Shown here: positions 1 to 64,000 of the stretch, one piece after another
How the letters are laid out: each line of letters opens with the position of its first letter
How positions within the stretch are numbered: position 1 is the first letter of the stretch
DNA from: an uncultured Actinomycetota bacterium
GTDB lineage: Bacteria > Actinomycetota > Actinomycetes > Actinomycetales > Dermatophilaceae
DNA length: 64,000 nt
Direction of reading: 5' to 3'
NCBI GenBank assembly: GCA_963695205.1
Contig: CAVOGI010000002.1
Location: 236,670-300,669 of the forward strand
Translations under genes and position numbers: made by a program
The notes under the pieces: model-generated
The model's database searches: none
What the model was told of the DNA's origin: nothing
What the model saw: the letters and a program-made list of their open reading frames with translations, nothing else

Positions 1-865
1 TTCCAGACCTACGCGCTCTTCCCGCACCTGAACGTCCTCGAGAACGTCGCGTTCGGGCTAAGCGCCGGGGCGACAAGGACAGCCACGCACAAGGCGCAGC
101 GAGGCGCTCGAGCTGGTCCAGCTCGGCGCAGGTCGCCACGCAAGAAGCCGGCGCAGCTCTCCGGCGGCATGCAGCAGCGGGTCGCGCTGGCCCGAGCCAT
201 CGTCAACCGCCCCGACGTGCTGCTGCTCGACGAGCCGCTCGGCGCGCTCGACCTCAAGCTGCGCCGCCAGATGCAGATCGAGCTCAAGCGCATCCAGACC
301 GAGGTCGGCCTGACCTTCGTCCACGTCACCCACGACCAGGAGGAGGCCATGACCATGGCCGACACCATCGCGGTCATGAACGCCGGCCGCATCGAGCAGC
401 TGGGTGACCCGGCCACGCTCTACGAGCACCCGCGAGCGACCTTCGTGGCCAACTTCCTCGGCCAGTCCAACCTCCTGCGGGCCGCCATCGAGCGGCCCGG
501 GCTCCGACGGCACGGTGTCCGTCACGTCCCACGGCGCAGCGGCTCGAGGCGCCGATGCCTCGCACGTCGCGCGCCGGGCGCATCGTGGAGCGTCTGGCTC
601 GGGGTGCGGCCCGAGAAGCTCCGCCTCGGCGAGGACGGCGGTCCCGAACCGGCTGCGCGGCGTGGTCACCGACGCCTCGTTCACCGGGGTCGCGACGCAG
701 TACCTCGTGCGGCTGCCGTGGGACCAGGAGCTCACCGTGGTCCAGCAGAACGACGGCTCGGCCGCGCGCGGCGTGGGCGAGAACGTCACGGTCTCGTGGG
801 CGAGCCGGCACGGGTTCGTCCTCGACGCCGCCGCAGTCCGCCGACGCGGGACTGGGGCACGATGA
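1..865 (+). CDS. Polyamine (PotA-like) ABC transporter ATP-binding subunit, 5'-truncated, frameshifted
   Basis: [47 protein letters not shown] motifs; TOBE-like C-terminus in a shifted frame. Confidence 0.9.
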
Positions 866-1805
866 TGCGCTCGAGATCGCCGCGGCCGTGCCGGGCACGG
901 GCCGAGTCCCGCTTCCAGCCACCCGCACGCCGCCGGGACGCCGCAACTGGGTTCCCTACGCCCTGCTGCTGCCGGGGCTGCTGTGGCTGTTCGTCTTCTT
1001 CGTCGTGCCGATGGTCACCCTGGCCTCGCAGTCGCTGCAGGACGGCGACGTCGACAACGGCTACGCGTTCACCGGCAACGTCGCCGTCTACGGCCGACGC
1101 GCTCGACGCACTACTGGCCGCAGCTCGTGCGCTCGTTCGGGTACGCCGGTACCGCCACCGTGCTGGCGCTGCTCCTCGGCTACCCGCTCGCCTACTCCAT
1201 CGCGGGCCGCCAGGGCCGCTGGAAGTACGTCCTGCTGGTGCTGGTGATCGCGCCGTTCTTCACGAGCTTCCTGATCCGCACGCTGGCCTGGCAGACGCAT
1301 CCTCGCCGACAAGTACCCCGTCGCGAGGTTCGCCCGCTGGACCCACTTCACCGACTTCCTGCAGCTCGCTGGGCCTGACCAACAACGACTCGCTGCTGTC
1401 GAGCAAGTTCGCGGTGATCTGCGGCCTGACCTACAACTTCCTGCCGTTCATGGTCCTGCCGCTCTACTCCTCCCTGGACCGGGTCGACGGCACGGCTCCT
1501 CGAGGCCGCCCGCGACCTCTACGCCACGCCCGTCGATGACCTTCCGCAGGATCACCTGGCCGCTGTCGCTGCCCGGGTGTGGTGCGGGCACGCTGCTCAC
1601 CTTCATCCCGGCGGCGGGTGACTACATCAACTCCCGGCTGCTCGGGAACACCCAGACCGTGATGATCGGCCAGGTCATCGACGCCCAGTTCCTGCGGGTC
1701 CTCGACTACCCGCTGGCCGCCGCGCTGTCCTTCGTCCTGCTGGTCATCATCCTCGCGCTCGTCACGGTCTACGTCCGCCGGGCCGGCACCGAGGAGCTGG
1801 TCTGA
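865..1805 (+). CDS. Polyamine ABC transporter permease (PotB-like), frameshifted
   Basis: Hydrophobic segments across ORFs 555/983/169/1536: [50 protein letters not shown]. Confidence 0.85.
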
Positions 1806-2610
1806 TGGCGGTCATGAGCTGGGTCCGCAGAGCACCTGCTGCGCCTTCGTCGGCGATGGCGGTCCTCGCCATCCTCCTGCTGCCCAACGTCGTGGTCATC
1901 CTGTTCTCGTTCAACAAGCCCAACGGCCGCTACAACTACGAGTGGATCCGGCTTCTCGCCCGACGCGTGGCTGAACCCGTGCGGGACCCCCGGGATCTGC
2001 GACTCCCTGGGGCTGAGCCTGCGGATCGGCATCACCGCCTCGGTGGTCGCGACCGTGCTCGGCACGATGGTCGCGTTCGCGCTGGGCCGGCACCGCTTCC
2101 GGGGCCGGGCCGACGACGAACCTGCTGATCTTCATGCCGATGGCGACCCCGAGGTCGTCATGGGCTCGAGCCTGCTGACCCTGTTCGTCGCCATCGGTCT
2201 GCCGTCCGGCGCGGTCGACGATCCTCATCGCCCACATCATGTTCTGCCTGTCGTTCGTCGTGGTCGCGGTGAAGGCCAGGGTCGGCGTCGCTGGACCCGC
2301 GGCTCGAGGAGGCGGCAGCCGACCTCGGCGCGCGGGCCGGTGCCGACGTTCATGCGGGTGACGCTGCCGCTGGTCGCGCCGGGCATCGCGGCCGGCGCCC
2401 TGCTGGCGTTCTCGCTCTGTCGTTCGACGACTACATCATCACCAACTTCAACGCGAGCCCCAGCTCGGTGACCTTCCCGATGTACGTCTGGGGTGCGCCC
2501 AGCGCGGGACGCCGGTGCAGATCAACGTCATCGGGACGATCATGTTCGTGCTGTCGGTGCGCATCGTGCTGGGCGCCCAGGCCGTCTCAGCACGTCGCGC
2601 GAAGCGCGTG
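1805..2610 (+). CDS. Polyamine ABC transporter permease (PotC-like), frameshifted; end approximate
   Basis: VILFSFN, PEVVMGSSLL, AHIMF, EEAAADLGA, SFDDYIIT-like segments; TGATG coupling at 1803-1807. Confidence 0.8.
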
Positions 2611-2635
2611 GCCAGCACCAGAAGGAAGAAACCCC

Positions 2636-3944
2636 ATGCGCATCCTCATGATCGGCGCCGGTGGCGTCGGTGACGCCGCCGCCCGGATCGCCGTCGAGCG
2701 CGACTTCTTCGAGCTGCTCGGTCGTCGCCGACTACGACCTCGGCGGGCCGAGGCGACGGTCGCCGCGCGCGACGGCCCGGCGGGCGGGGGAGGACCGCCT
2801 CGTCGCCGCCCGGGTCGACGCCTCCGACGAGGCGGCCGTGGCCGCCCTCGCCGTGAGCACGCGGTCGACCCACGTGTTCAACGCCGTCGACCCGCGGTTC
2901 GTCATGCCGATCTTCCGCGGTGCCCTGGCGGCCGGGGCGGGCTACCTCGACATGGCGATGAGCCTGTCGCAGCGCCACCCCGAGCGAGCCGTACGCCCAG
3001 GCGCACGTCAAGCTCGGCGACGAGCAGCTGGCGATGGCAGCGGAGTGGGAGGCGGCCGGCCAGCTGGCCTTGCTGGGCATGGGGGTCGAGCCCGGGCTGT
3101 CCGACGTGTTCGCCCGGTATGCCGCCGACCACCTGTTCTCGCACATCGACGAGCTCGGCACCCGCGACGGTGCCAACCTCGCGGTCCGCGACGCGGACGG
3201 CAACGAGACCTTCGCCCCCGGGTTCTCGATGTGGACGATCATCGAGGAGTGCCTCAACCCGCCGGTGGTGTGGGAGCGGGCGCGGGCCGACGCGGCCGGT
3301 GGTGACGTCGAAGCGGGCTTCTTCACGCTGCCAGCCGTTCAGCGAGCCGGAGGTGTTCGACTTCCCCGAGGGCATCGGCCCGGTCGAGTGCGTCCACGTC
3401 GAGCACGAGGAGGTGCTCCTCATGCCGCGCTGGGTCGACGCCGACCGGGTCACCTTCAAGTACGGCCTCGGCGAGGAGCTCATCACCATCCTGCGGACCC
3501 TGCGGCACGCTCGGGCTGGACCGCACCGACCCGGTGACCGTCAAGGGAGTGGAGGTGTCGCCGCGCGACGTCGTGGCCGCGGTGCTGCCCGGACCCGGCG
3601 ACGATCGGGCCCGCTGATGACGGGCAAGACCTGCGCGGGGCTGCTGGGTCACCGGCACGGGCAAGGACGGTCAGCCGCGGCGCATCTACCTCTACCACGT
3701 GTCCGACAACGAGGACACGATGCGCGAGTACGGCGCCCAGTGCGTCGTCTGGCAGACGGCGGTGAACCCGTGGTCGCGCTCGAGCTCCTCGCCACCGGCG
3801 TGTGGAGCGGCGGCGGCGTGCTCGGGCCCGAGGCCTTCGACGCCGTGCCGTTCCTCGATCTGCTCGCGGCACCGCAGCCGGCCGGCTACGGCTCGCCGTG
3901 GGGGATGGAGGACCGCAGGCCGGCTGGCTCCCGCCGCGGTCTAG
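2636..3944 (+). CDS. Saccharopine dehydrogenase-family NAD(P)-dependent oxidoreductase, frameshifted; end approximate
   Basis: N-terminal Rossmann MRILMIGAGGVG, YLDMA, GVEPGLS, VEHEEV, GVLGPEAFD; SD gaagga upstream. Confidence 0.8.
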
Positions 3945-3953
3945 GATCGGCGC

Positions 3954-5078
3954 ATGACGCGCTACGGGCAGCCAGTACGGTCCGGACTTCACCTTCCTCG
4001 GCGTGGACCGCTGCGACCTCGACGACCAGAGCACGTACGCCGACGCCGACGTCGTGATCCTCGGCGCGCCGTTCGACGGCGGCACCTCGCACCGCCCCGG
4101 CACGCGGTTCGGCCCGCAGGCGATCCGGATGACCGACTACCTGCCGCACGACGGCTCGCGGCCGTCCCTGGCGCTGCGCACCGACGGCCTCGCCGACCTG
4201 CGGGTCGTCGACGCCGGTGACGTCGAGATGTACTCCGGTGACATCGAGGTGGCGCTGCCCGCGCTCGAGGCCGCCGTGGAGAAGGTCGCCCGCGCCGGCG
4301 CCATCCCCGTCGTCCTCGGCGGCGACCACTCGATCGCCTTCCCCGACGCCAAGGGTGTGGCCAACGTGCTCGGCCACGGCCGGGTCTCGATGATCCACTT
4401 CGACGCGCACGCCGACACCGGCGACATCGAGTTCGGCTCGCTGTGGGGTCACGGGCAGCCGATGCGCCGGCTCATCGAGTCGGGCGCCCTGCGCGGCGAC
4501 CGCTTCCTCCAGGTCGGGCTGCGCGGCTACTGGCCGCCGCCGGAGACGCTCGACTGGATGGCCGAGCAGCAGATGCGGTCGTTCGAGATGACCGAGATCG
4601 TCCACCGCGGACTGGAGGAGTGCCTCACCGAGGCGTTCGCCATCGCGACCGACGAGTGCGACGGGGTCTTCCTCTCCGTCGACATCGACGTCTGCGACCC
4701 CGGCCACGCGCCCGGGCACCGGCACGCCCGAGCCCGGCGGGCTGACGGCCCGCGAGCTGCTCGACTCCGTGCGACGGATCTGCCTCGAGCTGCCGGTCGT
4801 CGGCGTCGACGTCGTCGAGGTCAGCCCGCCCTACGACCACGCCGACATCACCGCCGCCCTGGCGAACCGCGTCGTCCTCGAGGCGCTCTCGGCGATCGCC
4901 CGGCGGCGGCAGGACGCCCGTGACGGCACCCGGTGGGACCCGGCCCAGCCGCTGCTCGCGGGTCGCGCCGGCGCCATCCCGCAGGGCCACATCCCTCGCA
5001 CCACCACACGCACGAGACCCACACCCACGAGCACCCACGACCACACGAGACCCAGATCCCAGCGGAGGCAACACCTGA
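3954..5078 (+). CDS. Agmatinase/guanidinobutyrase-like ureohydrolase, frameshifted, His-rich C-terminal tail
   Basis: GTRFGPQAIR, GGDHSI, DAHAD, SVDIDVCDP, EVSPPYD metal-binding ureohydrolase motifs. Confidence 0.88.
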
Positions 5079-6545
5079 TGGCCAGCACCCAGAAGTCCCT
5101 CGTCGAGTCCGTGCCCAAGGGCCTGCTCATCGGCGGCACGTGGCGTGACGGCAGTCGACGGCGCGACCCTCGCCGTCGAGGACCCGTCCAGCGGCACCAC
5201 CTTCGCGCACGTCGCCGACGCGACCGTCGCCGACGGCACGGCCGCCCTCGACGCAGCCGTCGCGGCGCAGGCCGGCTGGGCAGCGACGCCCGCCGCGCGA
5301 CCGGGGCGAGATCCTGCGCGCGGCCTTCGAGCGGATCACCGAGCGCGCCGAGGACTTCGCCACGCTGATGACGCTCGAGATGGGCAAGACCGCTCGCCGA
5401 GTCCCGCGGCGAGGTGACCTACGGCGCCGAGTTCTTCCGCTGGTTCTCCGAGGAGGCGGTGCGGATCCACGGCCGCTGGTCGACCGCGCCCAACGGCGCC
5501 ACCCGGCTGCTGACCATGAAGAAGCCGGTCGGCCCGACGCTGATGATCACGCCGTGGAACTTCCCGCTGGCGATGGGCACCCGCAAGATCGGTCCGGCGA
5601 TCGCCGCGGGCTGCACGATGGTCGTCAAGCCCGCGAGCCAGACGCCGCTGACGATGCTCGCCCTGGCCGAGCTGCTGCGCGAGTGCGGGCTGCCCGACGG
5701 TGTCCTCAACGTGGTCACCACCTCGCGGACCGGCGACGTCATGGAGCCGCTCATCCGGGACCCGCGGCTGCGCAAGCTGACCTTCACCGGCTCGACCGAC
5801 GTCGGTCGCCGCCTGGTCGAGCAGTCGGCCGAGCAGCTGCTGCGGGTCTCGATGGAGCTCGGCGGCAACGCGCCCTTCCTCGTCTTCGACGACGCCGACC
5901 TCGACCGGGCCGTCGACGGCGCCATGCTCGCCAAGATGCGCAACATCGGCGAGGCGTGCACCGCGGCCAACCGGTTCTTCGTCCACGAGAGCGTCGCCGA
6001 GGAGTTCGGCGGCGCGAGTTCGCCAAGCGGATGGCGGCGCTGACCCTCGGCAAGGGCACCAAGAAGGGCGTCGACGTCGGCCCGCTGATCGACGCGAAGG
6101 CCCGCGACGGCGTGGCCGCGCTCGTCGAGGACGCCCGCTGCCCAGGGCGGCACGGTGGTCACCGGCGGCACCGCGGCGCCCGGCCGTGGCTACTTCTTCG
6201 AGCCCACGGTGATCACCGACGTGCCCGCAGGACGCCCGGGTCATGCGCGAGGAGATCTTCGGGCCGGTGGCGCCGATCGCGACGTTCCGCACCGAGGCGG
6301 AGGCCATCGACGCGGCCAACAACACCGAGTACGGCCTGGCGTCCTACGTCTTCACGGACGACCTCGGCCGCGTGATCCGGGTCAGCGAGGCGCTGGAGTA
6401 CGGGATGATCGGGATCAACCAGGGGATCATCTCCAACCCCGCAGCGCCGTTCGGCGGCGTCAAGGCGTCGGGCTTCGGACGCGAGGGTGGTTTCGAGGGC
6501 ATCGAGGAGTACCTCGAGACGACGTATGTCGGAATCGCCCCCTGA
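5078..6545 (+). CDS. gabD: NAD(P)-dependent succinate-semialdehyde dehydrogenase, frameshifted
   Basis: [48 protein letters not shown]. Confidence 0.85.
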
Positions 6546-6561
6546 CCCGCGCCAACGCAAG

Positions 6562-6592
6562 GCCTCCGGAACTGACAGACGGTTCCGGAGGC
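6562..6592 (+). terminator. Stem-loop downstream of gabD
   Basis: gcctccggaac / gttccggaggc 11-bp inverted repeat 17 nt after the stop codon; no U-tract. Confidence 0.5.
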
Positions 6593-6695
6593 ATCAGCAG
6601 GCGACGGGAGCACCGCGACGGGTCGCCGTCCGGGTCGTGGGCGATGCTGTCCGAACCGCCCACCAACGCGGGCTGATCGCGGTTCAATCGCCGCC

Positions 6696-7765
6696 ATGAC
6701 CACGGTCGAGTCAGCATCGGCGCCGGCACCATTCGCGCAGGGAGTGCCGAGCGGCCGCAGCGCGCCGCGGTTGCGCTCCCTGACCGAGGTGCTGGTCGAG
6801 ACCGACGAGAAGTTGCGAGCGGGCACCGCGGCAGCCGCGCGGGTCTGGCCGACGGGCTTCGACAGCCTCGACGTCGCCCTGACCGGCGGTTTCCGCTCGG
6901 GTGAGCTGATCCTGCTCGGCGGGCCCCAGGGCCTGGGCAAGACGGCGATGGCGCTGCAGATGCTGCGCAACACCGTCACCGCCAACCGGACGGCCATGCT
7001 GTTCTCCTACGAGCACGACGCCCACGGCGTCCTCGAGCGGCTCGTCGCCATCGAGGCCGGCGCCATCGCCGGCACCGACGCGATCGGCCTGACCAAGATC
7101 CGGCAGGCGGTTCGAGGCCCGCCACAGCCGCGCCACCTCGATGGAGGAGCGGTTCGCCAGCGCCAGCGGTGGTCCCGAGGCGGTCGCGCGCCATCGAGGC
7201 GTACGGCGAACGCCTGCACGTGCACACGTCCAGTGGCCTGCACACCACCCTCGAGGAGATCCGCCGCACCATCGACGGAGGTCGACCGGCGAGACGGCCA
7301 GGGCCCGCTGGTCCTCGTCGACTACCTCCAGAAGGTGCCCGTCCGGCGACGTCTCCGGCGGCGAGGAGGAGCGCGTGCCGCGGTCGTCGAACGCCTCAAG
7401 GACATGGCTCTCGAGTTCCAGGTGCCGGTGCTGGCCATCGCGGCGGCGGACAAGGACAGTCTCGCGGCGGGCAAACGGATGCGGGTCAGCGACCTGCGGG
7501 GCTCGTCGGCCCTCGCCTACGAGGCCGACGTGATGCTCATCCTCAACGACAAGTACGACATCGTGGCCAAGCACCACCTCGTCTACCACCTCGAGCAACG
7601 CCGAGCGGTTCCGCCAGTGGGTCGTCATGTCGATCGAGAAGAACCGCAACGGTGTCGACCACGTCTCGCTCGAGTTCCAGGAAGCGGTTCGAGCAGGGAC
7701 GGTTCGAGCCGGAGGGGCGGGTCGTCGAGGAGCAGCTGGTCGAGGACCGCGTCTTCCGCGACTGA
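6696..7765 (+). CDS. DnaB-like helicase C-terminal-domain-only protein (RecA/SF4 ATPase), frameshifted
   Basis: PTGFDSLD..LTGG, Walker A GPQGLGKT, FSYE, VDYLQ, SDLRGSS...EADV, IEKNRNG. Confidence 0.8.
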
Positions 7766-7807
7766 CGGGCTCGCCAGCCGCACACGCGGGGCTGCGACAA
7801 TGCAGGA

Positions 7808-9058
7808 GTGACCTCACCGCGCACCGTCGCCATCCTCGGCTCCACCGGGTCCATCGGCACCCAGGCGCTCGACGTCGTCGCCCGCAACCCCGACCGCTTC
7901 CGCGTCACCGGCCCTGTCCGCGGGGTCCAACCTCGACCTCGTCGCGGAGCAGGCCGTCGCCTTCGAGGTGGACCTCGTCGCGGTCGCCACCGGGACCTCC
8001 GAGCGGGTCGCCGAGGCGATCGGTGCGTATGCCGCCCGCGCCGGCCGCGCGGCATACCGGCCCCAGATCGTGGTCGGGGACGACGCGGCGGTGACCGCCG
8101 CTGGGTCCGGCGCGGACGTCGTGCTCAACGGCATCACCGGTTCGATCGGTCTCCGGCCCACTCTGGCGGCGCTGGCCGAGGGCTCGGTGCTGGCACTGGC
8201 CAACAAGGAGTCGCTCATCGTCGGCGGACCCCTGGTGAAGGCCGCTGCGCGACCCGGCCAGATCGTCCCGGTGGACTCCGAGCACTCCGCCATCGCGCAG
8301 AGCCTGCGCGGAGGACGCGCCGAGGAGGTCCGCCGACTCGTCGTCACCGCCAGCGGAGGACCGTTCCGGGGCCGGTCCAGGGAATCCCTGCGCGACGTCA
8401 CCCCCGATCAGGCGCTCGCCCACCCGAACTTCTCGATGGGCAGGGTCATCACGACCAACTCGGCGACCCTGGTCAACAAGGGGCTGGAGGTGATCGAGGC
8501 GCACCTGCTCTTCGACATCCCCTTCGACCGGATCGACGTCGTCGTCCACCCGCAGCAGATGATCCACTCGATGGTGGAGTTCGTCGACGGCTCGACGATC
8601 GCGCAGGCGGGTCCGCCGCGGATGCTCGTGCCGATCGCTCTCGGGCTGTCGTGGCCGGAGCGCCTCGCCGACGTCGACGTGCCGGTGCGACTGGACCCGC
8701 GCACAGTCGTGGGAGTTCGAGCCGCTGGACGACGAGGCGTTCCCCGCCGTGCGGCTGGCCCGGCAGGTGGGGGAGGCGTCCGGCACCTACCCCGCGGTCT
8801 ACAACGCAGCCAACGAGGTGGCGGTCGACGCGTTCCACGACGGTCGGATCGGGTTCCTCGACATCGTCGACACGATCGACAGGGTGGTCGCACGACCACG
8901 CGACCACCGGTGGCGAGGGGATCGAATCAGCGACACTGTCCGTTGAGGACGTGTTGCGTGCCGACTCGTGGGCACGCGACCGGGCCCGCACCGTGCTGGG
9001 GCTGGCCGATGGACGACCGACCGAACGACTTTCCGACGCCGAGGGGGCGCTCCGCTGA
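7808..9058 (+). CDS. dxr: 1-deoxy-D-xylulose 5-phosphate reductoisomerase, frameshifted
   Basis: [50 protein letters not shown]. Confidence 0.95.
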
Positions 9059-10425
9059 TGACCGTGCTGTTGTTCGTGCTCGGGGTGCTCTTCGTGGTGC
9101 TCGGGGTCGGTCTGTCCATCGGGTTGCACGAGATCGGCCACCTCGTCCCCGCCAAGAAGTTCGGGGTCAAGGTGACCCAGTACATGGTGGGTTTCGGACC
9201 GACCCTGTGGTCGCGCAAGCGCGGCGAGACCGAGTACGGCATGAAGGCGATCCCGCTCGGTGGCTACATCCGGATGATCGGCATGTTCCCGCCGCGGCCC
9301 GGTGACAAGCCGGGGACCCTGCGGGTGTCGAGCACGGGACGGTTCTCCCAGCTGGCCGACGAGGCCCGCCAGCTCAGCCTCGAAGAGGTCAAGCCCGGCG
9401 ACGAGGACCGCGTGTTCTACAAGCTCCCCGTGCACCAGAAGGTCGTCGTCATGCTGGGCGGCCCGATGATGAACTTCGTCATCGCCGTGGTGCTGCTCAC
9501 CGGGGTGCTCACGACGTATGGCGTCGCGACGCTCCAGGACGGCGCGCGCGTGGCGAGCGTGTCCGAGTGCGTCGTGCCCGCCAAGGACGCGGCGACCAAG
9601 ACCACCTGCGCCGCCGCCGACCCGAAGACCCCGGCCTACACCGCCGGGATCCGCCCGGGCGACGAGATCGTGTCCGTCGCCGGCCAGCCGATCAAGACCA
9701 CTGCCGACGTCGGCAAGCTCATCCGCCCCCGCGTCGGTCAGCAGGTGCCGATCGTCGTCAAGCGCGGGGGAGTCGAGCAGACCCTCACCGCCACACCGAT
9801 CCGCAACTCCGTGCAGCAGGTCGGCCCCGACGGCACCCCGCTCGTCGACGCCGACGGAAAGCCGATCGTCCAGGAGACCGGCTTCCTCGGAGTCTCCTCC
9901 GGCGCGATCATCGGCTACGAACGGCAGCCGGTCACGGCCGTCCCCGGCGTCGTGGGGGAGCAGCTGCTCGCCACGGCCGGGGTGGTCCTGAAGATCCCGC
10001 AGAAGATGGTCGGCGTGGTGCAGGCCGCCTTCGGCTCCGGCGCACGCGACCCCAACGGCCCGGTCTCCGTCGTCGGTGTCGGCCGGATGGCCGGCGAGGC
10101 GACGTCGGGCAAGATCCCGTGGATCGGGGGCCAGAACGGGATGAACCCGTTCGTCTTCCTCCTCATGCTCATGGCGTCGCTCAACCTCGCCCTCTTCGTC
10201 TTCAACCTCATCCCGCTGCTGCCCCTCGACGGCGGTCACGTCGCCGGCGCGCTCTGGGAGGGCACCAAGCGCGGCATCGCCAAGGCCCGCAACCGCCCCG
10301 ACCCCGGTCACGTCGACGTCGCCAAGGCGCTGCCCGTGGCCTACGCCGTGTCCTCGGTGCTCATCGTCATGTCGGTCCTGCTCATCTACGCCGACGTCGT
10401 GAAGCCGATCAGCCTCGGCGGCTGA
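9058..10425 (+). CDS. RIP/site-2 zinc metalloprotease with PDZ domain (Rip1/RseP family)
   Basis: [33 protein letters not shown]; canonical dxr-rip-ispG context. Confidence 0.93.
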
Positions 10426-10511
10426 GCCTGCCCGTCGCCGCCGGTCGCCGTCTCCCGCCAGCGGGGCAGCCCGGGGACGCCCTCCAAACCCCTCTGGGAG
10501 ATACTTCAGCC

Positions 10512-11672
10512 ATGACTGTTGGACTCGGTATGCCGGCCCTGCCCCCGCCCGTCCTCGCGCCCCGGCGCAAGACGCGCAAGATCAAGGTCGGCAAGGTCGA
10601 GGTCGGCGGCGACGCCCCCATCTCCGTGCAGTCGATGTGCACGACGCCGACGACGGACATCAACGCGACGCTGCAGCAGATCGCCGAGCTCACCGCCTCC
10701 GGCTGCGACATCGTGCGGGTGGCCTGCCCGAGCCAGGACGACGCCGACGCGCTCCCGGCGATCGCCCGGAAGTCGCAGATCCCCGTGATCGCCGACATCC
10801 ACTTCCAGCCCAAGTACGTCTTCGCGGCCATCGATGCCGGCTGTGCGGCAGTGCGCGTCAACCCGGGCAACATCCGCAAGTTCGACGACCAGGTCAAGCA
10901 GATCGCGGCCGCGGCCAAGGACGCCGGCGTCTCGATCCGCATCGGCGTCAACGCCGGCTCGCTCGACCCGCGCCTGCTCGAGAAGTACGGCAAGGCCACC
11001 GCCGAGGCGCTCGTGGAGTCGGCCGTCTGGGAGGCGTCCCTGTTCGAGGAGCACGACTTCCACGACTTCAAGATCTCGGTGAAGCACAACGACCCGGTGG
11101 TCATGGTCAAGGCCTACGAGATGCTGTCCGAGCGGGGCGACTGGCCGCTGCACCTCGGCGTCACCGAGGCAGGCCCGGCGTTCCAGGGCACGATCAAGTC
11201 CGCGACCGCGTTCGGCGCGCTGCTGTCCAAGGGCATCGGCGACACGATCCGCGTCTCCCTGTCGGCGCCTCCGGTCGAGGAGGTCAAGGTCGGCAACCAG
11301 ATCCTGCAGTCGCTCAACCTCAAGCCCCGCAAGCTCGAGATCGTGTCGTGCCCCTCGTGCGGTCGCGCCCAGGTCGACGTCTACAAGCTCGCCGACGAGG
11401 TCACCGCCGGGCTCGAGGGCATGACCGTGCCGCTGCGCGTCGCCGTCATGGGGTGCGTCGTCAACGGTCCCGGCGAGGCTCGCGAGGCGGACCTCGGTGT
11501 GGCGTCCGGCAACGGCAAGGGGCAGATCTTCGTCAAGGGCGAGGTCGTCAAGACGGTGCCCGAGAGCCAGATCGTCGAGACCCTCATCGAAGAGGCCATG
11601 CGCATCGCCGAGGAGATGGGCGAGCCCATCGACGAGGCGAGCGCGGGCGCGCCGTCCGTCACCGTCGGCTGA
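10512..11672 (+). CDS. ispG: (E)-4-hydroxy-3-methylbut-2-enyl-diphosphate synthase
   Basis: [43 protein letters not shown]. Confidence 0.97.
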
Positions 11673-11777
11673 GGCGTCACCTCCCCGGTCGCCGCTGCTG
11701 TCCAGAGGGCGTCCACATGGTGGGCGAAGCGCGACCCCGGTTATCACCCCTAGTTATGGGTGGGATAACTTTCTGAT

Positions 11778-11843
11778 GTGTTCATGACGAGCGGCCACGA
11801 GGCCGCCGCACCGGCCCCGGCCGTTCGACGGGTCTGTCCCTAG
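11778..11843 (+). CDS. Putative leaderless leader peptide (MF)MTSGHEAAAPAPAVRRVCP
   Basis: -10-like TAACTT 11766-11771, 6 nt spacer, GTG 11778 in frame with ATG 11784, TAG 11841-11843, immediately followed by a 10-bp perfect stem. Confidence 0.45.
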   Translation: MFMTSGHEAAAPAPAVRRVCP

Positions 11844-11960
11844 CCGCACGCGTATGGCGCCCTCGGGCAGCCCGCGTGCGGCACGCCGTACCCGTCCGAT
11901 CTGACACGCACCATCCCGCCGGGCTCCTGCCTGCCCGCCGCCGGGGTCGCCGTCGACCCC
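11843..11960 (+). promoter_or_regulatory. Structured leader / possible attenuator of amino-acid ABC operon
   Basis: gccgcacgcg (11843-52) / cgcgtgcggc (11873-82); gacgggt (11827-33) / acccgtc (11890-96); ggggtcg / cgacccc (11943-60). Confidence 0.45.
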
Positions 11961-11985
11961 TCCCGACCGAAGGAACCGATCACCC

Positions 11986-12819
11986 ATGTCCGTGCGCCGT
12001 CGCGCCCTCGTCCTTGCCACCTCCGCCGCGCTCGCCCTGTCGCTCGCCGCGTGCGGCGGCGGCAGCAGCTCTGCCGCGTCCAACCCCTACAAGCTCCAGC
12101 AGCCGGGCACCCTGCGGGTCGGCACGCTGACCGACGCCCCGCCGAACGTCTTCCTCAAGGACGGCAAGTTCACCGGCTTCGACAACGACCTGCTCACCGC
12201 GGTCGCCGCCAAGCTCGGCCTCAAGGTCGAGTTCGTGGGCACGGAGTTCAGCTCGCTGCTCGCCCAGGTGAAGACCGGCAAGTACGACCTCGGCTCGTCC
12301 TCGATCAGCATCACCGAGGCCCGCAAGAAGACGGTGGCCTTCTCCAACAAGTACGACTTCGGCTTCCTGGGCCTCGACGTCCCGAAGGGCTCGCCCATCA
12401 CGTCGTTCGCCCAGCTGTCGGGCAAGCGCGTGGTCGTCGTGCAGGGCACCGTCCAGGACGACTTCGCCAGCCGCGAGAACCTCAACCCGGTGCGGGTGCC
12501 CGACTACAACGCCGCCCTCAACCAGCTCAAGGCCGGGACGGCCGACGCCTGGATCACGCCCGCCGAGATCGGCGAGAAGACCGCGGCCGACTCGAGCGGC
12601 AAGGTGCTTGCCGTGGCCAAGCAGCTCGACCCCGGCGGCACGGCCTTCGCGGTCAGCCAGGGCAACACCGCCCTGCGCGCCGGGGTGAACAAGGCGCTCG
12701 ACGAGGTCATCAAGGACGGCACCTGGGCGAAGCTGCAGAAGCAGTACTACCCGAGCCGTGAGATCCCCGCCGACTTCAAGCCCGGCAGCGGCTCGGTCAC
12801 CATCGGCGCCGCGAAGTAA
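11986..12819 (+). CDS. Polar amino-acid ABC transporter substrate-binding lipoprotein (SBP family 3)
   Basis: Lipobox LAAC, FTGFDNDL, ITEARKK, KDGTWAKL. Confidence 0.92.
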   Translation: MSVRRRALVLATSAALALSLAACGGGSSSAASNPYKLQQPGTLRVGTLTDAPPNVFLKDGKFTGFDNDLLTAVAAKLGLKVEFVGTEFSSLLAQVKTGKYDLGSSSISITEARKKTVAFSNKYDFGFLGLDVPKGSPITSFAQLSGKRVVVVQGTVQDDFASRENLNPVRVPDYNAALNQLKAGTADAWITPAEIGEKTAADSSGKVLAVAKQLDPGGTAFAVSQGNTALRAGVNKALDEVIKDGTWAKLQKQYYPSREIPADFKPGSGSVTIGAAK

Positions 12820-12850
12820 CCACCCACCACCACCGAGAGGAGGGCCAGGG

Positions 12851-13639
12851 ATGGATGTCCTGAGCACCCTGTGGCAGACGTTCTTCGACGTCGACGCCAT
12901 GCGCACCGCCCTGCCCGAGCTGCTTCGGGTCGGGTTGCCCAACACCCTGCTCCTGGCCCTCACCTCGGCGGTGATCGGCACCGTCGTCGGCATGGTCCTG
13001 GCGATCGCCGGCCTCTCCGGCAGCCGTTGGCTGCGGTGGCCGGCGCGCGTCTACACCGACGTCTTCCGCGGCCTCCCGGCGGCGGTGACGATCCTGCTCA
13101 TCGGGGTCGGGCTGTCGCCGTTCGGGCTGCAGATCTGGGGACCCAACCCCTACCCGCTGGGCATCCTCGCCCTGTCGCTCATCGCGAGCGCCTACATCGG
13201 CGAGATCTTCCGGTCGGGCATCCAGAGCGTCGAGGCCGGACAGCTCGAAGCCGCTCGGGCGCTCGGCTTCTCACGGCCCAGCGGCATGCGCCTGGTCGTC
13301 ATCCCGCAGGGGATCCGGCGGGTGCTGCCGGCCCTGGTCAACCAGTTCATCGCTCTGATCAAGGAGTCCTCGCTCGTCTACTTCCTCGGGCTGCTGGCGA
13401 GCCAGCGTGACCTGTTCCGGATCGGGCAGGACGCAGCGGCCAACACCGGCAACGAGTCGGCGCTGCTCCTCGCCGGGCTGTTCTACCTGGTCATCACCGT
13501 GCCGCTGACCCACGTGGTCAACGCCATCGACCGCAGGCTCCGGGACGGTCGCCGCGCCGACGGTGCAGAGGGCGCCGACGACGAGCCCACCGATCCAGCT
13601 GCGCCATCCCTCGCCCTCGCCCAGGAGGCCCACCGATGA
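12851..13639 (+). CDS. Polar amino-acid ABC transporter permease (HisM/GlnP family)
   Basis: FRGLP, SAYIGEIFRSGIQSV..GQLEAARALG, IKESSL. Confidence 0.93.
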   Translation: MDVLSTLWQTFFDVDAMRTALPELLRVGLPNTLLLALTSAVIGTVVGMVLAIAGLSGSRWLRWPARVYTDVFRGLPAAVTILLIGVGLSPFGLQIWGPNPYPLGILALSLIASAYIGEIFRSGIQSVEAGQLEAARALGFSRPSGMRLVVIPQGIRRVLPALVNQFIALIKESSLVYFLGLLASQRDLFRIGQDAAANTGNESALLLAGLFYLVITVPLTHVVNAIDRRLRDGRRADGAEGADDEPTDPAAPSLALAQEAHR

Positions 13640-14415
13640 CCACCACCCCGACGACCGGCGCCCCCATCGGCGTCGACGTCGCCACCACCCGAGGCGTCGA
13701 CGTCGCCACCCGCGACGTCCACCTGTCCTTCGGCACCAACCACGTCCTGCGCGGGGTCACCTTCGACGTCCCGGCTGCCTCGACGACGTGCGTGATCGGG
13801 CCCTCCGGCTCGGGCAAGTCGACCTTGCTGCGCGTCGTCAACAGGTTGCTCGAGCCGGACTCCGGCGACGTCCTCCTCGAGGGCCGCAGCGTCCTCGCCG
13901 ACGACCCCGACCTGCTGCGGCAGCGCGTGGGGATGGTGTTCCAGCACTTCAACCTGTTCCCGCACAAGACGGTTCGCGACAACATCACCCTCGGGCTCAC
14001 CCGGCTCCGTGGCCTGTCGAGGGACGAGGCCGCCGAGCAGGCGCTCGCCCAGCTCGACCGCGTCGGTCTGCGCCACAAGGCCGACGTCCGCCCCGGGACG
14101 CTGTCCGGCGGCCAGCAGCAGCGGGTGGCGATCGCCCGCGCCCTGGCGATGCAGCCCCAGGTGATGCTGTTCGACGAGGCCACCTCGGCCCTGGACCCCG
14201 AGCTGGTCAAGGGCGTCCTGGCCACGATGGCCGACCTCGCGGCGGGTGGCATGACCATGCTCGTCGTCACCCACGAGATGGGCTTCGCCCGCTCGGTCGC
14301 CGACCAGGTGCTCTTCATGGACCGGGGCGTGGTCGTCGAGTCCGGAGCGCCCGGCACGGTGTTCGAGGACGCGCACAGCGAGCGGCTGCGGCGGTTCCTC
14401 TCGCAGGTGCTCTGA
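13636..14415 (+). CDS. Polar amino-acid ABC transporter ATP-binding protein (GlnQ family)
   Basis: GPSGSGKS, VFQHFNLFPH, LSGGQQQRV, FDEATSALDPELV, VTHEMGFA. Confidence 0.95.
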   Translation: MTTTPTTGAPIGVDVATTRGVDVATRDVHLSFGTNHVLRGVTFDVPAASTTCVIGPSGSGKSTLLRVVNRLLEPDSGDVLLEGRSVLADDPDLLRQRVGMVFQHFNLFPHKTVRDNITLGLTRLRGLSRDEAAEQALAQLDRVGLRHKADVRPGTLSGGQQQRVAIARALAMQPQVMLFDEATSALDPELVKGVLATMADLAAGGMTMLVVTHEMGFARSVADQVLFMDRGVVVESGAPGTVFEDAHSERLRRFLSQVL

Positions 14416-14480
14416 CCGGTCGGCCCGTCATCGCCGGCGGAAGGGGCGCGGACCTTGCGCGCACGCCCTAGGCTGACTGC

Positions 14481-15326
14481 GTGCTGCGCACCCGGAACCC
14501 GGTCCACGCCCTGACTGCGGCGGACCGCGACGATGCCCTGGAGGTGTGTGCGCGCAACCTTCCGGCCAACGTCTTCGTCGCCGCCCGCCTCCTCGAGGGC
14601 GTGCTGACCACGCAGCCGGGCACCGTCCTCGGGCACCGGGTGGACGGGCACCTGCAGTCGTTGTGCTGGTCCAGTGCCAACCTCGTGCCCGTCGAGGCCG
14701 ACGACACCGACATCGCCTTCTTCGCCGACCGCGTCCGACGGTGGCGCCGCCACTGCGCGTCCATCCTCGGGCCGGCCGACCAGGTGTCCGAGCTGTGGCG
14801 CCACCTCGCGCCGTCGTGGGGCCCGGCCCGCGCGATCCGGGCCGACCAGCCGCTCATGAGTGCGATGGACCTGCCGTCCTCCCTGGGCGTCGAGCTCGAC
14901 GACCGGGTCCGTCCGGCCACCACCGACGAGGTCGACCTCGTGATGCCGGCTGCCGCGCACATGTTCGAGGGGGAGATCGGCTACCCGCCCTACTCCGGTT
15001 CCGGCGCGGCATACCGCACGGCGCTCCTGGCCCTCATCGACCGCGGGCACACCTTCGTCGTCGTCGAGGACGGCGCGGTGATCTTCAAGGCCGACGTGGG
15101 CTCGGTGGCCCTCGGCTGCGCCCAGCTGCAGGGGGTGTGGCTCGCACCGCACCTGCGCGGGCAGGGGCTCGCGGTACCGCTCATGGCATCCGTCGTCGAG
15201 CAGGTCATGACCACCCGCGCCAAGTGGGTCACGTTGTACGTCAACGACTTCAACACCAGTGCCCGGGCGACCTACGCGAAGGTCGGCTTCGAGGACGTGG
15301 GCTCGTTCTCGACCATCCTGCTCTGA
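14481..15326 (+). CDS. GNAT family N-acetyltransferase (DUF4081-type, usually next to ispG in actinobacteria)
   Basis: FKADVG, QLQGVW..P.LRGQG, LYVNDFN..ARATY.KVGF. Confidence 0.85.
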   Translation: MLRTRNPVHALTAADRDDALEVCARNLPANVFVAARLLEGVLTTQPGTVLGHRVDGHLQSLCWSSANLVPVEADDTDIAFFADRVRRWRRHCASILGPADQVSELWRHLAPSWGPARAIRADQPLMSAMDLPSSLGVELDDRVRPATTDEVDLVMPAAAHMFEGEIGYPPYSGSGAAYRTALLALIDRGHTFVVVEDGAVIFKADVGSVALGCAQLQGVWLAPHLRGQGLAVPLMASVVEQVMTTRAKWVTLYVNDFNTSARATYAKVGFEDVGSFSTILL

Positions 15327-15577
15327 TGCAGCAGGACGCTCCCCGCGAGGACAACCCGGCCGCCGGCAACGCCCTGTTGTGGCTGACCGGGTCCGTGCTC
15401 ACCTTCGGGGCGTTCGTCCTCCTGGTCCCCGGTATGCAGCCGCAGGGGCGCACGTGGCTCTGGGTCGGGATCGTGCTGATCGGCGTCGGCGGGGTCACCT
15501 TCGCGCTCGCGCTGCGGGCCCGGGTGCGCTACCTCGCAGCGCACCGGGCGTCCGAGCGGGACAAGATGGCCTCATGA
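15326..15577 (+). CDS. Small 2-TM membrane protein (83 aa)
   Basis: TGATG and ATGA coupling at both ends; two hydrophobic helices. Confidence 0.55.
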   Translation: MQQDAPREDNPAAGNALLWLTGSVLTFGAFVLLVPGMQPQGRTWLWVGIVLIGVGGVTFALALRARVRYLAAHRASERDKMAS

Positions 15578-15990
15578 CCTCCCTGCCCGCCGTCCGCCGA
15601 CCCGTCCCGCCTCTCAGCACGGACATCGCCGGGCTGGCCGTGCTGTTCCTCACCTCGGGGGTGACGCACCTGGCCAAGCCTGAGGTGTTCGAGCCGCTCG
15701 TCCCGAACTCGCTGCCCCGCCGGCGCGAGCTGGTCTACGTCTCGGGCGTGGCCGAGCTCGTCTGCGCCGCCGGGCTGCTGCACCCGCGCACCCGTCGGCT
15801 GGCCGGTTGGGCGAGCGCGGTCCTGCTCGTCGCGATCCTGCCCGGCAACGTGCAGATGAGCGCGAACCACGGCAAGCGCGCCCAGCGCACGCAGACGACG
15901 GGGGCGAAGGCGATGTTCGCCGGCACCATCGCCAGGCTGCCGCTCCAGCTCCCGCTGATCCGCACCGCCCTGAAGGCCGCCGGCCGCTGA
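15574..15990 (+). CDS. DoxX-like membrane protein
   Basis: SGVTHL..P..F..LVP, YVSGVAE, PGNVQM, RLPLQLPLI. Confidence 0.75.
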   Translation: MTSLPAVRRPVPPLSTDIAGLAVLFLTSGVTHLAKPEVFEPLVPNSLPRRRELVYVSGVAELVCAAGLLHPRTRRLAGWASAVLLVAILPGNVQMSANHGKRAQRTQTTGAKAMFAGTIARLPLQLPLIRTALKAAGR

Positions 15991-15994
15991 TGAG

Positions 15995-16630
15995 TCAGTA
16001 GAGGCCTGTCGAGTACTGCTCCCCGTAGTACCTCTCGAGCTCTTCCACCGAGTCCTCGGGACGTTCGAGCGTCTTGGCGATCTCCGGGCGCGAACCGACG
16101 GCCATCGGGTCCCAGGTCGAGGGGTGCCAGAGCTGGGAGCGCATGAACGCCTTGGCGCAGTGGAAGAAGACCTCCTCGAGGTCGACGACGAGGGCAAGGA
16201 CGGGGCGGTGGCCCTTGACCTCCATCTCGTCGAACCACGGGGCGTCGGAGACCAGCCGGGCGCGACCGTTGACCCGCAGGGTGTCGCCGCGGCCCGGGAC
16301 CAGGAAGATCAGTCCGACGTGCGGGTTCTCCAGGACGTTGAGGTAGCCGTCGACCCGCTTGTTGCCCTTGCGCTCCGGGACCACGAGGGTCGTGTCGTCG
16401 AGGACCTTCACGAACCCCGGCGGGTCGCCCTTGGGCGAGGAGTCGCAGCGGCCCTGGGCGTCGGCCGTCGACACGACGCAGAACGGTGACGCGGCGATCC
16501 AGTCGCGGTCGAGCTCGTGCAGGGTCCTCCTCACCTTGTCCCGCACCCGGGGGAGCGGCTCGCCGACGAGCGCACGCAGCTGCTCGGGGGTCTCGATGCG
16601 GTGGTCGTCGACGGAGTCGTGGGAGCCCAT
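15995..16630 (-). CDS. PPOX-class FMN-binding flavoprotein (MSMEG_1061-like)
   Basis: [21 protein letters not shown]...[24 protein letters not shown]. Confidence 0.85.
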
Positions 16631-16784
16631 CGCGCCAGTGTGCCAGCGGCCGCTCACCGCCGACCGGAGCTCGGGCGTACCGGGCCTGCGCACCCGCCCG
16701 GATGTCCGCCGGCACAACTGGGGTGAGCAGGCGCCATACGCACCGATATCCTCTGGTGGTTGTCCACCACCTGAGGAGTCCGAA

Positions 16785-18629
16785 GTGGCACTGCGCATGT
16801 CGACCCTGTTCCTGCGAACCCTTCGCGAGGACCCGGCCGATGCCGAGGTGCCGAGCCACCGGCTGCTCGTGCGGGCCGGCTACATCCGTCGCGTCAGCCC
16901 CGGCATCTACACCTGGCTGCCGCTCGGCCTGAAGGTGCTGCGCAAGGTCGAGAACATCGTCCGCGAGGAGATGGACGAGATCGGCGCCCAGGAGCTGCTG
17001 TTCCCGGCGCTGCTGCCCAAGGAGCCCTTCGAGGCGTCCGGGCGCTGGACCGAGTACGGCGACAACATCTTCCGCCTGCAGGACCGCAAGGGTGCCGACT
17101 ACCTGCTCGGCCCGACGCACGAGGAGATGTTCACCCTCGCGGTGAAGGACCTCTTCTCGTCCTACAAGGACCTGCCCCTGTCGATCTACCAGATCCAGAC
17201 GAAGTACCGCGACGAGGCGCGTCCCCGCGCCGGCATCCTGCGCGGACGCGAGTTCGTCATGAAGGACTCCTACTCCTTCGACATCGACACCGCCGGGCTC
17301 GACAAGAGCTACCAGCTGCACCGCGACGCCTACATCCGGATCTTCAACCGCCTCGGCTTCCACTACGTCATCGTCCAGGCGATGGCCGGCGCCATGGGTG
17401 GGTCCAAGAGCGAGGAGTTCCTCGCCACGGCGGAGAACGGCGAGGACACCTACGTCCACTGCCCCAACTGCGGGTATGCCGCGAACGTCGAGGCCGTGCA
17501 GGTGCCCGTCCCCGACGCGCTGCCCTACGACGACGCACCGGCCGCGCACGCCGAGGACACCCCCGACACCCCGACCATCGACACCCTGGTCGACCACCTC
17601 AACGCGGCGTTCCCCCGCGAGGACCGTCCCTGGGCCGCGGGCGACACCCTCAAGAACGTCCTCGTCGTGCTCGTGCACCCGGACGGCACCCGCGAGCCGC
17701 TGGCCATCGGCGTGCCCGGGGACCGCGAGATCGACGAGAAGCGCCTCGGCGCCCAGGTCGAGCCGGCCGAGGTGGAGGCCTTCGAGGAGAAGGACTTCGC
17801 CGCCAACCCGGCGCTGGTCAAGGGCTACATCGGGCCCGGTGCCCTGGGCTCGGGGTCGGCCTCGAAGGTCCGCTACCTGCTCGACCCCCGCGTCGTCGAG
17901 GGCACCCGCTGGGTGACCGGCGCCGACGTGGCCGGCAAGCACGTCATCGACCTCGTGGCCGGTCGCGACTTCACCGCTGACGGCACCATCGAGGCCGCCG
18001 ACGTCCGCCCCGGCGACGCCTGCCCCTCGTGCGGCCACGCGCTGGAGTCCGCCCGCGGCATCGAGATGGGCCACATCTTCCAGCTCGGCACGAAGTACGC
18101 CGAGGCGCTCGACCTCAAGGTGCTGGACCAGAACGGCAAGCTCCAGACGGTGATCATGGGTTCCTACGGTGTCGGGGTCTCCCGCGCCGTCGCCTGTGTC
18201 GCCGAGGGCAACCACGACGAGCTCGGGCTGCGCTGGCCGCGCGAGATCAGCCCCGCCGACGTGCACCTCGTCGCCGCGGGCAAGGACATGAACCGCGACC
18301 CGGAGGTCTTCACGAAGTCCGAGGAGCTCGTGCGCGAGCTCGAGGCTGCCGGGCTCACGGTGCTGTTCGACGACCGCCAGAAGGTCAGCCCCGGTGTGCG
18401 GTTCAAGGACTCCGAGCTCATCGGCATCCCCACGATCGTCGTGGTCGGCAAGTCGCTGGAGAACGGCATCGTCGAGATCAAGGACCGCGCGACCGGCGAG
18501 CGCACCGAGGTGCCCGTCGACGGCGTCGTCACCGCGGTCCTGGCCGCCGTCAACGGCACGGCCGGCAGCGCGGCCGACGCAGCGGCCGACGGCACGACCG
18601 ACACCGTGACCGACACAGCGGCCGGCTGA
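16785..18629 (+). CDS. proS: Proline--tRNA ligase
   Basis: [55 protein letters not shown]; SD gagga. Confidence 0.97.
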
Positions 18630-19387
18630 TGGCGAGCGCGCCCCTGCAGGCCGTCATCTTCGACTGGGGCGGGACGCTCACCCCGTGGCACACGGTCGAC
18701 CTGCCCCAGCAGTGGCGGGTCTTCGCCCGCGAGGTGCACGGCCTGCCGGTCGAGGACCCCGCCATGCCCGTCGAGGACCTCGCCGAGGCCGACTCGCTGG
18801 CGCTGCGGATCCACCAGGCCGAGGAGAAGGCCTGGTCCCGTGGACGGCAGACCCACGAGAGCGCCTCGATCGAGGCGATCCTCGCCGAGGCCGGCGTCGA
18901 CGCGGAGCACGACCGGCACCACCTGGCGCTCGCTGCATACCGCCGGTTCTGGGAGCCGCACACGCACACCGACCCGCAGGTCCGGCCCCTGTGGGAAGGC
19001 CTGCACGACCGCGGCCTCAAGGTGGGGGTGCTGTCCAACACGATCTGGACCCGCGCCTACCACCGTGAGGTGTTCCAGCGCGACGGTGTCCTGGACCTGC
19101 TCGACGGCGACGTCTACTCCTCGGAGATCCACGTCGTGAAGCCCCACCCCGAGGCGTTCCTCGCTGCCTGCGCGGCCGTCGGCGTCGAACCCGCCTCGGC
19201 CGTGTACGTCGGTGACCGGATGTTCGAGGACGTGCACGGGCCGCAGCAGGTCGGCATGCGCGCGATCTGGGTGCCGCACAGCGACATCCCGACCAGCCAG
19301 CAGGTGGCGGTCGACGTGACGCCGGACGCCGTGGCCCACGAGCTGCTCGACATCCTCGACGTCGTCGACGGCTGGCTCGGTCGCTAG
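18629..19387 (+). CDS. HAD-superfamily hydrolase
   Basis: FDWGGTL, LSN, KPHPEAF, YVGDR..EDV. Confidence 0.88.
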   Translation: MASAPLQAVIFDWGGTLTPWHTVDLPQQWRVFAREVHGLPVEDPAMPVEDLAEADSLALRIHQAEEKAWSRGRQTHESASIEAILAEAGVDAEHDRHHLALAAYRRFWEPHTHTDPQVRPLWEGLHDRGLKVGVLSNTIWTRAYHREVFQRDGVLDLLDGDVYSSEIHVVKPHPEAFLAACAAVGVEPASAVYVGDRMFEDVHGPQQVGMRAIWVPHSDIPTSQQVAVDVTPDAVAHELLDILDVVDGWLGR

Positions 19388-20176
19388 GTGCAGGTCCTCG
19401 ACCTGGACCTGACGACGGTCCTGCTCATGGCCCTGGCCGGTTTCGGCGCAGGGTGGATCGATGCCGTCGTCGGGGGTGGCGGGCTGGTCCAGCTTCCGGC
19501 CCTGCTGCTCGGCTTCCCGTCCGCGGCGCCGGCGCAGCTGCTGGCGACCAACAAGATCGCCTCGATCTTCGGCACCGCGACGAGCTCGATCACCTACTGG
19601 CGCAGGGTCCGGCCCGATCTGCGCACCGCGTTGCCGATGGCTGCCGTCGCGTACGTCGGGGCGGTCGGCGGGGCGCTCATCGGTCTGCACATCCCCAAGG
19701 CGGCGTTCAACCCCGTCATCCTCGTCATGCTCGTGGTCGTCGGTGCCTACACCCTCGCCAAGCCGAGCCTGGGCCACGAGACGGCGCTGCGGTTCAACGG
19801 CCACCGGCACACCGTCGTCGCGATGATCACGGGGTTCGTCATCGGGGTCTACGACGGCGCGCTCGGCCCGGGCACCGGCTCGTTCCTCGTCTTCGCCCTC
19901 GTCGGCCTCATGGGCTACGCCTTCCTCGAGGCCAGCGCCAAGGCCAAGATCGCCAACTTCGCGACCAACCTCGGAGCCCTGACCGTCTTCATCCCCGGAG
20001 GCCACGTGATGTGGAAGATCGGTGCGGTGATGGCCGTCGCCAACGTCTGCGGCGGCTACGTCGGCGCTCGGACGGCCGTGGCCCGGGGGAGTAGGTTCGT
20101 CCGCGTGGTCTTCGTCGTGGTCCTCGTCGCCTTCATCGTGCGCATCGGCGGCTCGGTGCTGGGAGCCTGGTCGTGA
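19388..20176 (+). CDS. TSUP (TauE/SafE) family transporter
   Basis: DAVVGGGGL, ATNK, YDG..GPGTGSF. Confidence 0.9.
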   Translation: MQVLDLDLTTVLLMALAGFGAGWIDAVVGGGGLVQLPALLLGFPSAAPAQLLATNKIASIFGTATSSITYWRRVRPDLRTALPMAAVAYVGAVGGALIGLHIPKAAFNPVILVMLVVVGAYTLAKPSLGHETALRFNGHRHTVVAMITGFVIGVYDGALGPGTGSFLVFALVGLMGYAFLEASAKAKIANFATNLGALTVFIPGGHVMWKIGAVMAVANVCGGYVGARTAVARGSRFVRVVFVVVLVAFIVRIGGSVLGAWS

Positions 20177-20880
20177 CACCGCACGCCGACCCGCGCCTGC
20201 TCGACCGGTGCGCCGCCCTGGTCGAGGGTGCCGCGACGGATGAGGCGGTAGGGGGCCGCGGCCGGCGCCGGGTCCTGGGCATCAGCGGCGCCCCGGGAGC
20301 CGGGAAGACCACCCTGGTCCTGGCCGTGCTGGCGGCAGCCGCCGGGGACCCACGCCTCGCCGGCCGCGTCGCCCACGTCCCCATGGACGGCTACCACCTC
20401 CCGAACGCCGAGCTCGACCGGCTCGGTCGCCGCAACCGCAAGGGCGCTCCGGACACCTTCGACGTCCAGGCGTATGCAGCGACGCTCGCCACCGCGCGTG
20501 CCCTCCCGCGCACCGCGCTGTGGGCGCCGAGCTTCGACCACGGTGTCGGGGAGCCCGCTCCCGACAGCATCGAGGTGCCCGAGGACGCCGACCTCGTGCT
20601 GACCGAGGGCAACTACCTGCTGCTGCCCGACGGTGGCTGGCCGGCGGTGCGGGACCAGCTCGACGAGGTGTGGTTCTGCGACCTCGGTGCCGACCAGCGC
20701 CGCTCGCGCCTCATCGACAGGCACGTCCTCACCGGTCGCGAGGTGGACGACGCCGAGGCGTGGGTCGTCCGGTCCGACGAGGCGAACGCGCGCCTGGTCG
20801 TCGGCGGGCGTGACGAGGCCGATGTGGTCCTCGTCGACGGTCAGATCGAGCGACCGGCGAAGGCCGCGAGGCGCTCGTAG
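20173..20880 (+). CDS. Nucleoside/nucleotide kinase family P-loop protein (FrcK/YggC-like)
   Basis: GAPGAGKT, PMDGYH, RKGAPDTFD, EGNYLL. Confidence 0.85.
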   Translation: MTPHADPRLLDRCAALVEGAATDEAVGGRGRRRVLGISGAPGAGKTTLVLAVLAAAAGDPRLAGRVAHVPMDGYHLPNAELDRLGRRNRKGAPDTFDVQAYAATLATARALPRTALWAPSFDHGVGEPAPDSIEVPEDADLVLTEGNYLLLPDGGWPAVRDQLDEVWFCDLGADQRRSRLIDRHVLTGREVDDAEAWVVRSDEANARLVVGGRDEADVVLVDGQIERPAKAARRS

Positions 20881-21368
20881 GGACCCGCGTCCCCCGTGGG
20901 CTCCTGCTCGGGCTTGAACGCCGCGCCGCGTCGCTCGGGAGTCAGTGCCTGCGACATCGTGGCGTAGGCGACCTCGGCCACCTCCGGGTCCAGCTCTGCG
21001 GCGTCCTTGCCCAGTGCCGTGGCGAGGTCCCACGAGTGCACGGCCAGCTCGGCGACCTGGAACCCGGGGCCGCCCGGCGCGTCGGGGTTCTGGACCCATG
21101 CGGCGCGCAGGTCGTCCGCGTTCGAGCGGAAGGCGGCCGACCAGTCGTCGGGGAGCTTGGCCGACGCGGACCAGTCGGGGCTCTCGCCACGGACCGAGGC
21201 CGCGAAGTTGGCCGGGCCCTGCACGACGTGGCCGAGCAGCTCGCGCACCGTCCAGTCCGTGCACGGTGTCGGGCGCTCGAGGTCGGAGGGCTGCACCGCC
21301 TCCACCAGGGTGGAGAGCTGGGTCAGTCCGCGGTCGAGGGTCGAGAGGTCGTCTCGTGTGGTGTCCAT
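20841..21368 (-). CDS. TIGR03086-like DinB/mycothiol-dependent maleylpyruvate isomerase-family metal-binding protein
   Basis: PTPCTDWTVRELLGH, ELAVHSWDLA, LAAFAGR. Confidence 0.85.
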   Translation of the reverse strand: MDTTRDDLSTLDRGLTQLSTLVEAVQPSDLERPTPCTDWTVRELLGHVVQGPANFAASVRGESPDWSASAKLPDDWSAAFRSNADDLRAAWVQNPDAPGGPGFQVAELAVHSWDLATALGKDAAELDPEVAEVAYATMSQALTPERRGAAFKPEQEPTGDAGPYERLAAFAGRSI

Positions 21369-21493
21369 CCCGTTACGCAACCACTCCAGCACCGCACAGA
21401 CAAGACCTTTCGGGCACTCGGCGAACCCAAACCGACGTCACGGGCCGTCCACAGCAAACTCCTAGACTTCGGCCGCACAGTATCCCTGTGACC

Positions 21494-22921
21494 ATGACCA
21501 ACGTGCCGTCTGCCACGGCGCCCACGCAGCGCCCGCAGGCTCCGGCGGCATACCGGGGCCGTGCGGTCCGGACCGTCCCGCGCTGGTGGCGCGACGCGTC
21601 GGTGTCCGCCTTCTGGCTCGTCCTGCTGTGGGTCACCGCGCTGTGGGTGGCGAACGGTGGCGTCCAGGACCTCGGCTCGGTCGCCGGCGCGCTCACCAGC
21701 ACCGGACGGCTCACCGGTCTGGTCGCCTCGGCGCTCCTGCTGGTGCAGGTGTTCCTCATGGCGCGGGTGCCGTGGTTCGAGCAGGCCTGGGGCCAGGACG
21801 AGCTCGCGCGGACGCACCGGCTGGTCGGGTTCACCTCGTTCAACCTCCTGTGGGCGCACATCGTCCTCATCACCCTCGGCTACGCGTCCGGCACGCCGAA
21901 GGGTCTGTGGGGGACGCTCGTCGACCTCGTCCTGCACTACCCGGGCATGCTGCTGGCCACGGCCGCCACCGTCGCGCTCTGCATGGTCGTGGTCACCTCC
22001 GTCCGCAAGGCGCGACGGCGGCTGCGCTACGAGTCGTGGCACCTCATCCACCTGTACGGCTACCTCGGCGCCGGACTCGCCCTGCCGCACCAGCTGTGGA
22101 CCGGCCGGGAGTTCCTCGGCTCCACCGCCTCGACCGTCTTCTGGTGGGGCCTGTATGCCGTGTGCGCCGCTGCCGTGCTCGTCTACCGGATCGGTGTGCC
22201 GGCCTGGCGTTCGCTGCGGGCCCCGCTGCGCGTCGCCTCCGTGGTCAACGAGGGACCCGGCGTCACCTCTGTCATCGTCGCGGGCCGCGGGGTCGAGAAG
22301 CTCGACGTGGCGGCCGGCCAGTTCCTCCAGTGGCGCTTCCTCGACGGTCCGGGCTGGAGCCGGGCGCACCCCTACTCGATCTCTGCGGCGCCCGACGGCC
22401 AGAGCCTGCGCATCACCGCGGCTGAGGTCGGCGACGGCACCGCACGCCTGGCCACGCTGCAGCCCGGCACCCGCGTCCTCGTCGAAGGCCCCTACGGACG
22501 GATGCACCCCGGTGTGCGCACCCGGCGCAAGGTCCTGCTCATGGGGGCCGGCATCGGCATCACCCCCATCCGGGCGCTGCTCGAAGGACTGGACCAGGAC
22601 CCGGGCGACGTCGTCGTCGTGCACCGCGCCCACAGCCGCGACCAGTTCGTCTTCGCCGTCGAGATGTTCGAGCTGGCGCGGGAGAAGGGTGCCCGCTACG
22701 TCACCGTCGAGGGGTCGCGCGTCCCGGGCCGTGACTCGTGGCTGCCCGCCTCCGCCGCACACCTGACCGACGCCCAGGCGCTCGCCCAGCTCGTGCCCGA
22801 CGTGGCCGAGCGCGACATCTTCCTGTGCGGGGCACCGAAGTGGATGGAGGCGGCCCGACGGGCCGCCCGCGACTGCGGTGTCCCCTCAGACCACATCCAC
22901 CTCGAGCTGTTCGAGTACTAG
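21494..22921 (+). CDS. Ferric reductase-like membrane cytochrome fused to FAD/NAD(P)H-binding ferredoxin-reductase domain
   Basis: Heme His pairs HRLVG..WAH and YESWHLIH..PH; HPYSIS, EGPYG, GAGIGITP, FLCG, C-terminal ELFEY. Confidence 0.88.
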   Translation: MTNVPSATAPTQRPQAPAAYRGRAVRTVPRWWRDASVSAFWLVLLWVTALWVANGGVQDLGSVAGALTSTGRLTGLVASALLLVQVFLMARVPWFEQAWGQDELARTHRLVGFTSFNLLWAHIVLITLGYASGTPKGLWGTLVDLVLHYPGMLLATAATVALCMVVVTSVRKARRRLRYESWHLIHLYGYLGAGLALPHQLWTGREFLGSTASTVFWWGLYAVCAAAVLVYRIGVPAWRSLRAPLRVASVVNEGPGVTSVIVAGRGVEKLDVAAGQFLQWRFLDGPGWSRAHPYSISAAPDGQSLRITAAEVGDGTARLATLQPGTRVLVEGPYGRMHPGVRTRRKVLLMGAGIGITPIRALLEGLDQDPGDVVVVHRAHSRDQFVFAVEMFELAREKGARYVTVEGSRVPGRDSWLPASAAHLTDAQALAQLVPDVAERDIFLCGAPKWMEAARRAARDCGVPSDHIHLELFEY

Positions 22922-22930
22922 GAGCCTGCC

Positions 22931-23488
22931 GTGCGACGCATCACCCTGTGGAGCCTGTCCACCCTCACCACGCTGGTCCTGCTGTTCAGCTACCACACCT
23001 CCACGTCCAGCAAGAGCTCCTCGGTCGCGTCCCCGGTCATCGCCCAGGCCGCCGCGCCCGGTGCCGTCGCCACGCCGAAGGCGACCAGCCCCTCAGGCAC
23101 CTCGACCAGCGGCTCGTCGAGCACGCCGACGCCGAGCGGCGGTTCGTCGAGCACGCCGACGCCGAGTGGTGGTTCGTCGAGCTCCTCCTCCAGCCCCGCG
23201 CAGTCGTCCGCCGCCAAGACCTACGCCGGTGACGCCATCGGCACGCAGTACGGCGACGTCCAGGTCCAGATCACCGTCAAGGGCGGCAAGATCACCGCCT
23301 CGCAGGTGCTGCAGGTCCCGTGGAACGACAACCGCGACCAGGAGATCAACTCCTACGCCGTGCCGATCCTCAACCAGGAGGCCGTCTCGTCGCAGAGCTC
23401 GAAGATCGACATGGTCTCGGGTGCGACCTACACCTCCGACGGCTACATCCAGTCGCTGCAGTCCGCGATCGACCAGGCGCACCTGTGA
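22931..23488 (+). CDS. Exported FMN-binding (flavinylated) protein
   Basis: N-terminal TM/signal, Ser/Thr/Pro linker, YGDVQV, flavinylation motif DMVSGATYTS. Confidence 0.9.
   Translation: MRRITLWSLSTLTTLVLLFSYHTSTSSKSSSVASPVIAQAAAPGAVATPKATSPSGTSTSGSSSTPTPSGGSSSTPTPSGGSSSSSSSPAQSSAAKTYAGDAIGTQYGDVQVQITVKGGKITASQVLQVPWNDNRDQEINSYAVPILNQEAVSSQSSKIDMVSGATYTSDGYIQSLQSAIDQAHL
23113..23182 (+). repeat. About 30-bp tandem repeat encoding SSSTPTPSGG linker (2+ copies)
   Basis: tcgtcgagcacgccgacgccgag(c/t)gg(c/t)ggt repeated. Confidence 0.8.
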
Positions 23489-24277
23489 GTGCCTCGACGG
23501 TGGAACGGCCAGGACTCGGGACCGTCGGGACCATCGGCGGGCGGACGTCCGTCGTCCGCCCTGCCCCGCCGCGCCTTCGTCACCCAGATCATGGGTCTGC
23601 CGGTCTCCGCCCACGTCCGTGGAGCCGTCGACGCACCGGAGGTCGAGCAGGCCGTGACGCAGGTGTGGTCGTTCCTGCACAAGGTGGACGACCTGTTCAG
23701 CACCTGGCGTGCTGACAGCGAGCTCATGCGCCTGCGGCGCGGTGAGCTCGACGGCGTCTCGGCGCACCCGTGGCACGAGGAGGTCGCCCTCCTGTGCGCG
23801 GAGGCCCAGCGACGCACCGGCGGCCTGTTCACCGCGTCCTACCCCGGTGCCGGTGGCTACGACCCCACCGGCCTCGTCAAGGGTTGGGCGGTCGAGAAGG
23901 CCGCAGAGCACTTCGCCAACGTGCCAGGGATCTCCTACTGCCTCAACGCCGGTGGTGATCTTGTCGCCGGGGCGGGCCGTGACACCGAGCCGACGCCCTG
24001 GCGCGTCGGTATCGAGGACCCGCTGCATGCCGGCACCATCGCCGCCTCGCTCGACCTCGTGACCGGCGGCCTGGCCACCTCGGGCACGGCGGCCCGCGGG
24101 CAGCACATCGCCGACCCGCGGTCCGGCTCCACCGTGGACCGCGCAGGTTCGGTCACGGTCTGGGGGCCGAGCCTGCTGTGGGCCGACGTGTGGGCGACAG
24201 CGCTGTTCGTCGACCCCGATGCCGGTCGCACGGCCCTGGCCGCGAACGACCCGGAGTACCGCTCGTTCGTGCTGTGA
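23489..24277 (+). CDS. apbE: FAD:protein FMN transferase (ApbE family)
   Basis: IMG, FSTWRADSE, DPTGLVKGWAVE, NAGGD, WRVGIEDP, ATSG..ARG.HI.DPR, ADVWATA. Confidence 0.88.
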   Translation: MPRRWNGQDSGPSGPSAGGRPSSALPRRAFVTQIMGLPVSAHVRGAVDAPEVEQAVTQVWSFLHKVDDLFSTWRADSELMRLRRGELDGVSAHPWHEEVALLCAEAQRRTGGLFTASYPGAGGYDPTGLVKGWAVEKAAEHFANVPGISYCLNAGGDLVAGAGRDTEPTPWRVGIEDPLHAGTIAASLDLVTGGLATSGTAARGQHIADPRSGSTVDRAGSVTVWGPSLLWADVWATALFVDPDAGRTALAANDPEYRSFVL

Positions 24278-24320
24278 CCTCAGCGGGCCGACAGGCGCTC
24301 GCTCTGGCACAGTGGGGCGC

Positions 24321-24938
24321 GTGCAGGTCTGGTACGCGAGCTACGGGAGCAACCTCGCCCGCGACCGCTTCCTCTGCTACGTCCGGGGAGGGCGCCCGGC
24401 GGGGGCGACCCGGACCTACCCCGGGGCGCGTGACACGACGCTGCCCGCGGACGACCGCGCGCTCACCCTGCCGGGGGAGGTCTTCTTCGCCTGGGAGTCG
24501 CCCACGTGGGGTGGAGGCATCGCGTTCTACGACGCCATCGCGTCGGGCACGACCCTGGCGCGGGCGTACCTCGTGACCGACCGGCAGTTCGCCGACGTGG
24601 CCGCCCAGGAGATGCACCGCGAGCCGGGGAAGGACCTCGACCTCACGACCGTCCTGGACGAGTCACGACACGACCTGGGCCCGGGTCGCTACGAGTCGCT
24701 GCACCTCGTCGGTGAGCTGGAGGGCCGTCCGGTGCTGACCTTCACAGCGCCCGATTCCGCTGGGCTGCAACGCAACGCACCCACCAGGGGCTACGTCGAG
24801 ATGATCGCCCGCGGCCTGTCCGACACCCACGGGTTGGGCGTCGACGAGATCACGGCCTACGTCGCCGAGCGGCCGGGAGCAAGCCTCGGCTGGGACGCAG
24901 ACAGCCTGCGGCCCGTGGTCAGCGCAGCGCTGCGCTGA
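24321..24938 (+). CDS. Conserved actinobacterial protein with gamma-glutamylcyclotransferase-like N-terminal motif
   Basis: [10 protein letters not shown] motif; C-terminal P...Y...I..G; leaderless-type CACAGT-N7-GTG. Confidence 0.6.
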
Positions 24939-26893
24939 GGGTCTCGATGTCGGTTACCGGGGCGTCGCAGACGAACCCCCGGCACACGTATGCCGCGGCG
25001 TGGCCACCGACCAGGGGCCGCTGGGCGAGCAGGGGGATGCCCTCGGCGTCCGGGTCGCCCGTCACGGTGACCAGCCCCGGTGACGTCGAACGACGCACGA
25101 CAGACGTCAGCGCCCGGGCGTCGGGTCCGGTCCCCACGACGGCGACCTGCAGCGGCCCGGCCAGCGCGGCCTCGGCCACGGCCAGCGCCCAGCCCCCGAA
25201 CCGTGGGTCGCGCGACGCGAGCTGACCCGAGGCCGCGAGAGCGGCCTCGGCCTGCTCCCGCGTCGCCGGGTCCCCGGTCAGGGCGGAGCACGTGAGCAGC
25301 GCACCGGCGAGGGCGGACTGTCCCGAGGGCTCGGCGTTGTCGGCGGCGCTGCGCGGCCGGGTGAACAACGGCTCCGCGTCGTCGCTCGTGTCGTGGAAAC
25401 CGCCGTCCTGCGCGGTGAAGCGTTCGGTCGCCGTCGCCAGGAGGCGAGCGGCGACCTCGAGCCACCGGGCCCGACCGGTCGCCTGGTGCAGGGCGAGCAG
25501 CCCCTCTGCGAGGTTGCCGTAGTCGTCCGCGACACCGGCTGCCGCGCCGACCACACCGTCCCGCGAGGCGCGCCGCAGACGTCCGTCGACGAGGTGGGCG
25601 TCCACGACGAATGCGGCGCAGGCCTCGGCAGCCGCCACCAGCGACGGCTCGTCGAACAGGGCCCCCGCGTCGGACAGGGCCGCGATGGCCAGGCCGTTCC
25701 ACGAGGTGACGACCTTGTCGTCGCGGGCCGGCTGGGGTCGGTCGTTGCGCGACTCGAGCAGGCGCGCTCGGGTCCCCGACCACCAGGCGTCGTCGTCGGG
25801 GTCGACGGGCAGCTGCAGGGTCGACGAACCGTGCTCGAACGTCCCCGTGTCGGTCACCGAGAGCAGTGCCGCGGCCCGGGCGCCGTCCTCGGCACCGAGC
25901 ACCTCGTCCAGCTGCGCGGGCGTCCAGGCGTAGGTGAGGCCCTCGACGCCCTCGGTGTCGGCGTCGAGCGCCGACGCGAAACCACCCTGCGTCCGTGCGC
26001 AGGTCGCGCAGCAGGAACTCGGCCGTCTCCAGGGCGACGCGACGGGGGAGGGACTCGCCCGTGGTCCGGTGGAGGTGCGTGTAGACGCGCAGCAGCTGGG
26101 CGTTGTCGTAGAGCATCTTCTCGAAGTGGGGGACCACCCAGCGGGCGTCCACGGCATACCGCGCGAAGCCGCCGCCGAGCTGGTCGTACATTCCGCCCCG
26201 GGCCATCGCCGCGCACGTCCGCGCAGCCATGGCGAGGGCGTCGTCCGACCCGGTGCGCGCGTGGTTGCGAAGGAGGAACTCCAGCACCATCGACGGCGGG
26301 AACTTCGGTGCGCCGCCGAATCCCGCTGCGCCGTGGTCGAACTGGCCACGCAACGTGTCGACGGCTGCGTCGAGGACGTCGGCGTCGAGGGGGTGCCCGC
26401 TCACCGGTGCGGAGAGCCCACGCAGCGTCTCGGCGATGTGCGAGCCGCTCTCCAGGACGCGGTCGCGCTGGTCGGTCCACGCACTCGTCACCCCCGACAG
26501 CAGCTGCAGGAACTGGCCCTTCGGGAAGTACGTCCCGGCGAAGAAGGGGTCGCCGTCGGGAGTGAGGAAACAGGTCATCGGCCAGCCGCCGTGACCGGTC
26601 AGGGCGGTCGTGGCAGCCATGTAGACCGCGTCGATGTCGGGTCGTTCCTCACGGTCCACCTTGACCGCGACGAAGCCGGCGTTGACCACCTGAGCCACGC
26701 CGTCGTCCTCGAACGACTCGTGGGCCATGACGTGGCACCAGTGGCACGCGGCATACCCGACCGAGAGCAGGACCGGCACGTCACGGCGTCGCGCCTCCGC
26801 GAAGGCGTCGGGTCCCCACTCCTGCCAGTCGACGGGGTTGTCCTTGTGCTGCAGCAGGTATGGGGAGGTCGAGTCGGCGAGACGGTTGGGCAT
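24919..26893 (-). CDS. Thioredoxin-domain protein (DUF255 / YyaL / SSP411 family), one frameshift near 25990
   Basis: [53 protein letters not shown]...WNGL. Confidence 0.92.
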
Positions 26894-27052
26894 GCCTCCC
26901 ACTCTTCCTCACCGGTCGACGAGACGGCGAATGCGAGCCCGGGCGCGTGGACTCTTGGCGGCCCGCGGTGGTGGATCTACTCTTCTCCCAGGTCAGGAGG
27001 GACCACCTTCATCGCGGCCATGCCGGTCGCACGCGGGTAGGAGGCTGGAAGG

Positions 27053-27667
27053 TTGACGGGGCGTGATGAGGCCGCACTGCTCTTCGAGTTCGACGTGCAG
27101 GCCGACCGTTGGTCGTGGTCGCAGGGACTGCGGGACCTGTACGCGCTGGGCCCGGGCGAGGTTCCCACGACCGGGCTGTTGCTGGGCCGGGTGGTCGACG
27201 CAGACCGGGACACCGTGCGACGCCGCTTCGCGCAGCACCTGAGGACCCCCGGCCCGTGGTCGTGGACGTACCGGATGCACGACGGCCACGGCTCCCTGCG
27301 CCGGATCAGGTACGTGGGCCAGTGCGAGGCAGGCGGTGGGGAGGTCAAGCGCGTGCGCGGGTTCGTCATCGACATCACCGACCTGCTGCGCGACCACGCT
27401 GCCGAGGCGGTCGCAGGTGCGGTGGAGCACCGGGCCGTGATCGAACAGGCCAAGGGCGCCTTGATGCTGGCCTTCGGCGTCGACGACGTGACCGCCTTCG
27501 AGCTGCTGCGCGCCTACTCCAACCGGGCGAACGTCAAGCTCGTCGAGGTCGCTGAGCGGATCGCCGGCGGACTGTCGGACGCCGAGTTCGTCAGGGAGGA
27601 CCCGGTACGGAGCCTGTTGGACATCGTGCTCACCATCGACGGACCTCGGCACCACGCGGAGCCCTAG
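27053..27667 (+). CDS. PAS + ANTAR domain protein
   Basis: PAS_3-like WSWS..L..LY; ANTAR RAVIEQAKGALM...AFELLR.YSN..NVKL..VA. Confidence 0.85.
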   Translation: MTGRDEAALLFEFDVQADRWSWSQGLRDLYALGPGEVPTTGLLLGRVVDADRDTVRRRFAQHLRTPGPWSWTYRMHDGHGSLRRIRYVGQCEAGGGEVKRVRGFVIDITDLLRDHAAEAVAGAVEHRAVIEQAKGALMLAFGVDDVTAFELLRAYSNRANVKLVEVAERIAGGLSDAEFVREDPVRSLLDIVLTIDGPRHHAEP

Positions 27668-27683
27668 TCGGTCCGGGACCAGC

Positions 27684-28268
27684 TCATGGCTGCAGAGAGT
27701 GGCCCACCCAGTCCGCCCGGGTGATCCGGTAGAGGACGTGGCGGCGGGTCGGGTCGCCGACGGGGATGAGGGGATGGTCGAAGTCCGCGGACTCGTCACG
27801 CGCCATACCGATCTTGCGCATCACCGACTGGGAACGGTCGTTGGCGGGGATCGTCATGGCGACCACCTCATCGAGGCCCAGCGGGCCGAAGGCGTACGCG
27901 AGCGCGGCGCGGGCTCCTTCGGGTGCGTAGCCGCGGCCCCATGACGAGCGGGCCAGTCGCCAGCCGATCTCGACGCACGGCGTGAAGTGCTCCTCGAACC
28001 GCGGGATCGACAACCCCACGAACCCGATGAACTCTCCCGTCTCGAGCACCTCGGTCGCCCACAGGCCCCAGCCGTGCCGGGCCAGGGCGGACTCGATCCG
28101 GTCGGCCATCGCGTCACTGGCCTCGCGGGTGAGGTGCTCGGGGAAGTGCTCCATGACGGCTGGGTCGTCGTTGAGTGCGGCGAACGGCGCGCGGTCCTCA
28201 GGTCGCCACTGCCGCAGCAGGAGACGTTCGGTGCGCAGCTCGATCGGCACCGTCGTCGTGTCGGCCAT
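27684..28268 (-). CDS. GNAT (RimJ/RimL-like) acetyltransferase
   Basis: TERLLLRQW, FIGFVGL, EIGWRL...WGRGYA.E, N.RSQ.VM.KIGM. Confidence 0.88.
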   Translation of the reverse strand: MADTTTVPIELRTERLLLRQWRPEDRAPFAALNDDPAVMEHFPEHLTREASDAMADRIESALARHGWGLWATEVLETGEFIGFVGLSIPRFEEHFTPCVEIGWRLARSSWGRGYAPEGARAALAYAFGPLGLDEVVAMTIPANDRSQSVMRKIGMARDESADFDHPLIPVGDPTRRHVLYRITRADWVGHSLQP

Positions 28269-28357
28269 GGGCCCACCGTATGGCGCCGCCTCACCACCGC
28301 GTGGGCGCCACGCCTCCCGCGTGGGCGCGACGCGCTCGCCCATGACACCGTGAGTCC

Positions 28358-29599
28358 ATGCATGACGTGGTGGTGGTGGGCGCAGGGCTGGCCGGACTGA
28401 CCTGTGCGGTGGCCCTGGAGGCGCGTGGCCTCGACGTCCTCGTCCTCGAGGCTGCCGCCGAGGTCGGTGGACGGGTGCGGACCGAGGTGGTCGACGGCCA
28501 CCTGTGCGACGTGGGCTTCCAGCTGCTCAACCCCGCGTACCCCGCCGTGCGTCGTCTCGTGGACGTGGACGCGCTGGGGCTGCAGACGTTCGGGGCCGGG
28601 GTGGAGGTGCGGCGTGACGTCAGCGCGGGCCGGGGAGTGACCGCCCTGCTCGCCGACCCGCGTCGCGAGCCGACGGCACTTCTGCGCACCCTGGCCAGCG
28701 GCCTCCTGGCCCCCGGCGAGCTGGCCGCCCTCGCTCGGTGGGCCGCGCCCTCGCTCGGGCCGGTGCGACGCCTGCTCGACGGCGCCGACGCCTCCCTCGC
28801 AGAGTCCCTCGACCGGGCCGGGGTCCAGGGGCCGCTGCGGCGCGAGGTCCTCGAGCCGTTCCTCGCAGGGGTGCTGGCCGACGACCGCGGGGAGACCTCA
28901 GCGGCGTTCGTGCGGCTGCTGCTGCGGTCGTTCCTGCTCGGCACCCCGGGGCTTCCCGCCGAGGGGATGCGCGCCCTCCCTGCCCAGCTGGCGGCCCGGC
29001 TGAGCCGTCCGGTGCAGGTCGACACGAGGGCCACGCTCGGCACCGGGACGACGGTCCGGACCCCGAGCGGTGAGGTCGCCGCCCGCGCCGTGGTGGTGGC
29101 CACCGATGTCGCCGCCGCCGCCTCCCTCGACGTCCTGCCACCAGCCGCCACCAAGGGTCTGCGGACGTGGTGGTTCTCCACGACCGACCCCGCGCCGACC
29201 AGCCGCTGGCTGCGGGTCGACGGTGCCCGCGGACCCGTGGTCAACACGGCGGTCGTCTCCGATGCCGCGCCGACCTACGCCCCACCCGGGCGCCGGCTCG
29301 TCCAGGCCACGACGCTCACCACCGCACCGGACGACGAGGGCCTCGTCCGCCGCGAGGTGGGGAGGCTGTGGTCGACGTCGACCGAGCGCTGGGACCTGCT
29401 GGTGCGCCACGACGTCGGTGCCGCGTTGCCCTTCGTCGCGCCGCCGCTGGTGGCCCGTCGGCCCGTGGCCCTCGGTGGGGGACGGTTCGTCGCGGGGGAC
29501 CACCGCGACACGTCCTCGATCCAGGGCGCGATGGTCTCGGGCCGTCGCGCCGCGCGGGCCGTGGCTGCGCACCTCGGTGTCACCCGCGGCGCGTCATGA
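28358..29599 (+). CDS. FAD-dependent oxidoreductase (amine oxidase / phytoene desaturase superfamily)
   Basis: GAGLAGL, GGRVRT, D.GFQLLNPAYP, AGDH....SIQGAMVSG. Confidence 0.88.
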   Translation: MHDVVVVGAGLAGLTCAVALEARGLDVLVLEAAAEVGGRVRTEVVDGHLCDVGFQLLNPAYPAVRRLVDVDALGLQTFGAGVEVRRDVSAGRGVTALLADPRREPTALLRTLASGLLAPGELAALARWAAPSLGPVRRLLDGADASLAESLDRAGVQGPLRREVLEPFLAGVLADDRGETSAAFVRLLLRSFLLGTPGLPAEGMRALPAQLAARLSRPVQVDTRATLGTGTTVRTPSGEVAARAVVVATDVAAAASLDVLPPAATKGLRTWWFSTTDPAPTSRWLRVDGARGPVVNTAVVSDAAPTYAPPGRRLVQATTLTTAPDDEGLVRREVGRLWSTSTERWDLLVRHDVGAALPFVAPPLVARRPVALGGGRFVAGDHRDTSSIQGAMVSGRRAARAVAAHLGVTRGAS

Positions 29600-30408
29600 G
29601 CAACCGACCCGTCAGCGGCACGGAGCCGACCTCCGACCCGCGCCGGCCGCTCCTCGACCCGCAGGGACCGCAGCTGCCGACCAGGCAGATCATGAGCCAG
29701 TGGTGGCGCGACATCGCGTTCCTGCACTGGCCGGTCGAGCCTGCGCTCCTCGCGCCGCTGCTGCCGCGAGGCGTGCGCCCCGACGAGTTCGACGGGGCGG
29801 CCTGGGTCGGCCTGATCCCGTTCAGGATGGTGGACGCCGGCGTGTTCCACGGTGGCCCGGTGCCGTGGCTGGGGACGTTCCCCGAGACCAACGTCCGGGT
29901 GTACTCCGTCGACGACAGTGGCCGGCACGGCGTCACCTTCCTGTCCCTCGAGGCGTCGCGGCTGCTGGTCGTCCTCGGGGCCAGGCTGGGGTTCAACGTC
30001 CCCTACCAGTGGGCCTCGATGCGGATCCGCGACCACAGCGTTCCCGGGGGCGCTCCGGGACGGGTGCTGACCTACACGACCCGCCGAGCGACCCGAGCCC
30101 GGGCCAAGGGTGTCGGCCGGCCGCGATCGCGGATCACCGTGCGCGTGGGTGAGCTCGTGGCCGAGCCTTCGCCGCTGGACCTGTTCCTGACGGCGAGGTT
30201 CGGGCTGCACACCCAGGTCGCCGGTCGACCGCTGTGGGTGCCCAACACGCACGGCCCGTGGCCGCTGCGCTCCGCCGAGGTGCTCGAGCTCGACGACGAC
30301 CTGGTCGAGGCAGCCGGGCTGGGCTCGTTCGCGAGGACGACCCCACCGGCGAGCGTGCTCTTCTCCGAGGGCGTGCGCACGACCTTCGGCTTCCCCCAGG
30401 CGCTCTGA
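29596..30408 (+). CDS. DUF2071 (YqjF family) protein
   Basis: MSQWWRDIAFLHW, F.ETNVR.Y, FLSLEA, FLTAR, H.PWPL. Confidence 0.85.
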   Translation: MSNRPVSGTEPTSDPRRPLLDPQGPQLPTRQIMSQWWRDIAFLHWPVEPALLAPLLPRGVRPDEFDGAAWVGLIPFRMVDAGVFHGGPVPWLGTFPETNVRVYSVDDSGRHGVTFLSLEASRLLVVLGARLGFNVPYQWASMRIRDHSVPGGAPGRVLTYTTRRATRARAKGVGRPRSRITVRVGELVAEPSPLDLFLTARFGLHTQVAGRPLWVPNTHGPWPLRSAEVLELDDDLVEAAGLGSFARTTPPASVLFSEGVRTTFGFPQAL

Positions 30409-30429
30409 CGCCGTCCCTGCCCACCCGGC

Positions 30430-30514
30430 GCCACCACGACTGGCGGAAGGGCAGAAGTGGTGGCCGAAGCGGCATACCGGCCACCACAACTGGCAGGAGG
30501 GCAGAAGTGGTGGC
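30430..30514. repeat. Two 35-bp palindromic REP-like direct repeats, 50-bp period
   Basis: gccaccac(g/a)actggc(g/a)g(a/g)agggcagaagtggtggc at 30430-30464 and 30480-30514. Confidence 0.8.
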
Positions 30515-30539
30515 TCCTGCACGGGGCCCACACGACGAA

Positions 30540-30576
30540 CGGGTGCCGTGCGACCTCGTCGGTCGCACGGCACCCG
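30540..30576. terminator. 16-bp perfect hairpin between convergent DUF2071 gene and dctA
   Basis: cgggtgccgtgcgacc-tcgtc-ggtcgcacggcacccg. Confidence 0.7.
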
Positions 30577-30597
30577 AGTGCTCGCTGGTGGCCGGTG

Positions 30598-31965
30598 CTA
30601 GCGGCCGGCGCCCACGGGCTCCGGGGCCGCCACCGGGGCCGGCTCGTCGTCGTCGACCATGGTGGCCTCGTCGAACGGCTCGTGCCCGGCCAGCACCCGG
30701 TCGAGCTTGGCGCGGTCCAGCTCGCCGACCCAGTGGCCGATGAGGACGGTCGCGACCGAGTTGCCGGCGAAGTTGGTCAGCGCGCGGGCCTCGCTCATGA
30801 GGCGGTCGATGCCGACGATGAAACCGACGCCGTCCACCAGGTCCGGGCGGTGCGACTGGAGGCCACCGGCGAGCGTCGCCAGACCTGCACCCGAGACCCC
30901 GGCGGCGCCCTTGGAGGCGATGATCATGAACACGAGCAACGAGATCTGCTCGCCGATGGAGAACGGCTTGTCCAGCGCCTCGGCGATGAACAGGGACGCC
31001 ATGGTCAGATAGATCGCGGTGCCGTCGAGGTTGAACGAGTAGCCGGTGGGGACGGTGATGCCGACGACCGGACGAGAGACGCCGAGGTGCTCCATCTTGG
31101 CGATGAGGCGGGGCAGTGCCGACTCGGACGACGAGGTCGACAGGATGAGGAGGAACTCGCGGGCGAGGTACTTCAGCAGCGAGAAGATGTTGATGCCGGT
31201 GACGACCTTGAGGAGGGTGCCGAGGACCACGAACACGAACAGCGCACAGGTGATGTAGAACGCGACCATGAGCAGGCCCAGGCTCTTGAGCGCTTGGACT
31301 CCCGTCGCGCCGACGACGGCGGCCATCGCGCCGAAGGCACCGATCGGCGCGACGTACATGATCATCGACATGAGGCGGAAGACGAGCCGCTCGAGGTGCT
31401 TGACGCCGACCAGGATCGGCTCACCGGCGCGACCCATCTTCTGCAGGGCGAACCCCACGAGCATCGCGACCAGCAGGGTCTGCAGCACCGAGCCGGACGT
31501 GAGCGCCGAGAGCAGCGTGTCGGGGATGAGGCCGAGGACGAACTCGGTCGTCGTCTCGCTGCCACCGGCCGCCTGCTTCTGGCCGGTGGCCGCGAGCTCC
31601 TTGGTGAGGTTGAGGCCAGAACCCGGCTGGACGAGGTTGCCGACGACGAGGCCGATGGCCAGCGCCACGGTCGACATGGTGAGGAAGTAGCCGAGGGCGA
31701 GACCGCCGACCTTGCCCACCTGCGCTGCGCGCCGGACCGAGCCGATGCCGAGGACGATGGTGCAGAAGATGATCGGGCTGATCATCATCTTGATGAGGTT
31801 GACGAACCCGGTGCCCAGCCACTTCAGGCTCACGCCGAGGTCGGGGAACAGCAGGCCCACGGCGATGCCGAGGGCCATGGCGATGATGACGGCGATGTAG
31901 AGGTAGTGCGTCCTGTCGCGGCGTGGTGCCGGACGGTCGACGGCCTGGTCGGCTGTGGTGCTCAC
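30598..31965 (-). CDS. dctA: C4-dicarboxylate:cation symporter (DAACS family)
   Basis: LYIAV, FVNLIKMMISPIIF, STSSSESALP, PTGYSFNLDG, SKGAAGV, GIDRLMSE. Confidence 0.92.
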   Translation of the reverse strand: MSTTADQAVDRPAPRRDRTHYLYIAVIIAMALGIAVGLLFPDLGVSLKWLGTGFVNLIKMMISPIIFCTIVLGIGSVRRAAQVGKVGGLALGYFLTMSTVALAIGLVVGNLVQPGSGLNLTKELAATGQKQAAGGSETTTEFVLGLIPDTLLSALTSGSVLQTLLVAMLVGFALQKMGRAGEPILVGVKHLERLVFRLMSMIMYVAPIGAFGAMAAVVGATGVQALKSLGLLMVAFYITCALFVFVVLGTLLKVVTGINIFSLLKYLAREFLLILSTSSSESALPRLIAKMEHLGVSRPVVGITVPTGYSFNLDGTAIYLTMASLFIAEALDKPFSIGEQISLLVFMIIASKGAAGVSGAGLATLAGGLQSHRPDLVDGVGFIVGIDRLMSEARALTNFAGNSVATVLIGHWVGELDRAKLDRVLAGHEPFDEATMVDDDEPAPVAAPEPVGAGR

Positions 31966-32044
31966 GTGTACTCCAGTGGACTCGTGGTCGGGCGCCGTCC
32001 CGGAGGGGCCCGGGAGGGTGAACTCCGCACGAGTATGGAGGCGC

Positions 32045-32062
32045 CAGTGACTAGGGTCACTG
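32045..32062. promoter_or_regulatory. Palindromic CRP/GlxR-like operator in the dctA / sensor kinase divergent promoter
   Basis: CAGTGAC-TAGG-GTCACTG containing GTGA-N6-TCAC. Confidence 0.5.
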
Positions 32063-32129
32063 TTGTGTTCATTGAGTTTCGAGGCGTCGCCAGCCGCGGC
32101 CCTCGCGCCGGTCACCGGTGCGGCGCGGT

Positions 32130-33899
32130 ATGGCGCTGAGCCGCGGCCGGTGGGCCAGCTCACCGACGCGCTGGAGCGTGGCGGCGCAGACGTTCGCCCT
32201 GCAGGTGCTCGTCGCCCTGCTGGTCGTCGGGATCGGGACGGGCGCCGCCTACACGCAGGCACGGCGGGCAGGCACCCAGGAGGCGACGGCGCGGGCCCTT
32301 GCCGTGGCGCGCACGGTGGCGAGCAGCCCGGAGGTCGTGGCCGCCGTTCAGGACGGCAACCGCCGTGGCGTGCTGCAGCCGTTCGCCGAGGACGTGCGGC
32401 GCCGGACAGCCACCGACTTCGTGGTCATCATGAGCCCCAACGGGATTCGCTACTCCCACCCGGACACCACTCTTATCGGGAAGACGTTCGTCGGGCACAT
32501 CGAGAAGGCCCGGGCAGGCGGCACCGTCGTCGAGGACTACACCGGCTCGCTCGGCCCCAGCCGGCGAGCGGTCGTCCCCGTGCGGGCGAGTGACGCTGCC
32601 GGCGCACCGGTCGTCGGCCTGGTGGCGGTCGGCATCCGCAACGCGGTGGTCAGCCAGCGTCTGGAGGGGCAGCTCGTGGCGCTCCTCGCTGCTGGTCTGG
32701 CTGCTGCCCTGCTCACCGGCCTGGGCACGGCGCTGGTGGCGCGACGCGTCCGCCGCCAGACCCACGGTCTCGGGGAGCAGCAGCTGCGCGAGATGGTCGA
32801 GTACTACGACGCCGTCCTGCACGCCGTCACCGAGGGCCTGCTCCTCATCGACAGGGACGGCCGGCTGCGGCTGGCCAACGACGAGGCGGTGCGGCTGCTC
32901 GGTCTCGACAGGGGGGCCGGGGGCGCCGACGTGGGCGTGGACGGGAGCGCGGACGTGGGCGCGGACGGGGCTGGGGCTGCGAACCGCGACGGCGCATCCT
33001 CCGGCGCGATCGGCCGGCGGATCGACGAGCTCGACCTCTCGGGTCCGCTCGTCGCTGCGCTGACCGACGACACCCCGCGCAGCGACGAGCTGCACGTGAC
33101 CTCGTCGCGGGTGCTGGTGCTCAACACGGCGCCTGCCCGCTGGGAGGGTCGCGTCCTGGGCCTGGTCGCCACCCTGCGCGACCGCACCGACCTCGAGCAC
33201 CTGACCGGCGAGCTGGACTCGGCGCGTGGGCTCACCGAGGCGCTGCGGTCCCAGGCCCACGAGTCCGCCAACCGGCTGCACACGATCGTCTCCCTCATCG
33301 AGCTCGGGCACCCCGAGCGCGCCCTCGCGTTCGCCACCGAGGAGCTGGAGCTGTCCCAGCTGCTCACCGACCGCGTGGTCTCGGGCATCGAGGAGCCCGC
33401 GCTCTCCGCGTTGCTGCTGGGCAAGGCCGCCGAGGCGGGGGAGCGCGGGATCGACCTGCGCATCGACGAGGAGGCGGTCTGGCCGGTCGACGCCCTTCCC
33501 GCGCGCGACGTCGTGACGATCGTCGGCAACCTCCTCGACAACGCCTTCGACGCCGTGACGGGCCAGCCGGGGGAGCGCCAGGTCCGGGTCGACACGCACC
33601 TCGACGACCGGGGCCCAGACGGGTCCGAGCTCGTGCTGACCGTCGCCGACACCGGGCCGGGACTGGCGCCCGGTGCGGTTGCGAGGGCGTTCGAGCGCGG
33701 GGTCTCGACCAAGGACCAGGGCGGTGAAGGCCGCCGCGGCATCGGCCTGGCCCTCGTGGCGCAGGTCGTCAGCCGCCTAGGCGGTTCGTTGTCCGTCGAC
33801 GGTGGCCCCGGGGCGGTCTTCACCGTCCGCCTCCCGTTGCCCACCGAGGCACCTGGCGCAGCCTCCGACGTCCCGGCGACCGGACGCCGACATGGCTGA
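32130..33899 (+). CDS. CitA/DcuS-family sensor histidine kinase
   Basis: sCache_3-like FVVIM...GIRYSHP, PAS, H-box LRSQAHESANRLH, GNLLDNA, DTGPG, GIGL. Confidence 0.92.
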   Translation: MALSRGRWASSPTRWSVAAQTFALQVLVALLVVGIGTGAAYTQARRAGTQEATARALAVARTVASSPEVVAAVQDGNRRGVLQPFAEDVRRRTATDFVVIMSPNGIRYSHPDTTLIGKTFVGHIEKARAGGTVVEDYTGSLGPSRRAVVPVRASDAAGAPVVGLVAVGIRNAVVSQRLEGQLVALLAAGLAAALLTGLGTALVARRVRRQTHGLGEQQLREMVEYYDAVLHAVTEGLLLIDRDGRLRLANDEAVRLLGLDRGAGGADVGVDGSADVGADGAGAANRDGASSGAIGRRIDELDLSGPLVAALTDDTPRSDELHVTSSRVLVLNTAPARWEGRVLGLVATLRDRTDLEHLTGELDSARGLTEALRSQAHESANRLHTIVSLIELGHPERALAFATEELELSQLLTDRVVSGIEEPALSALLLGKAAEAGERGIDLRIDEEAVWPVDALPARDVVTIVGNLLDNAFDAVTGQPGERQVRVDTHLDDRGPDGSELVLTVADTGPGLAPGAVARAFERGVSTKDQGGEGRRGIGLALVAQVVSRLGGSLSVDGGPGAVFTVRLPLPTEAPGAASDVPATGRRHG

Positions 33900-34587
33900 G
33901 GTCCGCGTCCTGGGGGTCCTCGTGGTCGAGGACGAGCCGGTCGCGCTCGAGGCCCACGCCGCCTACGTCGGGCGGGTCGAGGGGTTCGAGGTCGTCGCGA
34001 CGGCAGGCACGGCCAAGGCCGCGCTCCAGGCCCTGCAGACCGTGCGGGTCGATGTCGTCCTGCTGGACATGAACCTCCCTGACGGCCACGGCCTCGACAT
34101 CATCCGGGCGATGCGCGCCGCCGGCCACCGCGCCGACGTCATCGCCGTGACCTCGGCCCGCGACCTCGACATCGTCCGCGGCGCGGTCTCGCTCGGGGTC
34201 GTCCAGTACCTCCTCAAGCCGTTCGTCTTCGCCACCCTGCGCGACCGGCTCGAGGCGTATGCCGCGTACCGCCGCCAGCTGCCGTCCACCGAGCAGGTCG
34301 ACAGCCAGGCACAGGTCGACGACGTCCTCGCCGGCGTGCGCCCGTCCACCCGGACCTCGCTGCCCAAGGGCATGAGCGAGGACCTCCTCAGCCGGGTGAC
34401 GCGGATGCTGCAGGACACCGCGGCGACCACGGGCCTGTCGGCGAGCGAGCTGGGCGAACGGGTCGGCGTGAGCCGTGTCACGGCGCGCCGATACGCCGAG
34501 TTCCTCTGCGAGACAAGAGCGGTCGTCCGGCGCTCCCGCTATGCGGGCCAGGGGCGACCCGAGGTCGAGTACCGCTGGGTCGGGTGA
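33892..34587 (+). CDS. CitB/DcuR-family response regulator
   Basis: VVEDE, LLDMNLPD, YLLKPF, LPKG, GVSRVTARRY, GRPE. Confidence 0.92.
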   Translation: MAEVRVLGVLVVEDEPVALEAHAAYVGRVEGFEVVATAGTAKAALQALQTVRVDVVLLDMNLPDGHGLDIIRAMRAAGHRADVIAVTSARDLDIVRGAVSLGVVQYLLKPFVFATLRDRLEAYAAYRRQLPSTEQVDSQAQVDDVLAGVRPSTRTSLPKGMSEDLLSRVTRMLQDTAATTGLSASELGERVGVSRVTARRYAEFLCETRAVVRRSRYAGQGRPEVEYRWVG

Positions 34588-34657
34588 GCTCGGCCAGACC
34601 CACGGCGACAGGCGGGTCGGTCGTCCACCGACGGACCCGCCTGTCCTCCTTGCCCGG

Positions 34658-35533
34658 TCAGCCGATCTCGAGCAGCCGCGGCGCCACGCGCTCACCGAAC
34701 TCCGTCACCGTGGCTTCCGGGTCCGGGGCCATGGCGCGCAGGTGGATGTGCTCGACACCGAGGTCGGCGTAGGACTGGGCGAGCCGCAGGAAGCTGTCGA
34801 CGTCGGCCAGCGGGTCGGCCTGCGGCCCCATCACGGTCTTCTCGATGGAGTCGTAGTCGCGGCCCAGGTCGTCGCAGTGCCGGCGCAGCACCTCGAGCTT
34901 GTGGGCCAGCTCGTCCGCGTCGGCGACGATGAGGTTGGTGGCATCGGCGTACTGCGCCACCATCCGCAGGGTCTTCTTCTCGCCGCTGCCGCCGATGACG
35001 ATCGGGGGGTGGGGCCTGGTCAGCGTCGGAGGGACGTTGATCGTCTCGGCGAGCTGGTAGTGCTTGCCCTCGAAGGGTCCTTCGTCGTCGCTCCACATCT
35101 GCAGGATGATCTGCAGCGTCTCCTCGAGCCGCTCGAAACGTTCTGCCACAGGCGGGTAGGGGACACCCAAGGCCTTGTGCTCCCGCTCGTACCACGCGGC
35201 ACCGATGCCCAGGAAGGACCGGCCCCCGCTGAGGACGTCCAACGTGGTGCCGATCTTGGCGAGCAGCCCCGGGTGGCGGTAGGTCACGCCGGTGACGACG
35301 GTGCCGAGCTTGACCCGTTCGGTGACCCCCGCCAGGAAGCCCAGGGTCGTGTAGGCCTCGAGCATCGGGTCGTGGGCGGTGCGGAAGAACTCCATCTGGA
35401 AGTAGTGGTCCATCACGGTGAACCACGAGGCACCCACCGCGTCGGCGGCGACCGCGGTGGAGCGAAGGGCCGGGGCGTAGGACGCCGGGCCCTCGGGGAG
35501 GGTGAAGTCGAGGAAGTGGAATCCGAAGCGCAT
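34658..35533 (-). CDS. LLM-class F420-dependent oxidoreductase
   Basis: VMDHYFQ, LEAYTTLG, VTYRHPGLLAK..TLDVLSGGR, IGGSGEKKTLR. Confidence 0.9.
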   Translation of the reverse strand: MRFGFHFLDFTLPEGPASYAPALRSTAVAADAVGASWFTVMDHYFQMEFFRTAHDPMLEAYTTLGFLAGVTERVKLGTVVTGVTYRHPGLLAKIGTTLDVLSGGRSFLGIGAAWYEREHKALGVPYPPVAERFERLEETLQIILQMWSDDEGPFEGKHYQLAETINVPPTLTRPHPPIVIGGSGEKKTLRMVAQYADATNLIVADADELAHKLEVLRRHCDDLGRDYDSIEKTVMGPQADPLADVDSFLRLAQSYADLGVEHIHLRAMAPDPEATVTEFGERVAPRLLEIG

Positions 35534-35584
35534 GCCTGCAGTCTGCAACGCTCGCGGACGATCTGCGCGGCGGGCACCGGACAC

Positions 35585-35651
35585 GCGCCATACCGACGGG
35601 CCGGGCCGGGCCGGGTCGGGCCGGGTGGGCCGGGCCGGGCTGGTATGGCGC
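35585..35651. repeat. (GGGCC)n microsatellite with nine G3 tracts flanked by 10-bp inverted arms
   Basis: gcgccatacc 35585-94 / ggtatggcgc 35642-51 enclosing GGG runs at 35598-35639. Confidence 0.8.
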
Positions 35652-35672
35652 CGGGCAGACCTTTGCGCGGGC

Positions 35673-36632
35673 TCAGCCGTCGAGGGCCTTGAGCAAGGCG
35701 ATGTTGAACGTGACCTCGTCGGCATCGCCGTCGTTGGCCGCCCAACCCGCTTGGATCGCCGTGTGGACGTAGGACCAGGCGAGGGCCGCGTCCTCGTCGA
35801 TGCCGGCGGCGTCGCAGGTGAGCTCGACCCGGCGACGCACGAGGTAGCGGAACGCCGAACCGGTGCCCAGCTCGTCGCGACGGTTGCGCAGCAGGGGTTG
35901 GACCTCGAACCCCGGGTGCCCGGCGAGCGCGTGCGGGTCGATCGCCAGCCAGTCGGGACGTCCGGACCCGTCGTGGCTGTGCAGGACGTTGCGGTTGTGC
36001 AGGTCGCCGTGGAGCAGGGTCGCGTCGCAGCCGGGGTCGGTGAGCAGGTCCTGCACGAGCCCCGTCGTGCGTTCGACCATGCGCCGGGGCAGGACCGAGT
36101 CGGCGGCGAGGACCGACACCGTGTGCCGGCGGACGAAGGACGAGAGCCGTTCCAGCTGCGGCGGGGCGGGCACGTGGAGCTGGCGCAGCAGGTCGCCGGT
36201 GACCTCGCAGGCGCTGTCGACGTCGAGGTCCTGCAGCGAGCGGGCGGGGTCGAGCTGCTCGAGCAGCAGGGCACTGCGGTGGGGGTCGGCGGACACGAGG
36301 TGCGCGGCTCCGCGGCCCTCCCACAGACGCATCACGAGCGCTTCGTCCTTGGCCTCGACGTGCGGCCACCCGACCTTGAGCGCCAACGGCACGCCGTCGC
36401 GCACGACGGGCAGGACGACAGCGGTCCAGCCCGTGCTTGCCGGGCCGGTGACCGTCAGGTCCCACGCGTCGAGGAGCTCGGCGAGCAGTCGGGGCAGGCC
36501 GGCTGCCCAGTCCGACCCTGACGGACCACCGACCGCGCCGGCCTCGGACGAGAACCGCTGGACGAAGGTCGTGAACTCCTGCGGCACCAGCGCCGCGGCG
36601 TCCTCCGTGCGGATCGGGTGGGACCGCGTCAC
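35673..36632 (-). CDS. Aminoglycoside/hydroxyurea phosphotransferase-family (APH(6)-like) kinase
   Basis: W...LP.L...L..W.L, LALKV, LLHGDLHNRNVL, WLAIDP. Confidence 0.85.
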   Translation of the reverse strand: MTRSHPIRTEDAAALVPQEFTTFVQRFSSEAGAVGGPSGSDWAAGLPRLLAELLDAWDLTVTGPASTGWTAVVLPVVRDGVPLALKVGWPHVEAKDEALVMRLWEGRGAAHLVSADPHRSALLLEQLDPARSLQDLDVDSACEVTGDLLRQLHVPAPPQLERLSSFVRRHTVSVLAADSVLPRRMVERTTGLVQDLLTDPGCDATLLHGDLHNRNVLHSHDGSGRPDWLAIDPHALAGHPGFEVQPLLRNRRDELGTGSAFRYLVRRRVELTCDAAGIDEDAALAWSYVHTAIQAGWAANDGDADEVTFNIALLKALDG

Positions 36633-37663
36633 GTCAGGCCGGGGAACGGCGCGAGCGCGACACCCCAGCGGGAGGCCAGCACCTCGGTCTCGGCCAGCCA
36701 CTGCACGACCGCGCCGAGCGGTCCGACGTCCCCGCCGGTCGAGCCGAGCTCGCGGGCCACGGCGGCGCGCAGGTCGGTGAGCACCTTCACCGCGAGGGTG
36801 CGTGCCGCCGCCGGGGTGGTCACGGCGAAGGGCAGCGGGTACCCCAGCGCAGGCGGCGTGGCGGACGCCCCGGCGAGGGCCTCCTGCTCGCTCTGCCTGG
36901 CCTGCAGGGCGGCGAGGGTGCTCGCGGCCAGGGTGCGCTGGGCCCCCTTCGGGGACTGCGCGGCGACGACCTCGAAGGCGTATGCGGCGGCGCGGGTGGC
37001 GTCGAGGTAGGAGGCCGCGAGCGAGGGTTCGGACCAGCTCGGGTCGGGCCAGGTGGCGGGAGCGCCGAGGAGGGTCGCCGCGCACGCGCGCTGGGCGAGC
37101 AGCGAGCCCGCCAGCGCGATGGCGTCCGGGCCGACCCCGGCGAGGGCGGCGACCGCCGCCGGACCCAGGTCGGCGGCCTCCGACGCAGCCAGCGCCGCCG
37201 GACCCTTGGGCCCGGCACCAGTCGTCGTCCCGCTGCCTGAGCTGCCGGTGGGGGTCGCCGTCGAACCCGCCGTCGGACTCGTCGACCTCGGGGTCGCTGT
37301 CGCCACCGGGGCGTCGATCACCGTGCGGGGCACACCCAGGCGGACGAGCTCGGCCTCGAGCACCGCAGCCTGTCGGGCGTGCAGCACCGCGAGTCGAGCC
37401 GGCACCGTCTTCGTCGATCCCCCGAGGGCCTTGGCCTCCGCGGCGAGGTCGGTGCTGTGCCGGCGGAGGGTGACGAGGAACGCCTCGCCGGGCACGGGCT
37501 GGCGCGTGGGCAGTCCGGGGACCCGCGGCGCGTCGTCCTCGAGCCGGATACCGCATCCGGCGAGGGACGCCGCCACAGCGGCTGCGCCCCCGAGCCGCAG
37601 GCCCAGGGCGAGCACCGCGCGCCGGGTCGGGAGCGGCGGCACGCCGGTGCGGTCCTCGAGCAT
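36629..37663 (-). CDS. DUF4439 / ferritin-like lipoprotein
   Basis: Twin-Arg TRRAVL plus lipobox LAGC; YAFEVVAA, GYPLP, C-terminal WG....PFPGL; upstream of rimP. Confidence 0.7.
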   Translation of the reverse strand: MLEDRTGVPPLPTRRAVLALGLRLGGAAAVAASLAGCGIRLEDDAPRVPGLPTRQPVPGEAFLVTLRRHSTDLAAEAKALGGSTKTVPARLAVLHARQAAVLEAELVRLGVPRTVIDAPVATATPRSTSPTAGSTATPTGSSGSGTTTGAGPKGPAALAASEAADLGPAAVAALAGVGPDAIALAGSLLAQRACAATLLGAPATWPDPSWSEPSLAASYLDATRAAAYAFEVVAAQSPKGAQRTLAASTLAALQARQSEQEALAGASATPPALGYPLPFAVTTPAAARTLAVKVLTDLRAAVARELGSTGGDVGPLGAVVQWLAETEVLASRWGVALAPFPGLT

Positions 37664-37765
37664 GCGCCGATCCTGCCATGCGCCTCGACGCTGGCATGCG
37701 TCCCGTCCTCGCCGTGGATAGACTCGGGGTCGCACGACCACCAAACTTCAGAGAGGACGAGTCAG

Positions 37766-38399
37766 TTGAGCGTCAAGGACCAGATTCGTCCCGCAGTAGA
37801 CGGCCCCCTCGCGGCCCTCGGACTGTTGGTGGAGGACGTCGCCGTGACGCCGGCCGGGAAGCGCCGGCTCGTCCGCATCTGGATCGACCGGGTCCTGCCC
37901 GAGTCGCCCGACGCCACGACGTCCGCCACCGCACCCCTCACCCTCGACGAGGTCGCCGACGCCACCCGCGCGGTGAGCGATGCCCTCGACGACGACCGGT
38001 GCGATGGGGGAGCAGCCCTACACCCTCGAGGTCACCTCGCCCGGCCTGGACCGTCCGCTGACCGAGCCGCGCCACTTCCGCCGCAACGTCACCCGGCTGG
38101 TCACCCTCACCCCGCTCGAGGGGCCCAACGTGACCGGGCGCGTCGTGGCCGCGGGTCCGGACGCGCTCACCGTCGAGGTGCCGGGCGAGAAGAAGACCCC
38201 CGCGAGGACCGTCGAGCTCGCGTATGCCGACCTGTCCAGGGCCGTGGTCGAGGTGGAGTTCTCGCGCCCGCCGGCCGGAGCGACGGACGGCGACCACCTG
38301 CACGACGACGACCTGCACGACGACCTGCACGATGACGACCTGCACGACGACGAGCACGATGACGAGCACGACGGCGACGCCGACACCGAGGAGAACTGA
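37766..38399 (+). CDS. rimP: Ribosome maturation factor RimP, frameshift near 37990, His/Asp-rich tail
   Basis: TPAGKRRLVR, LDEVADATR.VS..LD, YTLEVTSPGLDRPL...RHFRR, VEVEF. Confidence 0.92.
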
Positions 38400-38401
38400 C
38401 C

Positions 38402-39515
38402 ATGGACATCGACCTTGCTGCCCTCAGGGGGCTGGAGCGCGAGCGTGACATCTCCCTCGACATCCTCATCCCGGCGATCGAGCAGGCCCTGCTGGTGGCC
38501 TACCACCGCACCGACGACTCCTACCGCACCGCACGGGTCGAGCTGGACCGCAAGACCGGTCACGTCATCGTGTGGGCCAAGGAGGAGCTGGAGACCCCGG
38601 AGCCCGAGGAGGGTGCCGAGCGTCGGCCCCGGCGCGAGTACGGCCCCGAGTTCGACGACACCCCGACCGGCTTCGGCCGCATCGCCGCGGCGACCGCGCG
38701 CCAGGTCATCGTCCAGCGCCTGCGCGACCTCGAGGACGACGCGATCATGGGCGACTTCAAGGGTCGCGAGGGTGACGTCGTCGCCGGCGTGATCCAGCAG
38801 AGCCCAGACCCGCGCCACGTCACCGTCGACTTCGGCACGGTCGAGGGCATCCTGCCCCTGGCCGAGCAGGTGCCGGGGGAGAAGTACGTGCACGGGGAGC
38901 GGCTGCGCTGCTTCGTCGTGTCCGTGCGCCGCGGCCCCAAGGGCCCGCAGATCGGCTTGTCCCGCACCCACCCCAACCTCGTGCGCAAGCTGTTCGCCCT
39001 CGAGGTGCCCGAGATCGCCGACGGCTCGGTCGAGATCGCGGCGCTGGCCCGCGAGGCCGGCCACCGCACCAAGGTCGCGGTCCACTCCAAGGTCGCCGGG
39101 CCTCAACGCCAAGGGCGCCTGCATCGGTCCGATGGGCGCCCGGGTGCGCGCCGTGATGACCGAGCTGCACGGCGAGAAGATCGACATCGTCGACTACTCC
39201 GAGGACGCGCGGACCTTCGTGGCCGCGGCCCTGTCGCCCTCGCGCGTCGAGTCCGTCGAGATCGTCGACCCGCAGCTGCGTTCCGCCAGGGTCATCGTCC
39301 CCGACTACCAGCTCTCCCTCGCCATCGGCAAGGAGGGGCAGAACGCCCGCCTCGCCGCCAAGCTCACCGGCTGGCGCATCGACATCCGGCCCGACACCCA
39401 GCCCGCCGGTGACGCCGCAGGCGCCCGCGGCGACGTTGCGCCCGCCCAGAGCGGGCCGCGAGGGGGCGCTGGCGCGCCTCGACGCGGCACGGATGACGCA
39501 CCCGGACGCCGGTAG
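38402..39515 (+). CDS. nusA: Transcription termination factor NusA, frameshift near 39100
   Basis: [63 protein letters not shown]. Confidence 0.96.
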
Positions 39516-39529
39516 GGGATAGACTGGTG

Positions 39530-39880
39530 GTGACCGACCGGACTGGACCCCAGCCCGCAGCACAGGACGACACCACCCGCACGACGACCCGGACCCCGGT
39601 CCGGACGTGTGTGGGGTGCCGCGGGACGGATAGCTGGTCGGCACTCCTGCGAGTGGTCGCGGAGAAGGACGAGACCGGGGTGACCCGGTTGGTGCCCGAT
39701 CCGTGGCGCCGCCTGCCGGGGCGTGGCGCATGGCTGCACCCCACGGGCGACTGCCTCGAGCAGGCCCTACGCCGCCGGGCGTTCGGTCGAGCGCTGCGTA
39801 TCAGCGCCGCGACCGATCCGGAGGCCGTCGCACGACACGTCCGGGAGCTGGCCCCGCGCCACACCCCGGATGCCCTTTGA
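39530..39880 (+). CDS. ylxR: YlxR (DUF448) RNA-binding protein
   Basis: [30 protein letters not shown]; nusA-infB context. Confidence 0.88.
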
Positions 39881-39910
39881 AACAACCGTCCATCGCTATG
39901 GGAACCGACC

Positions 39911-40030
39911 ATGACTCTGAACAGAGAGTGGGTTTGACCGCTGATGAGCACCCGATGAGAACTCAGCAATGAGCTCCCCCCAGCAGTAACGACGGTCCGC
40001 GCCTGTCCTGGCACGGACCAGGAACAGGAG
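39911..40030 (+). promoter_or_regulatory. infB leader with overlapping micro-ORF chain and alternative hairpins
   Basis: MSTR* 39944-58, MRTQQ* 39955-72, MSSPQQ* 39969-89 joined by ATGA overlaps; hairpin 39994-40019 versus anti-SD pairing 40002-11 / 40018-28; SD AGGAG 40026-30. Confidence 0.6.
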
Positions 40031-40034
40031 AAAC

Positions 40035-42988
40035 GTGGCCAAGGTCCGTGTAAGCGCGCTCGCGAAAGAGCTCGGCACCGACAGCAAGACGCTGATCGCC
40101 CACCTCAACAGCATCGGCGAGTACGTCAAGACAGCCAGCTCGACCATCGAGGCACCCGTCGTCCGCAAGGCGACGGAAACCTTCCCCGAGGACCAGAAGA
40201 AGTCCCCGGCCCCCAAGCCCGCCCCGGCGAAGCCGGCCGCTGCCGCGCCCGCCGCCCCGGCGGCGCCCACCCCGCCGGCTCCGGCCAAGCAGGCCCCGGC
40301 CGAGCCGCAGGCTCCCGCGGCCTCGGCCGCTCCTGCTGCCCCCGCTGCGGCTCCGGCTGCTCAGGCACCCTCCGCCCCGGCGGCTGCTGCTCCGGCTCCG
40401 GCTGCTCCGGCCCCCGTTGCCCCGGCAGCCAAGGCCACCCCGGCGGCTCCGGCCCCGGCCGCGCCAGCAGCTCCCGCCGCCAAGGCAGACGTGCAGTCCG
40501 CCCGCGACGGTGGCAAGCAGACCTCCGGTGTCCCCGCCTCCCCGCGCCCCGGCTCGGCTCCGCGTCCCGGCGGGCAGTCCGCTCCCCGCCCCGGCGCCCC
40601 GCGTCCGGGCAACAACCCGTTCGCGCCCAGCCAGGGCATGCGCACGGGTCGTGACGGTGGTCGCGATGGTGGCCGTGAGGGCGCTCCCCGTGAGGGTGCT
40701 CCCCGCGAGGCCGGGCGCCCGGCAACAACCCGTTCGCTCCCTCGCAGGGCATGCCGCGCCCGCAGAGCCGTCCCGGCGGTGCCGGTGCCGGTGCTGCAGG
40801 CCCGCGTCCCGGAGGAACCGCCGGCCCGGGTGGACCCCGTCCCGGTGGTCCGCGCCCGAGCCCGGGCATGATGCCCGACCGCAGCGCGGTCGGCCGTCCC
40901 GGTGAGCGTCCCGCCCGTGGTGGCGCCCGTGGCCCCGGTGGTCCCGGTGGCGCTGGTCGCGGCCCCGGTGGACCCGGTGCCGGTGCAGGTGGCGGCGGCT
41001 TCGCCGGTCGCCCCGGTGGCGGTGGCTTCCGCGGTGGCGCCGGTCGTGGCTCGACCGCAGGTGCCTTCGGCCGCGGTGGCGGTCGTCCGGTCCGTGGTCG
41101 CAAGTCCAAGCGCGCGAAGCGCCAGGAGTTCGAGCAGATGCAGGCGCCGTCGCTCGGTGGCGTCAGCGTGCCCCGCGGCAACGGCACGAGCCTCATCCGG
41201 GTGCGTCGCGGCTCGTCGCTCAGCGACTTCGCCGACAAGATCAACGCCAACCCCGGTGCGCTGGTGACGGTGCTGTTCCACCTCGGCGAGATGGCCACGG
41301 CCACCCAGTCGCTGGACGAGGACACCTTCAAGCTGCTCGGTGCCGAGCTCGGCTACAACATCGAGGTCGTCTCCCCCGAGGAGGAGGAGAAGGAGCTCTT
41401 CGACGCCTTCAACATCGACCTGGAGACGGGTATCGAGGGTGAGGACGACGAGGACCTCGAGGCTCGTCCGCCGGTCGTGACCGTCATGGGTCACGTCGAC
41501 CACGGAAAGACCCGACTGCTCGACGCCATCCGCAACGAGGACGTCGCCGGTGGCGAGTCCGGTGGCATCACCCAGCACATCGGTGCCTACCAGGTCCACA
41601 AGATGCACGAGGGCGTCGACCGTCCGATCACCTTCATCGACACCCCGGGTCACGAGGCGTTCACCGCCATGCGTGCCCGTGGTGCCAAGGTCACCGACAT
41701 CGCGATCCTCGTGGTCGCGGCCGACGACGGCGTCATGCCGCAGACCATCGAGGCGCTCAACCACGCCCAGGCTGCGGACGTGCCGATCGTCGTCGCGGTC
41801 AACAAGATCGACGTCGAGGGTGCGAACCCGTCCAAGGTCCGCCAGCAGCTCACCGAGTACAACCTGGTGGCCGAGGAGTACGGCGGCGAGACCATGTTCG
41901 TCGACGTGTCCGCCAAGGCCGGCCAGAACATCGACGCCCTCCTCGAGGCCGTCCTGCTCACCGCCGACGCGGCGCTCGACCTGCGTGCCAACGCCGACCG
42001 CGACGCCCGTGGTGTCGCGATCGAGGCCAACCTCGACCGTGGCCGTGGCGCCACGGCCACGGTGCTGGTCCAGGCCGGCACGCTGCACGTCGGTGACGCG
42101 ATCGTCACGGGTTCGGCCTACGGCCGTGTCCGCGCGATGCTCGACGAGCACGGCAACAACCTCAAGGAGGCGGGCCCGTCCCGTCCCGTCCAGGTGCTCG
42201 GTCTGTCCTCGGTCCCGCGCGCCGGTGACACCTTCGTGGTGGCCCCGGACGACCGCACGGCCCGTCAGATCGCCGAGCGGCGCGAAGCCGCCGACCGCCA
42301 GGCCTCCCTGGCCAAGGCTCGCAAGCGCATCTCCCTCGAGGACCTCAACGAGGCGCTCGCGGCTGGCAAGGTCGACACGCTCAACCTCATCCTCAAGGGC
42401 GACGTGTCCGGTTCTGTCGAGGCGCTCGAGGACGCGCTGCTGCAGATCGACGTGGGCGACGAGGTCGACCTGCGGATCATCGACCGCGGCGTCGGTGCGA
42501 TCACGATGAACAACATCAACCTCGCGATGGCGTCCGACGCGATCATCATCGGCTACAACGTCCGGGCCGAGGGCCAGAACGCTGACTACGCCGAGCGCGA
42601 GGGCGTCGAGATCCGCTACTACTCGGTGATCTACCAGGCCATCGAGGAGATCGAGGCAGCCCTGAAGGGCATGCTCAAGCCGGAGTTCGAGGAGGTGGAG
42701 CTCGGCACCGCCGAGATCCGCGAGATCTTCCGCTCCAGCAAGTTCGGCAACATCGCCGGATCGATCGTCCGCAGCGGCGAGATCAAGCGCGGCACCCGTG
42801 CGCGGATCACCCGCAACGGCGTCGTCATCTCGGAGAACGTCGAGATCGCCGGCCTGCGCCGGTTCAAGGACGACGTCACCGAGGTCCGCGACGGCTTCGA
42901 GTGCGGTATCAACCTGGGGTCCTACAACGACCTCCAGCTCGGCGACCTCATCGCCACCTACGAGATGCGCGAGAAGCCGCGCGCCTGA
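40035..42988 (+). CDS. infB: Translation initiation factor IF-2, frameshift near 40710
   Basis: MAKVRV..LAKELG, Pro/Ala/Gly/Arg-rich linker, [43 protein letters not shown]. Confidence 0.97.
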
Positions 42989-43070
42989 TCGTATGCAGCG
43001 TGAGCCGGGGGCGGCCTTCTGGTCGCTCCCGGCTCCGCGGGGTGGCGGTGACGTCGCCCGACGGCTCCGC

Positions 43071-43130
43071 GAGATGTTGGCGCTTGCACCTCTCGCAGGC
43101 TCGCCTTACGGTGCGGCGCGCCAACATCTC
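43071..43130. repeat. Long intergenic stem-loop between infB and rbfA
   Basis: gagatgttggcgc 43071-83 / gcgccaacatctc 43118-30 with inner gcacc / ggtgc. Confidence 0.7.
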
Positions 43131-43176
43131 AGCTTCGCCTCTGCCCCGCCAGATTCCCAGCAAGGAGACCACGCGC

Positions 43177-43674
43177 ATGGCTGACACCGGACGGGCCCGC
43201 AAGATCGCCGACCGCATCAAGGTCCTCATCGCGGCCAACGTCGTGTCGATCGTCAAGGACCCCGACCTCGGTTTCGTCACCATCACCGACGTCCGGGTGA
43301 CCGGCGACCTCCAGCACGCCTCGGTGTTCTACACCGTCTTCGGCGACGAGGTGCAGCGCGCGAAGACCGCTGCCCTGCTCGAGAAGAACAAGGGACGGCT
43401 GCGCTCGTTCGTCGGCCAGCAGATCAAGATCCGGCTCACGCCGAGCCTGGACTTCTTCGCGGACGCCATCCCCGAGACGGCGTCGCACCTCGAGGACCTC
43501 CTGCGCGAGGCCAAGGAGCGCGACGCGGCCGTGGCGGCCGCTGCGGCCGGCGCGACGTACGCCGGGGAGGCCGACCCGTACCGCAAGGACGACGACCTCG
43601 ACGGCGACGCTGACGAGGACGCCCTCGACGTGGACGCGACCGAGGACGGTACGGCGCCGGATGCCCGCGCCTGA
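43177..43674 (+). CDS. rbfA: Ribosome-binding factor A
   Basis: [37 protein letters not shown]; SD aaggag. Confidence 0.95.
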
Positions 43675-44577
43675 CGGCCTGCTCGTCGTCGACAAGCCCG
43701 GCGGCTGGACCAGCCACGACGTCGTCGGCCGGGGGCGTCGCCTGTGCGGCACCCGCAAGGTCGGCCACGCCGGCACCCTCGACCCGATGGCCACCGGCGT
43801 CCTCGTCCTCGGCATCGGCCGGGCCACCAGGCTGCTGACCTTCCTCGTCGGCTGCGACAAGGACTACACCGCGACCATCCGCCTGGGCCAGGCGACGATC
43901 ACCGACGACGCCGAGGGCGAGGTCACCGCCTCGGTCGCGGCCGACGGGGTCGACCCGCGAGGCGCTGGACGCCGCGGTGGCCGGGCTGACCGGTGACATC
44001 CAGCAGGTCCCGAGCAGCGTCTCCGCCATCAAGGTCAACGGCCAGCGCTCCTACCACCGGGTCCGCGCCGGCGAGGACGTGCAGCTCCCTGCCCGTCCCG
44101 CGACCGTCAGCCGGTTCGCGGTGCTCGACACCCGGCCGGCCGACGTCGACGGCACCCCGGTGCTCGACGTCGACGTCGAGGTGACGGTCAGCTCGGGCAC
44201 CTACGTGCGCGCCCTGGCCCGTGACCTCGGCGCGGCTCTGGGCGTGGGCGGTCACCTCACCGCGCTGCGCCGGACGCGGGTCGGGGCGTTCACCCTCGAC
44301 CAGGCGCACGACCTCGAGGACCTCGGTCGCCTCGACGGTCCGGAGCTGGTGCCCGTCACCCCGCTCGCCGAGGCGGCCCGCGCCCAGTTCGCCGTGCGCG
44401 AGCTGAGCGAGGATCGAGGCCCGCACCATCGGCTTCGGCCAGCGCGTCGACTCGGCCGAGCCGGGGCGCGCCGACCCGGTCGCCGCCTTCGCACCGGACG
44501 GCACCCTGGTGGCGATGCTCGATGAGTCCGGTCACAAAGCGAGGTCGCACGTCGTGTTCGCCCCGGCAGGTTCGTAG
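43661..44577 (+). CDS. truB: tRNA pseudouridine(55) synthase, frameshifted
   Basis: [50 protein letters not shown]. Confidence 0.95.
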
Positions 44578-44587
44578 AGTGTCCTCC

Positions 44588-45555
44588 GTGCACCGCTGGA
44601 CCGACCCCGCCCGGACCCCTGACTCGCTGCGACGCAGCGTGGCGACCTTCGGCAACTTCGACGGGGTCCACCTCGGGCACCGCGCCGTGCTGAGCCGGTT
44701 GCTCGAGGAGGGCGGACACCGTCGGCCTGCCGAGCGTCGCCGTCACCTTCGACCCCCACCCGTCGCGGATCTTCCACCCCGACGACGGTCTCGAGCTCAT
44801 CGCTCCCGGCCGCCTGCGCGACGAGCTGCTCGCCGAGACGGGCATCGACGGGCTGCTCGTCCTCGACTTCACGCGCGAGTTCGCCGACCAGACCGCGGAG
44901 GAGTTCGTCGTCAGCACGTTCGTCGAGACGCTCGGCGTGCGCGGCGCTCGTCGTCGGCGCCGACGCCCGGGGCTTCGGGCGCGGCTACACCGGCGACGTC
45001 GACACGCCTGCGCGAGCTCGGGGGCCGTCCACGGCTTCGACGTCGTCGTCCTGGACGACCTCGGCGACGGGGAGCGCTGGTCGTCCTCGGCGGTCCGCCG
45101 CCACCTGGCTGCCGGTGAGGTCGCCGCCGGCTGCAGCGATCCTCGGACGCCCGCACCGGATGAGCGGCACGGTCGTCCACGGCGCCCACCGCGGTCGCGA
45201 GCTCGGCTACCCGACCGCCAACCTCTCCGACGACGCCCTGGGCCTGGTCCCCGCCGACGGGGTCTATGCCGGCTGGCTCACCCGCACGGTCTGGACGCCC
45301 GAGGACCCCGAGCGCACCCTGCCGTGCGCCATCTCGGTCGGCACCAACCCGACCTTCGACGGCACGCTGCGCACCGTCGAGGCCTACGTCCTCGACCGCA
45401 CCGACCTCGACCTGTATGACGAGCAGGTCACCGTGGAGTTCGTGGAGCACATCCGCCCGACGCTGCGCTTCGAGTCGATCGAGGAGCTGCTGGAGGCCAT
45501 GGCCGGGGACATCGAGAAGTGCCGACAGGTCCTGGCCTCGATCGTCCCGTCCTGA
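44588..45555 (+). CDS. ribF: Bifunctional riboflavin kinase / FAD synthetase, frameshifted
   Basis: GNFDGVHLGH, TFDPHP, SSSAVR, RGRELGYPTAN, GVYAG, SVGTNPTF, EAYVLD. Confidence 0.95.
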
Positions 45556-46711
45556 CCGCACCCCGCCGAGGCGGGTTCTGGTCCAGGGCGAGCGGGGGAG
45601 CCGCTCTGCTGGGCGCGCAGCGACTGGGGCCTGGTCATCGCCGCCCTCGGGTTGTCCGCTGGTCGGTGGCCCTGCTCGTCTGGTCGGCGACGCGGCAGGA
45701 GGCCGGGACGGCATACCTCGTGCGGCACCTGTTCAACACCACGGTCGGGCATGCTCATCGCGGCCGTGGTGACCCGCATGGGCCACCAGCGGCTGCGGGC
45801 CGTGGCCCCGCTGCTCTACCTCCTGTCGGTCGGCGGGCTGCTGCTCGTGCTCACGCCGGTCGGGTCGACGGTGAACGGCTCGCACTCGTGGATCCTGCTG
45901 CCGGGCGGCTTCTCGGTGCAGCCGTCGGAGTTCGCCAAGGTGGCGCTGTGCCTCGGGCTCGCCCTCATCCTGGGCGAGCGGCTGCGACCGCGGCGCCGAG
46001 CCGACGGTGCGCGACCTCGCCGTCGCGGTGGCGGTGGCCGCCGTCCCCGTCGGGCTGGTCATGCTGCAGCCCGACCTGGGCTCGGCGCTCGTGCTGGGTG
46101 CGCTCGCCTTCGGGCGTGATCGCGGTCGCCGGCACCCCGAAGCGGTGGCTGGCCGCTGGCCGTCGGGCTCGTGGCCACCGGGGTCGTGGTGGCGCTGACG
46201 ACGCCGGTGCTCAGCGCCTACCAGCGCGACCGGCTCACCGCGTTCGTCGACCCGCAGGCCGACCCGCAGGGCATCGGCTACCAGACCCGCCAGGTGCGGA
46301 TCGCGATCGGCTCGGGGGGCTGGCAGGGCCAGGGGCTGTTCGAGGGGCGGCAGACCCAGGGCGGCTTCATCCCCTTCCAGCAGACCGACTTCGTCTTCTC
46401 GGTGGCGGGGGAGGAGCTCGGGTTCGTCGGTGCCGCGGGTCTGCTCGTGCTCCTGCTGGGCTTCGTCGTCGCTGCGGGCGGTCCTCGTGGCCGCCCGCGC
46501 CCAGGACGCCTTCGGCCGGCTGATGGCGATCGGCGTCGCGGTGTGGCTCGCTGTTCCAGGTGTTCGAGAACGTCGGCATGAACCTCGGGCTCATGCCGGT
46601 CACCGGGCTGCCGCTGCCGTTCCTGTCCTACGGCGGGTCCTCGATGTTCGCGTGCTGGCTGGCGATCGGGCTGGTCAACAACGTCCACCTGTCGTCGCAC
46701 GTCGGACGTGA
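45519..46711 (+). CDS. rodA: SEDS protein RodA (FtsW/RodA family), frameshifted; start uncertain
   Basis: DWGL, QPSEFAK, QPDLG, YQRDRL..F.DP, Q..IAIGSGG, TDFVF..AGEELGF, MPVTGLPLPFLSYGGSS. Confidence 0.88.
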
Positions 46712-46874
46712 GTCGCGGGCCTGCGGTCGACCGTTCGGCCACAATCGCGGCGATCTGCCCCGCCGGTGCGGGCAGCGTGGCACGATCCCGGCGCAACGCG
46801 CCACCGCCGAGCCGAGGACGGTCATGCCGAGCCACCACCCAGCACCTGCACACACGCGCCCATGCGACGAGCGG

Positions 46875-48709
46875 GTGAACACGGCCGTCATCGACGGCCG
46901 CGCCCAGACGTGTCGCCCACCTGTTCCGCGACCGCGTCGCCAAGAGCCCGCAAGGCCGAGGCGTTCCGCTTCGCCGAGGGCGGCCGGACCCAGACCTGGA
47001 GGTCGGTGACCTGGAGCGCAGGTGCAGCGAGCAGGCCTACCGGCTCGCCGCCGGCCTGATCGCCCTCGGGCGTGGAGCCCGAGGACCGCGTCGCGATCGC
47101 CTCGTCCACCCGGTACGAGTGGGCCCTGGCCGACCTGGCCGTGATGTGCGCGGGCGGCGCGACGACGACGATCTACCCGACGACCATCGCGCCCGACGTG
47201 TCCTACATCGCTCGCCAACTCCGGCAGCGTGGTCGTCTTCGCCGAGGACGACGAGCAGGTCGCCAAGCTGCGCGACCGCCGGGTCGACATGCCCGACGTG
47301 GCGCGGGTGGTCACCTTCGACGGGCACGGCCGACGGCGACTGGGTGATCGGCCTCGACGAGCTCGAGGAGATGGGGCGTCGAGCTGCTGGCGACCAACCC
47401 GTCGGCCGTCGACGACCGGATCGATGCGCTGCACCCGCGACCGGCTGGCGACGATCATCTACACCTCCGGCACCACCGGCCGTCCCAAGGGCGTCCGGCT
47501 CACCCACGACGCGTGGACGTACGAGGCGGCCGCGGTCGACGCGATCGGCATCCTGCGGCGGCGACGACCTGCAGTACCTCTGGCTGCCGCTGGCGCACGT
47601 GTTCGGCAAGGTCCTGCTGACCCTGCCCGCTCCAGATCGGCTTCCCGACCGCCATCGACGGCCGGGTCGACAAGATCGTCGACAACCTCGCCGTGGTGCA
47701 GCCCACCTTCATGGGCGCTGCCCCGCGCATCTTCGAGAAGGCCTACGGCCGCATCACGACGATGATGGCCAAGGAGGGCGGCCTCAAGGAGAAGCTCTTC
47801 GTCTGGGCGGTCAGCGTCGGGCCGCGACGTCGCCGGCATGCGTGCGCGCGGCGAGGAGCCGACGGGCATGCTCGCGAAGCAAGCTGCGCCCTCGCCGACA
47901 AGCTGGTCCTGCACAAGGTGCGCGACCGGTTCGGCGGACGCATCCGCTTCTTCATCTCCGGTTCGGCCGCGCTCAACCACGACATCGCGCAGCTGGTTCG
48001 ACTCGATCGGCCTGACCATCCTCGAGGGCTACGGCCTCACCGAGACCAGCGCCGCATCCTTCGTGAACCGCCCGGCCTCCAACCGGATCGGCACGGTCGG
48101 CTGGGCGCTGCCGGGCACCGAGGCCAAGATCGCCGAGGACGGCGAGGTCCTGCTGCGCGGGCCCGGCATCATGCAGGGCTACCACAACAAGCCCGAGGAG
48201 ACGGCCGAGACCAAGGATGCCGAGGGCTGGCTGCACACCGGCGACATCGGTGAGCTCGACGACCGCGGCTACCTCAGGATCACCGACCGCAAGAAGGACT
48301 TCTTCAAGACCTCGAGCGGCAAGTACGTCGCCCCGTCGATGATCGAGTCGACGCTTCAAGGGCATCTGCCCCTACGTCAGCCAGTTCATGGTCTACGGCG
48401 CCGACCACAACTTCGTCACCGCGCTGGTCACGCTCGACCCGGAGTCGATCCAGGACTGGGCCGCCAACCACGGCGTCTCGGGCTCCTACCGCGGAGATCG
48501 TGACGTCGAAGGAGGCCCACGACATGGTGCAGGTCTACATCGACACCCTCAACGTCAACCTCAACCGTTGGGAGCAGATCAAGAAGTTCACGATCCTCGA
48601 CCACGACCTGACCATCGAGGACGGCGACCTCACGCCCAGCCTGAAGCTGCGTCGCAAGGCCGTCAGCGAGAAGTACCAGACGATGCTCGACAGCCACTAC
48701 GCGAGCTGA
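46875..48709 (+). CDS. Long-chain fatty acid--CoA ligase (FadD15-like), frameshifted
   Basis: IYTSGTTGRPKGV, LPLAH, PRIFEK, EGYGLTE, GWLHTGDIG, ITDRKKD, LTPSLKLRR. Confidence 0.9.
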
Positions 48710-48716
48710 TCGACCG

Positions 48717-48756
48717 GACGCCGCCGTGGTCGCCGACGAGCGACCGCGGCGGCGTC
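48717..48756. terminator. 17-bp hairpin between convergent fadD-like gene and pcm
   Basis: gacgccgccgtggtcgc / gcgaccgcggcggcgtc. Confidence 0.65.
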
Positions 48757-48781
48757 GTCGTGTCGGCATCCTGGTTCGGTG

Positions 48782-49384
48782 TCAGCCGGGGTCGTCGCTC
48801 ACCGGCACCGGGTCCGACACGAGGGGGACGAACCGGTACCACCCCTGCTCCTGGACCACCGGGCCCTGAGGCGTCGCGTCGACCCGGAGCATCCTGCCTG
48901 CCACCGGGATGACCATGACGCCTGCTGGCGCCACCTGGGCGAGGAGCTCGTCGGGCAGCCGCTCGGGAGCGGCCGACACCAGGATGCGGTCGTACGGCGC
49001 CCCGGACGGCTTTCCCAGCACCCCGGGGTCGGCGGCCACCACGCAGGCCCACGGCATACCCGCGGCCGCGACGTTCGCCGCCCCAGCGGTCACCAGCTCC
49101 GGCACCCGCTCGACACCCGTCACGCTCCCGCGCGGCCCGGTGAGCCAGCCGACCAGGGCGGTGGTCCAGCCCGACCCGGCACCCACGTCGAGCACCCGGT
49201 CACCCTCACGCACCTCGAGCAGCTCGAGCATGTGGCGCACCGTCGTCGGCTGGCTGTTGGTCTGGCCGTGGCCGATCGGGAGGGGGGCGTCCCTGGACGC
49301 GTACGGCACCTGCGCCCGAGGCAGGAAGGAGGAGCGCGGTACCGCCTCCATCGCGGCCGCGACGCGGTCCTGCGCGCTCGCCAC
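48782..49384 (-). CDS. pcm: Protein-L-isoaspartate O-methyltransferase
   Basis: VPR..F, PLPIGHGQTNSQP, VLDVGAGSGW, PYDRILVSA, FVPL. Confidence 0.9.
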   Translation of the reverse strand: MASAQDRVAAAMEAVPRSSFLPRAQVPYASRDAPLPIGHGQTNSQPTTVRHMLELLEVREGDRVLDVGAGSGWTTALVGWLTGPRGSVTGVERVPELVTAGAANVAAAGMPWACVVAADPGVLGKPSGAPYDRILVSAAPERLPDELLAQVAPAGVMVIPVAGRMLRVDATPQGPVVQEQGWYRFVPLVSDPVPVSDDPG

Positions 49385-49417
49385 CCCTTCAGTATGCGCG
49401 GCGCCCGCAGGTGCGGA

Positions 49418-49549
49418 TCACCGGTGGACGGCGGCGCGATGGCTCGTGGGGGCGGGGCCGTCGGGACCCGGACCGATCGCGTGGGTCGCGACGGCGACCA
49501 GGAAGAGCAGGGCGAAGGCTGCCATGAGCCGGACCGTCGAGGCGCGCAT
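49418..49549 (-). CDS. Putative 43-aa leaderless exported/membrane micropeptide
   Basis: MRASTVRLMAAFALLFLVAVATHAIGPG...; TATCCT -10-like hexamer 7 nt upstream of ATG. Confidence 0.35.
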   Translation of the reverse strand: MRASTVRLMAAFALLFLVAVATHAIGPGPDGPAPTSHRAAVHR

Positions 49550-49642
49550 GGCCACGAGGATAGGAAGGACGTCTGGGAGGATCCTGAAACCCGTTCGGGC
49601 GTTTTCGGCGGGGGAGCGATGCACCGTTACCCTTGACCCACC

Positions 49643-51646
49643 ATGACCGACACCCCAGGCACCTCTGTCTTCGCCCGTCTCGAGCCGCTGCTCGAGCAGG
49701 TCAGCAAGCCCATCCAGTACGTCGGCGGTGAGCTCAACTCGACGGTCAAGGACTGGGACTGCGGCGGGTTCGGCCCCGGGGGTGAGGCCCTCACCACGCG
49801 CTGGGCGCTGATGTACCCCGACGCCTACGAGGTGGGCGTGCCCAACCAGGGCGTCATGATCCTCTACGAAGTGCTCAACGAGCGCGACGACGCCCTCGCC
49901 GAGCGCACGTATGCCGTGTGGCCGGACCTCGAGGCCCTCATGCGTGAGTCGGGCGTGCCCCAGTTCACCGTGGACGCGCACCGCAGCATCCGCGACTTCG
50001 ACGTGCTGGGCATGTCGTTCTCCACCGAGCTCGGCTACACCAACATGCTCACCGCGCTCGACCTCGCGGGCATCCCGCTGCACGCGGTCGACCGCACCGA
50101 CGAGGACCCGCTGGTCATCGCCGGCGGGCACGCGGCCTTCAACCCCGAGCCGATCGCCGACTTCGTCGACGCCGCCATCGTCGGCGACGGCGAGGAGGCC
50201 GTGCTCGCGGTCACCGACCTCATCGGCGCGTGGAAGGCGCAGGGCATGCCGGGTGGTCGCCGCGAGCTGCTGCTGCGCCTCGCCCGCACGGGCGGTGTCT
50301 ACGTCCCGTCCCTCTACGACGTCTCCTACCTCCCGGACGGCCGCATCCAGCGTGTGGCCCCCAAGGCCGACGCCACCGGGGTGCCGTGGCGCGTCTCCAA
50401 GCACACCGTGATGGACCTCGACGCGTGGCCATACCCCAAGCAGCCCCTGGTGCCGCTCGCGGAGTCGGTCCACGAGCGGATGTCCGTCGAGATCTTCCGG
50501 GGCTGCACGCGCGGCTGCCGTTTCTGCCAGGCCGGCATGATCACGCGACCCGTGCGGGAGCGAAGCATCACCGGCATCGGCGAGATGGTGGAGCGAGGGC
50601 TCGCGGCGACGGGGTTCGAGGAGGTCGGCCTGCTGTCCCTGAGCTCGGCCGACCACTCCGAGATCGCCGACATCACCAAGGGGCTGGCCGACCGCTACGA
50701 CGGCACCCAGACGGGTCTGTCGCTGCCGTCGACCCGGGTCGACGCGTTCAACATCGACCTCGCGAACGAGCTCACCCGCAACGGTCGTCGCTCCGGCCTG
50801 ACCTTCGCCCCCGAGGGTGGCAGCGAGCGGATCCGCAAGGTCATCAACAAGATGGTGTCCGAGGAGGACCTCATCGGCACCGTCGCGGCTGCGTACGGTG
50901 CGGGCTGGCGCCAGGTGAAGCTCTACTTCATGTGCGGCCTGCCGACCGAGACCGACGAGGACGTCCTGCAGATCGCCGAGCTGGCCAAGAAGGTCATCGA
51001 GACCGGTCGCCAGGTCAGCGGTCGCCGCGACATCCGGTGCACCGTCTCCATCGGCGGGTTCGTGCCCAAGCCGCACACACCGTTCCAGTGGTGCGGACAG
51101 CTCGGCGCAGAGGAGACCGACGCTCGCCTGGCCAAGCTGCGCGAGGCCATCCGGTCCGACCGCCGCTACGGCTCGTCGATCGGATTCCGTTACCACGACG
51201 GCAAACCCGGCATCGTCGAAGGACTCCTGTCCCGTGGCGACCGCCGCGTCGGACGGGTCATCGAGCAGGTCTGGCGCGACGGCGGCCGGTTCGACGGCTG
51301 GAGCGAGCACTTCTCCTACGAGCGCTGGATGTCCGCGGCCGACGCCGCGCTGGCCGACCTGCCCGTGGACGTGGCCTGGTACACCACGCGTGACCGCGCC
51401 GAGTCCGAGGTGCTGCCCTGGGACCACATCGACTCCGGTCTGGACAAGGAGTGGCTGTGGGCCGACTGGCAGGACGCCCTCGACGAGACCGAGGTCGACG
51501 ACTGCCGCTGGACGCCCTGCTTCGACTGCGGTGTCTGCCCCCAGATGGGCACCGACATCGAGGTCGGCCCCACCGGCAAGACCTTGCTGCCCCTCACCGT
51601 CCTGGGCTCCGGCCGCGAGGCGATGCTGGAGGCACACACTCACTGA
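49643..51646 (+). CDS. TIGR03960-family B12-binding-like radical SAM protein
   Basis: KPIQYVGGE.N, YPDAYEVG, CxxxCxxC (GCTRGCRFC), TFAPE, KLYFM.GLP, FVPKPHTPFQW, C-terminal CRWTPCFDCGVC. Confidence 0.9.
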   Translation: MTDTPGTSVFARLEPLLEQVSKPIQYVGGELNSTVKDWDCGGFGPGGEALTTRWALMYPDAYEVGVPNQGVMILYEVLNERDDALAERTYAVWPDLEALMRESGVPQFTVDAHRSIRDFDVLGMSFSTELGYTNMLTALDLAGIPLHAVDRTDEDPLVIAGGHAAFNPEPIADFVDAAIVGDGEEAVLAVTDLIGAWKAQGMPGGRRELLLRLARTGGVYVPSLYDVSYLPDGRIQRVAPKADATGVPWRVSKHTVMDLDAWPYPKQPLVPLAESVHERMSVEIFRGCTRGCRFCQAGMITRPVRERSITGIGEMVERGLAATGFEEVGLLSLSSADHSEIADITKGLADRYDGTQTGLSLPSTRVDAFNIDLANELTRNGRRSGLTFAPEGGSERIRKVINKMVSEEDLIGTVAAAYGAGWRQVKLYFMCGLPTETDEDVLQIAELAKKVIETGRQVSGRRDIRCTVSIGGFVPKPHTPFQWCGQLGAEETDARLAKLREAIRSDRRYGSSIGFRYHDGKPGIVEGLLSRGDRRVGRVIEQVWRDGGRFDGWSEHFSYERWMSAADAALADLPVDVAWYTTRDRAESEVLPWDHIDSGLDKEWLWADWQDALDETEVDDCRWTPCFDCGVCPQMGTDIEVGPTGKTLLPLTVLGSGREAMLEAHTH

Positions 51647-51971
51647 GTGGGGGCTGAGCGGGCGCCGGAGATCGGTGACATTTGTCATCGCAGCCGCATC
51701 TGCCCGCGGTGTCGAATGGGTACTGCCAGCAAGGGTCGCTCACATCGGCCCCCAACGGCAGGCGTGGTGCATGCGGTCGTCTCCTCCAGACCGCACACCC
51801 GTCGGTGGGACGGCCCCTTCACCGCCCCACCGGTGAGTGCCTCGGAACGCTCGTGCGGAGAGCTCTGAGGACAGCCGCCCGTTCACCCAGGCCCTCGGGC
51901 CATGGGTGAACGGGCGGCAAACCTCTGTCCGGGGCCGATGCTACCGATCTGGTGCACGTTGACCGCCGACC

Positions 51972-52595
51972 TCAGGTCATCGACTCCTTGCGCATGGCGC
52001 TCGCGAACCAGGGGGCGTGCAGGTCGAGGTAGCGCAGGTCGGACATGGCCGCCATCTGCTCCTCCCACGCCTGACGGGCGTCCTCGGGCATGGGCGTCAC
52101 CTCACCGGCCCGGGCCTCGGCCTCGCTGCGGAAGGCCACGGTCTCGGTGAACCAGCCGTCCGGCTCGAGGGCGATCGTGCCGCCGATGATCTCGGGCCGC
52201 TGCTCGTGCAGGGCGTCCATCGGCTGCTCCATGAAGCTGCGGAACTTCATGGGGTCGGCGACCCGGCCCTGCATGACCTGGACGAACCCGGCGTCGTCCG
52301 ACCCGCCGTCGAGGAACATCATCGCGTCGTCGCAGTCGTGGAAGGTCACCTCGCCGTCGAAGCACGCCTTCATGCGTTGGAACCACTCGCCCTGTTCCGG
52401 CTTGGTGGAGTTCCTGGCCGCAGCCTCCCTGCTCTCGAACCGCACCACGCCGACGAACTCGCCGTCGTCGGTGATGCCGTAGGTCCCGCCGAGCCAACCC
52501 TCGGCCGTCTTGCCCATCGTCTCGCGCCACTCGTCGCTCAGCCGGTGCACCTGCTCGGCGTCCCGGCACTTTCCTTGGATGATCTGGATGAACAC
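51972..52595 (-). CDS. Hypothetical protein with an internal tandem duplication (ABM-like dimeric alpha-beta barrel)
   Basis: Halves FIQIIQGK..GWLGGT..DG.F..VVRFES and FVQVMQGR..IIGGT..DGWF..TVAFRS; SD ggaggg. Confidence 0.65.
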   Translation of the reverse strand: MFIQIIQGKCRDAEQVHRLSDEWRETMGKTAEGWLGGTYGITDDGEFVGVVRFESREAAARNSTKPEQGEWFQRMKACFDGEVTFHDCDDAMMFLDGGSDDAGFVQVMQGRVADPMKFRSFMEQPMDALHEQRPEIIGGTIALEPDGWFTETVAFRSEAEARAGEVTPMPEDARQAWEEQMAAMSDLRYLDLHAPWFASAMRKESMT

Positions 52596-52801
52596 CTCTG
52601 AACCCTCCGCTTCTCTGGAAGGGGCCGCTTCGTGCTGAAGTGGTCCGCCTCCCGACGCTACGCCGGGCCCACGGAGGCGTCACCGGACATACCGGGCCGT
52701 GCGCCCAGCGGTTCGACGACCGGTGGAGGGCGCTGGGTCTGGCTGCGACTGGAGGCGGGGACGGGCGGTAGCGACGGGCGGAGTGGACGGGTGGGGCAGG
52801 C

Positions 52802-54169
52802 TCACGCGAAGAGGGCGCCGACCACCTCGCGGAAGACCTCGGTGTGCCGGTCGACGTCGGCGCGCGAGGTCTCCGGGCACATGAGTGCCATGTTGTGGAA
52901 CGGCGTCATCAGCACGCCGCGGTTGCACAGGGCGAGGTGCAGGTAGGCGTCGAGCTCGTCGTCGGCCGCGGCCGCGGACTCCTCGCCGTTGCGGGGTGCC
53001 GGACGGGTGAAGCGGTACTCGGCGCGGGCGCCCAGCTGGGCGACCGACCACGGCACGTCGAGCTCGTCGAAGGTCGCCTGCACCCCCGCCGTGAACGCGG
53101 TGGCCAGCTCGACCATGTGGTCGAACGCCTCCTGCGTCAGCACCTCACCCAGCGTCGCGCGCATCGCGGCGGTCGACAGCGCGTTGCCGGCCAGGGTGCC
53201 CCCGACACCGCCGACGTCGACGATGTCGGCGTCCCCGGCGTCGGTATGGCGTGTCACGGCGGCCGCCACCTCCCGGCTGATCCCGTAGGCACCACAGGGG
53301 ATCCCGCCGCCGATGGACTTGCCGATGACGAAGATGTCGGGCTCCAGGCCCCACTCACGGGTCGCGCCACCCCACCCGGCAGAGAAGGTGTGGGTCTCGT
53401 CGATGAGCAGGAGCGCACCGTGCTCGGTCGCGAGCTCGCGCACCCGCTCGAGGAAGCCGTCCTCGGGCAGGACGATCCCGATGTTCGTCAGGGCGGGTTC
53501 GGTGAGGATGACCGCGACGTCACCGTGGGCGAGGGCTGCCTCGACGGACTCGATGTCGTTCCACGTCGCGACCCGGGTGGTCAGGTCGAGGTCCACGGGA
53601 GGGGCGACGTTGCCGGGGCGGCTCTGGGCCTTGCCCTCGGGGCCGGGCAGGGCGAAGGCCTCGTCGACCGAGCCGTGGTAGCAGTAGGCGAAGACCAGCA
53701 CCTTGGGCTTGCCCGTCGCGAGGCGGGCCAGTCGGATGGCCCACCGGTTCGCGTCGGTGGCCGACAGGGTGAAGCTCCACAGCGGCATACCGAAGCGTCG
53801 CTCCAGCTCGGCACCCACCCACTGGGCGTCGGCGGTCGGCAGCATCGTCGTCATGCCGCCGAGCTCACCCGCGCGCTGCTGCACCGCCTTGACGGTGGGT
53901 GCGGGGGAGTGGCCGGCCATCGCTCCGGTGTCGCCGAGGGCGAAGTCGACGTAGGTGTGGCCGTCGACGTCGGTCACCCGGTTGCCCGTCGCGTGGTCGA
54001 GGTAGAGGGGGAACCCGCCCGTCCACATGTTCATCCAGGTCATCGGCACCCGGCCGAAGAGGTTGTCCGCCTGCTCGAAGAGGGCACGGCTCTGCGGGTG
54101 GTTCGTCGTGTATGCCGCCTGCTCGTCCGCGAGGAGGGAGGCCAGTCGGGAGCGGTCCAGGGTTGCCAT
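52802..54169 (-). CDS. Class-III PLP aminotransferase (glutamate-1-semialdehyde aminomutase-like)
   Basis: DVDGHTYVDF, SATDANR, YHG, EPALTN, LIDETHT, GKSIGGG, GGTLAGN. Confidence 0.88.
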   Translation of the reverse strand: MATLDRSRLASLLADEQAAYTTNHPQSRALFEQADNLFGRVPMTWMNMWTGGFPLYLDHATGNRVTDVDGHTYVDFALGDTGAMAGHSPAPTVKAVQQRAGELGGMTTMLPTADAQWVGAELERRFGMPLWSFTLSATDANRWAIRLARLATGKPKVLVFAYCYHGSVDEAFALPGPEGKAQSRPGNVAPPVDLDLTTRVATWNDIESVEAALAHGDVAVILTEPALTNIGIVLPEDGFLERVRELATEHGALLLIDETHTFSAGWGGATREWGLEPDIFVIGKSIGGGIPCGAYGISREVAAAVTRHTDAGDADIVDVGGVGGTLAGNALSTAAMRATLGEVLTQEAFDHMVELATAFTAGVQATFDELDVPWSVAQLGARAEYRFTRPAPRNGEESAAAADDELDAYLHLALCNRGVLMTPFHNMALMCPETSRADVDRHTEVFREVVGALFA

Positions 54170-54254
54170 GGTCCAACGCTAGAGGTCCGTTCGGAGGTGC
54201 GGCAGGGGAGTGCGGATTCCGTAGGTGGTGGGCCTCGCCCTAGGCTTGCCGACC

Positions 54255-55007
54255 ATGGCTCGACAGCGCGTACCCGAAGGCCCGCCCCCCGCCCCTGCGG
54301 TGATGAAGCTGAGGATCAGGTACGCCAAGCGTGGCCGTCTGAGGTTCTCCTCGACCCGTGACTTCCAGCGGGCCCTGGAGCGGGCGCTGCGCCGGGCCGG
54401 GGTGCCGATGGCGTTCTCCGCCGGGTTCCACCCGCACCCCAAGGTCAGCTACGCGAACGCGGCACCGACGGGCACCGCCAGCGAGGCCGAGTACTTCGAG
54501 ATCTCGGTGACCGAGCGGGTCGACACCGAGTCGCTGCGGACCGCCCTGGACGAGGCGCTGCCCGACGGGCTCGACGTCCTCGAGGTGGTCGAGGCCGCGC
54601 CGGGTTCGCTCGCCGACCGGCTGCAGGCCAGTGACTGGGTCATCGAGTTCCGCGGCGTCCCGCTCGAGGACGTCAGGGCCGCCGCCGACGAGCTGCTGGC
54701 CCGTGACCGCGTCGAGGTCAGCCGCACCTTCAAGACGGGCCCGCGGACCTTCGACGTGAGATCCGCCGTCGTGTCGTTGGACGTCAGCGCCTCTGAGGAG
54801 GCCGACTGTGCGATACTGCGGGTGGTCGTACGGCACACCACACCGGCCGTACGTCCCGACGACGTCCTGACCGCGCTGCGAGCAGTAACGGAGCTGGCAC
54901 CACCGACACCACCCCTGGTGACCCGACTGGCGCAAGGCCCCCTGCACTCCGCAACCGCTGGGGTGGCTGATCCACTGGCTGCCGACCAGAACGACGCCGG
55001 CGCCTGA
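54255..55007 (+). CDS. TIGR03936-family radical SAM-linked protein (DUF2344)
   Basis: [42 protein letters not shown]. Confidence 0.88.
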   Translation: MARQRVPEGPPPAPAVMKLRIRYAKRGRLRFSSTRDFQRALERALRRAGVPMAFSAGFHPHPKVSYANAAPTGTASEAEYFEISVTERVDTESLRTALDEALPDGLDVLEVVEAAPGSLADRLQASDWVIEFRGVPLEDVRAAADELLARDRVEVSRTFKTGPRTFDVRSAVVSLDVSASEEADCAILRVVVRHTTPAVRPDDVLTALRAVTELAPPTPPLVTRLAQGPLHSATAGVADPLAADQNDAGA

Positions 55008-55182
55008 CCCGGTGCCGCGCGACCTGCGCGAGCCTCGTCGGACGTAAGCCAAACGACTTCCGTGTCGACAGCACCCGTTGCCGACACGACTGCACGCACC
55101 GCGCACCACGTGGCTGATCGGAAGGCCCTCCTGGGACCTTCGGGTGTGGCCCTCGCCTCGTGGGTGACGGAAGGGCGCCGAG

Positions 55183-58100
55183 ATGGCCTCCACGGAAGAC
55201 CAGTTCCCCACCACCGAAGGCACCGACGGCTCGGGCAACGCCCCGGCTGGCGAGACCGCAGCCCAGGGCACTGACGCGCAGGCGTCTGAGGGCGTCGCCG
55301 CCAAGGCGCCGGCCCGCAAGCGAGCCCCACGCCGTGCCACGAAGAAGGCCTCTGCTCCCGCTCCGGTGGACGAGCACGCCGCCTCCGCGGTCGAGGCGGC
55401 CCCGATCGAGCCCGCGGCCATCGAGGTCGTGAGCGTCGGGGCCGGCGACAGCAGCGACGCGACCGGCATCCCTGCTGCTGCCACCGGCGAGGACCCCACC
55501 GGGGCTGCGGCCCCGGCCAAGAAGGCCGCGAAGAAGGCTGCCGTCAAGAAGACCGCCAAGAAGGCCGCCACCAAGCGCACCGCCAAGAAGGCCACGACAG
55601 CCCCCACCGAGACGGGTGCCGCCGTCCTCGACGAGGGCGCGATGGACCTGCCCACCGATACCGGCCTGACGGCGACGGCCCCGGCCACCGAGGCCTCCAC
55701 CGAGTCCTCCACCAGCTCCTCCCTGGCCCCGGCGGATCCGGTCCTCCCGGCCGTATCCGAGGACGCGAGCGCCGAGGACACCGACGAGGAGGCCGAGGCG
55801 GCCGCAGCTGCCGAGGCCGCTGCCGCAGCCGCGGTCCCCAGCTTCGGGCTGCTCTTCCAGGCCCCGGACCCGGCCAAGGCGGCCCCGCGCCGTCGCCGGG
55901 CCAGCAGTGCCGCGGGCGCCCCGGCTCCTGCCGCGCCGGCGCAGCAGACCCCGGTCGCCGAGCCCGACCCGGCGCAGTCGAGCGACCGGGCCGAGGACGC
56001 CACGACCGACGGCGTCCAGGACGCGACCGACGACGCCGCGCAGGCAGACCAGCCGACTCCCTCGCGGCGCAGCCGTGGGCGTGGCCGTGGCCGGGGCTCA
56101 CGCGGTGCTGCCACCGAGGCGACCGAGACCGCTCGCGACGACGAGCAGTCCGACGACCAGGACAGCGCCTCGACCGACACCGACACCGACGCGGGTGACG
56201 ACGAGTCGTCGTCCGAGGGTGGTCGTCGTCGCCGTCGCCGTGGCGGCAAGGGCCGGGGCCGCGGCCGTGGCCCGGTCGACGCCGACAGCACCGACTCCTC
56301 CGACTCCGACACCTCGGACGACGACACCGACGAGCCGTCGTCCACCGGACCGGACACCGACGACGACCAGGGTGACTCCGAGAGCACCTCGAGCCGTCGC
56401 CGCCGTCGTCGCCGCCGCAGCGGGTCCTCGGCCGACAGCGACGACCCGCCCGGCACGGTGACCAAGGTCCGCGAGGCCCGCCGCCAGAACGACGAGCCGC
56501 AGAGCGTCAAGGGCTCGACCCGGCTCGAGGCCAAGAAGCAGCGTCGTCGCGAGGGCCGTGAGGCCGGCCGTCGCCGCACGATCATCACCGAGGCGGAGTT
56601 CCTGGCCCGCCGCGAGAGCGTCGAGCGGGTCATGGTGGTCCGCGAGCGCGAGGGCCGCACCCAGATCGGTGTCCTCGAGGACGACGTCCTCGTCGAGCAC
56701 TACGTCTCCCGCGAGACCAACGTGTCGATGGCCGGCAACATCTACCTCGGCCGCGTGCAGAACGTGCTGCCCTCGATGGAGGCCGCCTTCGTCGACATCG
56801 GCAAGGGACGCAACGCCGTTCTGTACGCGGGTGAGGTCAACTGGGATGCCGCGGGCCTGGACAACAACGCGCCCAAGCGCATCGAGAACGCGCTCAAGTC
56901 GGGTGACTCCGTGCTCGTGCAGGTCACCAAGGACCCGATCGGCCACAAGGGTGCCCGCCTGACCAGCCAGATCTCGCTGCCGGGCCGCTACCTGGTCTAC
57001 GTGCCCGAGGGCAGCATGACGGGCATCTCCCGCAAGCTCCCGGACACCGAGCGTGGCCGCCTCAAGGGCATCCTCAAGGAGGTCGTGCCGGACCGTGCGG
57101 GTGTCATCGTGCGCACCGCTGCCGAGGGGGCGAGCGAGGAGGAGCTGCGCGCCGACGTCGAGCGGCTGACCCAGACCTGGGAGAAGATCAAGGCCAAGGC
57201 CGACTCCAAGTCCGGCGGCAAGGGCAAGGGCGCCGCCCCGGTCCTCGTCCACGGGGAGCCCGACCTCACCGTCCGCGTCATCCGCGACGTCTTCAACGAG
57301 GACTTCACGTCCTTGGTGGTGGCCGGTGACCAGGCGTACGGCGAGGTCGGCGACTACCTCGGCGACGTCGCCCCCGACCTGGCCGAGCGACTGCACAAGT
57401 GGACCTCCGAGGAGGACCTGTTCACCCACTACCGGGTGGACGAGCAGATCGCCAAGGCCATGGACCGCAAGGTCTGGCTGCCCTCCGGTGGCTCCCTGGT
57501 CATCGACCGCACCGAGGCGATGACGGTCGTCGACGTCAACACCGGCAAGTTCGTCGGCTCGGGGGGCAACCTCGAGGAGACGGTCACCAAGAACAACATC
57601 GAGGCGGCCGAGGAGATCGTGCGACAGCTCCGGCTGCGCGACATCGGCGGCATCATCGTCATCGACTTCATCGACATGGTCCTGGAGAGCAACCGCGACC
57701 TCGTGGTGCGGCGCCTCCTCGAGTGCCTGGGTCGGGACCGCACCAAGCACCAGGTCGCCGAGGTCACCTCGCTCGGCCTGGTCCAGATGACGCGCAAGCG
57801 CGTGGGCTCCGGCCTCATCGAGGTGTTCTCCGAGAACTGCGAGCACTGCGGCGGTCGCGGGATCATCGTGCACGCCGACCCGGTCGACAAGTCGTCCGGT
57901 GACCACGGTGGCTCGTCCTCCGGTGGTCCGGCCCAGCGCAGCGGCTCGGCCGGCGCAGGCGGCGGCAGCACGCGCAGCCGTCGAGGCGGGCGTTCCGGTG
58001 ACGGCGAGGGCGTGCGCAGCGGACAGTCGCAGGGCGGTCAGGGTTCCGCGGGCGGGCAGGGCACGGAGGCCGGGACCCCGGTGCACTCCGGCCCCACCCC

Positions 58101-58536
58101 GGCCCAGATCGCCGCTGCCGCCCACGCCGCCGCGCTGAAGTCGGCGGGGGAGCACCATGACGAGGACGCCCTGCTGGCCGTGCCGGCGCAGGACGAGCCC
58201 GTGGTCGAGGTGCGCGAGGCCAACAACCAGGACGCCGGCGCCGCGATCGAGACCGCGACGCCTGAGGTGACCGAGACCCAGACCGCCGAGGTCGAGACCG
58301 CCGAGGCCGCGCTGCAGGAGGCTGCGCCCGTCGTGCAGGAGGCACCTGATGCCGCGCCGGCACAGGCACCTGCTGCCGCCGCGGAGCCGACGACCGCGCC
58401 GGCCGCCGAGGTGGCCGAACCGGCTGCCGCAGCCGCCCCCAAGCGTCGTCGCCGCGGCCGGGTCGTCGCCCCGGCAGGACCGCCGCGGCCGGTCGGTGAC
58501 GAGGCTCCTGCCGGCGCAGCAGCGTCCGACTCCTGA
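55183..58536 (+). CDS. rne: Ribonuclease E/G with long disordered N- and C-terminal arms
   Basis: [75 protein letters not shown]. Confidence 0.95.
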
Positions 58537-58549
58537 TCGGGACCGGTCA

Positions 58550-58579
58550 GCCCTGCCGAGCCGGTTTGGTCGGCAGGGC
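58550..58579 (+). terminator. Hairpin after rne
   Basis: gccctgccga / tcggcagggc 10-bp stem. Confidence 0.5.
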
Positions 58580-58714
58580 AACCACCCGGTATTCTCAGGC
58601 CTTGGTGCGCCCACCGCTCTGATGTCCGTGTCTCGACCCAGGTCGAGCTCGGGTAGCTATCGGACGGTCCAGACAGAGAGCGCGTGCCTCCCGAAGTACG
58701 AAAGAGAGTTCCAC

Positions 58715-59023
58715 GTGTACGCGATTGTTCGCGCTGGTGGTCGCCAGGAGAAGGTTTCCGTCGGCGACGTCCTCATCATCGACAAGGTCAAGGGCAAGGC
58801 CGGCGACAGCATCGACCTGACCCCGCTGCTCCTCGTTGACGGCTCGACCGTGACCAGCGACGCCGCCAAGCTCGCCAAGGTCACCGTCACGGCCGAGGTC
58901 GTGAAGCCCGCCAAGGGCCCGAAGATCACGATCATGAAGTTCAAGAACAAGACGGGCTACCGCAAGCGTCAGGGCCACCGTCAGCACCTGACCCAGGTCA
59001 AGATCACCTCGATCGACGCCTGA
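58715..59023 (+). CDS. rplU: 50S ribosomal protein L21
   Basis: [30 protein letters not shown]. Confidence 0.97.
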
Positions 59024-59074
59024 GTCGGCGACCCTTTTCGGATCCCAGAGACTTAGCAGAAGGTAGGCACTGAC

Positions 59075-59344
59075 ATGGCACACAAGAAGGGTGCGTCCTC
59101 GACCCGCAACGGTCGCGACTCCAACTCCCAGCGACTCGGCGTGAAGCGCTTCGGCGGCCAGCTCGTCAACGCGGGCGAGATCATCGTCCGCCAGCGCGGC
59201 ACGCACTTCCACCCCGGTGAGGGCGTCGGCCGTGGCAGGGACGACACGCTGTTCGCGCTCGTCGCCGGCAACGTGGAGTTCGGCACGAAGCGTCGCCGCA
59301 AGGTCGTCAACATCGTCCCGCTCGAGACCGCGGACGCCAGCTGA
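59075..59344 (+). CDS. rpmA: 50S ribosomal protein L27
   Basis: [26 protein letters not shown]. Confidence 0.98.
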
Positions 59345-59386
59345 CTTTCGGTATGCCGCGTGGCCCGGCCACGCTCCATACCTCCT

Positions 59387-59420
59387 GAAGGGGGCGGGCC
59401 TGACCAGGCCCGCCCCCTTC
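59387..59420 (+). terminator. 15-bp hairpin after rpmA
   Basis: gaagggggcgggcct-gacc-aggcccgcccccttc followed by tgtcgtt. Confidence 0.7.
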
Positions 59421-59503
59421 TGTCGTTCGCCACGGCGCACGACCCCCAGCACGTCCCCTCCCAGACTCGGGGACGGCCCGACCAGATCAGAGAGAAGAGC
59501 CCC

Positions 59504-61054
59504 ATGACCAGCTTCGTCGACCGCGTCGTGCTGCACGTCGCCGCGGGCGACGGTGGCCACGGCGTCGCTTCCGTCAAGCGTGAGAAGTTCAAGCCCCTCG
59601 GTGGACCCGACGGCGGCAACGGTGGTCGCGGCGGCGACGTCATCCTGCGGGTCGACCCCCAGGCGACGACGCTGCTCGACTACCACCACCACCCCCACCG
59701 CAAGGCGACCAACGGCAAGCCCGGCGCCGGTGACGAGCGCAACGGCGCCGACGGCGACGACCTGGTCCTGCCCGTCCCGCCGGCACCGTCGTCAAGGACG
59801 GCGACGGCAACGTCCTCGCCGACCTCGTCGGCCAGGACGCGGAGTTCGTCGCGGCCCGGGGTGGCCGTGGCGGCCTGGGCAACAAGGCGCTCTCGTCGGC
59901 CCGGCGCAAGGCGCCCGGCTTCGCGCTGCTCGGCGAGCCCGGCGACTCCGGCGACATCGTGCTCGAGCTCAAGTCGCTCGCCGACGTCGCCCTCATCGGC
60001 TTCCCCTCGGCCGGCAAGTCCTCGCTGGTCTCGGTGCTGTCGGCGGCCCGGCCCAAGATCGCCGACTACCCGTTCACGACGCTGGTGCCCAACCTCGGCG
60101 TGGTGCAGGCGGGCGAGTTCCGGTTCACCGTCGCCGACGTGCCCGGGCTGATCCCCGGCGCGAGCCAGGGCAAGGGGCTCGGGCTGGAGTTCCTGCGCCA
60201 CGTCGAGCGCTGCTCGGTGCTCGTCCACGTCATCGACTGCGCGACGCTCGAGCCCGGTCGCGACCCGATGACCGACCTCGACGTCATCGAGGAGGAGCTC
60301 GCGCAGTACGTCCCCGACGAGACCCTCGGTGGCCGCCCGCTGGCCGAGCGCACCCGCGTCGTCGTCCTCAACAAGGCCGACGTCCCCGAGGCGCGCGAGC
60401 TGGCCGAGATGGTCAAGCCCGACCTCGAGGCGCGCGGCATCGAGGTCTTCGTCGTCTCCGCGGTGGCCCACACCGGGCTGCGCGAGCTGACCTTCGCCCT
60501 GGCCCGCCACGTCGGCGAGGCCCGCGCGGAGCTGGAGATCGCCACGGCGTTCCCCAGCGCGTCGTCCTGCGGCCCGAAGCCGTCGACGACAGCGGCTTCA
60601 GGATCGTGCGCGAGAACACCCCCGACGGCGAGGTCTTCCGCATCGACGGCGAGCGCCCGACCCGCTGGGTGCGCCAGACCGACTTCTGCAACGACGAGGC
60701 CGTCGGCTACCTCGCCGACCGGCTCGGCCGGCTCGGCGTCGAGGAGGCGCTCTTCAAGGCCGGGGCGGTCGCCGGCGCCACGGTGCTCATCGGGCCCGCG
60801 GACAACGCGGTCGTCTTCGACTGGGAGCCGACCCTCATCGCCGGCGCCGAGCTGCTCGGCCAGCGCGGCACCGACCTGCGCCTCGAGGAGGCCACGCGTC
60901 CCACCCGCGAGGAGAAGCGCGCCGACTACGCCGACCGCCGCGCCGCCCGCACGGCCGCCCGCGCGGAGCTGGCGGCCGAGCGCAAGGCCGGCCACTGGGC
61001 GACGGCCGGCGAGGACGTCGAGGACTCCGAGGACTCCAGGGCTCACAGGGATGA
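59504..61054 (+). CDS. obgE: GTPase ObgE/CgtA, frameshifted; end approximate
   Basis: [62 protein letters not shown]. Confidence 0.96.
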
Positions 61055-62177
61055 GCGTGGCCGACCGCCGGCGCGACGTGGCTCGCGCCCGCCGGCTCGT
61101 CGTCAAGGTCGGCTCGTCGTCGCTCACCGCGCGAGCGGCGGGCCGCTCGACGAGGCCCGGCTGGTCGGCGCTCGTCGACGCCCTCGCCGCGCGCCGGCTG
61201 GCCGGGCACCAGGTCGTGCTCGTCTCCTCGGGGGCCATCGCGGCCGGCATCGGTCCGCTCGGCCTGGCCGCCGCCCGCGCGACCTCGCGACCCAGCAGGC
61301 CGCGGCGAGCGTGGGGCAGGGAGCGCTCGTCGCGGCATACCAGCGGCGTTCGGGGCCCACGGGCTCACGGTCGGACAGGTGCTGCTCACCGCCGACGACG
61401 TGACCCGCCGCTCGCACTACACCAACGCCCGCCGCACCCTCGACCGGCTGCTCGAGCTCGGCATCGTGCCCGATCGTCAACGAGAACGACACGGTGGCGA
61501 CCCACGAGATCCGGTTCGGCGACAACGACCGCCTCGCCGCGCTCGTCGCCCACCTCGTCCACGCCGACGCGCTGGTGCTGCTCACCGACGTCGACGCGCT
61601 GTACGACGGCCCGCCCGAGTCGCGCGGGCAGCGCGCGGGTGCCCGTCGGTCGTGGGCGACGACGGCCTCGACGACGTCGCGCATCGGTGGCACCGGGTCC
61701 AGCGTCGGCAGCGGCGGGATGGTGACCAAGGTCGAGGCGGCGTCGATCGCGAACGCCGCCGGCATCACCACGGTGCTCACGAGCGCCGACCGCATCAGCG
61801 CGGCGCTGGCCGGTGACGACGTCGGCACGGTGTTCGTCCCGACCGGTTCGCGGCGCACGTCCCGCAAGCTGTGGCTGGCGCACGCGACCACCCCGCGTGG
61901 CCGGCTCCTGCTCGACGACGGTGCCGTGCGGGCGGTCATCGAGCGGCGCACCTCGTTGCTGCCGGCGGGGATCACCGCGGTCGAGGGCACCTTCTCCGAC
62001 GGCGACCCCGTCGACCTGTGCGCCGCCGAGGGCACGGTCATCGCCCGGGGACTGGTCAACTACACCTCGGCCGAGCTGCCGGGCATGCTCGGCCGGTCGA
62101 CCCGCGACCTGGCCAAGGAGCTCGGCCCGGAGTACGAGCGCGAGGTCGTCCACCGCGACGACCTCGTGCTGCTCTGA
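61051..62177 (+). CDS. proB: Glutamate 5-kinase, frameshifted
   Basis: [42 protein letters not shown] domain ..HRDDLVL. Confidence 0.95.
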
Positions 62178-62182
62178 GGCCG

Positions 62183-63058
62183 TCAGCTCGGCATCAGCGC
62201 CGGGCCGCTCCTCGAACCGCTCGTCGGGGTGGGCAGATCGCTCCTGGGCCGCGATGATCTGGATCTCGCGCTCGCCGGAACGGGCGGTCTCCTCCAGGAC
62301 GCCCCAGACCGAGGACGCGGTGCGGGCCAGGGCGATGCGCCGGAACGCCGGTCTCGAGCAGGTGGGCGAGGAACAGCGCGGCCGTGAGGTCGCCGGCACC
62401 GTTGACCGTGATCGGGAAGCAGCGGGGTACTGACCAGCCAGGCCCCGTGCCGGTCGACGGCCAGCATCTCCAGGGTGTCCTGCCCGGTGCCGTCGTGGAC
62501 CACGGAGGTGACGAGGACGGTCGCCGGACCCATGGCCCGCGCAGGTCGCGACTGCCGCCAGCGATCTCCGTCGAGTGGTGCGCGCTCGCGCGCCGGTGAG
62601 GAAGTCGAGCTCGAAGTGGTTGGGGGTGACGATGTCGGCCGGGGGATGACGTGGTCGCGCAGAACTCCGGGATGCCGGGTCGCACGAAGAAGCCGCGCCC
62701 GGTGTCGCCCATCACCGGGTCGCAGCAGTACACCGCGTCGGGGTTGGCTGCCTTCACCCGGGCCACCGCGTCGAGGACCACCGTCGCCGACCTCCTCGGC
62801 TCCCTGGTACCCGACAGCACCGCGTCGCAGCGTCCCGGGACGCCCGCGCTCCTCGATGCCGGTCAGCACCTCGCGCAGGTCCTCGGCTGCGAGCAGCGGA
62901 CCCCGCCACTGGCCGTACCCGGTGTGGTTGGAGAAGTGCACCGTGACGACGGGCCAGACCTCGATGCCGAGTCGCTGCAGCGGGAAGACCGCGGCGCTGT
63001 TGCCGACGTGCCCGTAGGCGACGGAGGACTGGATCGACAGGATGCTCACCCCGGCCAT
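62183..63058 (-). CDS. pdxY: Pyridoxal kinase, frameshifted
   Basis: [51 protein letters not shown]. Confidence 0.92.
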
Positions 63059-63113
63059 TCAACCAGCGGGACAAGCGTCCGCATGCCGGGCACCGCGGCA
63101 TACCCTTGACGGC

Positions 63114-64000
63114 ATGGGTGAGGGCGCAGTCGAAGACCGGCAGACCATCGATCCGGCCGCCGTCGCGCAGGTCGCCACTGCGGCTCGCGCCGCCCGTCAC
63201 GGCCTCGCGCCGGCTGGCGCTGCTGTCACCGCGCCGAGAAGGACGCCGCCCTGCGCGCGCTCGCCGACGCGCTCGACGCCGCCACGCGACCAGATCGTCG
63301 CCGCCAACGAGCGAGGACCTCGCCCGCGGGCGCGAGGCCGGGATGGCTCAGGGCCTGCTCGACCGGCTCGCGCTCGACGCCCGCGCGGGTGGCGGCCGTC
63401 GCCGCAGGCCCTGCGCGACGTCGCGGCCCTGCCCGACCCGGTGGGGGAGGTCGTGCGCGGCTCGACGCTGGCCAACGGGCTGCAGATCCGGCAGGTTCGG
63501 GTGCCCGATGGGCGTGGTCGGCATGGTCTACGAGGCGCGCCCCAACGTGACGGTCGACGCCGCCGGCCTCGGCCTGAAGTCCGGCAACGCCGTGATCCTG
63601 CGCGGTGGGTCGGCCGCCGAGTCGACCAACCGCGCGCTGGTCGACGTGCTGCGCGACGCCCTGGCGGCCAGCGGCCTGCCCGCCGAGCGGTCACGCTGCT
63701 CGAGGGACGGTCGCGACGCCGTCCGCGCGCTGCTCACGGCCCGCGGGCTGGTCGACCTGATCATCCCGCGCGGGGGAGCCGGGCCTGATCCAGACCGTCG
63801 TCCTCGAGTCCACCGTTCCGGTCATCGAGACCGGCGATCGGCAACTGCCACGTCTACGTCGACGCCGCCGCCGACCTCGACAAGGCGCTCGCGATCGCCG
63901 TCAACGCCAAGACCCAGCGCCCCAGCGTCTGCAACGCGGCCGAGTCGCTGCTGGTCCACGAGGCCGTCGCCGCGCGACTTCCTGCCCAAGGTGCTCGCGG
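63114..64000 (+). CDS. proA: Gamma-glutamyl phosphate reductase, frameshifted, runs off window
   Basis: [55 protein letters not shown]. Confidence 0.95.

What the first reader, a model, noticed from the sequence alone, without database searches (positions are those of the whole stretch)
3117..63103. Highly iterated octamer CGGCATAC/GTATGCCG, strand-unbiased and overriding codon bias
By-eye count gives 22 exact copies. GTATGCCG on + starts at 3117, 8027, 10528, 17474, 22153, 24988, 34257, 38222, 49909, 54110 and 59351. CGGCATAC on + starts at 8050, 15007, 21546, 26152, 26749, 30470, 45709, 49052, 53783, 61333 and 63096. A zero-order model at about 72% GC predicts about 2. Every GGCATAC I found is preceded by C. 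About nine more copies are the variant GTATGGCG/CGCCATAC (near 9516, 11852, 16732, 27741, 28278, 32128, 35586, 35643, 53244), and most other GTATG hits also fit GTATGNNG. In genes the motif is read in different frames (TAT-GCC, GCA-TAC, ATG-CCG) and supplies most of the rare TAT Tyr codons in a genome that otherwise uses TAC, so the constraint is on DNA, not protein. The 11:11 strand split argues against polar KOPS/Chi signals. Inference: it resembles a HIP1-like methylation/repair-driven repeat, a DNA uptake sequence, or a site for a nucleoid-organising protein. A C-to-T hotspot at methylated GTACG is an alternative explanation.
Basis: partly seen in the sequence, partly recalled or inferred. 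Interest (0 to 1): 0.75.

Follow-up and report, generated by a model that had tools for sequence, protein, structure and literature searches.

The report
Strand-read genome-wide DNA word GTATGCCG
The eight-base word GTATGCCG is written about 25 times more often than expected into this Pedococcus-like actinobacterium and about half the genera of its family, against codon preference and sometimes changing proteins; it looks like the "self-DNA" uptake or recombination tags of Neisseria and Haemophilus, but copies pointing the same way keep about 1 kb apart, and the protein that reads it is unknown.

Summary
All 22 copies sit at the stated coordinates (0.76 expected). The half-complete genome holds 929 copies, against 39 expected by an order-2 Markov model. 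Called genes hold 683, against 71±8 after synonymous-codon shuffling.

The pressure acts on the whole word at DNA level. In the matching contexts, rare TAT makes up 75% of Tyr codons and rare GCA 53% of Ala codons, against a 1-3% baseline. In relatives, orthologous sites differ from the word at all eight positions and often in the amino acid.

The word is confined to Dermatophilaceae and its abundance is bimodal: 1,000-5,400 copies per genome or baseline. This fits one old gain and several losses. It shows no replichore polarity.

Inverted pairs form hairpins just after stop codons. Same-strand copies, including GTATGNNG variants, are 3-5 times depleted within about 1 kb. Opposite-strand copies are not.

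Rejected here:
- a C-to-T hotspot;
- 5mC/Vsr (HIP1-like) repair;
- RecBCD-Chi;
- an extra KOPS-type reader;
- a ComP-type reader carried on type IVa pili.

Best reading (about 0.45): an uptake- or recombination-promoting self-tag, read one strand or direction at a time.

This scan has already flagged the same word in at least 20 other genomes. I found no published description.

The parts
3117..3124 (+). GTATGCCG copy
   Evidence: no gene called by my caller
8027..8034 (+). GTATGCCG copy, 5' arm of inverted pair
8050..8057 (-). GTATGCCG copy on - strand, 3' arm of inverted pair
8017..8070 (.). hairpin built on the convergent pair 8027/8050 (weak example)
   Evidence: -28.8 kcal/mol, but z only -1.0 against shuffles; stem 9, loop 13.
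10528..10535 (+). GTATGCCG copy
15007..15014 (-). copy on - strand; mRNA reads GCG-GCA-TAC (Ala-Ala-Tyr, rare GCA)
17474..17481 (+). copy; GGG-TAT-GCC-GCG (rare TAT)
21546..21553 (-). copy on - strand; GCG-GCA-TAC
22153..22160 (+). copy; CTG-TAT-GCC-GTG, same gene as 21546 in opposite orientation
24988..24995 (+). copy; in a - strand gene read as GCG-GCA-TAC
26152..26159 (-). copy on - strand
26749..26756 (-). copy on - strand
30470..30477 (-). copy on - strand
34257..34264 (+). copy; GCG-TAT-GCC-GCG
38222..38229 (+). copy; GCG-TAT-GCC-GAC; same column carries the word in 3 of 7 word-rich relatives
45709..45716 (-). copy on - strand
49052..49059 (-). copy on - strand; GGT-ATG-CCG (Gly-Met-Pro frame)
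49909..49916 (+). copy; ACG-TAT-GCC-GTG; same column carries the word in 8 of 13 word-rich relatives and 0 of 9 word-poor ones
53783..53790 (-). copy on - strand; GGT-ATG-CCG
54110..54117 (+). copy; in a - strand gene read as GCG-GCA-TAC
59351..59358 (+). GTATGCCG copy
61333..61340 (-). copy on - strand; GCG-GCA-TAC
63096..63103 (-). copy on - strand
6524..59381 (.). 19 weaker variants of class GTATGNNG. Starts: 6524, 9516, 11852, 15432, 16732, 18933, 20472, 26858, 27801, 28278, 32033, 32128, 35586, 35643, 36980, 42991, 45414, 53244, 59374.
   Evidence: One search lists them. One search shows that such variants avoid same-strand GTATGCCG genome-wide, so the same reader probably reads them.

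Best explanation
GTATGCCG (relaxed here to GTATG-N-N-G, CC preferred, usually followed by C/T then G) is a lineage-specific self-DNA signal of Dermatophilaceae. It is kept at high density by a force that acts on the DNA word itself.

The most likely mechanism is a molecular drive like that of DNA uptake sequences. DNA exchanged between cells of the lineage is taken up, or survives and recombines, more often when it carries the word. Near-matches are thereby converted into matches across the core genome.

Unlike a classical surface-read uptake sequence, the word is read on one strand or in one direction at a time. A second copy in the same orientation within about 1 kb then adds nothing and is not maintained, whereas the opposite orientation is independent.

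Intergenic hairpins after genes carry both orientations at once and probably double as terminators.

Shown: the abundance, the DNA-level whole-word pressure, the phylogenetic pattern, the hairpin placement and the orientation-specific exclusion.
For: Abundance: 929 copies against 39 (order-2 Markov) or 71 (codon shuffle) expected.

Whole-word pressure:
- TAT is 75% of Tyr codons in G_TAY_GCC_G, against about 2% at baseline.
- G at position -1 rises to 65% from about 27%, GCC is preferred to GCG, and G at +7 is near-obligate.
- GCA is 53% of Ala codons in CG_GCN_TAC, against 1-3% elsewhere, so both transcriptional orientations are affected.
- Orthologous columns: the word is present in 9/17 and 8/13 word-rich lineages and in 0/43 and 0/9 word-poor ones. 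Differences from the word fall at all 8 positions. Most evaluable columns involve an amino-acid change: 15 of 18 by my 30% threshold, about 13 on inspection.

Distribution: 151 family genomes are bimodal, at 1,000-5,400 copies or 10-100, with forward and reverse counts equal. Word-rich lineages lie only inside the Dermatophilaceae clade, and word-poor lineages are nested among them.

Dialects: GAATGCCG, GTATGACG and GTATGCGG are enriched in some relatives. G093 is strict for CC while G000 is relaxed.

Layout:
- No replichore polarity.
- 16 of 19 convergent pairs are intergenic hairpins 11-57 bp after stop codons.
- Same-strand pairs occur at 0.2-0.4 of expectation below 600 bp and recover by 1-1.5 kb; opposite-strand pairs sit near 1.0. 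The same holds in G093, which is four times denser.
- The T-form of GTAYGCCG falls from about 80% to about 50% when a same-strand copy lies within 750 bp, and is 85% near an opposite-strand copy.
- Variants share this exclusion; control words do not.

Machinery: ComEC, ComEA, a Tad ATPase and TadE are present. The Tad-dependent transformation of Micrococcus luteus (PMC4322843) is a precedent in the phylum.
Against: - No experiment links the word to uptake or recombination.
- The competence and Tad genes are equally present in word-poor genera, so they do not explain the distribution.
- No gene tested tracks the word.
- A receptor that binds double-stranded DNA at the cell surface, as ComP does, would predict orientation-independent redundancy, which is not seen.
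- A simple model of directional import from the word would also predict exclusion of convergent pairs, which is not seen.
- Overall spacing is otherwise Poisson-like, with CV 1.0.
- The genome is a 52%-complete MAG with signs of indel errors, and the gene calls are my own (77% coverage).
Confidence: 0.45

Rival explanations
1. The word is a purely internal Chi-like signal. A helicase-nuclease that resects broken chromosome ends (AdnAB, or an unknown enzyme) is switched to recombination mode when it meets the word in the right orientation. Sites are kept by selection for repair of two-ended breaks, not by a transfer drive.
For: - Reading is orientation-specific, and same-orientation redundancy operates within about 1 kb while opposite orientations are independent. 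End-tracking enzymes predict exactly this.
- The word is a short asymmetric 8-mer, like E. coli Chi.
- An AdnAB-like gene pair is present.
Against: - There is no leading-strand polarity at all, unlike every characterised Chi (my own knowledge).
- RecC is absent from the window's genus and unlinked to the word.
- AdnAB is present in word-rich and word-poor genomes alike.
- The 25- to 100-fold excess, the codon override and the amino-acid changes far exceed what I recall for known Chi sites (recalled, not tested).
- The word has been lost completely in many genera that keep the repair genes.
Confidence: 0.2
2. The word is a binding or loading site for a chromosome-organising or otherwise DNA-tracking protein (an SMC-type or translocase-type reader, or a topoisomerase site), maintained by selection on chromosome function.
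For: - Distribution is even and genome-wide, with no clusters.
- The orientation-specific spacing suits a directional motor.
- The trait is stable within genera.
Against: - No known nucleoid protein needs thousands of exact 8-mers (my knowledge).
- No extra FtsK-gamma-type reader exists; each genome has exactly one.
- There is no ori-ter polarity.
- An essential architectural role is hard to reconcile with at least six independent complete losses inside the family.
Confidence: 0.1
3. The word is a by-product of context-specific mutation or repair: a 5mC deamination hotspot at GTACG, or HIP1/VSP-like biased repair around a methylated site.
For: The two dominant frames make the position-3 change synonymous (TAC to TAT, GCG to GCA). 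The one-base neighbours GTATGCTG and ATATGCCG are depleted.
Against: - Positions 0, 5, 6 and 7 are driven as well.
- Relatives differ from the word at all eight positions and in amino acids.
- The precursor GTACGCCG is not depleted: 279 copies, 1.4 times expectation.
- Vsr is sporadic and missing from the richest genomes.
- No C5-methyltransferase was found in G093, G104 or G003.
- A mutational bias cannot produce 1-kb same-strand exclusion.
Confidence: 0.04
4. The word is part of a mobile or repeated element (REP, MITE or Ssn-type hairpin repeat), or is a codon or compositional artefact.
For: Some copies sit in intergenic hairpins.
Against: - The flanks carry almost no information beyond +8/+9.
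- About three quarters of copies lie in called genes, in frame.
- Codon shuffling removes 90% of copies.
- Ssn-related motifs are hairpin repeats of about 30 nt (PMC11893778).
Confidence: 0.01

Closest known systems
DNA uptake sequences: DUS of Neisseriaceae (GCCGTCTGAA and dialects, PMC3630211) and USS of Pasteurellaceae
   Same: - A short asymmetric word at hundreds to thousands of copies, about 0.4-1.5 per kb.
- Equal on both strands, with no replication polarity.
- Written into genes in preferred frames, with one orientation commoner in the reading frame (also noted for known uptake sequences in PMC2346458).
- Inverted pairs form hairpins after genes.
- One-base dialects occur between genera.
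- Distribution is patchy within one family.
   Different: - The phylum is Actinomycetota, which is Gram-positive.
- Type IVa pili are almost absent in the family, so any pilus route would be Tad-type.
- The word has only 8 specified bases.
- Same-strand copies exclude each other within about 1 kb while opposite-strand copies do not. I do not know of this for DUS/USS, and a receptor binding double-stranded DNA would not predict it.
- Uptake bias is untested.
Chi (crossover hotspot instigator) of RecBCD/AddAB
   Same: An asymmetric 8-mer, over-represented in the core genome and read in one orientation by a tracking enzyme. This logic fits the orientation-specific redundancy found here.
   Different: There is no leading-strand skew. 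RecC is absent from the window's genus. The excess and the codon cost are much larger than I recall for Chi. The word is absent from half of a family that keeps AdnAB.
HIP1 (GCGATCGC) of cyanobacteria
   Same: A hyper-abundant octamer that overrides codon usage and is lineage-specific.
   Different: HIP1 is a palindrome and is linked to methyltransferases. This word is asymmetric, and neither a C5-methyltransferase nor Vsr tracks it.
NTS/SRM repeats read by Ssn single-strand nucleases (PMC11893778)
   Same: A precedent for a genomic repeat read only as single-stranded DNA, on one strand, that modulates natural transformation.
   Different: SRMs are intergenic hairpin repeats of about 30 nt clustered around particular genes, and they reduce transformation. 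This word is an 8-mer, is mostly inside genes and is evenly spread. GIY-YIG counts do not differ between word-rich and word-poor genomes.

Membership tests
DNA uptake sequence (DUS/USS) | Short word far above chance, genome-wide | tested here: met
   929 copies against 39 to 71 expected; up to 5,422 per genome in relatives
DNA uptake sequence (DUS/USS) | Both orientations equally common, no replichore polarity | tested here: met
DNA uptake sequence (DUS/USS) | Inverted pairs forming terminator-like hairpins after genes | tested here: met
   16 of 19 convergent pairs are intergenic, 11-57 bp after stop codons, with stems of 13-21 bp. Termination itself was not tested.
DNA uptake sequence (DUS/USS) | Lineage dialects within one family | tested here: met
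   GAATGCCG, GTATGACG and GTATGCGG are enriched in single relatives, on small samples; strict versus relaxed positions 5 and 6
DNA uptake sequence (DUS/USS) | Competent cells take up DNA carrying the word preferentially | not testable with these tools
   Needs uptake or transformation assays
DNA uptake sequence (DUS/USS) | Cognate receptor (ComP-type minor type IV pilin) present where the word is present | tested here: not met
   PilM found in 4 of 74 genomes. Tad ATPase, TadE and ComEC are present in word-rich and word-poor genomes alike.
Chi | Orientation skewed with replication direction | tested here: not met
   + and - copies are interleaved on every contig; 304:288 over 400 kb of G093
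Chi | Cognate RecBCD/AddAB-type enzyme co-occurs with the word | tested here: not met
   RecC found in 46 of 151 genomes, absent from the window's genus and unlinked to the word. AdnAB is present in both word-rich and word-poor genomes, which is uninformative.
Chi | Function depends on orientation | tested here: inconclusive
   Orientation-specific exclusion is consistent with this but indirect
HIP1 / VSP-type methylation-repair word | Palindromic methylation site with a cognate C5-methyltransferase and Vsr | tested here: not met
   The word is asymmetric. Vsr is sporadic. PF00145 was not found in G093, G104 or G003.
KOPS / architecture-imparting sequences | Polar from ori to ter, read by FtsK gamma | tested here: not met
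   No polarity. One FtsK gamma domain per genome in word-rich and word-poor genomes alike.
REP / MITE / Ssn-related hairpin repeats | Longer conserved repeat unit around the core | tested here: not met
   The flank logo is flat beyond +9; most copies are in frame inside genes

The most novel reading that the evidence does not exclude
The word is neither an uptake sequence nor a Chi site. It belongs to a new class of genome-wide signal, read strand by strand by an unknown family-specific machine with a reach of about 1 kb, which writes or maintains its own sites. The machine arose once at the base of Dermatophilaceae and was lost at least six times.
Probability: 0.3. Interest if true: 0.9.

Novelty: new variant of a known kind. 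Interest (0 to 1): 0.78.

Why it matters
Sequence tags that bias DNA uptake or recombination are established in only two proteobacterial families. If this word is confirmed as such a tag, it would be the first one in Actinomycetota, in a family that includes the main phosphorus-removing bacteria of wastewater plants.

The strand-specific 1-kb exclusion is a quantitative signature that constrains the mechanism. It could also be looked for in DUS, USS and Chi.

In practice, the word could serve as a handle for genetic manipulation of these poorly tractable organisms, and as a marker for native versus foreign DNA in their genomes.

Tried and rejected
**Apparent polarity.** One search listed only + sites for G048, G107 and G123, which looked like strand polarity. 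Fetching the DNA showed this was just the order of the listing.

**Phyletic tests for a reader.** All were negative or uninformative:
- RecC: unlinked to the word.
- Vsr: sporadic.
- ComEC: universal.
- FtsK gamma: one per genome.
- PilM: almost absent.
- Tad-type ATPase: universal.
- AdnAB-like pair: present in word-rich and word-poor genomes.
- C5-methyltransferase: missing in three word-rich genomes.
- NucS, GIY-YIG and TadE: present in all five genomes tested.
- Gene content around comEA-comEC: the same in four word-rich and six word-poor genomes.

**Other checks that led nowhere.**
- No local clusters of the word that might mark a reader gene.
- No alternative hyper-abundant word in the Phycicoccus, Janibacter or other word-poor loci; these samples were only 12-22 kb each.
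- No excess of long word-free gaps: 17 gaps over 11 kb against about 15 expected.
- The window's own hairpin is no more stable than shuffled sequence.
- The same-strand exclusion is not a one-per-gene rule. It disappears beyond 1 kb within genes and also holds between genes on opposite strands.
- Five literature searches found no description of the word.

**Not attempted.** Unbiased whole-proteome phyletic profiling was not possible within the fetch limits.


Full report
**1. Observation**

Dinucleotide shuffles give 0.76 on average and never more than 3.

In the window every GGCATAC is preceded by C and every GTATGCC is followed by G. Nine GTATGGCG variants are present, one of them at 27801 rather than 27741. 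41 of 44 GTATG hits fit GTATGNNG.

The window is G000:C2:236670-300669 of a 2.55 Mb, 10-contig, 71% GC assembly that is only 52% complete. Genome-wide figures:
- 929 copies (453 on +, 476 on -) against 39 expected by an order-2 Markov model; among 8-mers only the overlapping word TATGCCGC, which lies inside the one-base extension of this word, has a higher observed/expected ratio.
- The reversed word occurs 63 times.
- In the genes I called, 683 copies against 71 +/- 8 after shuffling synonymous codons within each gene.

**2. Anatomy of the word**

- G at position 0 and G at position 7 are near-obligate: TATGCC is preceded by G in 96% of cases and followed by G in 95%.
- Positions 5 and 6 tolerate change: GTATGGCG 321 copies, GTATGCGG 122, GTATGCAG 77, GTATGACG 72, GTATGTCG 70, all 3-9 times expectation.
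- After the word come C/T (87%) and then G/C. Further out, the flanks show only the codon periodicity, so the word is not part of a longer repeat.

**3. The pressure is on DNA and on the whole word**

Copies in genes are phase-locked: 380 as xxG-TAT-GCC-Gxx on the sense strand and 192 as xCG-GCA-TAC on the antisense strand, out of 683.
- TAT is 7% of Tyr codons overall but 75% in G_TAY_GCC_G. It is 65-78% with GCG or GCA, 23-27% with GGC, GAC or GTC, and about 2% elsewhere.
- In the mirror frame, GCA is 53% of Ala codons in CG_GCN_TAC against 1-3% in other contexts.

Both transcriptional orientations respond, so the signal is not in the mRNA.

In the Tyr-Ala-G context, G at position -1 rises to 65% from about 27%, and GCC is preferred over GCG. 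A single C-to-T hotspot cannot do that.

I built codon-resolved alignments of the nusA-infB-rbfA-truB neighbourhood from 80 named relatives.
- At two conserved Tyr-Ala sites, 9 of 17 and 8 of 13 word-rich lineages carry the word. None of 43 and 9 word-poor lineages do; they read CTACGCCG, GTACGCGG and the like.
- In most evaluable columns the word goes with an amino-acid change relative to the word-poor lineages (15 of 18 by my 30% threshold, about 13 on inspection). Examples are EYTA to TYAA in six lineages, LHAA to LYAA, AFY to AAY, and RLR to RMP in IF2.
- The word-poor sequences differ from the word at all eight positions.

**4. Who has it**

IF2 and its neighbours place the window next to Pedococcus (91-92% identity) inside Dermatophilaceae.

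Among 151 genomes of the family the counts are bimodal. Roughly half of the 73 genera hold 1,000-5,400 copies, up to 1.5 per kb. The others hold 10-100, close to the reversed-word control. Forward and reverse counts are equal everywhere.

On a tree of five concatenated proteins, word-rich rows occur only inside the family clade. Several word-poor lineages are nested among them: the Phycicoccus/Janibacter group, Intrasporangium zincisolvens, a MAG sister to Terrabacter sp. Ter38, and Kineosphaera. At least seven changes are needed. Cellulomonas, Brachybacterium, Brevibacterium and Kineococcus are at zero. The simplest history is one old gain and repeated losses; this is an inference.

Some relatives show one-base dialects: GAATGCCG in a Phycicoccus MAG, GTATGACG in a Flexivirga, and GTATGCGG in another MAG. 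The densest genome sampled, G093, is strict, with 592 of 613 GTATGNNG copies being CC. G000 is relaxed, at 55% CC. The word-poor loci I hold show no alternative abundant word.

**5. Layout along the chromosome**

Orientation is interleaved on every contig and unrelated to GC skew. In 400 kb of G093 the split is 304:288. So there is no replichore polarity. An apparent all-plus pattern in a tool listing turned out to be listing order.

Overall spacing is close to Poisson, with CV 1.0. There are two exceptions.

*Convergent hairpin pairs.* Pairs of the form GTATGCCG-loop-CGGCATAC within 50 bp are four times over-represented. Sixteen of 19 pairs within 60 bp are intergenic hairpins, with stems of 13-21 bp, lying 11-57 bp after a stop codon and lacking a T-run. 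The window's own pair at 8027/8050 is a weak example.

*Same-strand exclusion.*
- Strands alternate in 57% of neighbouring pairs, z = 4.2.
- For the class GTATGNNG (1,695 copies), same-strand pair density is 0.2-0.4 of expectation below 600 bp, 0.6-0.7 at 600-1,200 bp, and 1.0 beyond 1.5 kb. Opposite-strand pairs stay near 1.0.
- G093 is four times denser but shows the same curve, recovering by about 1 kb, with 65% alternation. The length scale therefore looks intrinsic rather than a simple function of spacing.
- Normalised for available sites, the T-form of GTAYGCCG falls from about 80% to 49-59% when another same-strand copy lies within 750 bp. It is 85% near an opposite-strand copy.
- The weaker variants avoid same-strand GTATGCCG just as strongly: GTATGGCG gives 28 same-strand against 86 opposite-strand pairs, with 81 expected for each. 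The controls GTACGCCG, GCATGCCG and GTAGGCCG do not.
- The effect depends on distance, not on the gene. It disappears beyond 1 kb within a gene and also holds between genes on opposite strands.

Earlier notes of this scan reported such same-strand avoidance in other genomes. I reproduced it independently here and added the availability-normalised test, the variant test and the gene-versus-distance test.

**6. What it is not**

- *C-to-T hotspot or 5mC-driven word.* Rejected by section 3, by the sporadic and unlinked distribution of Vsr (48 of 151 genomes, absent from the richest), and by the absence of any C5-methyltransferase match in G093, G104 and G003.
- *RecBCD-Chi.* RecC is found in 46 of 151 genomes. 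It is absent from both complete genomes of the window's genus and is at least as common in word-poor genera.
- *KOPS-type signal.* There is no polarity, and each genome has exactly one FtsK gamma domain.
- *ComP-type receptor.* Type IVa pili are almost absent: PilM is found in 4 of 74 genomes.
- *REP, MITE or Ssn-type repeat.* The flanks are flat, and Ssn motifs are 30-nt hairpins.

**7. What it most likely is**

The signature matches the DNA uptake sequences of Neisseriaceae and Pasteurellaceae better than anything else known:
- size of the excess;
- codon override and protein changes;
- equal strands;
- terminator hairpin pairs;
- dialects;
- family-level patchiness.

ComEC, ComEA, Tad ATPases and TadE are all present. 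Tad-dependent transformation is known in the phylum (PMC4322843). These genes are equally present in word-poor genera, so they permit the idea but do not support it.

The orientation-specific exclusion is not what a receptor binding double-stranded DNA predicts. It fits a reader that sees one strand or travels in one direction, as Chi readers do. The Ssn nucleases of Neisseria show that strand-specific readers of genomic repeats can act on transforming DNA (PMC11893778).

I therefore favour, at about 0.45, a transfer-linked self-tag read strand by strand, either during import or during end processing of the incoming DNA. The rivals are:
- a purely internal Chi-like repair signal, about 0.2;
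- a chromosome-organising or tracking protein site, about 0.1;
- a mutation or repair by-product, about 0.04;
- a repeat-element or codon artefact, about 0.01;
- the remainder unassigned.

None of the 13 gene families or neighbourhoods I tested tracks the word.

**8. Limits**

- Gene calls come from my own codon-score ORF caller, which covers 77% of the genome.
- The assembly is half complete, and comEC shows three frame changes that may be sequencing errors.
- The dialect and orthologous-site analyses rest on loci of 12-22 kb.
- Related genomes are not independent samples.
- No functional assay is possible with these tools.

**9. Novelty**

Five literature searches found no description of this word or of uptake-type sequences in these taxa. 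This scan has already flagged the same word in at least 20 other genomes, with the same closest comparison.

Noticed in passing
G000:C2:331889-334300 (about 31 kb beyond the window's end): The comEC homologue of this assembly matches the 917-aa ComEC of the sister genome G045 across four segments in alternating reading frames. That implies three frame changes in the C-terminal third. It is either a decaying competence gene or indel errors in the MAG. My low gene coverage (77%) hints at the latter.
   Followed up: partly
G093:C2:221945-222196: In the word-richest genome sampled, the only NucS (EndoMS) match covers model positions 38-124 in an open frame of just 100 aa. The four other genomes have frames of 233-329 aa. 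The mismatch-repair nuclease may be truncated there.
   Followed up: no
L077 (MAG MFD09730.bin.1.8, infB locus): A different word, CGGACGCC with its complement, occurs 24 times in 22 kb in this non-Dermatophilaceae relative. I did not check whether it is a tandem array or a dispersed word.
   Followed up: no
L043 and L067 (Kineococcus sp., Actinotalea sp. loci): Long runs of C give 130 and 35 overlapping CCCCCCCC hits. These are probably low-complexity or masked stretches in the records.
   Followed up: no
genus g62: G062 vs G117: Two genomes of one genus differ five-fold in copy number (294 against 1,410).
   Followed up: no
window 21546 and 22153; 53783 and 54110: Within single genes, the window's copies come as opposite-orientation pairs 330-610 bp apart. 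This illustrates the genome-wide rule that opposite orientations coexist while same orientations exclude each other.
   Followed up: yes

Follow-up and report, generated by a model that had tools for sequence, protein, structure and literature searches.

In the class Actinomycetes, the spacer between ylxR and infB carries a chain of micro-ORFs that are joined by ATGA stop/start overlaps and that end at the 5' arm of a covarying hairpin. Computations on the window (the whole 64,000-nucleotide stretch of DNA that was analysed) and on related loci established a conserved anatomy, a constraint on reading frame, covariation in two mutually exclusive helices (hairpin A and helix C), and a higher energetic cost of opening the infB start when the last stop of the chain is masked. 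The spacer may be a translation-operated leader that controls infB as a negative switch and provides feedback on initiation capacity, a reading to which we assign a little less than even confidence. The observation behind the original prediction, a relay of overlapping micro-ORFs upstream of infB, was confirmed, and its interpretation as a reinitiation-sensing autoregulator of IF2 was partly supported overall. IF2 is an essential factor; to our knowledge, it has no established autoregulatory circuit, unlike IF3, with its AUU start, and RF2, with its frameshift. The leader is probably an undescribed coupling of IF2 synthesis to the translation activity of the cell.

Results

The ylxR-infB locus

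Pfam assignments gave the gene order around the leader as rimP, nusA, ylxR and infB. The leader and its flanking genes in the window comprise the following features:

39527 to 39880, forward strand: ylxR (rnpM-type, DUF448), the gene 5' of the leader (PF04296, E = 2e-20; stop codon 39878-80)
39911 to 39937, forward strand: MTLNREWV* ORF, lineage-specific and outside the conserved unit (present in L001, L002, L004 and L007)
39925 to 39938, forward strand: upstream box with class consensus GGAAGCRGGTC..., conserved in alignment A1, with a weak SD-like RGGT about 10 nt before micro-ORF 1
39944 to 39958, forward strand: micro-ORF 1, MSTR*, 4 codons (4 codons in most lineages); its TGA overlaps the ATG of micro-ORF 2
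39955 to 39972, forward strand: micro-ORF 2, MRTQQ*, 5 codons, without a Shine-Dalgarno (SD) sequence; its ATGA is invariant in 77/77 aligned sequences (alignment A1)
39969 to 39989, forward strand: micro-ORF 3, MSSPQQ*, 6 codons, without an SD; stop TAA (39987-89), 4 nt 5' of hairpin A
39994 to 40019, forward strand: hairpin A, 5' arm a (39994-99, ggtccg) and 3' arm a' (40014-19, cggacc), inner GCC/GGC and a variable loop, with class-wide covariation
40002 to 40028, forward strand: pairing B, a predicted anti-SD pairing of loop segment 40002-11 with 40018-28 (10 standard pairs and one bulge), in the window's order only
40012 to 40050, forward strand: helix C, a' (40012-19) with a'' (40043-50, infB codons 3-6), predicted to enclose the SD and GTG in a 23-nt loop
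40026 to 40030, forward strand: infB SD, AGGAG, identified from the sequence (anti-SD duplex of -6 kcal/mol or lower in 92/92 leaders)
40035 to 42988, forward strand: infB (IF2), GTG start at 40035 (Pfam IF2_N, GTP_EFTU and IF-2)

The original prediction had placed the MTLNREWV* ORF, the three micro-ORFs, hairpin A, the AGGAG and the infB GTG at exactly these positions. The two ATGA overlaps in the window lie at 39955-58 and 39969-72. GTG was the infB start in 100/100 Actinomycetes loci. The infB reading frame is disrupted near 40721 in the window's assembly, where a G run is short by one G relative to G009, and the G009 counterpart is intact at 997 aa. RNA-library contigs from four soil/rhizosphere studies bridged ylxR, the spacer and infB; this RNA evidence consists only of assembled contigs from soil and rhizosphere metatranscriptomes, from which transcript ends, strand and level are not readable and in which DNA carry-over is possible. 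The MTLNREWV* ORF, which had been described as preceding the chain, does so in the window, but many genomes of the genus lack it or carry a substitute, which is a shorter segment in L003, L005, L006, L018 and others, and the ORF does not belong to the conserved unit.

Conservation and frame of the micro-ORF chain

The chain was located 25-75 nt 5' of infB in 99/100 Actinomycetes loci, which represent about 38 families and have a leader GC content of 41-70%, and was present in every sampled Actinomycetes family; none of the 36 loci from the phylum's other classes had it. Matches of a pattern scan were likewise confined to Actinomycetes, for example Streptomyces, Nonomuraea, Nanopelagicaceae and Phycicoccus. 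The alignment of spacers that the original prediction had proposed as a check showed class-wide conservation of the chain, of hairpin A and of the distance between the two, which confirms its statement that ATGAG-rich runs stand before infB in other actinobacteria. On both strands of the window's 2.55-Mb assembly just two loci carry such a chain, and the element stands solely in front of infB. Chain occurrence was far above chance expectation: chains of at least three ATG ORFs were found in 73 of 83 distinct infB leaders and in 41 of 16600 dinucleotide shuffles, and the frequency of ATGA was 3.04 per 130 nt in the leaders and 0.79 in shuffles, figures to be read with the leader sequences being related, such that counts across them overstate independence.

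The links between the ORFs are nearly uniform (ATGA in 178 and GTGA in 6 of the 184 links in 92 leaders), and the distance between consecutive ATGA motifs was 2 mod 3 in 154 of 169 cases. ORF lengths vary by whole codons, with micro-ORF 2 ranging from 3 to 6 codons across lineages through in-frame indels; some lineages have four ORFs, and in one family the place of micro-ORF 1 is taken by an ORF that begins at GTG and has a strong SD (GAAGGAG). Low-GC genomes retain the starts, stops and frame links, and their flanking letters differ. The encoded peptides are not conserved (MSTR, MGTR, MTAQ, MRTQQ, MSTQR and others), their sole bias being Met-Ser-Thr/Ala, and neither a conserved stalling peptide nor an evident inducer was found among the chain peptides. 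RNAalifold on alignment A1 returned no consensus structure for the ORF part. Conservation thus lies in the frame, and not in peptide or nucleotides.

Mean anti-SD energies were -5.2 kcal/mol for micro-ORF 1, -2.3 for micro-ORF 2, -2.1 for micro-ORF 3 and -8.3 for infB, with -3.3 at random positions; micro-ORFs 2 and 3 thus pair with the anti-SD more weakly than random positions, and an SD-like site is present only at micro-ORF 1. The last stop of the chain was TAA in 52, TAG in 27 and TGA in 13 of 92 sequences, and its distance to the infB start is kept to a narrow 32-65 nt.

Hairpin A, helix C and pairing B

Across the class, 87.2% of cells in hairpin A were paired and 28 were changed on both sides, a result matched by 0/500 shuffles. 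The first paired base of hairpin A lies between -3 and +6 nt from the last stop of the chain in 80/81 sequences, and the leader ORF is sited in these 80/81 sequences such that a ribosome at the last stop would cover arm a of the switch.

Hairpin A shares the arm 40012-19 with helix C; the two are mutually exclusive, and both have covariation support. In helix C, 96.6% of cells were paired, as compared to at most 54% in slid controls, and base pairs were exchanged at pair 126-170 (CG 39, AU 10, GC 9, GU 5, UG 5) and at pair 130-166 (AU 48, GU 22, GC 7). One helix C position covaries with the wobble base of an Arg codon, which is a synonymous codon position, and RNAalifold on A1 selects helix C alone. 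Judged by these comparisons, helix C is the best-supported helix of the leader, and it, rather than any pairing named in the original prediction, is the class-wide competitor of hairpin A. Mycobacterium-like leaders retain the chain and a hairpin, but visual inspection showed no evident complement to the infB codons in them.

Pairing B had been put forward as the rival of hairpin A, and it stood up within the window's order, where compensatory changes were present in L031 (CCTTCTTCT with AGGAGAAGG), L028 and L061, and where the mean duplex energy was -10.1 kcal/mol (z = -2.1); in other orders, however, it was absent, with a mean of -3.8 kcal/mol (z = +0.3). The proposal that ribosome masking lets B form agreed with the model, in which masking of 39987-40000 made B the predicted minimum-energy fold of the window.

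Folding energies and the effect of masking

The spacer alone folded at -18.9 kcal/mol, and the whole-spacer fold was unremarkable (z = -1.26); the signal resides in specific helices rather than in overall spacer stability. Masking of the last stop plus 11 nt increased the opening energy of infB -14 to +13 from 10.8 to 16.0 kcal/mol. The opening energy rose in 81 of 93 sequences, and the mean rise was 5.2 kcal/mol, as compared to 1.8 in codon-permuted controls. Among the Mycobacterium-like leaders (n = 4), the rise stayed below 2.5 kcal/mol in two, and in one the opening energy dropped.

Ensemble energies in the window were -33.6 kcal/mol for A, -35.7 for B and -35.4 for C; the folding model includes neither pseudoknots nor kinetics. 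Because the three are near-equal in energy, "SD free" is too simple a description of the unoccupied leader, and the original prediction needs correcting on this point. In the model, the infB start region of the window would be mostly closed at equilibrium already, and the ON state would therefore have to be kinetic.

Discussion

A candidate mechanism

In the mechanism that we propose, a ribosome would initiate on micro-ORF 1 through the weak SD, and termination-reinitiation at each of the two AUGA overlaps would pass it first to micro-ORF 2 and then to micro-ORF 3, both of them SD-less; AUGA overlaps are known to drive termination-reinitiation in mycobacteria (PMC11260477). The ribosome would then terminate at the UAA at 39987-89 with its footprint over the 5' arm of hairpin A, and the released 3' arm (40012-19) would be free to pair with infB codons 3-6 as helix C. 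In the window's order, the released loop may additionally pair with the SD as pairing B, and either helix C or pairing B would suffice to close the infB start region. If completion of the chain closes the start, more completing ribosomes would mean fewer infB starts, and because each completion takes three successive initiations, throughput would report initiation capacity, most simply IF2 with fMet-tRNA. The predicted outcome is a negative, steep feedback on IF2 synthesis. That the chain is translated, that its completion lowers infB expression, and that IF2 is the signal are what we infer, and sensing of the IF2 level by the leader is plausible on this model. The full proposal is that Actinomycetes, including Streptomyces and mycobacteria, measure initiation capacity by a three-step reinitiation relay, in which completion of three AUGA hand-overs rises steeply with IF2-fMet-tRNA and each completion flips the switch that closes the infB start; this we consider doubtful, if possible, and nothing ties the chain to IF2 rather than to another factor.

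Alternative explanations

The same architecture of SD-less ORFs joined by AUGA could serve the opposite end. The chain might ferry ribosomes over the spacer, so that a terminating ribosome melts hairpin A and reinitiates as 30S/70S at the infB SD/GUG 45 nt downstream, and infB would rise with upstream translation. The narrow gap of 32-65 nt between the last stop and the infB start is consistent with such delivery, as is the activating AUGA "relay" at ppe2 of M. tuberculosis (PMC11260477). However, infB has its own strong SD in 92/92 leaders, and delivered ribosomes are therefore not needed; release of a' is predicted to favour helix C or pairing B, both of which would close the start region, and no role is left for the conserved helix C. 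We regard a positive relay as unlikely.

It is less probable still, in our estimate, that the proposed negative switch is correct as a device and responds to a different signal, such as RF2 activity at its UGA stops, the recycling of ribosomes, drop-off of peptidyl-tRNA from the 4-6-codon peptides, or antibiotics that target the ribosome. Every internal stop is by construction a UGA and the final one is mostly UAA/UAG, drop-off is steeply higher on peptides shorter than about 4-6 residues (PMC9329280), and in M. abscessus infB has a WhiB7 ChIP peak upstream of it (PMC10727445). The UGA stops are, however, imposed by the AUGA overlap, and a sensor of RF2 or recycling would be expected before prfB or frr, whereas the element in the window's assembly is found only before infB.

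The micro-ORFs could also be housekeeping cover that involves no switch, keeping the spacer between ylxR and infB occupied by ribosomes against Rho loading or RNase attack. For M. tuberculosis, it has been proposed that tightly coupled overlapping ORFs keep Rho-dependent termination in check (bioRxiv 10.1101/2022.06.01.494293), and the RNA-library contigs of the four soil/rhizosphere studies span ylxR, the spacer and infB. This explanation accounts neither for a last stop that keeps its place at hairpin A nor for the covarying helix C over infB codons, and it does not explain why there should still be a spacer, given that the chain is absent from the phylum's other classes; it is very unlikely. 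That the repeated AUGAG are untranslated protein-binding sites (e.g., for YlxR/RnpM or NusA) or structured RNA is hardly credible. YlxR is an RNA-binding protein (PMC10853771), and nucleotide conservation is near-absolute within the genus, although YlxR is only about 70% identical there; but the spacing changes only by whole codons with every frame open and stop-terminated, low-GC lineages retain starts and stops and not the flanking letters, the ORF part has no consensus structure, and no Rfam family matches.

Comparison with known systems

The proposed leader resembles NUGA coupling at uPPE2-PPE2 of M. tuberculosis (PMC11260477; bioRxiv 10.1101/2022.06.01.494293) in its 4-nt AUGA stop/start overlap, its SD-less downstream ORF and, as predicted for the infB chain, the dependence of the downstream ORF on the upstream ribosome. 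The known cases, however, consist of a single uORF joined directly to the gene that it activates, whereas the infB leader has three 4-6-codon ORFs in series, the last of which ends at an RNA switch and is unlinked to the main gene. Translational attenuation of ermC/cat shares a short leader ORF just 5' of alternative hairpins, a ribosome position that sets the pairing of the start region, and mutually exclusive helices, here A and C, of which C would enclose the SD and GUG and pair with codons 3-6. The infB leader differs in being a chain of reinitiating ORFs with unconserved peptides and no evident stalling peptide or inducer, and a ribosome at its stop is predicted to close the start, not to open it.

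Like GCN4/ATF4 in eukaryotes, the infB leader is proposed to use serial uORFs and reinitiating ribosomes, with the supply of the factor that delivers initiator tRNA setting the outcome. The bacterial ORFs overlap by 4 nt with no timed scanning interval, however, the readout would be RNA refolding and not the choice of a reinitiation site, and IF2 is not the homologue of eIF2. The autoregulated translation-factor genes infC and prfB each bear a special feature of the step at which their own product works, an AUU start read by IF3 in infC and a UGA frameshift read by RF2 in prfB; the putative equivalent in infB is an invariant GUG start preceded by serial initiation events. The infB device differs as an upstream relay outside the start and coding frame of the gene, on which the action of IF2 is putative.

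Several other assignments were considered and rejected. Rfam release 15 had no match at gathering score in the whole window, and the spacer was empty even at E up to 10; chance-level matches outside the spacer were Actino-pnp, on the minus strand inside infB (E = 1.1), and isrG. A hammerhead or K-turn reading of CUGAUGAG matched no Rfam model. A long-range stem around the chain (ACCGUC 39885-90 with GACGGU 39991-96) recurs in the family and is no better than shuffles class-wide (mean z = -0.54), and a promoter reading of TTGACC 39934-39 lacks a usable -10 element as well as conservation in other families.

Significance

In the literature searched, neither an infB leader nor a uORF chain is described for actinobacteria, and the element as a whole, with no Rfam family and no paper found, is probably undescribed. 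Three starts, two overlaps and a single stop, together with three helices of which one covaries with the wobble base of a codon, give it clearly delimited parts, and the question is therefore directly testable. The leader offers a clean natural case for termination-reinitiation on minimal ORFs, and it is a conserved cis-element before an essential gene in a class that includes mycobacterial pathogens. If the proposed feedback is true, the leader would supply the missing autoregulatory circuit of IF2 and would be the first serial-reinitiation sensor in bacteria.

Anatomy of the infB leader

Re-reading of the sequence reproduced exactly the spacer layout described in the original prediction (ORFs, two ATGA overlaps, hairpin, AGGAG and GTG), and Pfam confirmed the operon order rimP-nusA-ylxR-infB.

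Features of the leader (window positions)
39880, plus strand: end of ylxR, from sequence reading
39911-37, plus strand: small ORF, MTLNREWV followed by a stop, from sequence reading
39944-58, plus strand: micro-ORF 1, 4 codons, ATGA overlap with the next ORF
39955-72, plus strand: micro-ORF 2, 5 codons, ATGA overlap with the next ORF
39969-89, plus strand: micro-ORF 3, 6 codons, last of the chain
39994-99 with 40014-19, plus strand: hairpin A, 3' of the chain
40026-30, plus strand: infB SD, AGGAG, from sequence reading
40035, plus strand: infB start, GTG, from sequence reading

Rfam gave no family match in the spacer, nor elsewhere in the window. RNA-library contigs from four soil/rhizosphere studies span the leader, bridging ylxR, spacer and infB; they are compatible with co-transcription, without being proof of a transcript. 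In the window, infB is read in two frames (40035-40871 and 40751-42988), and its G run near 40721 (40715-40725) is one G short of the same gene in G009, a relative at 97% identity in which infB is intact and encodes 997 aa. For an essential gene in an assembly of only 52% completeness, a pseudogene is less likely than an assembly or homopolymer error.

The micro-ORF chain is found throughout the Actinomycetes

A uniform rule (starts at ATG or GTG, a maximum of 12 codons per ORF, successive ORFs overlapping by 4 or 1 nt, chain end 25-75 nt before infB) was applied to spacers from 24 genomes belonging to the same genus and to 6 other families in the order, to infB 5' regions from 60 genomes representing 28 further families in the class and 10 from four more families, and to infB 5' regions from 36 genomes in other classes of the phylum; all of these loci are from genomes that carry no unpublished flag. 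Three or four linked micro-ORFs were present in 99 of 100 class loci and two in the other, bearing out the original prediction's mention of similar ATGAG-rich runs before infB in other actinobacteria; under the same rule the chain was absent from 36 of 36 infB loci outside the class. A pattern scan of the genomes of 185,579 species returned at least 120 matches, and among the matches listed all titles were Actinomycetes organisms or MAGs, including Streptomyces, Actinomadura, Nonomuraea, Streptosporangium, Nanopelagicaceae, Phycicoccus, Acidipropionibacterium, Kineococcus and Nocardioidaceae. The sole further chain of three ATG-started micro-ORFs in the window's assembly lies outside the window (contig C9:11810-11885, minus strand) and encodes MTSVITRMT, MTKK and MTSSGRRICPDS, each followed by a stop. 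A literature search found no description of this element in front of infB.

The MTLNREWV ORF, which the original prediction had placed before the chain, is present in the window yet not conserved; the 18-nt segment that creates it is an insertion or replacement in part of the genus only. In some relatives (L014, L020-L022), an ATG farther upstream is in frame with micro-ORF 1, so that the first ORF there has 15 codons. Many metatranscriptome records of related organisms from soil and rhizosphere match only the core 39939-40005, and their divergence starts exactly at 39939/39940, which is thereby identified as the 5' boundary of the conserved unit.

Reading frame and SD pattern are conserved

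The chain core is near-invariant within the genus, where YlxR is only ~70% identical, and across the class the nucleotides vary while the reading frame is kept. The peptides differ (MSTR, MGTR, MTAQ; MRTQQ, MSTQR, MSTHR, etc.), in-frame deletions leave ORF 2 with only 4 or 3 codons in certain lineages, four-ORF chains occur in some, and the links are retained in quite different sequence in genomes of 1.2-2.2 Mb with leader GC down to 41%. Chains of at least three ORFs occurred in 73 of 83 distinct leaders versus 0.25% of dinucleotide shuffles, and 154 of 169 intervals between consecutive ATGA motifs were 2 mod 3. RNAalifold gave no consensus structure in the micro-ORF part.

An SD-like site precedes only the first micro-ORF (mean -5.2 kcal/mol; a textbook GAAGGAG in one family), and at ORFs 2 and 3 the SD is weaker than at random positions. 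Judged from sequence, this pattern is the one that marks termination-reinitiation; experiments in M. tuberculosis have established that mechanism at an AUGA overlap (PMC11260477). The infB start was GTG in 100 of 100 Actinomycetes loci, and ATG (21), GTG (10) or TTG (4) among the 36 loci of other classes; micro-ORFs nearly always start with ATG, and the invariant infB GUG may belong to the device. Of 92 leaders, 52 end the chain (39987-39989 in the window) with TAA, 27 with TAG and 13 with TGA; TGA is probably the most frequent stop in these mostly GC-rich genomes.

Alternative helices surround the infB start

Hairpin A is the single fold of the spacer in nearly all lineages, its end mostly 12-17 nt upstream of the GTG and its loop variable. 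The original prediction had proposed chain-to-hairpin distance and stem covariation as a check, and both are evident: A begins -3 to +6 nt from the last stop in 80 of 81 sequences, and its stem carries compensatory changes. Extending the folded segment 30 nt into infB switched about half of the minimum-energy folds, the 3' arm of A pairing with infB codons 3-6 (helix C). Helix C was paired in 96.6% of cells (slid controls, at most 54%); its pair with the Arg-codon wobble base was C-G 39, A-U 10, G-C 9, G-U 5 and U-G 5, and a further pair varied among A-U, G-U and G-C. It was the only helix chosen by unguided RNAalifold and is the best supported of the helices, with the infB SD and GTG both inside its 23-nt loop. 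The proposed pairing of the loop of A with the SD (pairing B) was strong, with compensatory variants, in the window's order, but absent in other orders. Ensemble energies in the window were -33.6 (A), -35.7 (B) and -35.4 (C) kcal/mol, a spread of ~2 kcal/mol.

A Mycobacterium-like family (L092-L095) retains the chain with a GTGA link (ATGAGCACACCGTGAAGTCCCGATGA) and has hairpin arms GAGGCG and CGCCTC; inspection by eye of infB codons 3-6 revealed no complement to the hairpin arm, and helix C may be lost or replaced there. In M. abscessus, a WhiB7 ChIP peak lies upstream of infB (PMC10727445).

Chain completion is predicted to close the infB start region

Ribosome occupancy was modeled on 93 leaders by placing the last stop in the A site and masking roughly the next 11 nt, which correspond to the 5' arm of A. 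The mean opening energy of infB -14..+13 rose from 10.8 to 16.0 kcal/mol; masking raised it in 81 sequences and lowered it in 10. The mean rise was 5.2 versus 1.8 kcal/mol with permuted infB codons (observed larger in 76 of 93), and the minimum-energy fold of the masked window was B. Together with the position of the stop at the hairpin, these data indicate that a ribosome finishing the chain would cover the 5' arm of A and thereby shut the infB start region. A positive relay, in which the chain supplies ribosomes to infB, is unlikely, because the infB SD is strong in every leader examined and the masking result opposes it.

From this anatomy, we hypothesize that the chain senses IF2: its throughput would report IF2, as three successive initiations are required and a factor gene is often a sensor of the step its product performs, and three steps in series would make the response steep. 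That the same device senses another property of translation is somewhat less probable than the positive relay. Plain ribosome cover against Rho is improbable, and a repeat serving as a protein-binding site is scarcely credible; conservation of helix C speaks against both, as does the last stop being held at a fixed distance from the hairpin. For the IF2-sensing chain, IF1 and IF2 reportedly have a further effect, stimulating drop-off when the peptidyl-tRNA is very short (Karimi et al. 1998), and this could invert the sign of the response. The leader is real, class-wide and apparently undescribed; uORFs, termination-reinitiation and alternative helices operated by a ribosome are each of a known kind, and their arrangement is new.
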